From Torpedo marmorata (lineage: Eukaryota): a DNA stretch of 64,000 bases. Under the pieces are notes generated by a model. It saw only the letters and a program-made list of their open reading frames with translations, was not told the DNA's origin and ran no database searches. The DNA lies in contig OZ360250.1 of assembly GCA_977017645.1 (NCBI GenBank), positions 36,270,001 through 36,334,000 of the forward strand, read 5' to 3'. Positions within the stretch are counted from its first letter, which is position 1, and the number at the start of each line of letters is the position of its first letter. Positions 1 through 64,000 of the stretch are shown here, piece after piece. Position numbers and translations under genes: made by a program.

Positions 1-225
1 GGAAAAGTTCAGGGGTAGCTCGTTCCACACAGAGAGTGGTGGGAGTGTGGAACGAGCTGCCAGCTGAAGTGGTGAATGCGGGTTCAATTTTAACATTTAA
101 GAAGAATTTGTACAGGAACATGGATGGGAGGGGTATGGACGGCAAAGGACTGGGTGCAGGTCAGTGAGACAAGGCAGAAAAATAGTTCGGCACAGACTGT
201 GCTGTAATGTTCTATGGTTCCATAG
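1..225 (+). mobile_element. CR1 LINE 3' end
   Basis: Encodes FHTE/TQRVVGVWNELP-type C-terminus followed by a CR1 3' UTR with ttctat-type tail. Confidence 0.8.
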
Positions 226-499
226 ATGAACTGGGTCATGCTGGTGCTAATTGCCATGATTGTTGGCTCTCAGTGTCCAAGCTCACTCACGTCCATCTAC
301 GGAAAGCCTAGAGATTGCAGACCAGCTCATCAGGAGGGGCAGGAGAGCACAGTAAATGATGTATAATCGTGATAAGAAAACAATGTATAAAAATACAAAT
401 AAAGATTAAAACCATGTCCTCTTTCAATAGAAAACCATCATTTCCTCCTTCCTTCAACCTATTTGGCAAAATATCAGAAGAAACATTTTGTGATAGATT

Positions 500-770
500 A
501 GGTAAAGGTAATCTCCTTAAAGGTAAAAAGGTAAAGGTTCCATTATTGTCACGTAATACTACATTTAGAATGTAACATACATGAAATTCTTTAATTTTTG
601 TCTACCATAAGGCAGACAGAGGGTCGCTACTTTGTCCAGCGCCCCTCACAGAAACCTACAGCACCTGGTGTTCCTTGACGGTCTCCCCTCCAAGTACTGA
701 CCAGTCCTGTGCCTGCTTAGCTTCCGAGATCAGACAATCCCAGTCGTATTCAGGCTATTGGTGCCGCACA
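500..770 (-). mobile_element. 5S rRNA-derived SINE (SINE3-type) with Rex/Babar-like tail
   Basis: Minus strand of 652-770 reads gtctgatctcggaagctaagcagg...gtacttggaggggagaccg...ggtgctgtagg (5S rRNA-like), followed by a ~130-nt body ending tgacaataa...(ccttta)n. Confidence 0.85.
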
Positions 771-997
771 ATGAATGAAAGATCAATACTCGGAGACAGC
801 AGAGATATAATACTGTAATGTGATTAATGGTTGGACATCAACAATACCATAGCCAGAACAAAATTGGCACCTTGTTCAGCTCATGGTCTCCACACTGGCA
901 TCTTCTCATTAACCTGTTACAGAACAGCACAGCCTCTTCTGACATCACATGTCACCTGGCATGAAGTATTCCTGATACGAGTCTTTCTGTGCTTTTT

Positions 998-1232
998 TTT
1001 TAGACATACAGCACGGTAACAAGCCCTTTTGGCCCACGAGCCCGTGCCGAACAATTGCACCCAATGAACCTACAACCCCGGTACATTTTAAATGCACCCG
1101 GAGGAAAGCCATGCAGAAACGGGGAGAACGTACAAACTCCTTACAGATAGCGCCAGATTCGAACCCTGGTTGAATCCTAGTCGCTGGCGCTGTAACAGCA
1201 TTGTGATAATCGCTACCCTAACCGTGCTGCCC
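998..1232 (-). mobile_element. tRNA-derived V-SINE (HE1-like)
   Basis: tRNA-like head with box B and V-domain ggagtttgtacgttctcccc on the minus strand. Confidence 0.85.
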
Positions 1233-2189
1233 TGTGTATTTGGAGAGTTAACCGTATTAACTCTCCAAATACTTGAAACCATTAATCATTGATCTGCACA
1301 TCTCAGCTACAATGACTCCAAAACCATCGCTATGCAAAATGATTACGCTTTCAAACTGACAGCAACTTTCGGATTTCTGTGAAAAGTTGCCCCCAACCAT
1401 TCGGACCACTTGTACAGGCTGTAGCGTCTGCCGCCTTCTCCAACATAATCAAGGGAAATCGGTTGAATTGACGAGAACTTTGACACCAGTCCCCCTGGAA
1501 AATACTCAGCTCAGCTGATGGACAACATTCAAGCTGCATCGATTGCCAACCAACAGCGGCAACGGGGAAGCCCGCGCCTGGCGGGAAATCGCCCGCTCTT
1601 CAAGGTTAGCCGCTGGTGTGATTGCACCCCCTCCTGTGACTGGGAAATCGGCCTGTGGACACCAGAGGTAATGGCCTTGAGGGACATGCAACGAAGCAAT
1701 CCTCCAGTCATCAGTCCTCCGTCGGTGCACTGGTGAAGAGACCAGGGACTAGGGTAGCAACTGTGGTTGAAATGATCAAGTGCATCCTGGGTACCAACCC
1801 CTGGCAAGAATGGAGAAACACAGGCCACTGGAATCGTGAGCACACAATGAGAGACTGGGAGGACCCAGCAAGTCAGGCCGAACCCAGGCCGAGTCACTCC
1901 AGTGTCTCATTGCCTGGAGATGTGTCTGATTTTTTATCACATTTGCGCTGGAACTGCAGTTTCCCAGAGTTAGGGAAAAGGGGAGTAATGGCTCTCCTTA
2001 TGATGTCACTCCCTCCCGCCAATGGAGAACAAGTACTTGTTGGTGTTCGATGAGGACAGGGGCAAAATCCTTGGTGTTCCCCAACCAACCCAACACCCCC
2101 TCTTCCCAATCTCTCAAGGAGGAACAAACTGTTAACTATTAGCCAATAGCCATTGACCAGGGATGTGGACGGGGAGTTGGGAAGCTCAT

Positions 2190-2408
2190 TTAATTTTAAT
2201 TTAGACATTCAACATGGTAACAGCCCTTTCCGGCCCACAGGCCCATGCCGTCCAATTACACCCAATTAACCTACTAACCCCGTACATTTCTGATGGGTGG
2301 GAGGAAACTGGAGCACCCACAGGAAATCAACGCAGGTCAAGGGGAGAACGGACAAACTCCTTACAGACAACGCCGGATTCGATCCCCAATCGCTGGCGAT
2401 GTAATAGA
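2190..2408 (-). mobile_element. V-SINE (HE1-like), 5'-truncated
   Basis: Same family as 998-1232. Confidence 0.8.
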
Positions 2409-2786
2409 AAACTAAGAACATGATGGCCTTCATCAGCAAGTAGGTCAAATGAAGGTACCAAGGCTTTGCAAATTGGATGAGTGAGACTCAGGTTGGGTGC
2501 CATTTTAAAAATGTGGCAGTGCCAACGCTGAAAACTTCCATGACCTGTCTCAGCACTGACGACCTTTCCCCCAATCTCTTGTCTGGAAGCCCCACATCAA
2601 GTTCGGATTCTGCTCAATTCTGTGATGGAATGTTTTAAAAGTGAGGGTCATTCCCAGGGTTACTCAGAGCCATTCCTGGTTTCCCCCGCATCCATGCACT
2701 GAGACACGGCTTCACCTTACGAGGCTGGACAGGTAATAAATACCCTGCTGCACCAGCAACGACTCACAGGCTAGGACTCAACTGCG

Positions 2787-3046
2787 TCTCACACTGCTGA
2801 CCGCTACTGCATCAGGACGGAGCCCTAACCATCTCACACTGCTGACGGCTCTACACCGTCTCTGCATCAGGATGGAGCCCTAACCATCTCACACTGCTGA
2901 CGGCTCTACACCGTCTCTGCATCAGGATGGAGCCCTAACCATCTCACACTGCTGACGGCTCTACACCGTCTCTGCATCAGGATGGAGCCCTAACCATCTC
3001 ACACTGCTGACGGCTCTACACCGTCTCTGCATCAGGACAGAGCCCC
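2787..3046. repeat. 55-bp minisatellite, about 4.5 copies
   Basis: Unit ctgcatcaggatggagccctaaccatctcacactgctgacggctctacaccgtct. agccc recurs at 2821, 2876, 2931, 2986 and 3041. Confidence 0.95.
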
Positions 3047-3049
3047 AAG

Positions 3050-3205
3050 CTTTCTACAGACATTTTTTACAAACCTACCAACTCCTCGACTACACTTCTT
3101 CACACCCAGTCCCCTGCAAGGATTCTATTCCTTTCTCTCAATTCCTCCGTCTCCATCATATCTACTCCCAAGATGAGGTCTGCCAGTCCAGATCATCCGA
3201 AACTG
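3050..3205 (+). mobile_element. Penelope-like element RT/thumb fragment
   Basis: Translates, with a frameshift, to TDIFYKPT..LDYTSSHPVPCKDSIPFSQFLRL, a typical PLE motif. Confidence 0.75.
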
Positions 3206-3619
3206 CGAAATCTCACGCTGCTGACTGCTACTGCGTCTCTGCATTGGGACGGAGCACCAAACAGGCTCTGAACATGCAGAGGTGGAATCTGTACCCACAC
3301 CCACTCTGCTGCTTTGATGGACTGAAATTACAGGGGAGAAGAGAACAGTAAAATGTGAACATTTATGTATCCTTTTTATGGTTGTTATCTTTTCTTTTCC
3401 TCTTGATTGGACATTTAAGTTATACTTGTTTATTTTATGTACCTAACTGCAGCAAGAAGAATTTCAGTGCATTTGTACGTTGTACTCGTGTATGATAATA
3501 ACCCTCATCATCAATCATGAAACAAGTCGCCTCTGGAATCCTTGTATAATTTGATTGCAAAGATTTCAGCAATGTATTTGTTCAAGTTGTTGTACATAAT
3601 ATGGATATTGTTACCAATA

Positions 3620-4135
3620 ACGTGCCAATCACGGTCTGGTATGGGGACAACAATACCACTGGGTGTAAAGCCCTGCACAAGGTTGTGGACACAGCTCAGG
3701 ACATCACGGACAAAACCCTCCCCACCATCGAGAACATCTACGGGGAACGCTGCCGTCGGAGAGCAGCAGCAATCATCAAGGATCCACACCACCCGGCACA
3801 CGCTCTGTTCTCGCTGCTGCCATCAAGAAAGAGGTATAGGTGCCACAAGACTCGCACCACCAGGTTCAGGAACAGCTGCTACCCCTCCACCATCAGACTC
3901 CTCAACAACAAACTCAGTCAGGGACTCATTTAAGGACTCTTGCACTTTATTGATTATTTTTATCTCTGCATTGCACAGTCAGTTTGTTTATATTTCATTA
4001 GTTGTTTACATGTGTACGTTCAGTACAGTTTTTTTTTGCACTACCAATATGTGGTAGTTCTGCCTTGCCCGCAGGAAAAAGAATCTCAGGGTTGTATGTG
4101 ATGTCATGAATGTACTCTGACAATAAATATGAAAT
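3620..4135 (+). mobile_element. Rex1/Babar-type LINE 3' fragment
   Basis: ITVWYG...KDPHHPAHALFSLLPSRKRYR...RFRNSCYPSTIRLLN; tail ends tgacaataaa. Confidence 0.85.
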
Positions 4136-4516
4136 CAATGCACACTGCCCTCACTGGACTTTCCCTGAACTCAACTATGGGATGCCGTTAGGGTCATTGG
4201 AATGGAGAAACACTGAGATAGAGTGCCAGCACAATCGCAAGAATTCATTATTCACAGATGAGAACACATTCTTGTAAAGCGTGTCACGACTAACAGTGTG
4301 ACAGAATAAATAATTCCGCTCACGGGGCTCCCTGTCCCTCAATTCGCCCCATTTCAAGCCATATCCATGCACCGAGCCATGATATCGCCTCTCGCAGCCG
4401 GCCACGGAGCTCTCTGCTCTGCCAGCTCTGATCGAACGGACTCAACATCATTGCAAGCCCTGGTATGTCCTGAGCTGCTGACGGCTGCAACAGGACTGGC
4501 CGCTAAACAGAATCTG

Positions 4517-4725
4517 GGCGGCACGGCTAGTGTAGTGGTTAGCGCAACGCTGTACAGTGCCAGCGAAGCGGGTTCGAATCCCACGTTGTCTGTAAGGAGT
4601 TTGTACGTTCTCCCCGTGTCTGCGTGGGTTTCCTCCGGGTGCTCCGGTTTCCTCCCACCCTTCAAAACGTACAGGGTTGTAGGTCAATTGGGTGTAATTG
4701 GGTGTTACCGTGCTGTACGTCTGTA
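4517..4725 (+). mobile_element. V-SINE (HE1-like)
   Basis: tagtgtagtggttagcg (box A), ggttcgaatcc (box B) and V-domain. Confidence 0.85.
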
Positions 4726-5264
4726 TGACTCTGTGAAGAAATCAGATCTCCAGCAGAGACATCGTGGGTGTACATGTAGTTCACAGGAGCACTGCCACAT
4801 TACTGCAAATCAGCACAATGATTTTACAAACCAAAAGTGGCATTTTATGCAATTGATAAATGCAACCTCATTTTGAGCCTTGGAGTGAAAGCCCTGCAAA
4901 AGGTAGTGGACACAGCCCAGGACATCATTTGAACCTCGGATAATAGTACCAGGCAGCTGAATGCAGAAATGCACAGCTGATCGACGGCCTGCTTGCAATT
5001 AAATAGAAAGTTTGGAGTTCTAATCATATTTGCATGGTTGATATATTCCAAGGGCTGTCTAAAGCTAGCTGAACCCTGTTATTATTGGAATTAATGAACC
5101 ATACCCAATGCTCGTTGTTTCAATATCTATGACCAAGTGTGGTCATCATCTTTCACAGGCAATTCACACAATCCCAATCAGACTGTATTCAGCAAATAAA
5201 ACGGCTTTAGTTGGACAAAAGTTGATCCTAAAATCATTACAGGTCACTGTGTGGTTTGCAGTCA

Positions 5265-5790
5265 TATTAAGAAAAGATGTGTTGACATTGGAGAGGGTTC
5301 AGAGGAGATTCACTTGGATGATTCCGGGACTGAAAGGGTTATCATATGAAGAGCGTTTGACAGCTCTTGGCCTGTATTCGTTGGAATTTAGGAGAATGAG
5401 GGGGGATCACATTGAAACATTTAGAATGTTGAAAGGCGTGGACAGAGTAGATGCAGAAAGGTTGTTTCCCATGGTGGGGGAGTCTAGGACAAGAGGGCAC
5501 AACTTCAGGATTGAAGTGTGTCCACTTAGGACAGAGATGGGGAGGAATTTCTTCAGCCAGAGGGTGGTAAATCTGTGGAATTTGTTGCCACAGGCAAATG
5601 TGAAGGACAATTAATTGGGTGTATTTAAGGCAGAGATTTACAGGTTCATGATTAGCCAAGGCATCAAAAGTTATGGGGAGAAGGCCGGGCAGTGGGTCTG
5701 AGTGGAAAAATGGATCAACTCATGATTAAATGGCGGGGCAGACTCGATGGGCTGAATAGCCTATTTCTGCGCCTGTCTTACGGTCTTAAG
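5265..5790 (+). mobile_element. CR1 LINE 3' fragment
   Basis: RKDVLTLERVQRRFT...YEERL..LGLYSLE.RRMRGD...FFSQRVVNLWN. Confidence 0.9.
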
Positions 5791-6166
5791 GTATTCCACC
5801 ACAACTGATCTGACCTTGGCCAACTTTCCTGTACTGCATAAGCATTGCCCCTCTTGTAGTCCAAAACATGTCTCCCTCCACCTTGAATGCATTCAAAGAG
5901 TCAGCCTCCATTGCTCTCTGAGGAACAGGGTCACAGAGAGCTGTGGCCCTCTCAGAGACAAAATTCTTCTTCGCTTCTTGCCCTAAACGGTAGACCCTTT
6001 GTTCTGAATCTCCTAATGAGGCTCGGGAGGATTACCGGAAACATAAAATAGTGCACCATTGCTCCTCCCAGAAATGCGTGAAAGTCTCGCGGATCACTAC
6101 GGTTGAATCCGACTCCGTAAAATATTGCTGGCACCCGATCAGCCACGTGGAGTGTGTGATACCCAC

Positions 6167-6290
6167 CAGAATGACCTTTTCCATTTCTTTGGCTGGACAC
6201 CAGTGAAACATCCCGGTGGAATCGTATTTCTTCACGTTGGAATCTTTTTCTTCAATCTGATCGTTTCCTGGGACTGACAGGGGGTCGTGC
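6167..6290 (-). CDS. KCNMA1: KCNMA1 exon: (R)[41 protein letters not shown] (linker into RCK2)
   Basis: Within ORF 6032..6331(-). gtctctgcag|GCACGAC...ATTCTG|gtgggt. 124 nt, phase 2 to 0. Confidence 0.97.
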
Positions 6291-7224
6291 CTGCAGAGAC
6301 AAGGGAATTGAGACAAGGAGTTGCCCTCCATCCTGACACCCTGCCCTGATCTTTTCCAACTGGTTTCAGCCTGCCCAGAGTTGTTTAATTTACGAGCAGT
6401 CCTATTACTGCAGTGCTTAGCTCAGGCATCACCCCACCCCCCAGATCTCCCATCCTTCCAAAAAAAACATGATCAAAGGGCTCACATTAACTGCTGCAAT
6501 GAGGTGAAATAGATAGAGACAGAGACTCATGCTGGCTGAGTGGCAAGAAGATGAAAAGCCAATTACAGGCTTTTACCGCATACAACTTCCGACGCTGTTC
6601 TCTGAGCAATAAAAAGCTTTAACAGGGTACACTTGATATATTTTAGCAATTTTGCCCCCATCATATTTTCCTTTTTTTGAAAACTTGAAGCCATTAATGT
6701 TTCAGAGGATGTCAGCTCAGAGCAGATTGATTAATTTACATCTGCATCGTGAGCAGATGATTTTTCTCCTGAAGAACGCTGAATACAAAAGTGGTCCTCA
6801 CTAGCTGTCACCTGGCCATCAATGCCTGCACTTCTAACATTTCACTGCATTCTGCACATCCATCAGTCACTGGCAGCTGTCATCCTGAGACGTGGTCTTA
6901 AACAGTCAGCAATAAACACCCCATTTCATCCTGACCCAGCCACAGCTCAAGTAGAATCTCCATAACTGCAGATTCCAGCACTTACAAGGTAATTACATCT
7001 GTGGTACACCTTCCCTTTAAACGACACAAGTTGCACTAAAAAAATGCTAAAAGAATTTGCAACTCTGTGAGAAATAAATCAAGGCATATTTTTGAGAAAT
7101 CAGATTAAAGCTGCATATCTCAAAACTCCCCACTAACATTGATTTAGCAAAATAAATAATGATTTATAAATGATGATTTATAATATTTATGGATACGTGG
7201 AGGCAATAGAAAATCTGCCCCTTT

Positions 7225-8180
7225 TGCATGCATCGCAAAAGGTTGGTTTGCAGGTGCAGCAAGCTATGAAGAGGGCAAATGGAATGTTGGCCTTCATTGC
7301 TAGAGGGATTGAATTTAGGAGCAGGGAGGTTCTGCTGCAACGGAACCAGGTACTGGTGAGGCCGCACCTGGAGTACTGCGTGCAGTTCTGGTCTCCTTAC
7401 TTGAGGAAGGATGTACTGGCTTTGGAGGCGGTGCAGAGGAGGTTCACCTGGTTGATTCCAGAGATGAGGGGGTTAGCCTATGAGGAGAGATTGAGTCGTC
7501 TGGGACTGTACTCACTTAAATTTAGAAGAATGAGAGGGGATCTTGTAGAAACGTATAAAATTATGAAAGGCATAGATAAGGTAAAGGTAGGTAAGCTGTT
7601 TCCATTGGTGGGGGAGACTAGAACTAGGGGTAAGAGCCGCAAGATTCAGGGTAGTAGAAAGAACAGAGATGAGGAGGAACTGCTTTTCCCAGAGGGTGGT
7701 AAATCTGTGGAATTCGCTGCCCATTGAAGCAGTGGAGGCTACCTCAGTAAGGCGGCACGGTTGGCGTAGCGGTTAGCGCAACGCTGCTACAGCGCCAGCG
7801 ATCGGGACCGGGGTTCGAATCTCTCACTGTCTGTAAGGAGTTGGTACGTTCTCCCCATGTCTGCGTGGGTTTTCCCCGGGGACTCCGGTTTCCTCCCACC
7901 GTTCAAAACTTACCAGGGTTGTAGGTTAATCGGGTGTAATTGGGCAGCACGGGCTCGTAGGCCTAAATGGCCTGTTACCAAGCTGTATGTCTAAATTTAA
8001 AAAAAAAATTATTTAAGACGAGGTTGGATAGAGTTTTATAAAGTAGGGGAATTAAGGGAAATGGGGAAAAGGCAGATAGGTGGAGATGAGCCTATCATCA
8101 GATCAGCCATGATTTCATTGAATGGCGGAGCAGGCTCGACAGGCCGGATGGCCGACTCCTGCTCCTATTTCTTATGTTTA
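7225..8180 (+). mobile_element. CR1 LINE 3' fragment interrupted by a V-SINE
   Basis: LVRPHLEYCVQFWSPYLRKD motif; resumes at about 8011 after the SINE. Confidence 0.9.
7751..8010 (+). mobile_element. Full-length V-SINE nested in CR1
   Basis: Splits the ctcagtaa/atatttaag sequence seen intact at about 59861-59880; A-rich tail. Confidence 0.9.
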
Positions 8181-10598
8181 GCAAATATATTGAAGATTTG
8201 ATATACAGATAAAGATATATAGATGACTGTGAATATTTATTAATCTATACTTTTAATCTGTGAATATTTATTTATCTCTTCTATTCTCTTTTTCTGCTTC
8301 GTGGCACATTATAGTAATTTAATGTGTATGATTGTGACTGGTGCATCTTACGTACCTGTGTGTTTGCAGCAAGTAAGAATTACGATGCATCTGTACATTG
8401 TACTTGTGTGCTTATGATAATAAACTCTCATGTCTTAACATTTATCGAGAATTGGCTGGTTTTATCTTTTTTATCTGGAGAAGCTTACACAACAAGTCCC
8501 ATCGTGACCCCCTGAGCTGCAATGATTGGATTGCAGACCGCACCCAGTGCTCACGTCTCCCCTGATCGTCCTTGTACTTCGATTGAGACGAGCTCTCTAC
8601 ATATTTGAGAATCCTTACTACGTGGAATTCATTAGGGAGTGGCTGGAAGCATTTTTGTAGAAGTCCAAGGAAAGCGACACTGCACCCTGTCAGAGTTCCA
8701 ATATTTAAAAACTAAACACCAACATCAAATGTCATCTGCCTTGCCAGGAATCCTTTGAAAGGACATTGACAGTGACTTATCAAAAGCTGAAATAAAACTT
8801 TCTTCTTTTTGTATTAAATATTTTCACTTCATTGCTCAGTTTATATTTTGAATTGCCCCATGTTGTAAACTGTTGCCAGGACATAAAGTGGAGATGATTT
8901 CCAATAAACAGCCAAGAATAAGTTGTCACATTTTCTGCAGACGAGGACCTGTTTGAACAGTGCTTCTGACTGTCCTAGTTAACATCAGGTAGAAATTTTG
9001 AGTAACTTTCTCTTGGCGGACACTGACCCAGCTGCCTCACAAGAACCAGCCAACAGAAAAACCACAAATCCCATGGACTCGCTTTGTTGGGGATGTATTT
9101 TTCTTTTGTACGGCTGACTAGATGTTGCTTCCACGCTTGTCTACAATTTCAGTGCCTGATTGAAACCCTGCACATTCGCATTGATTCAGCTTCCTCCGCT
9201 CCAATGTCGCTGCGTTTCGGTACCTCACTCCTTCCCGACCACCTTGACGAAACATTTGTCTATTAAAATGCTCGTCACCTTGATGCATGCGTTCAGCACA
9301 GTTGCTAATAACTGCAAAATCATTTAGTGATTTTACACCGCGGTTGAATATTTCATGATGCTCTGTGTGTTTCACTATTTAGTCAATGGACCTCTGTCAC
9401 TTCAATCTTTGTTGACTGCCTTGACTGGTGCAATAAAGCTCTGCCAAGATAGCTATCTCTCACCAACTGTCACTCACTGCAGCCTGTCACTGCAAACTCT
9501 TGTTCAAAGCTGATACTCACAGGGAATAACTACGACATTTGTTACACCGTAATGTTCTATTCTGATGGATTTGAACAAATGCGTTGTGATTAATAGACCT
9601 AACATTCACCGAATGCAATTAGAAACAAGTATCCAATGACCCACCCCGCCCCTCCCCCCCCCGCCCCCCCCCCCCCCCACCACAACTGAAATCCATCAGA
9701 AGGGTATTAATTGCACGTAAAGAATGCCGGACTGCCGCTCGTTAGAATTTGTTAAACCGAAGGCTCAAACAGGACTGTGCTTGGTGTTCAAGCTGCATTT
9801 AGCAATTCCAATGTGTTGCTGACTAGACAGTGCAAGCGAGAGATGACTGTTCCCCCTCAGTGCCACTCACAAGGCAATGAAGGCAGCCAGCTCTTTGAAA
9901 TTTCCCGATCCCATCATACAATTGACAAAGGCATGCTTTTCAAAACCCACATCCAAACTGTTGATCATTACTTATTTACAAAGGCCTTGAGGCGTGTGCC
10001 TGCAAAAAAAACATACTTGATACAATATACACCAGCTTATTCACCCTTGTGCAATAAGCAACCCCTAGGCATCCTTAAACCGGCACTTAATATTGCCCAT
10101 AAAGCCTACCTTGTAATTGCAAAATATGTAATATTTAAGGTATAATAATATATCTGCAGGATAAGGATTTCTGAAAGCTTTGGTGACATTGTGCTCGGTA
10201 ATTCGATGTTTTGCTAAGGGCTATGAATTGAAAAAGCTGCACCAAGCATAGACGAACTGTCATTTCACTACCCAAGGGCCACTAATATAAAGGAGTACCC
10301 TAGAGCAGAAAAACTTTGGCACAGCTTTGAAGCAGAAAACAGCAGAACTTGCTCCCTCAGAATTATTGCTGCATGCAGATCAAAAGACCCAGCGCATATT
10401 TTACATGGTAAACAGGGACCTTCCGTTAGTCTATGAAATGTTTAGAGATTCTGTAAACCTGAAGCAATTCTCGTGTAATATTGTTTCATATGTTAAGTGG
10501 ATGAAGCTGTTTACTTGTCAAACATCGTACTCACCTTAACCCCTGACACAGGAGCAGCAAAGCACCTGACACACCCCGCTCCCAACCCCCTCCCCTAC

Positions 10599-10841
10599 CA
10601 ATTATTAGCTTTTGTTTTCCGCAACCAAGTCAAAATCAATTCGCGGCAATCTAATGTAAATGGACAAGATAAAAGGAATGTAAAAAATTTGGGTTCGTTT
10701 CTCATTGTGACACCGCATCTCACACATGTCCTGAAGTGGAGAAAAGAGGGCTCAGAGGACTCGTTGCAAATGGTGGCTCGCCTAAGGGCAAGTAACTCGA
10801 TGAGTTCCTCTGATTGGTTACTGCTGTCATTAGTGCCGCTG
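10599..10841 (-). other. Candidate in-frame KCNMA1 cassette exon (acceptor giving start 10841, 10838 or 10730; donor after 10599)
   Basis: Stop-free frame (ORF 10595..10858) with phase-2 acceptors and a phase-2 donor TG|gtaggg, matching the flanking exon phases. No transcript evidence. Confidence 0.3.
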
Positions 10842-11070
10842 CTGTTTAAGAAGTACATACGGACAGGATGGGGTGACAGCTACGACTTTAAAGGCTGCGT
10901 TTTCTCTAACAGCCTTTCCTACCTCTTTCATGACAGAACATTTTCAGCTCTATCATTAACTGCTGACAGGCTGACAGAATAAATACTTCAGCCTTTAAGG
11001 ATTTCTCTTCCTCGCTCGCTCATTCTCCCTCCTTTTAGACACCAGAGTTCTTTATGCTGTCGTCTCTTAC

Positions 11071-11164
11071 CTCATCAGCTTGGGTGAACTGGTGGGTGAA
11101 TTTCGCATGCCTCCATTTCGCTGCTTCTTTTTGGGAGACAGCACTGATGGGTTTTTATCTTGAA
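11071..11164 (-). CDS. KCNMA1: KCNMA1 exon (often called e23): [30 protein letters not shown](R)
   Basis: End of ORF 11067..11432(-). ctgtttcag|TTCAAGAT...CTGATGAG|gtaaga. 94 nt, phase 1 to 2. Confidence 0.97.
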
Positions 11165-14100
11165 CTGAAACAGACAGAAGATGGAAGATTAGAAGCCGTT
11201 CAGAGGCTGACACAAATTGAAAATGCAGTATTAAAAAAATATTAAACCAAAAGTGACTCATTATCAAAGTTAAAGGTCCCCACACACTACAAGCAGCTAA
11301 CGAGATTTGAGAATTAAACAAAATATTAATCAAGATGTTTAAAGCCCGACTAAGGTTAAAATTATTCGGATCATGGTGCAAAAAAAAAGTAAGAAAAGGA
11401 CATATCAAATGCACATCAAACAAAACACTCACGCAGAAAGGAAAACTCTAATTGGCTGCGGCCTAGATTTGGGTGCTGGAATCACCCACCCTCCACAAAA
11501 TAAAACCCAAGGAACCCAAACACACTTTGCTTGTAAGATATGTAATGTGGTTAACGTGGTTTAGTAAGAGAGAAATCAAACCGCTCGGGTTAAAGGTGGG
11601 GCCGTTCCAACCATGTAGTTGTCATGTAGTGACTCCAAGTGTTCGGCATTGATGAAAGGAACTAGACAGAGGCACACTGGCAGGACTGGGTAAAGCAAAC
11701 AGGGTGGGAGAGAAGGCTGAAGGGTGGGGCCCCTGCCTTCCAAACAACAGCTGTTAAAAAAGGTAGAGACAATGTTTAACCAAAGCATTTAATCTTGTGA
11801 GGAAACACCATTAATTCTGGCTCTCAGCTTAAAATGGCGTAAAAAAAATACCAAATCCACACCCACCCAGTGCCCACGAATTTCCATTGCGATTTTCAAT
11901 ACATTTGACCAAATAACAATCCATAATGTGATGCATGATTTTCATGCTGGTATTCAGTTGGAAGGTTCAAGGCAGGTGGAGTGAAGTTGCCACTTCTCTG
12001 CATTATGTGAACCAATCACGTGACGTAACCAGGTTCCCCTTTCCTCAGGCATTGTTCTTGCACGTCACCTGAACAGGAAACTTTCCAGGCTGGTGGAAAC
12101 ATACTAGCTGGGCAGGGGTTGCCAGCAACACACGTCAAACCATTATCGCATCGCTCAAATTTACATTATTGATGACATTGCATTGTTCAGGGTCTTACTT
12201 CTACACTGCACGGCCCATGGCTTTAGATAGTTTTCGGATAAACTTCGATGTTTGATATCTGCACGCTGGCACTGTGAGCTTGTGCGAAGTTCATTCGGAT
12301 GATAGAGAATGGAAAGGGAATCTCAGGGGAACAGGTTAGTGAGGGCTTGTTAGATCGAAGCCATGAGAAGGAAATGTAGGGAGGGAGCTGTCTCCAATAA
12401 CTGGTGTCACAGAGTATTGGGGAACTGTGCAATCCGTGTATGGAGCCTGTAGTATAGCAACCTTTCTGTTTACCATTTGCTACATGCCAGTAACCATTTG
12501 AATCCTTGCAGAAGCCCGCCATTTTACACAGCAGGAGCACAGATAGAATCCACGATGAGCTAAATAATGGTGCCATCAAAGGTCGAGATATATTGCTCCT
12601 TAGAACATGGTAATGGAAATTGACTGCAAAATTTCTGAAACAACCGAGGCCTTGGGAAAGACTTGATATCACCACCAGGTTATGACAAACTGAGCTGAAA
12701 TGGGCATTGAACAACACCATCTGGAACATAATTAGCGAGAGATTAGTTTCCATTGGAATATGCTCGCATAATGCTAGCTAAGGCCTGCCCTAAAGGAAAC
12801 CGCCATGGGAACAAATGAAGTTGGGACAGGAGGAGGTTAGTCAACACCTCCATACCTGCTCCACCATTCAACGTCAATGCTGGCTGTTATTGGAACCTAT
12901 CAGCCCATTCTCCACGTCTCCTGCATCCAAGAATCTGTCAAGTTCAGTCTTGAACAACTCAACGGTATGGCAACTACAACCCTCCTTGAATGGCTCACAA
13001 GCCCTTTTCCTGAAACTTGCCCTCGATGCTTCTGCCGGGAGAATCGGCGACTCTGACCAGGCCCTGAAGAAGGTCGTGCATTTCTGTGAGATTGACTCTC
13101 ATCCTGAATTCAAGAGGCGAGCTAATTAATCCCCCTCAATCACGGCAGAGTCAGTTGGAAGGAAGATGACGAATGGGCTGTGAAATCGGTGTGAACTGAG
13201 GTATTGGCTGGTGTGAAATGCTAAAGAGCAGGGTTTTGGCTCAGGAATTCTCAATGCTTTCTGGACTATGTTTAGTCAAACTTCAAACTGTTTTTATTGG
13301 CAAATGATAAGATGACATGATCCCCCAGACAGCTATCCACAAAACCTGGAAAAGCACATTCTTCACCTTTAAGTCTGTAATATATTACTTTAAAACCGTA
13401 CAGTGTTTTCATTCCCCATTTGTAATGTCATTTTATTACTTGCTTGAACATTCATTTTCTTTTAAACTTAAATCAGCACAAATAGGTGGCTTTGTCCACA
13501 CTAGTTACTCATAAACTGTGGAGCATGCTTGTTCATCAAGGAGCCACTGAGATGCACACTTTCATTGGTAGCCACTGATAATTCTACGGGGAACTTAAGT
13601 GGAAAAAAGACTTAATCAGTGATAAATAATTTAAGAAGCCTGTCGACGGAGCCGTCTGCTGGGTTTATGCACTCTGGCCTAAAAGTGACTGGGCTAGATT
13701 TTTGCTCATTATTAACATAAGTAAATGCCATGTATTGTATTTCAAAACACGACAGCCTTAAACTTTGGAAATAGCAGCTCCTATAAAAATTCCTGTCTTC
13801 TGCAAATCCGTGTGTGCATGTGTATGTGTGCGTGTCCACTCTTCAATGCAGGAATAAGTGAGAGGACAGAAGTGTAATGTTGTTTGAGTGTGCCTGAGCT
13901 CGGAGAAGGATGCACAAGAATTGTGTGTGACTGCAATTCGGCTCGGGCGTATGTGTGCCTGTTGAAGTGGGTCCGTGTGTGTTTGTATAGATATTGGTGT
14001 TGTGAGTGTGCTTGTGTGCACGCGTTATGTGTCAGTCTTGTGTCAGTGGTCATATACTTTGAAAGTTAATTGCATTGATTTGGGTTTGTTTTTCTCTGGA

Positions 14101-15056
14101 TGGAGGCTGCTGTGAAGTGAGACCGAGCTCAGATCACACACTAAAAGGAATACATCTAAGTGGACCTTTCTCCTGTCACCATTTGGCAGGTTTTCTATCT
14201 ACGCGTGTGTTTTTTTTTCCGGAGTAATGTTTGAAGGAAAGAATAAAAGGCCCAAACTACAATGTCTCACACAGCTGTCAGCACTGACTGTGGGCTGCAG
14301 CCAAGGACAAGCTCTGGAGAAAGCAGAGCCGTTGGGCTGGTACATTACAAGATCTGCTGCAGCCCAGCAGAGACTGCACTTCCCCGCCCCTGCCTCGCGT
14401 GCAGCACTCTCGGGTAGCTGGGCAACGAGTCACTGGCCAGTGGAAGGCTCCTTTGCAGCTATGGACTGCACTGCAGTAAAGGTGCCCTGAACAACACCAT
14501 GTGACCGGCAGCATTGTGAGTCAGCTTGGCAAATGTGCCAAGAAAAAGGAGAGACTTCGAAAATAAATGGCAACTGAGAACATTAGCGGAGGGGATACGT
14601 TGGTTTTCTGGGATTCATAGGCACATCAAGATGTACATCACGGAAACAGGGTCTTGCATCCCCGCCCCTTCAGTTCCACATGAACCTCAAACACCCATGT
14701 TTACACAATTCTTACCCTGACCCACCATATTCACCTCACATTTCCTTCAACTCTCCCCCCCCACTGCCCCCCCCCCAAAGATCCTACCACTCATAAAAAC
14801 ACCAAGGGCAACTTACAGGCATCATGGGAAGAAACTGGAGCACCCGGAGAAAATAGTTGAAACTCCATATAGACAGCAGCGGAGGTCAGGATTGAACCCA
14901 GACCACTGGAACTATGAGGCATCTGCTCTACCAGCATCATCCCAGTTGACTGAATAGAAGCTAAAACCTTCTACCCTTGGCAAGGAATGGACTTTTTAAA
15001 AAATATTTTATTTTAAATTTTAAATTTTCTCACAGTAATTCTACATACATAGTAGG

Positions 15057-15575
15057 GAATGGACTTTTTGAGGAGATTTGGTATGTCACCAAAGACTCTT
15101 GCAAATTTCTACAGGCGTACCGTGGAGAGCATTATGACTGGTTGCATCACTGTCTGGTACAGAGGTGCCAATGCACAGGACAGGAAAAGACTACAGAGAG
15201 TTGTGAACTCGGCCAGCGCCATCATGGGCATCAGTCTTCACTCCACTAAGGACATCTACAAGAGGTGATGTCTCAAGAAAGCAGCCTCTATCCTCAAGGA
15301 CCCCCACCAGCCAGGCCATGCCCTCTTCACTCTGCTACCATCAGGAAGGAGGTACAAGAGCCTGAAGACAAGCACCCAACTGTACAGAAACAGCTTCTTC
15401 CTGTTCACCATCAGATTTCTGAATGGACAATGAACCACAGACTCATATTTTCATATTTTGCACAAATTTATTTATCTTTTAAATGTAATTTATAGCAATA
15501 TTTGCACCTGTAATGCTGCACAAAACAAGGAATTTTGTGACATGTTCATGACAATAAATTCTGATTCTGATTCTT
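15057..15575 (+). mobile_element. Rex1/Babar-type LINE 3' fragment
   Basis: LRRFGMSPKTLANFYR.TVESIMTGCITVWY; tail tgacaataaattctgattctga. Confidence 0.88.
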
Positions 15576-15675
15576 ACAGGTGAATCCTGACCGATCAAGG
15601 TGGTTGACCCCTAATCCAGGGGGCAGTGCAGGATGGGCAACAAGTGTTGGTTGTACTGGAAATGCTGAGATCCCT

Positions 15676-16260
15676 CAGAATCAGAATTTATTGTCATGAA
15701 CATGTCATGAAATTCATTGTTTTGCGACAGCAAACATTTATATAAACTACCTTATAAAATAAAAAAAAATATTGCAAGGAAAAAAATCAAAGTAAGGCAG
15801 TGTCTGTGGTTTATTGTTCATACAGGAATCTGATGGCAGCAGGGAAGAAGCTGTCCTTGTGCCGTTGAGTGCTCGTCTTCAGGCTCCTGTATCTTTTTCC
15901 TCGATGGTAGCAGAGTGAAGAGGGCATGGCCTGGATGGTGGGGGTCCTTGAGGATAGAGGCTGCTTTCTTAAGACACCGCCTCTTGTAGATGTCCTTGGT
16001 GGAGTGAAGTCTGGTGCCCATGATGGCGCTGGCCGAGTTAACAACCCTCTGTTGTAAGCGTTGGAACCTCCGTACCAGACAGTGATGCAACCAGTCATAA
16101 TGCTCTCCACGGTACACCTGTAGAAATTTACGAGAGTCTTCGGTGACATACCGAATCTCCTCAAACACCTCACAAAGTAGAGCCGCTGGCGAGTCTTCTT
16201 CGTGATTGCATCAACATGGAGGCTCCAGGACAGATCCTCGGAGATGTTGACACCCAGGAA
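15676..16260 (-). mobile_element. Rex1/Babar-type LINE 3' fragment
   Basis: Same family as 15057-15575, opposite strand. Confidence 0.88.
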
Positions 16261-18841
16261 ATTGAAAACATTTTAATGTCTTCTGGAAATAGTATCCCAT
16301 TTACAACAGTGTACATGGAATGACTAAAAGGATATCTTCAGGTGTTCCAGCGTTCCACCAGCAAGATCTGCAAGTCTGCAGTGGGGGTAATGGTCAAACA
16401 GGCCATACAAGCCCATGCATTTAATTCATTATCCGGGACGCTGACTAGACAGTCAGAAGCAATTGTCATTCGACCGACTGTTCAGGTAACAGTACACTCA
16501 CCAGCTGATGATTGTGAGGCAGTGTGCTAGTGCCTGTAATTGCATGATTGATGGTAACCAGGCCCACATCAGCTCCTTAAGCTATCTTTGAATAAACAGC
16601 ACATTGTGATGAATTTCTTAGACTTAAATGAGGGCAGCCAAAGAACTGATGTGCCCCCATTCTGCTGTTACGGTAACTCATGAATACGTGAAAGATCAAC
16701 TTGTACACAGAGAGAGAAAAAAAAAATCAATGCAATTTCCTTCCCTTCTTGCCACTCTGATTGTCTTTCAGTGGCTGGGTCTGCTCAGGCTCTGACTTGG
16801 TTGAGCAGATACAACCTTCATCTGTTCTGCCAATGGTGATCCTGGTTATGTGTTAGGAGACAACGCAGAGCAACAAGAGTCAGGATGCATCCGGTGGCTT
16901 TCCATCCATCCCTGGGTCAGGAAGTTGCTAGTTCATTGCAGCCTGGCTGAAGTAGGCAATCAGTCTGACTTGTTGCAGCTCTGCAGCACGGCGTCTCGGC
17001 ACCAGGGTTCTCCCCTTAATTACGCACCGGAGAACATGCTCTCCTTAACTTCCTACGCTGCAGGACAACACCGTAGAATCAGGGCCAGTTCTTGCAACAG
17101 GCAGAGACCCCTTTACGATCTCAGAGATCCCATTATGCTCAAAAATGTCCCTCCACCACTGCACTTTGGGATAAGTAACTGGCAATGGTCCACAATTTCA
17201 GTTTTGGCAGAACAATACTGTGGAGGGCAGGAGGGAAAGGTATAATCACAGTCGAGTTTGAGAGAAGCCCCAATAAAACTAATTTAGCTGCCTTCATTAT
17301 ACATCTAAACCCTAGATATTGTTTTATTGATAGAGATTTAAAACCCTGTACCTCATCGCAATTTGTATTCTCTGTCTCACTCATCTTGCTCACATTTACC
17401 TCAGACATTGAAGGAGGCCTTTTGGCCCATTGTTTCTATGCTGGCTCTCAGACCCATCCCTTTTCCTGTGTGATTTCAATATAACTCTATCCAAAGCCAG
17501 GTAACAAACCCCAATGATGGTAAATATACAGAACTCCTTCAAGCAACGTTTAAAAAGAAAATGTGTCCGTCCATCAAAAATTTTGGTTAATATTAATGGA
17601 TGGGGTGATTGATTATACTTCAATTGATTCTCAATCATAGAGTGGTTTTCCTACATTCTGTGACAGCACCATAACAAGACCCAAGTGCTGCTGATGTGTG
17701 ACTGTCACCGAGACGTCATTAGTGTGTGCAATAATTGCTCTGTGAACAATTGCACATTATTTGGATAAATTAACATTTAGAGAAGTGCTTGAGTACGACA
17801 ATGATACAAGTAAATATTTATGCTTTCTCATATCTATTTGCATAAACAAATTACTTGTTAGAAAAACCATATTATAATGATTTATCATTTCCCATTAATG
17901 ACTTTTACAACTCTGATTTATAACTCACTGAGTATTTTAGAAAGCTTCGATCAAATCTTTATAACAGGCTTGAATTCTGACTCAAGCATGCAACCTGGGT
18001 GAATGCAACAGTGTAATTAGACAGGCCTAATTCAGATTTCAGATTTATTGTCAGGGTACATACATGACATCACATACAACCCTGAGATTCTTTTTTCCTG
18101 TGGGCGAGGCAGAATTACCACTAATTGGTAGTGCAAAAATAAATAAACTGTACACAGCATAAACATGTAAACAATCAAATTGTTGATTTGAGCAATTCAT
18201 AGCGTCTGATCATTATTTTAAATCTTATTGAAGTGATCACCAAGCATCAGAAAATGTCAGAATAACTTATTGAGCTCATTGCACTTTTAATAGAGGCCGA
18301 TGGCATTTTTGAAAAATGTTTCTCTTGCGCATTCCAGAGGACGTTTCCTCAATTCTCTGGACAGCAGCCGCAAAATCCCCAAAGTAGCTCGGAGCAATCT
18401 GTGGAGGTTGAGTCAGCTGCTGTTTAGATTCAAACCCCCGCATTGATAACTCCTGGATTCATCTGCATGTTGTGTCAAACATGTACAGCATTAGTTTGAG
18501 AATACGCAAGGTGGCAGTTACACTGAGGATTTTGAACGATCCAGACGGCTGCTGTCTATTTATGTGCAGCGAGGCAAATGACGAGCTTGCCGTGCGTTTA
18601 TTCTCAGTTTATGTAACAACCCGTTTGCAATTGAAAGGATAAAAGTCCAGGAAAGTTTCCTGCATTTTGTTATCTGCTGCCATGTTACAGGAGCCTCCAC
18701 TGCTTTGGTCAGTTTTCAAGTCAAGTTTATTGTCATCCGATTGTACAAGTACAACCTGACGAAACAGTGTTCTCTGGTCCTCGGTGCAAAACACGCAGAC
18801 ACACAACCAGACATAAGACACATACAGACAAACAATACATA

Positions 18842-20655
18842 CCGTATATTTCAGCGTATAAGTCGAGTCTTCAAACCCTCAAAAATCTCTCAAAAAACGG
18901 GGGTCGACTTATACGCCGGATATACTTTTGAGACCTTAAAATCAGCTCAAAAACCAGTCCACGCCGATTCGGCGTATAAGTCGACCCTTGAAAACCCGAC
19001 TCGGCGTATAAGTCGACCCTTGGAAACACGATTCAGCGTATAAGTCGACCCTTGAAAAACCAAAAAAAAACCCGACTGCAACAAATTTTCATTGACATTT
19101 TTATTGAAAACAACAAGACATTTAGAACCCTTCAAAATCACTTTCGCTATCATTGTCTGAGGCAAAGATCTCGGCAAGCACATCCGGGGTCTCACTGTTT
19201 AAACAGTCATCGTACGGGTCCCAGTCTGTATCTGATGAGGCGGCTTCAGCTTCGTCGTCAGTGTCCCGCAATAAATCATCTTCCGTACCATCAATTGCAC
19301 AAGAGATACTGCACTTTTTAAACGATTTTATTACAGTCTCTACTTTCACTTTGTCCCATGCCTTGAGCACGAAGTCACACAGCACATCAAGCGATGCAGC
19401 ACGCATTGCCCCGCCTTTTGTAAATGATTTTTCTGCACTCATCATCCATGTATTCCACTCTTCACGCACGTGGTCTTTAAATGGCTTGTTCAAGCAGACA
19501 TCGAGAGGTTGCAATATAGACGTCAAACCACCCGGGATAACCGCCATGTAAGTATTATGTTGTGCTAATCTACTTTTAGTCTTCTCAGTTAAGTGGCTAC
19601 GAAACATATCCCAGACCACCAAACTCCGTTCCTTGCGTAAACCGCCTGGCCGCCTGTTCCACACATTGTCTATCCATAGTTTTACACCATTTTCATCCAT
19701 CCATCCTTTTTCATGAAAATGTACAAAAATACCTGCTGGGAAATTTATTTTAGGTTTAAGTTTGCGCTTGAAGATTACCATGGGTCTTAACTTTGTCCCG
19801 TCGGCCATGCACGATAACACCATGGTAAACCTGGTCCTTTCATGTCCTGTACTCCTCGTTTGCACAGTTTTCACACCTTTCCATTCCACTGTTCTATTGC
19901 CTATCATGTCAAAATTCATGGGGGTTTCGTCCATGTTTCCAATATTTGCCAATGCAAACTTGTGTTTCTGCCGGTTACGTAAAATAAACTGGTGAATACT
20001 TACAACTTTATGATCAAGATCTTTTGGTAGTTTCTGAGCAATTTTAGTTTTTTGTCGTAAAACCAGATTTTTCCTGTTCGTGAAATGGTTGCACCAGCCT
20101 ACTGTAGCTTCAAAATCATTACTGAGTTCTGGGTGCGACTTTGCCCACTTCAGTGCAAATGTTCTTATTTTATTTCGGGTGACAATGTAGCAATCTTGCC
20201 TCTGTTCACGTACCCATGCTGCGACATGATTTTCCAACTCTGGCCAACGAGTGATTCCTCTTCTCATCGAACATTGCCTTTTTGGTATTTTTCTTAAAGT
20301 ATCTTCTTTCTTCCTCCATTCTCTTACCAACTTCTCATATATATCAAATTTTTTTGCAGCAGCACAGTTGTTGGTTTTCTTGGCCATTTCTATAACTTTT
20401 AATTTAAAACTCGCCTCATACTTTCGTCGTTTCAATTGAGCCTCCATGATAACAATCACCTCCAGCCAACACCCAGCAGCTCAATCAGCGCGATCGTTGT
20501 GGGTCGACCTATACGCCGGTCAATGCGCAACATCTCAGGCATCGCAATTTTTGGGGGTCGACTTATACGCCGGATATACAATAAAACCATTAAAATGAGG
20601 CTGAAAAAGGGGAGTCGACTTATCTGCCGGTCGACTTATACGCCGAAATATACGG
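18842..20655 (-). mobile_element. Complete pogo-superfamily DNA transposon (Passer/POGK-like), 1814 bp
   Basis: TA duplication (18840-18841 and 20656-20657); 25-bp TIR CCGTATATTTC(A/G)GCGTATAAGTCGA; repeated subterminal GGCGTATAAGTCGAC motifs at both ends. Confidence 0.95.
19122..20447 (-). CDS. pogo-family DD35D transposase (Brinker-like DBD, CENP-B HTH, DDE_1), 441 aa from the first ATG
   Basis: Uninterrupted ORF. Catalytic NMDETP, VVWDMF and LQPLDV, with 35 residues between D2 and D3. Acidic C-terminal tail. Confidence 0.92.
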   Translation of the reverse strand: MEAQLKRRKYEASFKLKVIEMAKKTNNCAAAKKFDIYEKLVREWRKKEDTLRKIPKRQCSMRRGITRWPELENHVAAWVREQRQDCYIVTRNKIRTFALKWAKSHPELSNDFEATVGWCNHFTNRKNLVLRQKTKIAQKLPKDLDHKVVSIHQFILRNRQKHKFALANIGNMDETPMNFDMIGNRTVEWKGVKTVQTRSTGHERTRFTMVLSCMADGTKLRPMVIFKRKLKPKINFPAGIFVHFHEKGWMDENGVKLWIDNVWNRRPGGLRKERSLVVWDMFRSHLTEKTKSRLAQHNTYMAVIPGGLTSILQPLDVCLNKPFKDHVREEWNTWMMSAEKSFTKGGAMRAASLDVLCDFVLKAWDKVKVETVIKSFKKCSISCAIDGTEDDLLRDTDDEAEAASSDTDWDPYDDCLNSETPDVLAEIFASDNDSESDFEGF

Positions 20656-21157
20656 TATGCAGGACAAGTATTTTATCTCTACAAATAAATAAATAAATAT
20701 TGTTTTGTACTTATGAGAGTCTCGGATGGTTAGTGTGAGCAAATCCTTTGGTTGTTCAGCATTCTCACTGCCTGTGGGAAGAAGATGTTCCTCAGCCTGG
20801 TGGTGCTGGCTCTGATACTCCTGTATCTCTTCCCCGACGGGAGCAGCTGAAAGATGCTGTGTGCAGGGTGGAAGGGGTCCTCAATGATTTTGCCCACCCT
20901 CTTCAGACAACAATCCCAGTAGATCACGTCGATGGGAGGGAGGGAGACTCCAGTGATTCTCTCTGCCACTCTTATGGTCCTGTGGATTGACCTCCAAGTT
21001 AAAGATCATCATCCTCGCCAGCAAAGGGAAAGGTTGGGGGGATAAAACCTCTCTGGATACAATCGGTTCGATGTACAGGTGCAGGCGAACTGGTCCATTC
21101 CGCATAGAGTGTGGAATCCAAACTGTTCACCCCGTAAGCCATTGGGTAGAATCTTTT

Positions 21158-21645
21158 AATAAAAACTCACCAATATGCTGGGAGAACTCAGCCGGTCTTT
21201 CAGCGTCCATAGGAGACAAAGATATATTGCCGTCGTTTCGGGCCTGAGCCCTTCTTCAAGGAAGAAGCAAAGAATAAGCAGAATAAGCAAAACACAGGAA
21301 ATCTCAGAACAGAGACAGTGCTGGCTGGGGAGGAGTGTAGACCAACAAAAGGTGTTAATTGCATATAAGGGAGAGGTGAGAATTGATTGTGTCTGTGTGA
21401 AAGGAAACAGGGAAAAGGGAGAGAGAGAGAAAGCTGGGGCAAAGTGACAGGGGGGGAGGGAAGAAGTGAGAGGGGGTTGAGGGGGGGGTGGGGTTTAACG
21501 AAACCCAGAGAAGTCGATATTAATGCCACCCGGTTGGAGGGTGCCCAGTTGGAAGATAAGGTGTTGTTCCTCCAATTTGTGGGTGGTCTCAGTCTGGCAG
21601 TGCATGAGACCTTGGACAGACATTCCAGCAAGGGAATGGGATGGG
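21158..21645 (-). mobile_element. Penelope-like element 3' end (GIY-YIG C-terminus plus UTR with hammerhead-like motif)
   Basis: KLEEQHLIFQLGTLQPGGINIDFSGF; minus strand cttgaagaagggctcaggcccgaaacg. Confidence 0.8.
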
Positions 21646-22083
21646 GATTTTTTTTTTGTGCCAACTATAAGATTCAGAGAAATGACAGCGCACGAGGTTG
21701 CAGCAGCCACTTTGGTTCTGCGTGTTTTGCACCGAGGACCGGAGAACGCTGTTTCGTCGGGTTGTACATGTGCAATCAGATGACAATAAATTTGACTTGA
21801 CTTGACAGAAGCTCATCATCTGCTAAACATCCGGGCCTTCAAGGTCCAATAACGTAAAATATTTTTGTGATTCGTGGAGAAGTGGAAGGAAATATGCATG
21901 CTGTTGACCCTAACGTCAGTGTGAGTGAGTGTGTGAGGGCAGGAGTCTGAATGTTCAAGTAAGTGTGAATGTGTGTGTGTGTCCAAAACAAGTCAGCATG
22001 AGAGCAAAATCGAGTGTGAGTGTCGGTGTGGGCTAGAACCGTGCAGTGTGCGTGTGACAATGAGAAAGGATACATGCTTGTTC

Positions 22084-22288
22084 CAGGGCGTATCTACGGG
22101 GGAGGTGCGGGGACCACCGGGGGTCCGGGGCGGTGAAGTAGACCACTGGGGGCCCGGCTGAAGAAAATTATTTTTTCGCTATCCGAGGATGGCTTGTCTG
22201 ACTTTAATAGAAACTGCTCAGTGGCGCCTCCCCTTCAAGTGGCGCCCAGGGCACGTGCCGCACCTGCCATACCTTAGATACGCCACTG
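22084..22288. mobile_element. hAT-type MITE
   Basis: TIRs cag(t)ggcgtatcta; 8-bp flanks gcttgttc and gcttgtgc. Confidence 0.75.
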
Positions 22289-23393
22289 GCTTGTGCCAGT
22301 ACATGGAGCGTCCCTGTACAAATACATATGCCACCTTTCTGGGGTACCTTATTCCTTAAGAAGCAGCACCACCTGCTGTTTACTGCATTCATCGAAAAGT
22401 GGAAGAGTCTGTCACACACGACTATTCACTGCTTTAGTTTCACGGGGAAATATTTACAAGGTGTAGTGGGTTCATGGGGATGGTTATATTTGTTATGCTG
22501 AGGCAGTCCAAACATTAGACAGCCAGAAATCGGCTCCACCCGAGAATCTGGACTTTTCCAAAACTCTCAAACTTTTAAAATTGAGCTTTTGTGTGCGTGC
22601 ATGCGTAAGCGCCACGGATGCACAGCGGCATTTTTTCTTTAAAACTGCTCGTTTTGTAAATGAAGCATGCAGTATTTACTAATGAATAAACTATTAAAAT
22701 TTACCTGTTCATCTCTTTTTTATTCCTCCTTAAATTTGAATTTTAAAAGTACTGCTCGAGAATCTGGAAAATCCGAAAATCTGGACCGACCCAATCCCCG
22801 AACAGTCCGGATTTTCGGACTTCTACTGTAACTAAGTAAAACCAAGTAACTAAGTAAAAGATTCTACGCTTAGAATGCACCGATTAACAATTAATGGCCA
22901 AAATATTCAACCCTTCAGGTGATGTTATTTGCAAAGACTTGGCTGATAGCTTCTAGCTGACAGACAGGGAACAGCATGCATGGTCTCCGCATCAGAGGCA
23001 TCCGAGCAGAGTGTCTGGGCTGTGCCAGGGTCACTGTGTGAGCATTTGCAGCTTTAATCCCTGTGATACTGATCTCAGTGTAGGTCAGTAAGAGACCACA
23101 TGATTTCTAATGTGGCATTAAAGAGGGACAGGCCATGAAAACACGCAGGAGCAAAGGCTTCCATCCAAACTTGGGTCTTGTTAACGTTCCTATGAGTGAT
23201 GCTTACCTCGTGCATTTCGTTAACGACACCATTAAGAGCGCTTGCAGGGACTGTGGGCTCCTCCCAGGTACCCGTGTCATTGACCGAGCCGTGTGCCAAG
23301 TCTCACGCAAGGATTAGTTTTACGACCTTCAGGACTCTTCTGCTCGTACAATATGTTTGAAGAACGAGCAGCCTGTAAATCAGGATGGAGTGG

Positions 23394-23509
23394 GGCAAGT
23401 GCCAGGGGACCACTTGGCAAGTGCCAGGGGACCACTTGGCAAGTGCCAGGGGACCACTTGGCAAGTGCCAGGGGACCACTTGGCAAGTGCCAGGGGACCA
23501 CTTGGCAAG
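23394..23509. repeat. 22-bp minisatellite, about 5 near-perfect copies
   Basis: Unit ggcaagtgccaggggaccactt. Confidence 0.95.
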
Positions 23510-23532
23510 CAGTGCAGGTTCCCCAGGTATTA

Positions 23533-23900
23533 CCGTATATACCCGTGTAATAGTCGAGCTTTTGGAACAATTTTTTTGGGTCAAATTTGGGGGTCGTTGA
23601 CTTTTACATGGGTCATACTTTTGACCGCGGTAAGTACCTGCGTCGTTCAAGGCGTTGGGAGCTCGGATGGGCGGGCGGCTAGGGCCTAGGAGAGAGTCTG
23701 TGACCGGAGCGTCGGGAGCTCTGGTGGGCAGGCGGCGGGGAGAGGATTCGCGGTCGGGGTGTCGGGAACTCCAGTGGGCGGGTGGCCGAGGCGTCGGAAG
23801 CTCTGGTGGGTGGGCGGCCAAGGCGAAGGTTCGCGGTCGGGACGTCGGGAGCTTGGATGGTCGGGCGGTCAGGGCTAAAAAGAGTGGGGAGTATATACGG
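23533..23900. mobile_element. Non-autonomous pogo-type MITE
   Basis: TA|CCGTATATAC ... GTATATACGG|TA; left end resembles the 18842 element; GC-rich repetitive interior. Confidence 0.75.
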
Positions 23901-24389
23901 TATTCTTGCTCAGCACTGTGTAGAAATAAGGGTCTTTCTAGTTCAGATTGGTGTTGATTAATACATCAAATATGTTAACACATTAATTAATGAACCAAAA
24001 TATTAATACATAAATACAACTTGGTTAATGCTTATGCTGGGACAGTTGCAGATAACTAAGGATAGTGAGGGGGGCTTGGGATGCGTGTTGCCTGGCAACG
24101 ACAGCAATACTGAAATTCCATTAGCCCTGACCAAGTTCAGCGAGAGGGTCTGGAATGTGTGATGCCAATATCCCGGCTGATAACTTCCAACAGTTCCGTT
24201 TCTCTCTAGAGTCATGTGATTTACAAGAATTATGGGAATCGAAACTGTTAAAATACCTTAGAGGAGGGGGGACACATACATGTGATTGGTCCACAACATG
24301 GTGCATCATGTAGATGGACATTGCATAGCTTAATGCTGATGGGATAATGCTTACCACCCAGGAGGTGACTGTTTTGAGATTGGTTATTG

Positions 24390-25580
24390 TCAGATAGCGT
24401 TGGAGAATTTAAACCCATGCATTTGTATGTTCGGGGAACTCCTCGATCCTCTACAGGGGTGACAGACCTCCCACAGGCCTGTGCACCAAATAAAGGGAAT
24501 TGGATAATGAAAAATCTGAGTCATCCATTCCTCAGGAGAGTAAACTGCTGATTGGGACCTCACCCCTGAACCTGGATCGAGGATCGACACCAATCCTCCA
24601 CTGTAGTGTGGAGAATCTCGTCTGTCACGTGACCCTACCGGCGAGTACCTAGTCAAAGGTCGCATCACCTGCCAATCAAGGTTGGACTCCACCTACCCAT
24701 TAGTGCACACCTGACCATTGGCCCCTTTAATCACCTAGCGATTATCTAGGCCGGACCCTCCAGCTTGCTGTACTATAAGAAGTAAACACGAAAATCTGTA
24801 GACACCGTAATAATGTAAAAAACACAAAAGCTGGAGAACTCAGCAGGTCAAACAGTGTCTTTTATGTAGCAAAGGTAGAAATACATAACCGACATTTCGG
24901 GCTTGAGCCCTTCATCAAAGTATGAGAAAATGTCGGCAGGCGTCCGAACGCCTGCCGGCATTTTCTCATACTTTGATGAAGGGCTCAAGCCCGAAACGTC
25001 GGTTATGTATTTCTACCTTTGCTACATAAAAGACACTGTTTGACCTGCTGAGTTCTCCAGCTTTTGTGTTTTTTGCTGTACTATAAGGTTCACCACGTGG
25101 AGAAGCTCTTCCTCTTTTGCTCTTCGGCCCGGAGACGAATCCTGCTCTACTCCAGGTCACGAATTGTGGACAACGCTGGAGGAGTCGCTGGTAAGATGTG
25201 CACTACATAAAGATCGGGGGTGTTGTATATTGTTGTAGCATCTGAGCCATGCCCACGTTAGACAAGGAACGGCAGGTGGCGTATTGTAGTCCTTGGTTGT
25301 GATATAAGTCTGTATAAGCAGTTGCTAATATCGGTATTTATTGTATCTGATGTGACTGGGTTGTACTGTGTTTGTATGAGTGTAAGCAGTTGCTAGTATC
25401 GATGGTGTTGACTCTGATGTGACTGATTATACTGTGTTGTGTGATTAAAAGCACAAGTGTGTGTTATCCCTGTTGCGATCCCCTTACATGTGTTTTAATA
25501 AAGATCCTTCCTGTGTTCAGCCTGTGTCCAGACACGTTGCTCTTTGAACCCACTGAACTTGTTTCCCTTCCCACACAACA
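24390..25580 (+). mobile_element. Probable solo LTR (5' boundary uncertain)
   Basis: TATA-like tactataag, downstream AATAAA (about 25497-25502), TG-rich U5-like region, ends ...caaca. No TSD established. Confidence 0.45.
24780..25074. mobile_element. Fold-back pair of Penelope-like 3' termini
   Basis: Arms 24817-24943 and 24948-25074 (2 mismatches seen), 4-nt loop. Flanked by ttgctgtactataag at 24765-24779 and 25073-25087. Confidence 0.9.
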
Positions 25581-25999
25581 CCCACAAATTCCACCAGCAG
25601 CAGCTCGGAGCTTTGTGACTGCCCTGGCATCTGCACTTGGGGATTCAACCACAGGCATTACTGGTGCAGGCACACTTCCTCCACAGCTTCATTCACCGTG
25701 CATCTCCACACCCTTTCCCCATGGCTCATTGCACTTGACTCGGAGGAACCTAGAAGGTCCTCAGGATTCCAGTGGTGGTACAATGGTTAAATCCAGCAGA
25801 CTACTCTACCAATCCAGAGATTCCGGTTCAAATCCCATCGCAACAAATGTGGCATTTTAACAAAACACAAGACTAGGAGGAAGTGGATTGTCGCAGAACC
25901 TTATCTGGTTCATTGATGTCCTCCAGAGGAGGAAACTGTCTTACCTGGCATCGCCTTAATGTGACTTCAGACCCACCAACGTGGTCGATGCATAATTAT

Positions 26000-26520
26000 G
26001 TACAGTTTTGGGCGCCTTATATGAGTAAAGACGTGTGGCGTTGGAGAGGGTTCAGAGAAGATTTACCAGAATGATACTAGGAATGAAAGGGTTAGCATAT
26101 GAGGAACAATTGTCAGCTCTTGGACTGTACTCGGAGTACAGAAGGATGAGGGGGGACCTCATAGAGGTATTTCAAATGCTGAAAAGCCTGGACAAAGTAG
26201 ATGTGGCAAGGACTCGGGAGGTCAAGGACAAGAGAGCATAACTTCAGGATAAAAGGGGGTCAATTTAAAACAGAGATGTAGAAAAAAAATTTTGTCAGAG
26301 GGTCGTGAGTCTGTGGAACCTGTTGCCACAGGCAGCTGTGGAAGCAAGGTCGTTGGGTGTATTTAGGGCAGAGATTGACAGGTATTTGATCAGTCAGGCC
26401 AACAAGGGTTACGGGGAGAAAGCCGGGGAGTGGGGCTGAGTGGGAGGATGATTAGAATGGCAGGGCAGACTCGATGGGCCTATGGGCCTACTTCTGCTCC
26501 TATATCTTGTGATCTTGTGA
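26000..26520 (+). mobile_element. CR1 LINE 3' fragment
   Basis: ALERVQRRFTRMI.GMKGLAYEE motif plus CR1 3' UTR. Confidence 0.85.
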
Positions 26521-26885
26521 AATTGCCCTGCAAAGCCTGGCTCAAGGCAGCAAGAACCCCACCAATAGCTTCTCAGGATATTTAAGGATGGGCTTTGCCA
26601 GTGCTGCCCACATCTCAAAAAAATGAATAAAAAGGAAGAAAAAAATCTCCAATCTGTGATCTGTTCACTGACCTTATTGTTGGGTATAGCAAACCTTGGA
26701 TTTGGAAGGCACAGCGTAGTCTGTCCATTCTTGTTTAGTAACTAATCAACCTCTCTCAGGGAGGGAGAGTTAGAAGCTGAGTCAGCACAAATGTGATTAT
26801 TCCCCAGTAGCTGTCAAACTTGGTTTATGCAGAAAGACCACTTGCAACGGAACCAAAAGAGGCAGCCTATAGCTGTGAAACCATG

Positions 26886-27500
26886 TCACAATCTTGAGGA
26901 GTAAAACACAAAAGTCTGCAGACACCGTGATTGAAGTAAAAACACAATGCTGGGGAAACTCAGCAGGTCAAACAGTGTCCTTTATATAGCAAAGATAAAG
27001 ATACATAACCAACGTTTCGGGTGTGAAACCTTCAAGCCCGAAACGTTGGTTATGTATCTTTATCTTTGCTATATAAAGTACACTGTTTGACCTGCTGAGT
27101 TTCTCCAGCGTCGTGTTTTTACTTTTATCACAATCTTGAGGAGTAAAACACAAAAGTCTGCAGACACTGTGATTGAAGTAAAAATACAATGCTGGGGAAA
27201 CTCAGCAGGTCAAACAGTGTCCTTTATATAGCAAAGGTAAAGATACATAACCAATGTTTCAGGCTTGAGCCCTTCATCAAGGAATGAGCAAAATGTAGGC
27301 AGGTGCCTGAAGGAAACTCAGCAGGTCAAACAGTGTACTTTATATAGCAAAGATAAAGATACATAACCAACGTTTCGGGTGTGAACCCTTCAAGCCTGAA
27401 ACGTTGGTTATGTATCTTTATCTTTGCTATATAAAGTACACTGTTTGACCTGCTGAGTTTCTCCAGCGTCGTGTTTTTACTTTTATCACAATCTTGAGGA
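26886..27500. mobile_element. Two tandem fold-back Penelope-terminus cassettes
   Basis: tcacaatcttgagga occurs at 26886, 27128 and 27486; each interval contains an inverted pair of about 70-88-bp arms. Confidence 0.88.
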
Positions 27501-28921
27501 AGGGGCAAAGGAACCCTTTTGCTTCCTACTGGAGAGACCATATATTTGACCTTTTTAGCTTTCACTGAGGTGCAGTCCGATGAGGCTGCAGAATTGAAAG
27601 ATCAATATTCCAGACCAAATTTTGATTCTGAGCAATTCTAATCACACTGGTCTAATTGACAAATGGCTTGCAAAAACAAACGCTAACTACAAAAAAAGAT
27701 CATCACCACACTCCAACGAGAAGGATAAGGCTAGAAGAATAGAACAGGGGAGTCAGCTGGGTTAGGGGGAGAACACATGGGAAAAGAAATCAAACAGGAG
27801 CTAACGATCCAAGGGAAAACTAATTGTGGCAAACCAATGACTTACTTGAGAGGAGATATCCGTTATAGCCATATCTTGCTGAGGACAATGCAAAGAAATG
27901 ACAGGTTAAGAGACGTGGAAGTGGGAATCATGTTTCATGAAAGGTCAACAAGGAGCATAAAGAGAAAAAAAAAATCAAATACAAGGAAGTTGAAACTGAT
28001 AAAGATGTTATGATAATAACATCTACCCTGTGTTTGTTCACACACAGTCACAGGTTGTGTTGATCTCCTATTCTTAAACCAAATGTCATTTCCAAAGATG
28101 CCTCAAGATGAGGCATGTTGTTTATACCACCATGTGCCAACTGATTACGGAGCCATTACAAACATCCTGTACCTGGATCAGTGACGTGAGGATGGCACAC
28201 TCATTGTTTAGTGTGTGTCTCCTTGTCTGACCTGAGCCACTAAAGTTGCCCAAAACTTCCAGTCAGCGGTACAGTAATTACATTCGCCCCTGACCTTGGA
28301 CAGGGATATAGGAATCTCCAGAGCAAGAACTTTCCCTTTAATGGCACCTGTTTTATTCAGACACCAGATTCAAGGGATCCCCAATGTCCAGCTGGCTGAG
28401 CAGCCAATCACATTAAAGAATTCTCACTGATAGCAAACCTGGAAACAAAACGTTCAATTTTGAATTAATCTTCTGTCATTATCCAGAATGCTAAATAAAC
28501 ATCACAACATGCACATGAATAAAGTTCTGAAATTCCACAAAACTATTCTTAAGGAAGCACACTTTAAAATTCATTATATATTGAAATATTCATGAGAAGA
28601 AACTATCAATCTCATAGATAAAATTAGCTTTTAGGACCACTTATTTGATAAGCACTAATTATGGCAGAAATTCAATAAGCTTTGGACTTTTAGGATATTT
28701 TACGGTTTGACATATAAATAGTTGAAATTCGCATCAGTTTCCAGCGATATTCCTTGATTTTGCCTCCAGAAAACCCACCCTGCAAAATTGTGCTGATTTG
28801 TTTTGAGCAGCTTCATCATTTGCACACCAAGAAACACAGATATAATATTCACCAAGTTGTTGTCATTTTACTGAGTGGAAATCACAAATCCTAGTAAGGT
28901 ACGTTGGCATAACTACCATTA

Positions 28922-29141
28922 ATTTAATTTAGACATACAGCATGGTTAACAGGGCCCTTCCGGCCCATGAGCCCATGCCGCCCAAATACCCCAAGTGCGG
29001 TGGGAGGTGACCAGAGCGCCCGGAGGAAACCACACAGACACGGGGAGAACGTACAAACTCCTTATGGACAACGCCGGATTCGAAACTGGGTCGCTGGCGC
29101 TGTAATAGCGTTGCGCTAACTACTACGCTAACCGTGCCGCC
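28922..29141 (-). mobile_element. V-SINE (HE1-like)
   Basis: Same family as the other V-SINE copies. Confidence 0.85.
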
Positions 29142-31140
29142 ATTGCCTAACCGTTACCTCTGACCTGACCAGCAGAGCAAACGGTCAAATAAAATATCGG
29201 CACATCCGTACATTGTACTCATGTATATGACAAAACACTGTTGTGTCATTGCACCTGCCAACGCAGTCTATCTCCTACAGAGCGTCAGAGCAGAGAAGCA
29301 GGCCCTTTGGCCTTCCATGCCCACAACGACCATCAAATTGATAGCTAGTCATACTGCCGAGAAGCAGGCCTTTCAGCCCATCGTGTCTATGCTGACATTG
29401 TACCCATCTGTAACTGCATTTACCAGTGGAGCCGTCAGCGCCTTGGAAATTCACGCACTTGTCCACTTACTACCTAAATCCCATGAGTGTACACACCCTA
29501 TCAGCTTCTCAGGCAGTGCTTCCCACATTGTAACCCCACTCTGCGTGATTTTTAGTTTCCTCAGATCCTCTCTCACCCTCTTCCTCGTCACTTTAACCTA
29601 TACCCTCTGGTTTTGGATGTCTCTGTGACTGTGAAATGTTTCGCACTATTGACGCGACCAACGTCTATTCATCCCCGTCCCACTGACCAGCAGTTCTGTC
29701 ACCGACAGTCCTGGCCCTGAGGCAGAGCTGGAGAAGATCCCTGGGCAGTAGAATGAGAATGAGGGGAGGGTGCAAAATGGACAATGGGTAAACACCAGCT
29801 CCAATCGGGAAGAATTCTGACAGAAAGCCTTCACTCTTGATGCCATCGCAGTGGAGACAGTTGTGGAATGAGAAAGCAAAGTGACAGAAGACAACATAGT
29901 TACTTGACAACTAGCTGCCTCCGCCTCATGCCTGGTACCCTGTACTAGAGATAACGTTAACAGAAGAATTGCCTCACTAAGATTAGTGAGCGCAGCATTT
30001 ACAAGCACGATTGCTGCTTGTGTCGAGATAGTCGGGTCAGTTCCTAATGCAGGCTGACTTGAAGGAAGGGAAATGGAGCTGAATCTTGCTCTGAGCCTGA
30101 TCCGGATGAGACCTGTGCATCTCCGCAAAAGGTCCTGCTTTATTCACAAAAGGTCACTCCTTGGGCTGAAGGCAGCACCGTGACAGAAATCTTCCCAGGA
30201 AACATTTCTTACCCTGGCATCTGTCGCCAGGAATAGCGCGGAGCAGAAGGACTCTGAAAAACAACTGTCTTGCACGAAAAAATGTTGCAAGAGGAATCGG
30301 CTGCCTGGTGGTAAGAAACTGTCAGGGTGAGTTTTGTGACAACCAGCCACACTCAGGAAATGAAAACGCAAACATAATTTCCATGTCACCATATATAAAC
30401 CCTCCACTGAATTCACAGCAGAAGATGGAGACAGCATCATTTCCAGCCTGTCCACATCACAACGAACCACTCACTGCTTCGGTTCCAGTGACGTTGGTAA
30501 GAAACACTGTGGTAAGAAACCATGCTAATAACTGCCTCTAGCAATAGAAATTCCCGACCTCTCTTCCTGTTAGCCTACACAGGATCCTTTGAAATACTAT
30601 TTTGACAGTAATATCCTGCTTCAAAATGTTTGCACATTGTTAAGAGTAGGTTTGGTGGATACAGGCAGGAGTGTTTATATATTCTATGGCTTTAAAGTGC
30701 TGAAGATTTATGCACATCATGTGGGACAAGCAGTTCAGAGTGCCTTGGCTCCAGTGGATGGGTACGTACACACACACATTCAAAGTTCCCCTCTTCCCCC
30801 ATTGGACTTAGTCAGCTTGATTGGCCAGATGGCTTACTCCTTCTCCTATTTCTTATGTTCTTATGTCATGTTGAGCTCTGAAAGAGTCCAGTGCAGGGAA
30901 CTCCTCTGGACACTTCAGTTGGAGGAGAAATCCCAGACCACTCTTTGCCAGCTGACAATACATGTGATTGTCTTTGACATTCAGAAGCACTTAAAAACGT
31001 ACATGTGAAAAAAAAAATCAAAGCACATTAAATAATTGTAAACAATATTGTAAATACAGGCCATTTTATAAGATGTAACCTTCCCTGGAGCTCCACAATC
31101 CCCATTCACATGAATGGACTGATGGATCCTGTGCCCCTTT

Positions 31141-34105
31141 TGTGATGTTTCTTTTTATTGTAATAAAGAAACTTGGGTTCTTTTACAACAACTATACTTT
31201 ATTAGCGATAGACTCAAGACAGTGTGGAGGCATCCATCTTGAATCCAACCGAAGCTGCCACAAAGTAGTCTCTGACTCCCTCTAGTGGTCAGGAGTGTCA
31301 CTAGCACTCTCCCCTTTCCTTGAGATGTTTAATCTAACAACATGACACACTAATACAGTATTCATTTCAATTTAAAGTTCAACACAAACGTAAACACAAC
31401 ATCAGCAGCACAAACTTTTTAAGTGTGTAGTTCTTTTTCTTTTAGAGATTCAGTCTGTCAGGTGCTTTGATAACGCGTGTGGATCTTCTTAACATAGGTG
31501 CTTGTGTCGGCTCTGCTGGTGCATTACTGTCTAGCACTGGTGGTGTTTCCTCCGTTGCTGTGCAGGCTGGATCTTCTGCATTTGTCTGTTCCTGCAGTTT
31601 CTCTTGCATTTTCAGCAGGCTCTTTCGATTCCTCCTCAGTATTAACCATCCTCTATTCTGACAGTGTAGGATCTTGGATTTACTTCCTCCAGAACAGTAG
31701 CCTTTTTGTCCCAAGTGTTGGAATCTCTGAGTCTCACTGTGTTATGTTGTGCCAGTGGCCCTAAGCTTCTTGCTGACTTGTCATAGTTTGCTTTTTGTCT
31801 CCATTGCAGACGCTTTTGTTTCCGTTCGACATCTTTGTTCTTGATTGGGTCTGCAGAGTAGGGAAGTGTGGTGCGTAGTCTATGTCCCATTAGAAGCTCA
31901 GCGGGTGACATGCCATATTCAAGTGGCGAAGCTCTGTAACTCAATAGAGCTAGATACAGATCTGAGCCACTGTCTAGTGCTTTCTTGAGCAACTGTTTAA
32001 CTATGTGAACTCCTTTCTCTGCTTTACCGTTTGACTGTGGATGCAGAGGACTTGAAGTCACATGTTGAAAATCATACTCTTCTGCAAAGTTCTGGAATTC
32101 TCTACAACTGTAGCATGGTCCGTTGTCACTGTAGACAATTTGAGGAATTCCATGTCTTGCAAGGATCGATTTCATATATTTTATCACACAAGCAGCAGAC
32201 ATATTAGGAAGCAGCGCAATCTCTGGATAGTTCGATAGATAATCAATAACCAGCAAGTAATTATTTCCATCCATATGGAACAGATCAGTCCCAACTTTCT
32301 GCCATGGTTCTGCTGGTAAGTCAATTATTATCATGGGTTCCTTTGTCTGCTTTGCGTGATGTTTCAAACAGGTCTCACAGTTTGAAACCATTCTGTCAAT
32401 GTCAGCATTTATCCCTGTCCAATAAACAGCAGTTCTGGCCCTCCTCTTACATTTTTCCATTCCAAGGTGCCCCTCATGCACCCTTTTCAGCATCTCTTGT
32501 CGCAGTGATTGAGGAATGATAATTCTGCTCTGTCTGAGTAGAATCCCATTGACAACACTCAGCTCAGCTCTGATGTTGTAGTATGGCTGACATTCACCTC
32601 AAGGCCATCCTTCATTCAGATTCTTGATAACCTTCTGTAGAACTGTGTCCTTTTCTGTTTCAGCTGCGATCTGCTTGGATTTCATGTCAGATACGGGAAG
32701 AGATTCAGTGATCCAATTCACGTGGATATTCACATCTGTCTCTGTGCAACTCTCATTGTGTGCTTCACTCTGCGTCATTGCCCTGGATAACGCTTTAGCT
32801 AACACAATAGGTTTCCCTGGTGTGTACACCCTCTCGACTAGGCTTAAGTTTTCACATGCTTTGTCACCAAGCAGTGATTCACGTCCATCTGGGACTACTG
32901 TGAACCTGAGGTGGTGCTCTTTATCTTTAACTTTCACCTTGAGTATACATGTACCTTTCGTGTCGATGCTCTGTCCATTGTAGGCTTTGTGCTGTACAGG
33001 ATTTGTATGGATGTATGGCTTTACCTTCATTGCCCTGATGTCGCGCTCACAGATCAAATTGACCTTTGCCCCTGTGTCCAGCTTGAAAGGAATATTTGTT
33101 CCATTTGTATGTAATGACACAGTCCACTTGTCCTGCTCGACTCTGTTCACGCTTGGCTGTTCAGTGTCTGTTGGTTTATAATCTTTATGCACTACCATGC
33201 CAACGTAAAGTGTATCACTGAGAGCAGTTTCTTCTATAGTGTTTTACATTGTGCACGCTTTCACTTCTGTTTTGTTTCCCTTTGAAAAAACATTGCTTTG
33301 CATAATAATTCTGCCCTTTGCACTTATTACAGACTTTTCCATAGGCTGGGCATTGTTTTTGGTGCATGTTGAGTGCCACATCGTTTACAAATGAATGTCT
33401 CTCCTTCTTTTTGTTGTTTCCTATGTCTCATTTTTTGTTTATGTGTGTGGACACACACTGTGGCTATGGCTATGCCTTCGTTTTCACTGGCTTTTGCACT
33501 CTCACCGAACTTTTTCGCGTGCTGCAGAGCTAATTCACTGGCGTGGCATATCTTCACAGCTCCAGCTAAGGTAAGCTCTGTCTCTTGCAGCAACCTCTCT
33601 CTCACTTTCTTATCAATAATCCCGAAAACAATTTGATCACGGATCATTGAATCTTGCAGCAATCCAAAATTGCATGTTCTTGCTTTTATTTTCAAGTCCG
33701 TTAAAAAAGTATCAAAGCTCTCTCCCTGCAGCTGCATGCACGAGCGAAACACGTAGCTCTCGAACATTTCATTTTTCTTTGGTGAACAGTGTTCATCAAA
33801 CATCTCGATAACCTTGTCGAACTTGCCCTGGTCTTCTGCCTCGGCAAAAACAAATGTATTGAAAACCTCTAGTGGTTGTTGAGGTCCTGCCACGGTAAGT
33901 AGCAGTGCAATCTTCCGTGCATCAGGTATGCTATCGAGTCCAATGGCTTGCAGGTGCAGCATGAATCTATGTTTGAACAGCCTCCACTCGTGGTCGACGT
34001 TTCCAGTCCAATTTACAGCATCAGGAGCCTTCACAGTTTCCATTTCTCTGCTGCTATCGACTGATACACACTCTGCACACTCCTAGTGTTTACCCCACTC
34101 CTGGT
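31141..34105 (-). mobile_element. Ty3/Gypsy LTR retrotransposon, decayed: gag, protease, integrase, PPT and 3' LTR; RT/RNase H absent
   Basis: gag 33327-34043 (IRDQIVFG, CKRCG knuckle), protease FKLDTGA, integrase 31642-32493 (HEGH..C..C, DLF, SDNG, GKAE). PPT aaggaaaggggagag precedes TG at 31306. PBS-like accaggagtgggg near 34093-34105. Confidence 0.9.
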
Positions 34106-34348
34106 GTAACCAAGATGATGGTGTAACCAAGATGATTGTGTAACCAAGATGATGGTGTAATGAAGATGACGGTGTAATGAAAATGATTGCGTAATCAAGA
34201 TGATCAAGATTATGGTGTCACCAAGATGATGGTGTAACCAAGATGATGGTGTAACCAAGATGATGGTGCAACCAAGATGATGGTGCATCCAAGATGATGG
34301 TGTAACCAAGAAGATGGTGCAAACTAGATGATGGTGTAACCAAGATGA
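34102..34348. repeat. 17-bp minisatellite, about 14 copies
   Basis: Unit tggtgtaaccaagatga with variants. Confidence 0.92.
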
Positions 34349-34917
34349 TCTGTTGATTGCCATGGGCACAGAGGAGAAAATCTATTTTTGGAGAAAGTGC
34401 GCCCGAGATTACATGAGCGGTGTTAAGCAGAAGGGAAGCACATGTTTCTTTTATGAAATGGAGGTTGATGCCAAAAGCCCATAACAAACAGTGAAAGGAA
34501 ATATAGAGGCCATGACCTACATGCTGAAGCCTAACGTTTTAGAAGGACTCAGGTTCTTCCTTGCAGCATGACATGTTTTCTATGGCGCACAACCTATTGC
34601 ATCATTTCTTGTAAAAGGATGTGAAAGGGAAGTGGAACAAGCAGCAACAATAAGTGCATGAAGAAATGGCAAATGAAGGTCTCCTTGTTCACCAGAACAT
34701 TGTGTGCAAGCTGGAGTTGGCGAGTGATGGGTCCAGTCATGGTGCAGATACGGTGGTGTGGCAAATTGTGGACAGTGCGCAAGAGAAGCACATGACTTTT
34801 ACTTCTAGCACTGTTGCAAAGATCAACTCTGCACATGAGGGTGGAAACGAACGTTGAGAGAGATAGAGATATTTCAACAATTTTTTTACAGGCAGAGCAT
34901 AACCCACAAGGAATAAC

Positions 34918-35720
34918 AAGATTCAAGATTCAATTTATTGTCATAGCAATAAGACAGTGTCATATTCCATGAAATTTCTTTTTGCCTGCTGCAAGCCAGA
35001 CAGATTCGCCACCGGCAGAAATTGCCTAAGCGCCTCTAACATTCCTTACAGTCAGAGAAAGAGAAGCAAAAGAAAGTCCCCCCAGAGTCACCAAGTGTCC
35101 ATAGATTCGCCTCCAGCACTTCCGCAGCCACACAGAGTCCAGTCCAAACGATCGGCAACCCGAGCTCCAGATCCGAACCTCCGACACGGTCAGGTCGCCC
35201 TCGGCACCCCCTCGCATCCCGGTTCCGATACCTGGTACTCCTCCAGCCAGTTCGAGCCAGCCTCCAGCAGTCCGCAGCCTGGCGTGAGTCCCCCGACAGC
35301 AGTCTCCAGCAGCCTACAGCCTCCGCGGGTTCCTCGCCTCGAGTCGCCAGCAGCCCGCCGCATGCACTGGTCCTTCAGCCTCAGAGCCCCTCACCGGTCC
35401 GCCGCCGTGGTCACCGTCCCGTGGGTCGTCTCCTCCACTTCTCCTTCTCAGACAGGGGGGGGGGGGGGGTGATCTTCCCGTCCTCTGGTGCCCTGCTCCA
35501 GTCCTCGGCTTCCCCGGAATCTGCAGCCCCTCGTGGCTGCTGCCGGTTAAAAGGCGCTGCCATCTTGGGCGCAGACCCCGCGGTTGCGGGATCTTAAATA
35601 AAACCACCGTCGGCTCCTTTAACGGGCCGTTCAACGCCCGTGCGGAACCGACTGCAGTCGCCAGGTTCAGCAATCCACCAGGATCGAGGGTGATTTGCTC
35701 TTCTGTGGATTCTGAGGTGA
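34918..35720 (-). mobile_element. Non-coding GC-rich retroposon with Rex/Babar-type tail
   Basis: Minus strand ends tgacaataaa(ttgaatc)n; homologous to 39960-40210(+). Confidence 0.65.
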
Positions 35721-36167
35721 CAGATGAGGCCAATGTGGGACTGCAGACTCTTCAACATGCGGGGCAAGAGGGGCTTGGCAGAGCTTGGGAGATGGTGCTG
35801 CCCTTCTACCATTTAGGGTAGGTTCCGTGTTCTCCAAATGCTCCGTGTTCTTGGTGTCATCCTGAATGCTTCTTCCCTAGTTTGAGTGGTCACGGGCCAA
35901 TAATTCCCTGGAATGGTTGAACTTTTTTGAAGGAATCCTTTAATCTTTTCATCTCTCCACCTGGCAATCACTTCCTATGGAGAATTTGGTATGAAGTGTT
36001 TCTTTCAGGAGTTTGGTGTCAGGCAGGCAAACAAGGCCTGCCCATTCGGGCCCTGTTTAATTAGGACCTCAATGCTGGGGATATTGGCTTGAAAGGACAA
36101 TGTCAGTTCACTTCCTTACAATGGATTTTGATGATTCTGCAAAGAGAGTATTGGTGGTTCCACTCGG

Positions 36168-36960
36168 TGCTTTGTGAGGAGTTTGAGGAGATTCGCTATG
36201 TCATCGAAGACTCTCGAAAACCTCTCCAGGTGTACCGTGGAGAGCCTTCTGGCTGGTTGCATCATTGTCTAGTATGGAGGTGCCAACACTCAGGACAAGA
36301 AAAAACTCCAGAGGGTTGTTAACTCGGCCTGCGACATCATGGGCACCAGACTTCACTCCATCGAGGACATCTACAAGAGGCAGTGTCTTAAGAAAGCAGC
36401 CTCTATCCTCAAGGACCCTCACCACCCAGGCCATGCCCTCTCCACTCTGCTACCATCGGGAAGGAGGTACAGGAGCCTGAAGACGAGCACTCAGCGGCAC
36501 AAGGACAGCTTCTTCCCCTCTGCCATCAGATTCCTGAATGAACAATGAACCATAGACAATGCCTTACTTTGTCTTTTTCTTTTTCTTGCACTATTTTTAT
36601 TAATAATATAAGGTGATTTATAGAAATGTTTGCACTCTGATGCTGTCACAAAACAACAAATGTTTAGATTTTAGATTTAGACATACAGCACGGTAAAAGG
36701 CCATTTCGGCCCCCGAGTCCGTGCCGCCTAATTTACACCCAATTAACCAACACCCCCGGTATATTTTGAAGGGTGGGAGGAAACCAGAGTCCCCGGGGAA
36801 AACCCACGCAGACACGGGGAGAACGTACAAACTCATTACAGACAGCGCGGGATTCGAACCCCAGTCCCGATTGCTGGCGATGTAAAGGCGTTGCGCCAAC
36901 TGCTACGCCAACCGTGCCCCATTGTGACATGTTCATGGCAATAAATTCTGATTCTGATTT
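36168..36960 (+). mobile_element. Rex1/Babar-type LINE fragment with antisense V-SINE (about 36662-36920) in its tail
   Basis: LKKAASILKDPHHPGHAL..LLPSGRRYRS; V-domain on the minus strand. Confidence 0.85.
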
Positions 36961-37407
36961 TTCTGCTTTGAGGTAAACATAACAGGTCCATGCATTAGAA
37001 GGGCAGGGACCACTACTGCCTGATAGACCACAACCTTTGTGCTGGTTTTGAGGACTTAATCTTCAAACACTCTTTTCCTTAGATGGCCAAAGGCTGCATT
37101 GGTGCACTGAAGGTGAGATAATTTCATCATTAATATCTGTCTTCAGCAAAGGAGGTTCCCGAGGTATGGGAAGTGGCCGACATTTTGCAGGGTATGGTTC
37201 TCGATTTATATTGCTGGAAGGTAGCATTGAACAGTGGAGACAGATTGAGAGAGGTCTTGTATATATTAAACCACATCCTCTCTTACAATTTAATGAACAA
37301 GTTGACAAAAGCTCAGAGCTCAATGTCTGAGGCACACCTCCTGCAACAGCATCATGGATGCAAATACAGTATATGTGGTCTATCACAGTACACACAGTGC
37401 AGACGTT

Positions 37408-37995
37408 AAGAACATTAGGAGCAGGAGTAGACCATCTGGCCCGTCGAACCTGCTCCGCCATTGAATGAAATCATGGCTGATCTGATGATAGGCTCATCTC
37501 CAGCTACCTGCCTTTCCCCCATATCACTTAATTCCCCTACTATGTAAAAATCTATCCAATCTTGTCTTAAATATGTTTACTGAGGTAGCCTCAACTGCTT
37601 CAACGGGCAGAGAATTCCATAGATTCACCACTCTGAGGAACCACTGAGGAACAGCTTCCCGTGGGCAGTGAGAATGTTGAGTGTCCAAATGAACTGCTCA
37701 CAGTAACCATCCGAGACTCTCATATGCATGAAACAATATTTATTTATTTGTATACATGACTACTTGTTCTGCATTTGTATTGTTTGTCTGTATGTATGTG
37801 TATTATGTCTGCTTGTGCATCTGCATGTTTTGCACTGAGGTCCGGAGAACGCTGTTTCGTTAGGTTGTGCTTGTGCAATCATATGACAATAAACTTGACT
37901 TGACTCTCTGGGAAAAGCAGTTCCTCCCCATCTCCATTCTAAATCTACTACCCTGAATCTTGAGGCCATGCCCCCAAGTTCTCGTCTCACCTAAA
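37408..37995 (-). mobile_element. CR1 3' end interrupted by a plus-strand Rex/Babar tail (about 37650-37903)
   Basis: Reverse complement of the CR1 3' region at 59740-60030; the inset ends tgacaataaacttgacttgac. Confidence 0.8.
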
Positions 37996-39074
37996 GTACA
38001 AAGCAAAACATGGATAGTTGGACTGCTATTGCAAGAGAACTCTGATGTTGGATGTGAAAGTGGGATCCATACATTGATGAACATGTTCCAGTAACTGCGT
38101 CTGAAATCAAAGACAAGATCCGGAGAGACTCCATGGTAAAGAGGGTCTATGAAAGGGCATTGAAAGGATTGATGGAATTTGACCAGCGCACAGTAAACTG
38201 AAACTGTTCCACAATCAATGCAATGATTCCATTTCATTTAATAAAGGTTGCAGAGTCATTGAAATGGCAGACAATTGCCAGGAACAAGTTTTTCAAGTAA
38301 ACAGTGAGATGGACTTGGAGATCTCAGCCCTTCTTTAGTTTGTTTGGTTATAGTGCGTTTCACGTCAATCCACTTTGAATGACCATCGATGAATATTTAC
38401 AAATTGACTTTCTTCTTCTCTCGAGGGTCTGGGTGCCCTATCTACAGAGGTCTTGGAGGCCAGTAGCATCAGCGCACATTTCTGGCTTAGATCTACACCT
38501 TCATCAAATGTTACATTTGTTCAACGATGATCGAATGATTGAACATGCTGACATTGTCTGAGAGTTCAGTTTGAAGTTCGGCCCTCTATAATCCCATTTG
38601 ATGGGATCATTCTTGATAGTGTATCATTCTTCCTTTACATCACCAAATGGAGCACCGGAGGGGTCAGTTAGAACAGTTAAGGAAGCCCCCAAGTAACAAG
38701 TGTTGAAGTTCAATACGAAACACCGCTCACCCAATATCTTGCTGAAGAAGCTTTCAGGTGGCATACTGCAAAACTCTTGATAAGAAAATCCTTGTCCAAC
38801 TAAATATGGCGACCAGAGTTGAACAGAAGCAGCTGAGTCAAAAACCTTATGATGGTGTTAATCTAAAGAAAGATAATGGTTCAAACGGCCATGGTGGTGT
38901 CCGTCTCATTCATCAAACCCACACAAAAGGGAGATGTGAAGCTCAGTTGAAATCATGTGACTCCTCCAGTGAAGCAGGTGTCAGAGTCACAGGAATCACT
39001 GCCTGCCCAGTGGGACCAGTCTCCAGAGTGAGATCTTGATCTTTTTCATCTTTTTCCTCAATCAGCTAAAGATT

Positions 39075-39952
39075 AGACCACTGCTCTACTCGTTATACAC
39101 CCATGACTGTGTGGCCAGGCACAATTCCAATGCCATCTACAAGTTTGCCGATGACACCACAGTTGTCGGCAGAATCACAAACGGCAATGAGGAAGCGTAC
39201 AGGAGGGAGATAGATCAGCTCGTTGAATGGTGTAACGACAACAACCTTGCGTTCAACGTCAGCAAAACTAAGGAGATGATTGTGGACTTCAGGAGGAAGT
39301 CAGGGGAACAGGACCCAGTCCTTATCGAGGGCTCAGTAGTGGAGAGGGTCAAGAACTTCAAATTCCTGGTTGTCAACATCTCCGAGGATCTGTCCTGGAG
39401 CCTCCACGTTGATGCAATCACAAAGAAGGCTCGCCAGCGGCTATACTTTGTGAGGAGATTCGGTATGTCACCGAAGACTCTCGTAAACTTCTACAGGTGT
39501 ACCGTGGAGAGCATTCTGCCTGGTATGGAGGCACCAACTCTCAGGACAAGAATAAACTCCAGAGGGTTGTTAACTCGGCCTGTGACATCACAGGCACCAG
39601 ACTTCACTCCATCGAGGACATCTACACGAGGCGGTGTCTTAAAAAAGCAGCCTCTGTCCTCAAAGATCCCCACCACCCAGGCCATGCCCTCTTCACTCTG
39701 CTACCATCGGGAAAAAGGTAGAGGAGCCTAAAGACGAGCACTCAACGGCACAAGGACAGCTTCTTCCCCGCTGCCATCAGATTCCTGAATAATCAATGAA
39801 CCAAAGACACTGCCTTACTTTTTGTGCACTATTATTTATATATTTTTTTATAGTAATGTCGTAAGATGGTTATAATATGAATGTTTACACTATGATGCTG
39901 CCGCAAAACACCAAATTTCATGACTTGTTCATGACAATAAATTCTGATTCCG
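39075..39952 (+). mobile_element. Rex1/Babar-type LINE RT and 3' end
   Basis: PLLYSLYTHDC...YKFADDTTVVG...WC.DNNL..NVSKTKEMIVDFR. Confidence 0.92.
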
Positions 39953-39959
39953 ACTCATC

Positions 39960-40210
39960 GTCGTGTCGGAGGTTTGGATCTGGAGCTCAGGTTGCCGATG
40001 GTTTGAACTGGAGTCTTGTGTGGCTGTAGGCAAATCCACGGACACTCACTGACTCTGAGGGGACTCTCTCTTGTTCTCCTTCTCTGACTGTAAGGAGCGC
40101 CAGGCGATGCTAATGGCAAATCTTTATCTGCCTTATGGTAGACTGGATGCAATTTCATATAATATGACATTTCTGTTTTATTACATGACAATAAATAGGA
40201 TCTGATCTGA
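39960..40210 (+). mobile_element. Truncated copy of the 34918-35720 retroposon
   Basis: cgtgtcggaggtttggatctggagctc matches the reverse complement of about 35160-35188. Confidence 0.7.
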
Positions 40211-40396
40211 ACTGGTGCAGTGAAAGTGAGTTCCATTATCTATGGCTCCCGAGAACTACAAAGTGGTCCATATTAGCCGAGATCTCACCATGGACTTTTA
40301 TTGTTGGTGGACAGTGATGAAAAGTGATTAACGTTCGCCAGATGCACATTCACCTGCCCGGTATGTTTTCTATATTCTTGATCCATACCCTTAAGG

Positions 40397-40557
40397 CAGT
40401 GGTTCTCAACCTTTTTTTCCCACTCACATACCACCTTAGGTAATCCCTTACTAACCACAGAGAATCCTATGCCATCCTATGCCATAGGTGCTCTGTGATT
40501 AGTAAGGGATTACTTAAGGTGGTATGTGAGTGGGGGAAAAAAGGTTGAGAATTACTG
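40397..40557. mobile_element. Palindromic hAT/Charlie-type MITE
   Basis: cagtggttctcaacc ... ggttgagaattactg; about 70-bp arms; 8-bp flanks ccttaagg and ccataaag. Confidence 0.8.
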
Positions 40558-41234
40558 CCATAAAGTATGAAAAGACTCAGTGATGACCAGGAAGAGATGA
40601 GGTTTCCACAGAAACACCATCACTGCTGCTGTTCACCAAGATCTTGGTTATGTTTTTGATCCTCCAATACCATTTATTTTGCCACCTGCCAAATGTCTCG
40701 CATGCTTGACAAAATAATGAGTTGGTCTCCATGGGCCAATAACATTTCCACAATTTAACTTATTCAGCGTTCAATTGTATAAGTGTGTTGATGAATGCAT
40801 CTTTCGTTTGCACTTATGCAAACATATTTGCATCAATCATTTTAACAGAAACTGCTGTAGCGCTGAAAGACGAGAACACTACCATGCAAGTAAACCCATG
40901 CTCACCCATTTGCCAATACCCTCCGCTTCATTTCCAATCTCTTACAAAATAATGGAACATGAGTCAATTATGATTTAAATCTGCTACCAAATTAATCCAT
41001 ATTCCCTGGAGAGAACAATTTGTTAGCGCTGGACTGCTAAAGCTGAAGTTCTGTTCTGAAACACGTCATTCAAATGTCAGAACAATTAAACAATTGCTGT
41101 GAAAACTCTGACCTCCGTCGAGTGATTGATTAATGTGCTGCCCTTTCACCTCTGGTTCAAAGATCAAGTTCAACTCAGGCTGCTGGTATGAAAGTTTTGT
41201 TTTTCTGTGGGGGGGGGGCGTGTTTGTGCAGAAA

Positions 41235-41690
41235 GATCACAAGATATAGGCGCAGAAGTAGGCCCATTGGCCCATCGAGTCTGCTCCGCCATTCTAATCA
41301 TGAGCTGATCCATCCTCCCACAGCCCCACTCCCCGGCTTTCTCCCCGTAACTCTTGATACCCTGACTAATCAAATACCTGTCAATCTCTGCCTTAAGTAC
41401 ACCCAACGACCTTGCTTCCACAGCCACATGTGGCAACAACCCTGACTCATGATCCTCTGACTAAAGAAATTTTTCCACATCTCTGTTTTAAATTGACGCC
41501 CTTTTATCCTGAAGCTATGATGTCTTGTCCAAGAATCCCCAACCATGGGAAACATCCTTGCCACATCTACTCCATCCAGGTCTTTCAGCATTCAAAATGC
41601 CCCCCTCATCCTTCTGTATTCCCAACGAGTACTGTTCAAGAGCTGACAATCGTTCCTCATATGGTAACCCTTTCATTCCTGGTATCCTTC
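41235..41690 (-). mobile_element. CR1 LINE 3' fragment
   Basis: LDGVDVARMFPMVG...KNFFSQR plus 3' UTR. Confidence 0.85.
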
Positions 41691-42159
41691 CAGTATACTT
41701 ACGTCACTTCACCGTTGGTCCCTTTGTGGGTGGGCCCACAACCACAGTAGTGGTCAATAACTTGGGCATTATTTCACCAACTCATCGACTGTGGGAAATG
41801 ATAATATTAAAACGACCACGTTACAAAAATTAAAGCTAAAAATTTCAGGCATGCGCACAACAGATCGTCTCTCATGAAGGACGGTGGGAAAGACCTGGGG
41901 CTGGATTATGCTGGAACTGGACTGCTCCCTGAGATTGGCACCTACTGTTTGCCTGCGTCCCCATTGATCTCACTGACCCTCCCTATTAAAATGTCCAGCA
42001 ACTAGGTCCATACAGCAACTGAAGCTTATCCCCAAAACACCACCAACGGCCTTTGTCAACCAACACAGACAAGGGAAGAGCTTTGCCAGCTGTCAAATTT
42101 CTCACTATCATCAAAGTTTTTAAATATCTTTGACATTCAGCATCATTTAAAGTTTAATC

Positions 42160-42856
42160 AAATAACTTTTTCAACTTTTCAACTATACTCCAGGTGGAGC
42201 TACGACCCAATCCAATAACTGCTCTTTTCGGGGTTATTCACCCAGACATAGGGAGTTTTTCTGTACCTGTTCAATGGATTGTGGCCTTCTCTACATTGTT
42301 GGCTAGAAGAGCCATCCTATTCAAATGGAAAGACTCTAGACCTTCAACAGTGTTTCAATGGTTTTCTCATATTATGTCTTGTCTAAGCTTGGAAAAAATT
42401 AGATATTTGATTCATCGGTGAAATTTGAAGATACACAGCGACCTTTTATGTCTTATTTGCATTTCATATGATGTAACTGTTTCTAATGTGATTAGATGTA
42501 TTTACTCTTCCAGATGAGATATAGTCTTACCTTCGTTTTTTTGATTTACGGTAGGAACCAAAAACTACAAAATATATGTAACCCTCAGGATAAGCTGCTC
42601 AGCTGTTTGTTTTTTTGGACAGTTGTTTCTTTTTTTTTATTAGAGTAGGTTAGGTGGGGTGTTTTTTTATATATATATAATACTCTTGATGGTTTTTTTT
42701 TCACTTTCACCCATTGCAGTTGAGTGGGGCTGAGTTTATACTGTTTGAAGTTTTATCTTAATATATATACGTGATATTGTATTTTCAGTTTCGTTCCCTT
42801 TTCTTCATTGTATTGTATTTCTTATAAAAACCAATAAAAAAGATTGAAAAAAAAAA
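42160..42856 (+). mobile_element. L1-clade LINE 3' end
   Basis: PNPITALFG...AFSTLLARRAILFKWK...W..IMSCLSLEKIRY, T-rich UTR, AATAAA and poly(A). Confidence 0.8.
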
Positions 42857-42884
42857 CTTTTTCCAACTATTAAAATAGCAGGGT

Positions 42885-43603
42885 AAAGAGGGTGAGCAAA
42901 TTTAAGTTCTTGGGTGTCACTATCTCAGAGGATCTTTCCTGGACCCAACACACCAATGGGATCGTGAAGAAAGCATGTCAGCGCCTCTACTTCCTCAGGA
43001 GTTTGCGGAGGTTTGGTATGACACCAGAAACCCTGGCAAATTTCTACAGATGTGTGGTGGAAAGTGTGCTGACCGGCTGCATCACGGTCTGGTATGAGAA
43101 CACCAATACCCCTGAGCGTAAAGCCCTGCAAAAGGTAGTGGACACAGCCCAGGACATCACAGGCTAAACCCTCCCCACCATCGAGAATTATGGGAAACGC
43201 TGCCATTGGAGAGCAGCAGCAATCATCAAGGATCCGCACCAGAACAGAGCACATGCTCTGTTCTCGCTGCTGCCATCAGGAAAGAGGTACAGGTGCCACA
43301 AGACTCGCACCACCAGGTTCAGGAACAGCTGCTACCCCTCCACCATCAGACTCCTCAACAACAAACTCAATCATGAACTCATTTAAGGACTCTTACTTTT
43401 GCACTTTATTGATTTTTTTCTCTCTGCATTGCACAGTTTGTTTACATTTCTTTATTTGTTTACATGTGTGGGTTGAGTACAGTTTTTTTTGCACTACCAA
43501 TAAGTGGTAATTTTTCCTCACCTACAGGCAAAATAATATCAGGGTTGTCTGTGATGTCATGTATGTACTCTGACAATAAATCTGAAATCTGAAATCTGAA
43601 TCT
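42885..43603 (+). mobile_element. Rex1/Babar-type LINE 3' fragment
   Basis: FKFLGVTISEDLSW...QRLYFLR; same subfamily as 3620-4135. Confidence 0.9.
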
Positions 43604-44449
43604 GATGGTAAAAGCAACTGTTGCACTACCGTGTCTCATGCACCGTGCCATGAGGCACGGTGTATGGCTCTCTTGGTTCCTGTTACTGTAAGTCAGACAG
43701 AATAGTGAAAATAGTTACAGTATCTCTATCTGGGTTCATAAGTAGCAGGAACAAAGCATCAGTTTTGCATTTGGAATAAAACAAACGCAGAACAGTAATG
43801 TATTATTGGAAGAACATAAAGCAGTCTCCATTCCGAGGCACCCATTTTCCACCAATTTGGTTTTAATTAACTTTACTTTAACTCAGATATAAACTCCCTC
43901 TCCTTAATCCCCTATGATTATCCATCCCCTTTGGTAAAGTGTAAATGGCATAAGGTATTGTTACTGCAACTCAGAAGTTGATGACATCAACCGCTGATCC
44001 ACTCTCTGGTTTTGCATTTTCTTAAGAAGCTGTGTTTTAATTTTGGTAAAATTTCAACCAGGCTTCTCTGGTTAACAAGCAGTGAGCTAGAAATTCTACA
44101 ACATCATGTTAATATGTTTTATGTGATACAGAATTGTTCTTAAGATCTGGAATCCCATTGCTAAATGCGAATGGCATTTGTGTGCACATCCAGCTCTTTG
44201 TGTGTCCTGTAGTCCAGCCAGTCTCAACCTTTTCTTTGGCTATGGCCCCCTTAGGACTCTGCTTAAAGTTTATGGGCCCCCTTCCCTGTGAAGTTTTGGT
44301 TTCTTCCGTACTTCTCTCCTACCGACGACATAAAATCATAAAAAATATTTATGTTACGTGAGGTGAAAAGCAAACGAGGCTTTTACTTAAAGGTGCTGTG
44401 GCCCCCAGGGGGTTTGTAGGGTCCTTAATGAGAATAGCTGGTTTAGATA

Positions 44450-44880
44450 ATGAGAGGGATTGTGGTGTTAAGTTCGTTGGGAGAAAGAGTGGGGGGGATT
44501 GTGGTGCTAGGTTCGTTGGGAGCGAGAGTGGGTGGATTGTGGTGCTCAGTTCATTGGGAGCGAGAGTGGGGGGGATTGTGGTGCTACGTTCGTTGGGAAC
44601 GAGAGTGGGGGGATTGTGGTGCTACGTTCGTTGGGAGCGAGACTGGGGGGATTGTGGTGCTACGTTCGTTGGGAACGAGAGTGGGGGGATTGTGGTGCTA
44701 CGTTCGTTGGGAGCGAGAGTGGGTGGATTGTGGTGCTACGTTCATTGGGAACGAGAGTGGGGGGATTGTGGTGCTCAGTTCATTGGGAGCGAGAGTGGGA
44801 GGGGGATTGTGGGGCTGTTCATTGGGAACAAGAGTGGGAGGGGGATTGTGGGGCTAGCTTCGTTGGGAGTGAGAGTCGGG
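44450..44880. repeat. About 38-bp G-rich minisatellite, about 11 copies
   Basis: Unit ggattgtggtgctacgttcgttggga(a/g)cgagagtgggg. Confidence 0.92.
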
Positions 44881-45809
44881 TGAACATTCACTAAAAAATT
44901 TATATCCACGAGAATCTATCTGGAAGGTGGGCTCAGAATGAAGTGAAGGTGTCAGCTTCTTAACTAATGCTGATGAAACATCAGAGCTCTACAATGCTTA
45001 GAGCAACTTTACACATGATGATAAAACAGTTTGCCTGCCTACTCTATGTCCACATATTTAGATACCGTGGTTCAAAATGAGCTGGAAGTTAAATGAGGCT
45101 CCGATAATGAGCACACAACTAAAGCTGTCTCCAGGGTGATGGAACTCCTACACCAATCTTCCCTGCCCTGTGGAGTGCAGTGAATGTTTGTGAAAAGCCA
45201 CGGCAAATTGCATGGCGAGGACAAAACAAACATCCGGACAATTTTCCTCAAGCTCAAATCCTCAACCAACTTATAGGGTTAGAGTTTGCAATGTCGGCAG
45301 CAAGATGAGTTATGGACCAGGTAAAGAACCTCCCACACAAGGTAGCAGTCCTGCCCAACAGGGTGGGGGAGCATACCCTGATGTACTTAATCGCTTATGA
45401 AAAGAATTGCACGCGATGGTTGAATAATTTGGCTTCGACTTCCATTTGTTGAATTTTGGGTGGGGTTTTCCTCACTATCCTTTTGCCCACACCAACTGCC
45501 TCTCTGCACCCTCTCTGTTTGCTTGAACATCAACCCCCAGCTGCCTCTCGGGACTGTCAACAATCCTGTTGGCATAACAGCCCATTCTAGGGATCAGGAC
45601 TGCAGTGTAAACACAGGAAAGTCCTCTTGAAAGATGTCTTACACTATTTGCTTTAAATAGAAGTGTGGGGTCCCTCTCGTCACCGACACCACGTATTGTA
45701 AACCAAAATACAGCTTTGATTTGGGGAGGTGCTTGTCTGCTGAGTTTTCAATGCAAAATAAAACTCTCGGGTTATTAAAATGGTTGATTAAATTGAGGAT
45801 CTCTTCTCG

Positions 45810-46475
45810 AGTCCTCATCGAGGGCTCAGTAGTGGAGAGGGTCAAGAACTTCAAATTCCTGGGTGTCAACATCTCCGAGGATCTGTCCTGGAGCCTCCAC
45901 GTTGATGCAATCACAAAGAAGGCTCGCCAGCGGCTATACTTTGTGAGGTGTCTGAGGAGATTCGATATGTCACCGAAGACTCTCGTAAACTTCTACAGGT
46001 GTACCGTGGAGAGCATTCTAGCTGGTTGCATCACTGCCTGGTATGGAGGCGCCAACTCTCAGGACAATAATAAACTCCAGAGAGTTGTTAACTCAGCCTA
46101 TGACATCACAGGCACCAGACTTCACTCCATTGAGGACATCTACACGAGACGGTGTCTTAAAAAAGCAGCCTCTGTCCTTAAAGACTCCCACCATGCCCTC
46201 TTCACTCTGCTAGCATCAGGAAAAAGATAGAGGAGCCTAAAGACGAGCACTCAACGGCACAAGGACAGCTTCTTCCCCGCTGCCATCAGATTCCTGAATA
46301 ATCAATGAACCAAAGACACTGCCTTACTTTTTGTGCACTATTATTTATATATTTTTTATAGTAATGTCGTAAGATGGTAATAATATGAATGTTTACACTA
46401 TGATGCTGCCGCAAAAGACCAAATTTCATGACTTTTTTCATGACAATAAATTCTGATTCTAACTTCTGATTCTGA
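45810..46475 (+). mobile_element. Rex1/Babar-type LINE 3' fragment
   Basis: Nearly identical to about 39318-39950. Confidence 0.9.
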
Positions 46476-47350
46476 GTCTGATGGGAACCCTGAACAGATT
46501 TTGCTTGCTTGGCTTTCTGGTTCCCTCCACAGAAGGGAAAGGTACTGATCTACACACGAGCTGAAGTATTGAGAGTCCCAGATTTCACTCGGCGCATCCC
46601 CTGCCTTCTCCTTGAAGCGCAGTTGGCATGCTCAGTAAAGCCGGAGACTTCCCCCAACACCACCCCCTCCCCCCCACCAAGTAATTATTATGCTGGCCAA
46701 TCAGTGGGACACCAGTGCTGCGATCTAACTGAAAATTGTACGGCAATGAATGAGAATTGACTGACCAAGGCTCAGAGAGTGCGAACAATACTGGGGTCCG
46801 ACTGAAACCAAGCCAAGTAATGATATAATGACCTTTAATGAGCATCTGGGGAAGCCATCGAGTACCACAGTAATAGACAAAGGGCAAGAAATATCATAGC
46901 TGCACTGACACTAATTCAAGCTGATTCTCAATGCAGCTGAAGAATGTAAGTAAGGAAATGTGATCTGTATGTTTGACCTGCCTTTGAGTCCAACCCCCAG
47001 TGTTGCCATTTCTAATTGTCAAATAGTCAACATTTCACATCTGCTCAGACTAATTTAGCGAAAATCTGATCCTCACCCTGCACTGTCCTTTATTTCCCTT
47101 CCACCCCACCCCCCTTCTTTCACAAACTGGCTCAGGCCTTGAGCGGCACTGAGTTCCAATGTGCCAGTGTGCCCATTGTTCCTGCTGGCCTGGCAGTATC
47201 CACAAGTCATTTCATCAGTCCGGGGACTGGAATCATTCCCAAGGGAAGCAGGAAGCTTTTCAGGTGCATCGGTAACTGAGTGGAGACTGCGCTGCTGCAA
47301 CTTAAATGAGTGGCGTCGTGACAAAAACCAGTTGCTGGAGATGGGAAACA

Positions 47351-47465
47351 CAGTAAAATCCCCGTTATCTGGAATTCAAGCATCCGGAAGCCTCAAGCAA
47401 CCGTAAAATTCACTTATCCGGCATCTACCAATCCCCATAGGTGCTGGATACCTGGGGTCTTACTG
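47351..47465. mobile_element. Small Tigger-like MITE
   Basis: cagtaaaatcccc ... ggggtcttactg|ta. Confidence 0.55.
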
Positions 47466-47674
47466 TATGTACAAAATGTTGAAGATGCTCATCAATCAGG
47501 GGCATCTGTGGAGAGAGAAACAGAGTCTGCCTTTCTTCAACCTGCAAGGATGACCCTGAACTTGCCTAAAAAAGAACTGGTTCTGATGAAATGTCATCCA
47601 CATAAAATCACACCTTTCTTTTCTGCAGATGCCGCCTGACCTGGTGAGTAGCTCCACCATTTTATATCTTTATC

Positions 47675-47868
47675 GCATAGAACATTACAGCACAAGAACA
47701 GTCCCTTTGGCCCTTCTAGTCTGTGCCAAACTATTATTCTGCCTAGTCCCACTGACCTGCACCCAGTCCATAGCCCTCCATGCCCCACCCATCCATGTAC
47801 CTGTTCAAATTCTTCTTAAATGTTAAAATTCAGCCCGCATTCACCACTTCAGCTGGCAGCTCGTTCCA
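47675..47868 (-). mobile_element. CR1 3' end
   Basis: Reverse complement of the family at 1-225. Confidence 0.8.
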
Positions 47869-50087
47869 AATAAGTAAGCAGAGGAGCGTTGATGTATGCC
47901 GCCAGCGATTTTGGAACGTTTGTGCCAACCAGCTGGAGTTCAAGGTTGGGCGGCCCCTTCAAGGGATTGGAGGGGCACAATCTGACTTCAGCAATGACCG
48001 ACTTGGGTTCACCGCTGACTTGGCAGGTTGAGACCGATACTTGTCCAGAAAAAAAAACAGTTTGGGACTGGCGTCCCCTCACTCGCTGAAGGCCTCGTTC
48101 ACATATGGCCACATTTCATCTTCATATTTCCCATAAAGTAGGAGTTCATTCGGCCCATCAAGTCCATAGCAGTTCCCAGACCAAGCCCATCAATCGCACC
48201 ACCCCCTGTTATTCCCAGTAACCTGTTCTTTTTGGCATGCTCATCTGTACCAACTTCCTACACTCGGAGAAATTCATAGTGGCCAATTAACCTACTAACC
48301 TGCACATCTTTGGGTTGATCCTGGATCTTTATGGTTCCATTTCTCTTTCTTTCTCACTATCTCTTTGCTCATCTTTGGCACCTTAACTGTATTTATTTAT
48401 TTCTCTCTCTCTTCCCCTATCTCTCTTTCCATCTCCCTCACACAGCTCTCTCTCTTGCTTTCTCCCTCCCCTTCTCCTTCTCTCTCTCCCACACACACTC
48501 TCTCTTTCCATTACTTCAGCCATCATTCACTGGAATTCCCCCTTTTACACCACCCCTCTCCCTGTCTCTTATATGCTCACCAATCTATTAAAACCCATTT
48601 CCTTGATAATGCTTCACGTCTTCCTCCCTCATCGGCTGGACGGTGCCACCATGAACCAGCAGCCCAGCTGAGAACTTCTAGCCAAAAAGTGCCAATCCGT
48701 CTTTTATAAAGTACAGAATGGGCCTCTGGATGCCAGTGCTTTTGCCGAGGTGAAGCCAAAAAGATCCGTGTGACTTGGGATGTTGGCGTCACTTGCCTAA
48801 CCTCAGTTTGGGCAACTCGTGAAAGGAGCCCTTGTTTTATTTCTTGCAGCTGTACAAAATGTGCAGGTAAAAGTCCATTAAAACATCAGTGCTTGGCTTT
48901 GTGTAGACTACAGCTGCAATCTGAATGTTCAGAGGGGTTTTGTTTGGGGAAAAAACATCATCATCTCCCAAAAACAATTTAAAGTTGGACCCAAAGCAAC
49001 GTGATTTGAGTTATTCGTTTGTGAGCAGTCAGATTACCATCTCTGGCACCTTACTCAGTTGAGTAAAGCCTTGTGCCACAGTGCATCTGGCTGGTAATTT
49101 CAGATAGCAAACTAACTCCAGACAGAAATGAGTCTGATTATGGAGAGATTTGACTTAATTTGCAACAACTTCATTCAGACTGAATGTGACCTCCTGGTGT
49201 AAATGGAGTATAATGTTGTGAAATAAGATGAGAGAGTTACGAATTCTTATTATTTAGCAACAGCGCAGGGTCAAGTATTCTGATTCAACCTTTCCACTAG
49301 GGTCAGCAGTGCGCGGTCTAATATGAGCTAAAGTTCCAGGGTTAGGTAAAACAATGAGATATCTGGCATGATGTTCCACGTTTACAGAGGGTTTTAAGTT
49401 TACTTCACATCTGTTAAATTACACACACACCAGTCAGTCTTTACTGTTGGTTTTAACAGACTTTAAATCCCCTTCCCAGCTAACATCCTTCAGATGTTTT
49501 TGATCTTCAGACACTTGATTCCAGAGCCATAGTGACAGAGAATTACATCTCCCTGAAGTACGTTTCCCCACCTTCACTCTGTATCAGGGTTTGGACTCCT
49601 TTCACTGATGCATCAAGGGAATCCGGAACAGCTGGGAGAGGTGGGAATCTTAGCAACAGAGTGGGCTCGCCGATGGGCGAGGACATTTTGGGTGCTGCTT
49701 CGGGCTAATGCAAATGGGGGTAGTTTGACAGAAAGAGAGATAATAACAAACTTAAAACAGAGGGATAGATGTAAATTAACCAGCTTTATCCCACTTACTC
49801 TGGCTACTTTAACTTTAATGAAGTCACTTTGCCATAGATAATCCAAATGACATTTAAATACATGGAATATTTTCAATACCAACATCAAAGCTGCACGGTG
49901 GGTCTCTCATGCTAACGCGTAGACCCACATACTAGCAAAGCATACGCAAAGCCAACGTAGTCACTGGGAAGCTCAATGTACAAAGCAACAGTGGCGGCTA
50001 GAGAACAACTTACTTTACCACAGTATACAACACAGAGGGGACGACTCCACACACGACTGACATGGAACAGCATGGGGTTAAACTTAC

Positions 50088-50261
50088 AGGCACGCAAACT
50101 GGTGGAGCAATCATTAACAGAGACAGAAGAAAGTGGGAAGGTTCTCTCAAGGGTGTCCAGGTTACTATGGACACTGTCTGACATGCAAGTGCAGTCACGC
50201 TCAGAACGTCCACAATCAAAACAACATGCGAGTTTCATTCTCTTGTAGATGGACATCTTGG
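50088..50261 (-). CDS. KCNMA1: KCNMA1 STREX alternative exon: (P)KMSIYKRMKLACCFDCGRSERDCTCMSDSVHSNLDTLERTFPLSSVSVNDCSTSLRA(F)
   Basis: Within ORF 49912..50313(-). Boundaries gattatag|CCAAGATG...CGTGCCT|gtaagt. Exactly 174 nt, phase 1-1, cysteine-rich STREX sequence. Confidence 0.97.
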
Positions 50262-50312
50262 CTATAATCATGTTTTCAATGGAAGGAGAGGAAGAGGAGC
50301 ATATTAATGGCA
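50262..50312 (-). promoter_or_regulatory. STREX 3' splice site with CaRRE1-like element
   Basis: Minus strand reads gccattaatatgctcctcttcctctccttccattgaaAACATGATTATag. AACATGATTAT matches 10 of 11 positions of the recalled CaRRE1 consensus CACATNRTTAT and sits between the pyrimidine tract and the AG. Confidence 0.7.
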
Positions 50313-51462
50313 AGCTTATTCAGTCCGGCAGTTGGAAGGAATCAACAAGGGATCGAATACTGGCCTTAGTAACACAAGCAGGCTTGACAAACAGGAAGAG
50401 CTTCATTCATTTTGCATTAAAAAATGTGATAAAACTATCACCTTCAAAAAGTTGTAAAGAGTTCAGTTGGTAACTTTGAACAAACAATTAACAATCTCAA
50501 GCATTTGCAAGCCAGTTTTCACGTCAGTTACTTTACAACAATACCACAACCATGGAGGTTGGTGAGAATTTCAATGATCCACCCTGAACGATTCAGCCCA
50601 AACAGCCAATGATGGAAAGGGCACAGCATTTTTAGTGACTGCTCTTTTTTCCGCTTTCTGTGGGGGTTGTTTTTTTGGCCAGGGCTTGTGGCGAATTTGG
50701 TTTCGTGGGTGATTTTGTCACTGTTATTGCTCCATTTATGAGCATGTCGAAATTTAGTTCGCACATAAAACACAGATCCAATTCTTTTTAAGAAGCACAC
50801 TCGGTGCTGAAATGGTTAGTGTGACAAGCGAATCACTTGCACAATGAAATTTGTAATGTAAATAATGTAACATGACATTCGTTGATAGTAAAGCTAACAA
50901 TCTTGTAAATAGAAATAATTTAAGTTTCTCACCTCAAGTAAAAAGAACAAAAACAAGCTTGGTTGTCACCTGAAGGGCACACTGAAAGCTCTCGACTGAG
51001 TCAAGCACTGGACTAAAGCCACTTATATCAAGATATTGGCCAAGCAAGGGTCACGCTATGATTGAGGATAAAAAAGCACTGGAAGGTGATGAATGAAAGG
51101 TATCTTCAGGAGTATTCCCATTTCTCTACAATCTTTATAGCAGTTAGTTACAAAACGTATAATTTCACCAATTTTTTTTGGTGCTAGGTTATCGTCTAGC
51201 TGAAAAAAGAATGGTCATATCATGCAGCAATAAGCCTGTTCAGTTTGTGCCGATATTTCAATAAGGAAATAGCATCAAAACCTAATTAAAGCTGGCAATG
51301 CTGGGTAATATCAGCCTCCTGTCTTCCTTTGAATGATGCCAAACTTTTCAGGCTGACAGTAATCAACTCTGACAAACCATTAAAAGGAATGGCATCTTGA
51401 GGGAGATGAACTGCTTTTTGATCTCATCCCGACCAATGAAATCAAATAGTTAAGCCGAATTG

Positions 51463-52304
51463 CACCGGACAACAATTTTTTTTTCCCCAAAAGATTTGCT
51501 TCCTGAAAAGAAATTGGGGATTATGATAGACAACTTCAAGCTGAACACAAAGATAATTTCAGATTTGCTGTATCACATAGGAAGTTGGAGAGACATTAAA
51601 TTTGATTGAATTTAGCATGTTTAATGGCATAATGTACCCTGAGCCAAGCTCTCAGGTTGACTGCACATGTTGCACAACAAATGTGAGGAGCCCAGGGTTT
51701 GTCTTGGTCACCAATTTTACAACTGAAGTTGAGCTCATAGTCTTTCTTAATAAGCGCAGTAATGCTGCGTCTTTGAGCCTTAAGCGTAAAGTCGCCACAA
51801 ATGTAACAGAATGTATCGCAGCTGTTGCGACATTGGCGAGACATTTCTGCTGTATTGAATCTTCCTGAAGACTATAAATGATATTGGTAAGTACACTCAC
51901 TATGCTATTGCCTGAAGAACATGTGCATCAACATGAGTTCAATCTATATTAATGTAATGCACAGCATCTGTATATGTGAGCTGCTTTTATAGCCTGTCTG
52001 CATCTGTCCTGACTAAAAGTAAACACGAAAATCTGTAGACACCGTGGTTAGAGTAAAAAACACAAAAGCTGACTAAACATGCCCGGGCCTAAGACAACAG
52101 GCATGCTTGGACTGACCAAAACAGCTTGCTTTGTGGGCAATATGCTAGTAGACTTTAGAATATGACAGGAAATCATAAAAATAGATTATATAAAAAAAAT
52201 GATGTGTGATAGGAAAAGTTTAAGGTGATTTTCATGATCAGCAGCCCAAAATCCATAAAATACACCCAAAAGTGTTCAGGAAGCAAAATCTTCGTTGTCC
52301 AGTT
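51463..52304 (-). mobile_element. Internally deleted DNA transposon with Cys-rich N-terminal remnant (superfamily uncertain)
   Basis: ORF 51596..51844 FCYICG...IGDQDKPWAPHICC..C; imperfect TIRs (c/t)ggacaac...gattt(t)gcttcctgaa at both ends. Confidence 0.7.
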
Positions 52305-54193
52305 TAATTTTTCCAAATCAACAGGGAATTGGGAACGATGATGTACGTATGCCTTTTCTTTTTGGAAAAAGAAGGAAGACTTGAGGAGATTATTTCTGAG
52401 ACCATGCAGAGGTATCGAAATAATAGCATGCTGATTTAAAAGTAAAGCTGGCTTCAACTTTGGCAATCAAGAACAAAAATTCAAATAAAAATTTTCAAAA
52501 AACATTATTCAGATCGAAGCATTCAGAAAAGTTAACGAGTCTAGCTCATTTGTCAAAAAAATCCATGCTGTAATAAATACACTGCATTTGTTATGGAAAT
52601 AAAACATACAGTCATAGACAGTGACATGTTGAAAAATGTTAGTTATTGATGAGATGCATGGGGTTCGATACATGAAGGACGCATCTACTAACTCAACACA
52701 AAACTGCTATATGGATTCCTTGCAAAAACATGTTTATACTGCCGTTTTTAGATGGATAAAAAGATGATTTGGGTTTTGATCCTCCTTTCAGGAGGAGCTG
52801 AAATGACACAGGTTGTTGGAACGAGGATAGGGAGTGAAGAAGACCTCTGAGGACATCTAGTGGTTGGGTAGGACCCCACGTTCAGTCACACATGGAGATC
52901 ACCTGGTTTTACTTCCACGAGTAAATCAGGCTGAAGCAATGGTAAATTAATTTCAATTGGATTTGGTCCCACTGACTGTTGTCATAACAAAGGAAAATTG
53001 GATTTTGTATGATTATTTTGAGTGGTGAGGAATAAATATGTTGCTCTTGTACTAGCTTCTCAATTTGTGGGCCTTCGTGGAGGAGATAGTTTGGTGAAAA
53101 TACAGCAGAGATATTAGCTGCAGATCCACAGCACTCTCAGAAAGGTGAGAGAAATCCAAATTATTGCTCTGGTCTAACCTTGAACTTATTTACTTGTTCC
53201 ACTTTCTGCAGTTGATGGGGCGATTCATTTGTGAAATCTACATTAAAATGGTTTTCCACCTGAAAGCTCAGTTGGCAGATTGGTCTGTTTTATCTAGTTT
53301 ACCAAGACAGGAACAAATGAGATGAAATTCCAATAAAATTCTTCAAATGGATTGAAAAATGAAATGCACAAACAGAACATTCTTCCTGGCTTAACTTAGC
53401 TTTCCTTAAATATTCCTCAAAGTTCTTTTTTATTTCTAATATTCTTTCTTTCTCCCCTTTCTGTTAGGTTGCCCTATAATTAGGAATTAATACTGGTGGC
53501 CTATTCAGTTGTAAGGAAAGGTTTTGTAACTTGGGTGGGAGAAAAGTGAAGTTGGCGGGGAAAGGTGAAAAGTTAGTGGCTGAAATCAAGAAGCCTTGAG
53601 CCTTGTTTTACTCTCGAGCTTGGGGACACTGGGGTTGATGTCAGCAAAGGTCTTGGCTGAGATCAGCCAAATGTGCCTTATTGTGGCCAGTGCCTTTGAC
53701 CAATAGAAGTGCCTGAACCTCTTGCTCCAAACCAAGAATGCAGACAGTACTAAGACTCTTGCACCAGCAGTCTAACCTGAGGCTCCAAAGGATAGGGGCA
53801 ATTGCTTTTGTACCCAAGGGCACTGGTATCATCCACTTGTTTGAGAGACCAACAAGTGGCTCCTCATCACCAGGAATGGGCATGATCCTCAAGCAAAGAA
53901 AATGTGCAAGACTTGGCTTTGGGAAATACAAAGGTCCTGTTGCCTTTCTCTATTAATCTGCTAAAGTTATGCCATTAAAACCACCCTTTCTGCTCTGAAC
54001 TTGGCTGCCCACTCACTTCCTGGCTTTTAGCTGTTATTTGGTTCTGGGCTGCTGTATTTTCTACAGATTCAAAGTGATCTGTGGGCATTGCTGAAGATGA
54101 TGTACGCGTATACATGCAACATGAAAAAACCTCCTGATTAAGGTAGACAAGTTGTATCGCACTCTGGGCAACAGAGAACCTGCTTTTACTCAC

Positions 54194-54202
54194 AATATAT
54201 CA
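54194..54202 (-). CDS. KCNMA1: KCNMA1 9-nt alternative microexon (IYF insert, often called e20)
   Basis: ctggtag|TGATATATT|gtgagt between the CKACH exon and STREX. Phase 1-1. Gives L-I-Y-F when joined to 11164, or L-I-Y-S when joined to STREX, matching known Slo1 inserts. Confidence 0.9.
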
Positions 54203-56229
54203 CTACCAGTGTGCAGTTAAATTATAGAGTTTCATGTTCCAGGGCAGCAAGAAAAAAATAAATTAAAAATACATCAATCATCAAAAGGTACTTGCAGTCA
54301 TTTCATACATGGATTCTCATCTGCCTGAGTTCCATGAAAAGAGGCTTAAATGCATCTGTGGTTTCTCTGTTTCCCTACAACATTTTCTACAACCGTGAGA
54401 TAACGTAGAAGGGGTGAATGCTTGACATTTATGTTCATCCTTCAAAACAGATACATACCAAACTCGAGCACATTTTCTCCAACAAATCATCCTGTACAAC
54501 TCTTTCCACCAACCACTCCCCCGCCCGCAGAAAAAAAAAACAACCCTGCGAGGGCCATTCCACTTCCATCTCCTACCCTGAACAGATTTTCTTTGCAAAT
54601 TCTGGACATTCTTTGAATAATTCAGACTACAATGAAAAAGTAATGATAGTTTTAAGATGAATTTTTGTTATGCTTTCAAGCATTTGGGGTTTCTTTTATT
54701 TAAACAAAATATAAAGCTACTCACTTTAATTATTCTTGACCTCTATGGATACAGCAATTTTTTTTTTGTTTAAATTATTAATAATGGGCCTAAAAGGTTT
54801 GGACAAATGGCTAAGTAGGTCAGGTATATGTTAACAATGTGACATGACTAATGCCAATGTAATGATAAATCTGCTGGAATTCCTGTTTAAATGTGACAAC
54901 AGCTACTAAGATGTGTGTCCTTTTAAAAAAAAATCCTTTCAATTCTGGTCCTGTTTCTCAAGTGTTTCATATTGCATGTTCAACCAATGTCGACTGTGAA
55001 GTACAATGGATTTGGCAAGGATTTGTCTTTGTTTTCCAGCTGACTTGGAGAATTACCTCTTGAGTTTTCAAACAGCGGCAGTTTAGCTCTGACAAGCTCT
55101 TTCTTCAGCCTCACTAATCATGTCATTTTATTTATACATCTGTTCTACATCACATCATTAATAGATTGAAATTTGGACTCCTCATTTTAGGCACACCGTT
55201 ATTCTCCACGTATATTTTTAATTTTTTGCATGAGGCTTAATCACATTAATGCTAATTATTTTTCGCTCCCCAATCTGTAACATTCATTAATTTTTCCAGA
55301 TTTGTCATTATATATTAATGGCATAATGTTAATCTAAGCCTGCCTTCCTTTCAGGTAATTAAACTTCCTTTCATGGAGCCTGAATAATGTTGCTTTCCAT
55401 TTAATTTCCCCTACATAACTTATTTGAGTAGGTTAAGAGAGTTTGTGAGGGAGTTTGTGGCATTGTTACATCATGGCATTGTTACATTGGCATGAGAGTA
55501 TTCCTCGAGGCTGGGCAAATGGGACAACGGGGCAAAGAGAGCCACTCTCTTCTTTGATTGGCCAGTTTTAGGAGAGCAGAGGAATAGCCTATTGGTCAAT
55601 CAGAATTGGCAACAGAGAACATGTAAGCATGAAGAAAGATCTTAAGGTGGAAAGCTATGTCCTTCAAATAATAAAATGGTCAGTGCAAACCAAGTTCAGT
55701 CAATGTCACAGATAGAAGTATTACATCTTGCTAAAAATTATAATTCTACTGCTTATCCCAGCCTTAAAACCACCTTGCTTTTAAAAGAGTTCAATAATTA
55801 TTAGAATTGAGTTTCCATGCACATTGACCTCCATCCAATTCGTTTATGAAAGGTTTATGCTCTGTATCAAGCTTTATGGCTATCGAACCAAACTCTGCCA
55901 AATGGGGGCTATAATTAATAGGCGAGTTGCAATAAAAAAGAGCACCTGTACACTTGAAAGCTGTTAAAAATGAGTGTGTTGCTGTTGGGTAGCCGACATT
56001 TATAGTGTGTTGTTTATATTCAATGTCTACGGGGTGAGTAAATGGTGGTTTAACTACACAACTGTACTCCATCTCTGGTCTTCAGTGACAAGCTAATAAC
56101 ACAAAGCATTTGATGACCGATATGCCCTTCACCACTATCTGCACACCAAAGGCAAAACCTTCAAACCGTACATTGGTCTCAAATTATAACCAGTTAATTA
56201 CAAGCCGGTGACCGAAGATGAAATCATTA

Positions 56230-56391
<162 letters not shown>

Positions 56392-57864
56392 TCAAAAGGC
56401 AGAGTATATCTTAAACAGTCTTAACTGAACACATGTAAATTCAGCTAATATTTAAGTTTCAAGTTCCAGAGCAAGGTAAAGTATACTTGTTTGGGGGAAG
56501 TGGCTTGTTCCAAATGAGTTAAAGGAGTATTCAAGAACGCATTAAAAGAGGGATGGCCTTTCACCTCATTAATACTGCTCCTTTCCCAAAGCCTGCTCAC
56601 TTGGTACTATCATGGACTCCACTCGACACACTTAATCTCTTGAGGGAAAGATGTGTGAAATTTCTCCCTGACCCCCCCAAGGTAATTGACTGAAACTCCA
56701 GAATATCAATCTATCCTAACAAGGTCTATTATTCAATCCCCACCAGCTGCCTTCTGCCAACGACGTTTCCATGGCGCCAGTGTCACAGGAACCATTGTGT
56801 TTCCTAAAGTCATTGATCATCTCTGTCGGTACATATCATTATAATCTTCAGCTATGTAGCTGCTCCCTTTGAAGGGGTTCATCAGCGCAGCCTGAACTGC
56901 TTTTGCTCAGACTTTGTTCCAATATCCACCCTGCTCTGCGGGGGAAAGAACATTCTATTCTCCAGTCCTGCCTGAGGCATGTTAATTCTCATTTCCTGTA
57001 ACTCGGTGCTCAATGTCCAAGTTAAATAACTGACTCACATCTACATTATCCATGGTTATCAACGTTTGAGAGATCTGGATACCCTTCTGAACTTATTCCA
57101 CCGATGATGTTTGGTTCTGAGAAGATCCTATGATAACAAGTGTTGGTCTGTTCGCATGTAACCTTTTTGGGTCTACTTTTTGTCTTCTTAGTGTTCAGGA
57201 TACGTAACAAAGTGGTAGCAGAATCATTTAACCCGGTGTCTGAAGTTATCAGTCAGTGCAGAGTTAATCTCATTTATTTTAAAGCATTAGCGTAATAAAG
57301 CATTCCAAAATGCTTTGCAAGCAAAGTTTGGCACCGAGCTACTCAAAAGAGTTATTTTGCCATGTGGTGAAAATTTCAATCCAAGGGGGAGGTTTTAAAG
57401 AGCCTTGTTTAAGAGGAGTGGGAGGCGGGGGGTTTAGAGTGAAATTCCAGAATTCAGATCCCAGGGAGCCAAAGTCATCCAGTGTCACCACCATCGAAAT
57501 AAAGGCTGATCAAGTGCCTGAATCAGAGGGCAGAGATCTTGGAAGGTAAGACGACACTCCACAGATGGAGAGTAGTGAGGTCATCGTGGGATTTGAAAGC
57601 AGAGATAATAAGTAAGGTCAAAGATTTTAAATTAGTCCACTTAACAACCTAATTAAAACTTAATCTTCCAGTGGGACTCTCTTGCCCTCACCCCTTGCAT
57701 TGGTGGGAGAGGGAAGTAAATGGAGTGTCCAAAACTGGTCACACATGAGCACTAAGAACAGGACTAGTTCAGATAGATGTCTGAAACTCACCCTACCATT
57801 CAATAAGATTGTGGCAGATAATCTACCCTGCCCACTTTCCAATATTTAAATGTTAAATTTTTAC

Positions 57865-58076
57865 TTTTTAAATTTAGACGTACAGCATGGTAACAGGCCC
57901 TTCCAGCCCACGAGCCCGTGCCGCCCAAATACACCAGTCAACCTAAAACCCCCATACGCTTTGAAGGGTGGGAGGAAATCAGAGCACCCGGAGGAAACCC
58001 GCGCAGACACGGGGAGAACGTACAAACTCCTTACAGTCAGCGCCGGATTTGAACCCGGGTCGCTGGCGCTGTAATA
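57865..58076 (-). mobile_element. V-SINE (HE1-like)
   Basis: V-domain and box B on the minus strand. Confidence 0.85.
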
Positions 58077-59409
58077 GGGTTCCCTCTTGATTCCAACATC
58101 CTTCCGTTCCTTTAGAGAGCAAGAATCTACCAGTCTCGGTGTTGAATATCTCCATTGACTGAGAGCTCAATGAAAACAGAATGCCAAAGATTCACAGCCC
58201 TCTCCTTCTGTGGCCTCTTAAAGGCTGGCCTTTGTACCATGTTAGCAGTTATGGAACTAGCTCAGAAGGACGAGGAGGCTCCCAGTCTCCTTATGGAAGG
58301 GTCAAGAAACATCAAATGAAGGTGATTGATAATGGCACCAAAGTTCATGATGCTGAACTTCACCCTCACAGTGGTCCTGGAAATCACTGCGGGGAGTAGG
58401 GGAGATGCCTTCAACTGTGGATAAGTATTTGATAAGTAAAAAGGGCTGCACTCCAGGGAGAGGGCATGGAGTGGGGACGGCCAAAAAGGTGGCAAGAACT
58501 CAATGGGCCGAATAGCCTTTTCCCCAATGTTCCAACTTTCCTGTGATTCCCAGCAGTCAGAGGTGGAAATTTCAGAGGCGTCAGAGTGGAGAGACCTGAC
58601 AACAACCAGACTCCACTGGATGGCACATGCCATTTCCATGAACGTATGTACCCACCTCTCTCTCCCCCTCGAGATGCCTCTCAACAACTACTCCATGACC
58701 CAGCTCTTGGCCACAGTTATAATTGTCTGCAGCTGGATGCCAAACTTTGTTAGTTGACTCATTGTGAGGTGCCCTGGAATATTTCATTAACGCACACGGT
58801 TACTATATGTGAATGAGTGTTAGCACAGAGAAGCAATAAGACTTATTTCCTCATTCTATGTCAGTACTGGGCCCTGTACAGAAATAACCTTTTATTAGGC
58901 TTACTGACATAACCCCAATCTCAAACCTTCTCCATGAACCACAATGGACTATTTCTATTGTTCTATTTCTAAACGGCTATTTCCTACGAGTATGGGCTCT
59001 TTTGGTGAAACTACCAATTGGAAGTCTGCTCAGTAAAAGCCTGAAGACTCGAGTGTTTTGGATGGCCCACACAACCTGAACCCCACACATCATATCAGGT
59101 CCCATCGAGGTGTGATCAATGACCAGACTCTTCCGCCCATTCTGTGACCACGTGCCATCTTGGTATTCCAGAGTGAGGTGTGACCAAGCTGGCTTGTTGA
59201 ACAAGGAGAGATTAAGCAGCCTGGGCCCGCCGTGTTAGGAAATATTCGCAGAAGCTGGAATCTGAAACAAGCACAGAAATGCTGGAACCTTTGAACATTT
59301 CGGGTGAGCAGAACTGAGCTGCATTTGAGTTCTGGTGATGGGTTTTCAACCCGAAATGTTGAACTCGCTTCTCTTTCCACAGATGCTGCTTGATAGGCTG
59401 AGTTCTTCC

Positions 59410-60030
59410 TGCCTTCATTGCTAGAGGGATTGAATTTAGGAGCAGGGAGGTTATGCTGCAACTCTACAAGGTACTGGTGAGTCCGCATCTGGAGTACTGC
59501 GTGCATTCTGGTCTCCTTACTTAACAAAAGATGTACTGGCTTTGGAGGCGGTGCAGAGGAGGTTCACCAGGTTGATTCCAGAGATGAGGGGGTTAGCCTA
59601 TGCGGAGAGATTGAGTCGTCTGTGGCTGTACTCACTGGAATTTCGAAGAATGAGAGGCAATCTTATAGAAACGTATAAAATTATGAAAGGCATAGATTAG
59701 AGGTAGGTAAGTTGTTTCCATTGGTGGGGGAGACTAGAACTAGGGGACATAGCCTCAAGATTCAGGGTAGTAGATTTAGGACGGAGATGAGGAGGAACTG
59801 CTTTTCCCAAACGGTGGTGAATCTGTGGAATTCGCTGCCCATTGAAGCAGTGGAGGCTACCTCAGTAAATATATTTAAGACAAGGTTGGATAGATTTTTA
59901 TAAAGTAGGGGAATTAAGGGATATGGGAAAAAGATAAGTAGGTGGAGATGAGCCTATCATGATATCATTGAATGGCAGAGCAGGCTCGATGGGCCGGATG
60001 GCCTACTCCTGCTCCTATTTCTCATGTTCT
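59410..60030 (+). mobile_element. CR1 LINE 3' fragment
   Basis: Highly similar to 7290-8180. Confidence 0.9.
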
Positions 60031-60272
60031 GCATTTGTTTCTGGGCCCATATTGTTTACTGGATAAAAGAGTGAGAGGTGATCTGATTTCGGCATAGAAA
60101 TTTGTAAGGGGCTTGAAAGAGATGGGGAGTTGTTGTTTTTTCTGGCTGAGATGGTTAGTGTCAGGGATCTGATTCTCAAATCTGGAGTCGGATTTTGGAG
60201 AGAGAGGAAGAGAGATGCCTTCAATAAAATCTCATCTTACTCTTCCAAACAGCCAACTCATACTAGAGTTAG

Positions 60273-61672
60273 TAAAAACACAATGCTGGAGAAACTCAGC
60301 TGGTCAAACAGTGTACTTTATGTAGCAAAGATAAAGATACACAACCAGCATTTCGGGCATGAGCCCTTCATCAAGGTATGAAGAAATGTAGGCAGGCGCC
60401 CAAACAAAATGGTGAGGGAGGAGGGGCAGGGGGAGGAGCACAGTCCCAATAGGTGGATAAGGGAGGGAGGGCACACCTGCAAACAGGGGGATGGCTCTGT
60501 GAATGGTGAGGGAATGGGGTGGAGAGCTGGAGGAAAGAAGACAAAGGGAAAGGGAAGGGAGGGAGAACAGAGAGCAGGTTAGCAGAAACCGGAGAAGTCG
60601 ATGTTAATGCCATCCAGTTGGAGAGTGCCCAGACGGAAAATCAAGTGTTGTTCGTCCAATTTACGGATGGTTTTGGTGGGACAGTACATGAGGCTATGGA
60701 CAGACATGTCTGCATGGGAGTGGGGCACCGAATTGAAGTGGTTGGCCACTGGGAGATCCCTGTCACTGATGCGGACAGAGTGAAAGCGCTCAGCAAAGTG
60801 ATCTCCCAGTCTGCGCCCAGTCTCTCCGATGTAGAGAAGGCCAAAAAGGGAGCACCAGATACAGTAGATAACTCCTGCGGATACACAAGTGAAGTTTTGC
60901 TTTACTTGAAGGACTGTTTTGGGCCCCGAATGGTGCCCACACCTCCTCCCTCACCACCATTTGGGGCCCAAAACAGTCCTTGCAAGTGAAGCAACACTTC
61001 ACTTGTGTATCCGCTGGAGTTATGTACTGTATCCAGTGCTCCCGATGTGGCCTTCTGTCCGTCGGAGAGACTGGCCACAGACTGGGAGATCGCTTCCCTG
61101 AGCACCTTCGCTCTACCGCATCAATGACAGTAATCTCCCAGTGGCACTACAATTCCCCGCCCCACTCCCATGCTGACATATCTGTCTATGGCCTCATGTA
61201 CTGTTCCACCCAGACCACCCGTAAATTGGAGGAGCAACACCTAATTTTCCACCTGGCCACTCTCCAACCGGATGGCATTAACATCGACTTCTCTGGTTTC
61301 TGCTAGCTTACTCCCAATTCTCCCTCTATTCCCCGTCCCTCTGCCTTCTTTTCTCCAGCTCTCCACCCCCTTCCCTCTCCAATCACAGTTATCCCTCCTC
61401 CCACTGTTTGCTGCTGTGCCCTCCCTTCCTTATCCACCTATTACCTCTGCCTTTGGGACAGTGCTCCTCCCCCTGCCCCTCCCCACCCCCCACCCACCAT
61501 TTTGTTCGGGCGCCTGCCGACATTTTTCTCATTCCTTGATGAAGGGCTCAAGCCCGAGATGTTGGTTATGTATCTTTATCTTTGCTATTGTTTCACCAGC
61601 TGAGTTTCTCTAGCATTGTCTTTTTACTTCAACCACAGTGTCTGCAGACATTCGTGTTTTATTATATTTTTT
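60273..61672. mobile_element. 1.4-kb head-to-head Penelope-like fold-back (two GIY-YIG plus 3' UTR arms)
   Basis: Plus arm: VKQHFTCVSAGVMYCIQCSRCGLLSVGETGHRLGDRF.EH...LEEQHLIF. Mirrored minus arm, centre about 60930-60960. tcatactagagttag at 60258-60272 and 61673-61687. Confidence 0.9.
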
Positions 61673-63639
61673 TCATACTAGAGTTAGATATGCCCAACAA
61701 TAAAGAGCTGAACAATGCTGATGTTTCCTTATCAAGAGGATAATGGATGGGATTCCTGTGTAAATCCTTAAATATGGGAGAGAAATGCAAGTACCACTGA
61801 TATTTAAATGCTGGAATAAGGTTGTGGTAACCACAAGATATACTGTACATGATGCAAATCTTAGCACTCTGCAAATATAAAAGAAATAAGGATATCTGCA
61901 GTGTATTGCTGATAATTACAGAGGAAAAGCTTTCACAAAGGTCACCAGAGTAGCAGGTAATTCAGAATTGGAAGATCAACGAAAGATAGGACACTTTGTC
62001 CCCAGCAACTTCAAGAGAAGCACAGCGATCAAAAATGACCACAGTGGGTTAGTGTAGCCTCAGTAGTGCTGGCCTATCTGCAGTCCAGGAGAAGATAGGA
62101 TTCCTACCGATCCTGTTTAGCCACATGTTGTCTCCACCACAACAAGGCAGTCACTGTTCAACTTGTTGAGTCTATTTCAGACAGTTTGGAGCTGCATTGT
62201 TGCTCCCACAGTTTTTGGAATCTTCCCAGAAATGTGAGTCCCAAGGCTGCAAAAGGGGAGTGTGCCTACATTGAAGGAAAGGTGGGAATCTCATTCCCCT
62301 GACATGAGTCGAGGTGAAGATGGATATCAGTAAGGTGCTTGTAAGGGAACTTCGATTCACTGATGATGCCACCCTTATACCGCTCAAGAGATCGACTCCC
62401 AGAACTCACGGTACACCTTTCACACACTTGGCAGGCATTTTCTCTCAATATGGACAAAAAGAAAACCAATGTAACTCAACCAGTGACTTTCTCCAGATTT
62501 ATGAATCACCTCCAATGAAAACCAGCTCGAAGTTTACAAGTTCAGCTGCATTGGTTCCTCGGTGAACACAACTCTTCACTGGATGAAGAACTCAATGTTC
62601 ATGTCAGAAAAGCTGTGACCACCTACAGCAGAATAACCGATCCTCCAGCTCACCGTCATTGGTGAACAAGTGTCAAGTTACTGAGCACTTTCACGTACGC
62701 TGGAGACAGTGTTTTCACTCCAGGAGCCGAGGTGCACTGCTCACACAGCAGAATCAACATCAAGTGGCGAGATGGAGTCATCATCGCACTTCTTCGAAGG
62801 GCTGGTTGACTAAATATGACAGCCACACTCAATATGGGATGAGTGCATGACTTAGACCTCCTGAGCAGGCTGTATGGTGGTCACGCATACTCTTGAGCAT
62901 GCTGTGGCTGGGATCTATATAGGGAACAAAGGACTCCTGAGTTTCATGATAAAGTTGTGTGCAAGAGAAGAATGGAGGAGATTTTAATTGATCCAATCAG
63001 GGGGAAACAGTCTAGTGGGACATCAAAGTCCACGACAGGATGGAGTTCAACAGCTTGAAGAGAAAATTATCTGAATGATGTTTCTGAAATGAACACTTAT
63101 CTCTCACTCTCATGCACACATGCTCGCACATACACACACACACACACACTCTGACATGCACACGTACTCACACACGCAACTGTGTCTCTTTAACTGCACA
63201 ATTCAGCCTCTTCTGCAGAAGAAAGCATACCAGCAAAAATAATGTCATTCCAGGGCCAGATTCTCAGCTGCTGAAAGAAAACAAGAACTTGCAGCAGAAA
63301 CCGGCGACCCGGCCTCTTGAAGCTGCCCCACCCGCCATTCAACAAGCTTCATTCAACCTTGGCCTCAGCTCCCATTTCCTCCCTGTTCCCATATCCCTTG
63401 ATGCCCTTGGTCCAACAGTCTTGGCCGCAGATATATTCATTGACTCACTTGTACAGTTCTCCACGGTGGAGAATTAAAAAAATTCACAACTCTCTGAGAG
63501 AAGCAACTTCTCCTCATCTCCTTAAATGCGCAACCCCTTGGTCTGAAACGATCCAAAGAGAAACATTCCTTCAACATCTACCCGCTCAAACCCATCCGCA
63601 ATCATTCAACAAGATCCTCACATTCAGTTGTATGTCAAT

Positions 63640-64000
63640 CATGAAAGAAGGCTCGTCAGTGGCTATACTTCGTGAGGAGTTTGAGGACAATGCTACAGGT
63701 GTACTGTGGAGAGCATTCTGACTGGTTGCATCACTTTCTGATATGGAGGCGCCAATGCATAGGATAGGACAGGAAAAGGATACAGAGAGTTGTGAACTCG
63801 GCCATCATGGACATCAGTCTCCACTTCATTGAGGAGATCTACGGTGTCTTAAGAAAGCAGCCACCATCCTCAAGAACCCTTACCACCCAGGCCATGCCCT
63901 TTTCATAATGCTATCATTGGGAAGGAGGTACAGGAGCCTGAAGACGAACACCCAATGGCACAAGGACAGCTTCTTCCCCTCCGCCATCAGATTCCTGAAC
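63640..64000 (+). mobile_element. Rex1/Babar-type LINE fragment, running off the window end
   Basis: Same family as 15057 and 36168. Confidence 0.85.

Follow-up and report, generated by a model that had tools for sequence, protein, structure and literature searches.

Three sites in the window (the whole analysed stretch of 64,000 nucleotides from Torpedo marmorata) are head-to-head 3' ends of a Penelope-like element (PLE) with a GIY-YIG endonuclease, and we are nearly certain that each is an insertion, truncated at its 5' end, of a Penelope-like retrotransposon that bears an endonuclease. For their origin we favor, with a probability of roughly 55%, staggered nicking of the target, priming at an outer RNA site, self-primed fold-back of the cDNA and attachment of the second target end at an inner site.

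Common layout of the three insertions

Inverted arms of about 95 to 740 nt are present at all three sites with tails pointing outward, as originally predicted; the orientation follows from the reading frame of the GIY-YIG fragment at site 3. The predicted 15-bp flanking direct repeats are exact and non-extendable at the boundaries of every site; among 1500 random position pairs the longest repeat was 8 bp (2/1500), and none had 9 bp or more. Because one to five bases at the repeat edges also match the element's own sequence, the actual stagger of the cut is known only to within a few bases. A constant 15-bp cut for this family, as the original prediction had it, is unproven: it has three cases, a solo tail in the window has a candidate 9-bp repeat, and PLE target duplications (TSDs) are described as variable in published papers, with 8–10 bp in a rotifer (PMC3846280).

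An extra tail is found on one arm only, of 39 nt (site 1), 30 nt (site 2) and 46 nt (site 3); the predicted asymmetry is thus real, although its size is not the 35–45 nt given. The two defined 3' end points that had been proposed are seen as preferred ends of the arms and again in public contigs, whose loose ends peak at two places about 36 nt apart; there the outer end peaks at 26899–26901 in 4/4 runs and the inner end at 26936 in run X2. The 5' break points of paired arms are offset by 4 nt (site 1), 3–5 nt (site 2) and 19 nt (site 3); offsets of 30 nt or less at three sites have a chance of 0.0002–0.002 if independent log-uniform truncation is assumed. An unpaired spacer lies on the tailed side at 3/3 sites (1 in 8 by chance). 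Substitutions between arms number 2/125 at site 1, 6/90 and 7/90 at site 2, and 82/644 at site 3.

Structure of the individual sites

At site 1, repeat comparison places the target duplications at 24765–24779 and 25073–25087. Between them are a tailed minus-strand arm (24780–24949), consisting of the pLTR 3' end plus the 39-nt tail and including a 4-nt spacer (24944–24947), and a tail-less plus-strand arm (24948–25072) that overlaps it by 2 nt; loose contig ends fall at 24949 and 24948, respectively. The insert, predicted at 24780–25074, starts as given and stops at 25072. It sits inside a multi-copy host repeat (24560–25220), further copies of which might represent the empty site, though no other copy was found in the window. 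One contig piece from run X7 stops at 24778, at most a hint of an empty site.

Site 2 had been described as a single palindrome; it is indeed a fold-back with a 15-bp repeat, but comprises two units (227 and 343 bp) and three repeat copies, at 26886–26900 (this junction lies within contigs of X1, X2 and X7), 27128–27142 and 27486–27500, the latter two from repeat comparison. Unit 1 has a tailed arm (26901–27034, minus strand), which combines sequence of arm L and of the middle arm of unit 2, and a tail-less arm (27031–27127, plus strand), with a central overlap of 3–4 nt within the hammerhead-like stem II described below. Arm alignment resolves unit 2 into tailed arm L (27143–27311, minus strand), an extra direct pLTR piece of 81 bp forming a partial tandem (27312–27392, minus strand) and a tail-less arm (27389–27485, plus strand), whose flank junction lies within contigs of X1, X2, X6 and X7. 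The units differ at 4/223 positions, and unit 1 is probably a deletion derivative of unit 2.

The public contigs compared came from 4 runs of 7, of which X1 may be kin to the window's own source and so not independent support. Site 2 is occupied in 4/4 of these runs, and its flanks diverge by 6–10% between organisms. Since its outer junctions occur in contigs of 3/4 and 4/4 runs, from up to four differently labelled organisms, the insertion is old and no assembly error. That the palindromes are an assembly or long-read chimera artefact is most improbable. Palindromes are a familiar read artefact, and among the listed public contigs, compared over a stretch that takes in sites 1 and 2, none crosses a palindrome centre or the middle one of the three repeat copies at site 2, features read only from the window sequence; against this stand the arms themselves, which are asymmetric, differ by 2–13% with indels and lie between target duplications, the differences between the site 2 units, and the site 2 junctions just described.

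Site 3 is bounded by target duplications at 60258–60272 and 61673–61687 (repeat comparison). Its tail-less arm (60273–60935, minus strand) contains an open GIY-YIG fragment, and its tailed arm (60936–61672, plus strand) a frameshifted GIY-YIG fragment, the pLTR and the 46-nt extra end, in which some 11 nt seem foreign to the element. The 19-nt spacer (60936–60954) is in frame with the tailed (right) arm; junction microhomology is an uncertain 0–3 nt, the parent sequence there being deduced only via a protein homologue. Differences between the arms are spread over codon positions as 12/17/18, with 15/47 synonymous versus 27% expected (p = 0.27), and look neutral, as though the arms had been identical at birth, in a test of low power that two templates differing by a few percent, or gene conversion at a later time, would pass as well. 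Two templates at this site, an idea prompted by the raw 82% arm identity, were unsupported by this codon test.

Identity of the element

The site 3 fragment is a 118-aa C-terminal GIY-YIG endonuclease frame (60582–60935, minus strand) whose stop precedes the pLTR, and together with its homologues P0001 and P0004 it bears out the prediction of Penelope-like 3' ends. A profile search against PF01541 gave E=0.025, a match that falls short of the curated cut-off. Identity is 66% to P0001 and 43% to P0004, an RT-bearing homologue with PF00078 upstream. The cysteines between GIY and YIG that are canonical for endonuclease-bearing PLEs are present, with the CxxC intact in the right arm of site 3 and one Cys missing from the left. 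Also present are the 5' truncation, partial tandem (in site 2 unit 2) and adjoining inverted copy of canonical elements, and a one-ended tail whose 39, 30 and 46 nt compare with a published 30–40 bp, often at one end only (PMC8557442). Every copy in the window is cut off 3' of the RT, and the site 3 fragment starts just past the RT-EN linker; in P0001, the best homologue, a test for CX2-5CxxC gave C-x4-C-x2-C. This linker is a Neptune feature, also found in Nematis (PMC8557442), and the element is probably of Neptune type.

Two other kinds of inverted structure were considered and rejected. L1 twin priming yields a 5' inversion with junction microhomology and a TSD near 15 bp, all of which recall the present sites, but there the inverted part is a different, upstream RNA piece, whereas here the two arms are copies of one and the same 3' end and no non-overlapping upstream piece is found. 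In MITEs and foldback DNA transposons the terminal inverted repeats are symmetric and enclose an interior that is constant within the family; here the ends are unequal by 30–46 nt and the centres fall at three different places of the retroelement 3' end.

The terminus also occurs at two other loci in the window, neither of them palindromic. One is a solo tail of the same family lacking an inverted partner (52018–52068, minus strand), flanked by 9-bp direct repeats (52009–52017 and 52069–52077), part of which may derive from the element. The other is an older, more divergent single-arm PLE 3' end (21175–21650, minus strand) with a GIY-YIG end and pLTR and neither tail nor inverted arm, around which no direct repeat was seen by eye. 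The family is highly abundant: contig depth summed across the terminus is 10^5 to 10^6 versus about 10 in unique flank (X1, X2, X7), a ratio that is not a copy number. Pattern scans for more copies gave 5 matches in viral_contigs, all chance 20-mers, and 0 in another scan, 0 and 0 in metagenome_contigs and 0 in genome_contigs; no empty site was found among the 15 listed of 3593 contig joints.

A candidate minimal-hammerhead-like motif in the pLTR (24966–25008, plus strand) was read by eye against the description in PMC4209133, and occurs whole or cut in other arms too. Its core position 3 is U, not C, with G8 and a visible 4-bp stem II, whereas the published variant is U3-A8 (PMC4209133). An Rfam search for a hammerhead gave no match, and folding z-scores of −1.6 to +0.4 were not significant. 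Apparent covariation in the tail hairpin was accounted for by CpG decay. Insertion into host introns, as first supposed, was not borne out: the 48 of 67 frames of at least 110 aa that were scanned matched only transposon-type families and no host gene, in a scan that short exons would escape.

A proposed fold-back mechanism and its alternatives

We propose that the GIY-YIG nuclease would nick both strands about 15 nt apart, a stagger suggested by the repeats, and that cDNA synthesis would start from the first 3'-OH, at the outer one of two U/G-rich RNA sites that resemble each other and lie 36–39 nt apart. After 130–740 nt, the junctions suggest, the cDNA end may fold back on 2–4 complementary bases a few nt upstream and prime itself; the second target end would be joined at or near the inner site via microhomology of 2–5 bases, and fill-in would leave a palindrome, a tail on one arm and a duplication on both flanks. 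At site 2 one extra template jump would have come first, giving the partial tandem, and the insertion would later have been duplicated between the 15-bp repeats, one unit losing an internal direct repeat. The spacer lies on the tailed side at every site, in agreement with fold-back of the first cDNA, which requires that side. Fold-back would not be obligatory, because many copies in the public contigs end at the hammerhead-like motif beside unique flank (27282 peak).

The original prediction had two independent cDNAs joined. One template with self-primed fold-back is favored instead because the arm break points nearly coincide, the spacer is on the tailed side and the site 3 arms diverged neutrally. 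In a version of the original model narrowed to one template, which we hold to be unlikely, a protein dimer would let one target end prime at the outer site and the other at the inner site of a single RNA, and the cDNAs would stop at the same break or block and anneal at their 3' ends by short inverted microhomology. Such dual priming accounts for the obligatory one-sided tail, the identical arms and the coinciding break points, and PAc cleaves and extends both strands, with two adjacent starts and a predicted dimer (PMC11167929). It makes no demand on which side the spacer lies, a weak point against it, and the second cDNA must displace the first over up to 700 nt. Against fold-back, the in vitro work had both strands extended from RNA with the start site equal between strands, which fits dual priming (PMC11167929); PMC3846280 places self-priming on an antisense template, not first-strand cDNA; and the events number only three.

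Two separate RNAs primed independently at the two target ends are improbable. Arms differ by 13% at site 3 and 7–8% at site 2 although the 15-bp repeats are perfect, but at 11% non-CpG divergence a 15-mer stays intact with a chance of about 18%, and it is the perfect repeats that get noticed. The near-coincident breaks and neutral arm differences also speak against separate templates, and the age of site 2 agrees with the 6–10% flank divergence. It is quite improbable that host repair, acting on a single-arm copy through fold-back replication or conversion, made the mirror arm after insertion: single-arm copies occur and later rearrangement is evident at site 2, but both arms lie inside the target duplication at 3/3 sites and the second arm always stops at the element's inner end point.

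Returning to self-primed fold-back, we regard it as possible, though less likely than not, that the footprint in this Neptune-type fish family obeys strict rules, with a narrow, dimer-set stagger of 13–15 nt, a single template in each event, a near-zero break offset and a spacer confined to the tailed arm. In that case the many thousands of copies in the genome would amount to a record by which cDNA fold-back could be told from dual priming, and palindromes flanked by TSDs could be lost precisely or gained in tandem, site 2 being an example.

Comparison with known PLEs

The fold-back layout, with an inverted copy, a one-sided 30–40 bp tail, a TSD and a palindromic junction, is already known. 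The asymmetry taken to be under-described is standard for PLEs (PMC3846280, PMC8557442), and priming from both DNA ends at two RNA positions, though in line with the two starts and both-strand extension reported in vitro in 2024, is not novel (PMC11167929). What is added here is that arms break within 3–19 nt of each other, that the spacer is on the tailed side at 3/3 sites and that site 3 differences are neutral. The description by itself has little weight; its value lies in data on the PLE inverted copy and second-strand completion (PMC8557442, PMC11167929), and the three junction rules can be counted cheaply in any good shark or ray assembly. PMC12602865 held nothing on structure.

The PLE layout of Craig et al. 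2021 (PMC8557442) and Penelope of D. virilis, which has a 34-bp repeat and inverted termini (PMC2377424), share the 5' truncation, partial tandem, adjacent inverted 5'-truncated copy and tail. The tail is attributed to endonuclease resolution and the PLE cycle called undefined (PMC8557442). Neptune is said to prefer microsatellites (PMC8557442); none of the three targets here is one.

Poseidon_Ac of the anole, studied in vitro (Frangieh et al. 2024, PMC11167929), is alike in its two adjacent internal starts defining the tail and its pLTR hammerhead, for which there is a candidate motif here; both strands are nicked and extended in vitro, and a dimer is predicted. It differs in belonging to the Poseidon clade and in having AC-rich starts inside the ORF start, without target homology, whereas the present elements have U/G-rich end points, no ORF start after the hammerhead-like motif and target matches of 1–5 nt. 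That study did not resolve inversion or TSD length.

Fish Neptune elements carry minimal hammerhead motifs, and those of metazoan PLEs form opposite-strand pairs 100–700 bp apart, like the palindromes here (Cervera and de la Pena 2014, PMC4209133). In Adineta vaga, Pen2a_Av and the scaffold-304 Pen2 copy have inverted pLTRs head-to-head with a junction palindrome, a 31-bp tail on a single inverted pLTR and a TSD enclosing the whole unit; self-priming was proposed from such palindromes, and an empty site was shown (PMC3846280). The A. vaga TSDs measure 8–10 bp versus 15 bp here, where the copies are the last 95–740 nt of the element.

Structure of the three palindromic insertions

Palindromic inserts between exact, non-extendable 15-bp direct repeats, as predicted for Penelope-like element (PLE) 3' ends, were present at 3/3 sites: site 1 (repeats 24765-24779/25073-25087), site 2 (26886-26900/27128-27142/27486-27500) and site 3 (60258-60272/61673-61687). 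The longest comparable repeat among 1500 random position pairs in the window was 8 bp. Each site holds two copies of one element inside the target duplication (TSD), with their ends facing outward. One arm is longer at each site, extending 50, 48 and 58 nt past a fixed motif at sites 1, 2 and 3 (the tailed arm), compared with 11, 18 and 12 nt in the short arm; the resulting asymmetry of 39, 30 and 46 nt is broader than the ~35-45 nt first proposed.

Site 2 is not the single palindrome that had been described, but consists of two tandem palindromic units (26901-27127 and 27143-27485) among three TSD copies, the second unit containing an additional direct 81-bp piece. The units differ at 4/223 positions (~2%) and the direct pieces inside unit 2 at 7/77, which suggests that the partial tandem in unit 2 would be as old as the insertion itself and the doubling between the 15-bp repeats later. 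Unit 1 would then be a deletion product of unit 2. On this reading, the region 26886-27500 gained a tandem unit between its target duplications after the insertion, and sequence was lost from the first unit.

Element identity

Both site 3 arms carry coding sequence for the C-terminus of a GIY-YIG endonuclease. The left-arm open frame (118 aa) gave a weak Pfam GIY-YIG match (E=0.025, below the cut-off) and 5 matches among 72 candidates in a protein homologue search. It is 66% identical to the best homologue, a protein assigned to ray by its source, and 43% identical to an RT-bearing 894-aa protein. Because the best homologue carries a CX4CxxC linker, a type that marks Neptune and Nematis (PMC8557442), the element is likely a member of Neptune. 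These homologies suggest that the host is probably a cartilaginous fish. A putative minimal-hammerhead-like motif was recognised by eye in the non-coding end, in the same sense as the element; neither an Rfam search nor folding confirmed it.

Junctions in public contigs

Seven public sequencing runs matched part of 24300-28200, and contigs of four of these (X1, X2, X6 and X7, labelled as four organisms) were aligned to the window. At site 2, contigs of X1, X2 and X7 contain the left junction and reach 15-25 bases into the element, and contigs of 4/4 runs contain the right junction and reach 32-50 bases in; these pieces have up to 10% differing letters relative to the window. The occurrence of these outer junctions means that the site 2 insertion is older than the split of the four labelled organisms, an age that fits its 7-8% arm divergence. 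None of the contig pieces listed for the four runs crossed the centre of a palindrome, and the 15 joints listed, of 3593, included no empty-site joint. Site 1 is located in a multi-copy host repeat (24560-25220) with high contig depth on both flanks, and other copies of this repeat would act as empty sites for it.

Loose ends, the places where other genomic copies stop, were taken from 24 of 8263 rows. Among these rows, a peak at 26899-26901 occurred in all four runs and a second at 26936 in X2, giving two element end points that are separated by ~36 nt and are both preceded by similar U/G-rich motifs. A further peak among them, at 27282 in X7, X2 and X6, corresponds to many copies that start exactly at the hammerhead-like core and adjoin AT-rich unique flank directly, which shows that single-arm copies of this element are common. 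The start point at 27282 may mark a 5' position where the element preferentially ends, or the copies may be a short, non-autonomous variant.

Insertion mechanism

The arm break points nearly coincide, with spacers (unpaired nucleotides at the palindrome centre) of 4, 3-5 and 19 nt at sites 1, 2 and 3 against arms of ~95-740 nt; under an assumed distribution of independent log-uniform truncation, the chance of this is 0.0002-0.002. The spacer is on the tailed side at 3/3 sites, assigned from loose ends at 24948 and 24949 among the rows listed (site 1), by alignment (site 2) and from its extension of the right-arm frame into the homologue (site 3). Centre overlaps are 2 nt at site 1 and 3-4 nt at site 2, the site 3 value being uncertain. 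Differences between the site 3 arms are evenly distributed over codon positions and show no synonymous excess (15/47 vs 27% neutral expectation, p=0.27).

Given the coincident break points, the tailed-side spacers and the neutral site 3 differences, we favour a single template and a fold-back of the first cDNA onto its own strand. Nicking would be followed by first priming; we infer every later step, in which the folded cDNA would produce the mirror arm. Dual priming on one RNA, the main rival, predicts coincident break points and neutral site 3 arms equally well, and is separated from fold-back by spacer side alone (3/3 tailed, 1 in 8 by chance). Two independent cDNAs being joined, as in the original prediction, is less favoured on these features taken together. 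The two-site priming in that prediction agrees with the paired end points seen here and is already in print.

The predicted 15-bp TSD was found at 3/3 palindromic sites in the window, with 1-5 bases at the TSD edges also fitting element sequence. A solo tail without an inverted arm (52018-52068, 51 bp) lies between partly element-like 9-bp direct repeats (span 52009-52077), and PLE TSDs have been described as variable (PMC9977147). No direct repeat was seen by eye around the element copy at 21175-21650. A constant cut stagger is thus unproven.

Genomic context

The proposed seeding of host introns is without support, since the 48 of 67 long frames scanned gave only transposon-type matches and no host gene family; short exons would escape such a scan. 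The insertion targets are not microsatellites (AT 45-62% vs 56% for the window). At 15067-16266, two same-family LINE 3' ends lie tail-to-tail ~100 bp apart in a ~1.1-kb inverted structure (79% overall), a geometry opposite to that of the PLE sites and probably the product of two insertions. A 452-aa open frame at 19125-20480 (-) with Brinker, Tc5 HTH and DDE_1 domains represents a pogo/Tigger-type transposase. The LTR-type element at 31645-33243 (-) has aspartyl protease then integrase domains with no RT match in the frames scanned, and is possibly internally deleted. A degenerate 5S rRNA match (653-771 (-), 45 bits) may be a pseudogene or a 5S-derived SINE head. Minisatellites occur at 2800-3074 (55-bp units), 23372-23531 (22-bp), 34068-34384 (17-bp) and 44446-44883 (38-bp).

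Comparison with known Penelope-like elements

The original observation is correct, but the sites are the standard PLE footprint rather than an under-described insertion type. The typical layout has an inverted copy and a tail of 30-40 bp that is often confined to one end (PMC8557442, which terms the PLE cycle undefined; also PMC8969392, PMC2377424). Two adjacent start sites are reported to define the tail, with both strands cleaved and extended and a dimer predicted (PMC11167929), and hammerhead pairs on opposite strands are described 100-700 bp apart (PMC4209133). Among the papers listed, in a search that covered subscription literature thinly, none tabulated how long the TSD is, how far the junction is offset or on which side the spacer lies for a fish Neptune family. 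The junction rules seen here add modestly to the known layout and can be tested. Rotifer PLE copies, with head-to-head inverted pLTRs, a 31-bp tail on one pLTR, TSDs, junction palindromes and proposed self-priming, share the inverted layout and one-sided tail of the window sites, but have TSDs of 8-10 bp where those here are 15 bp (PMC3846280).
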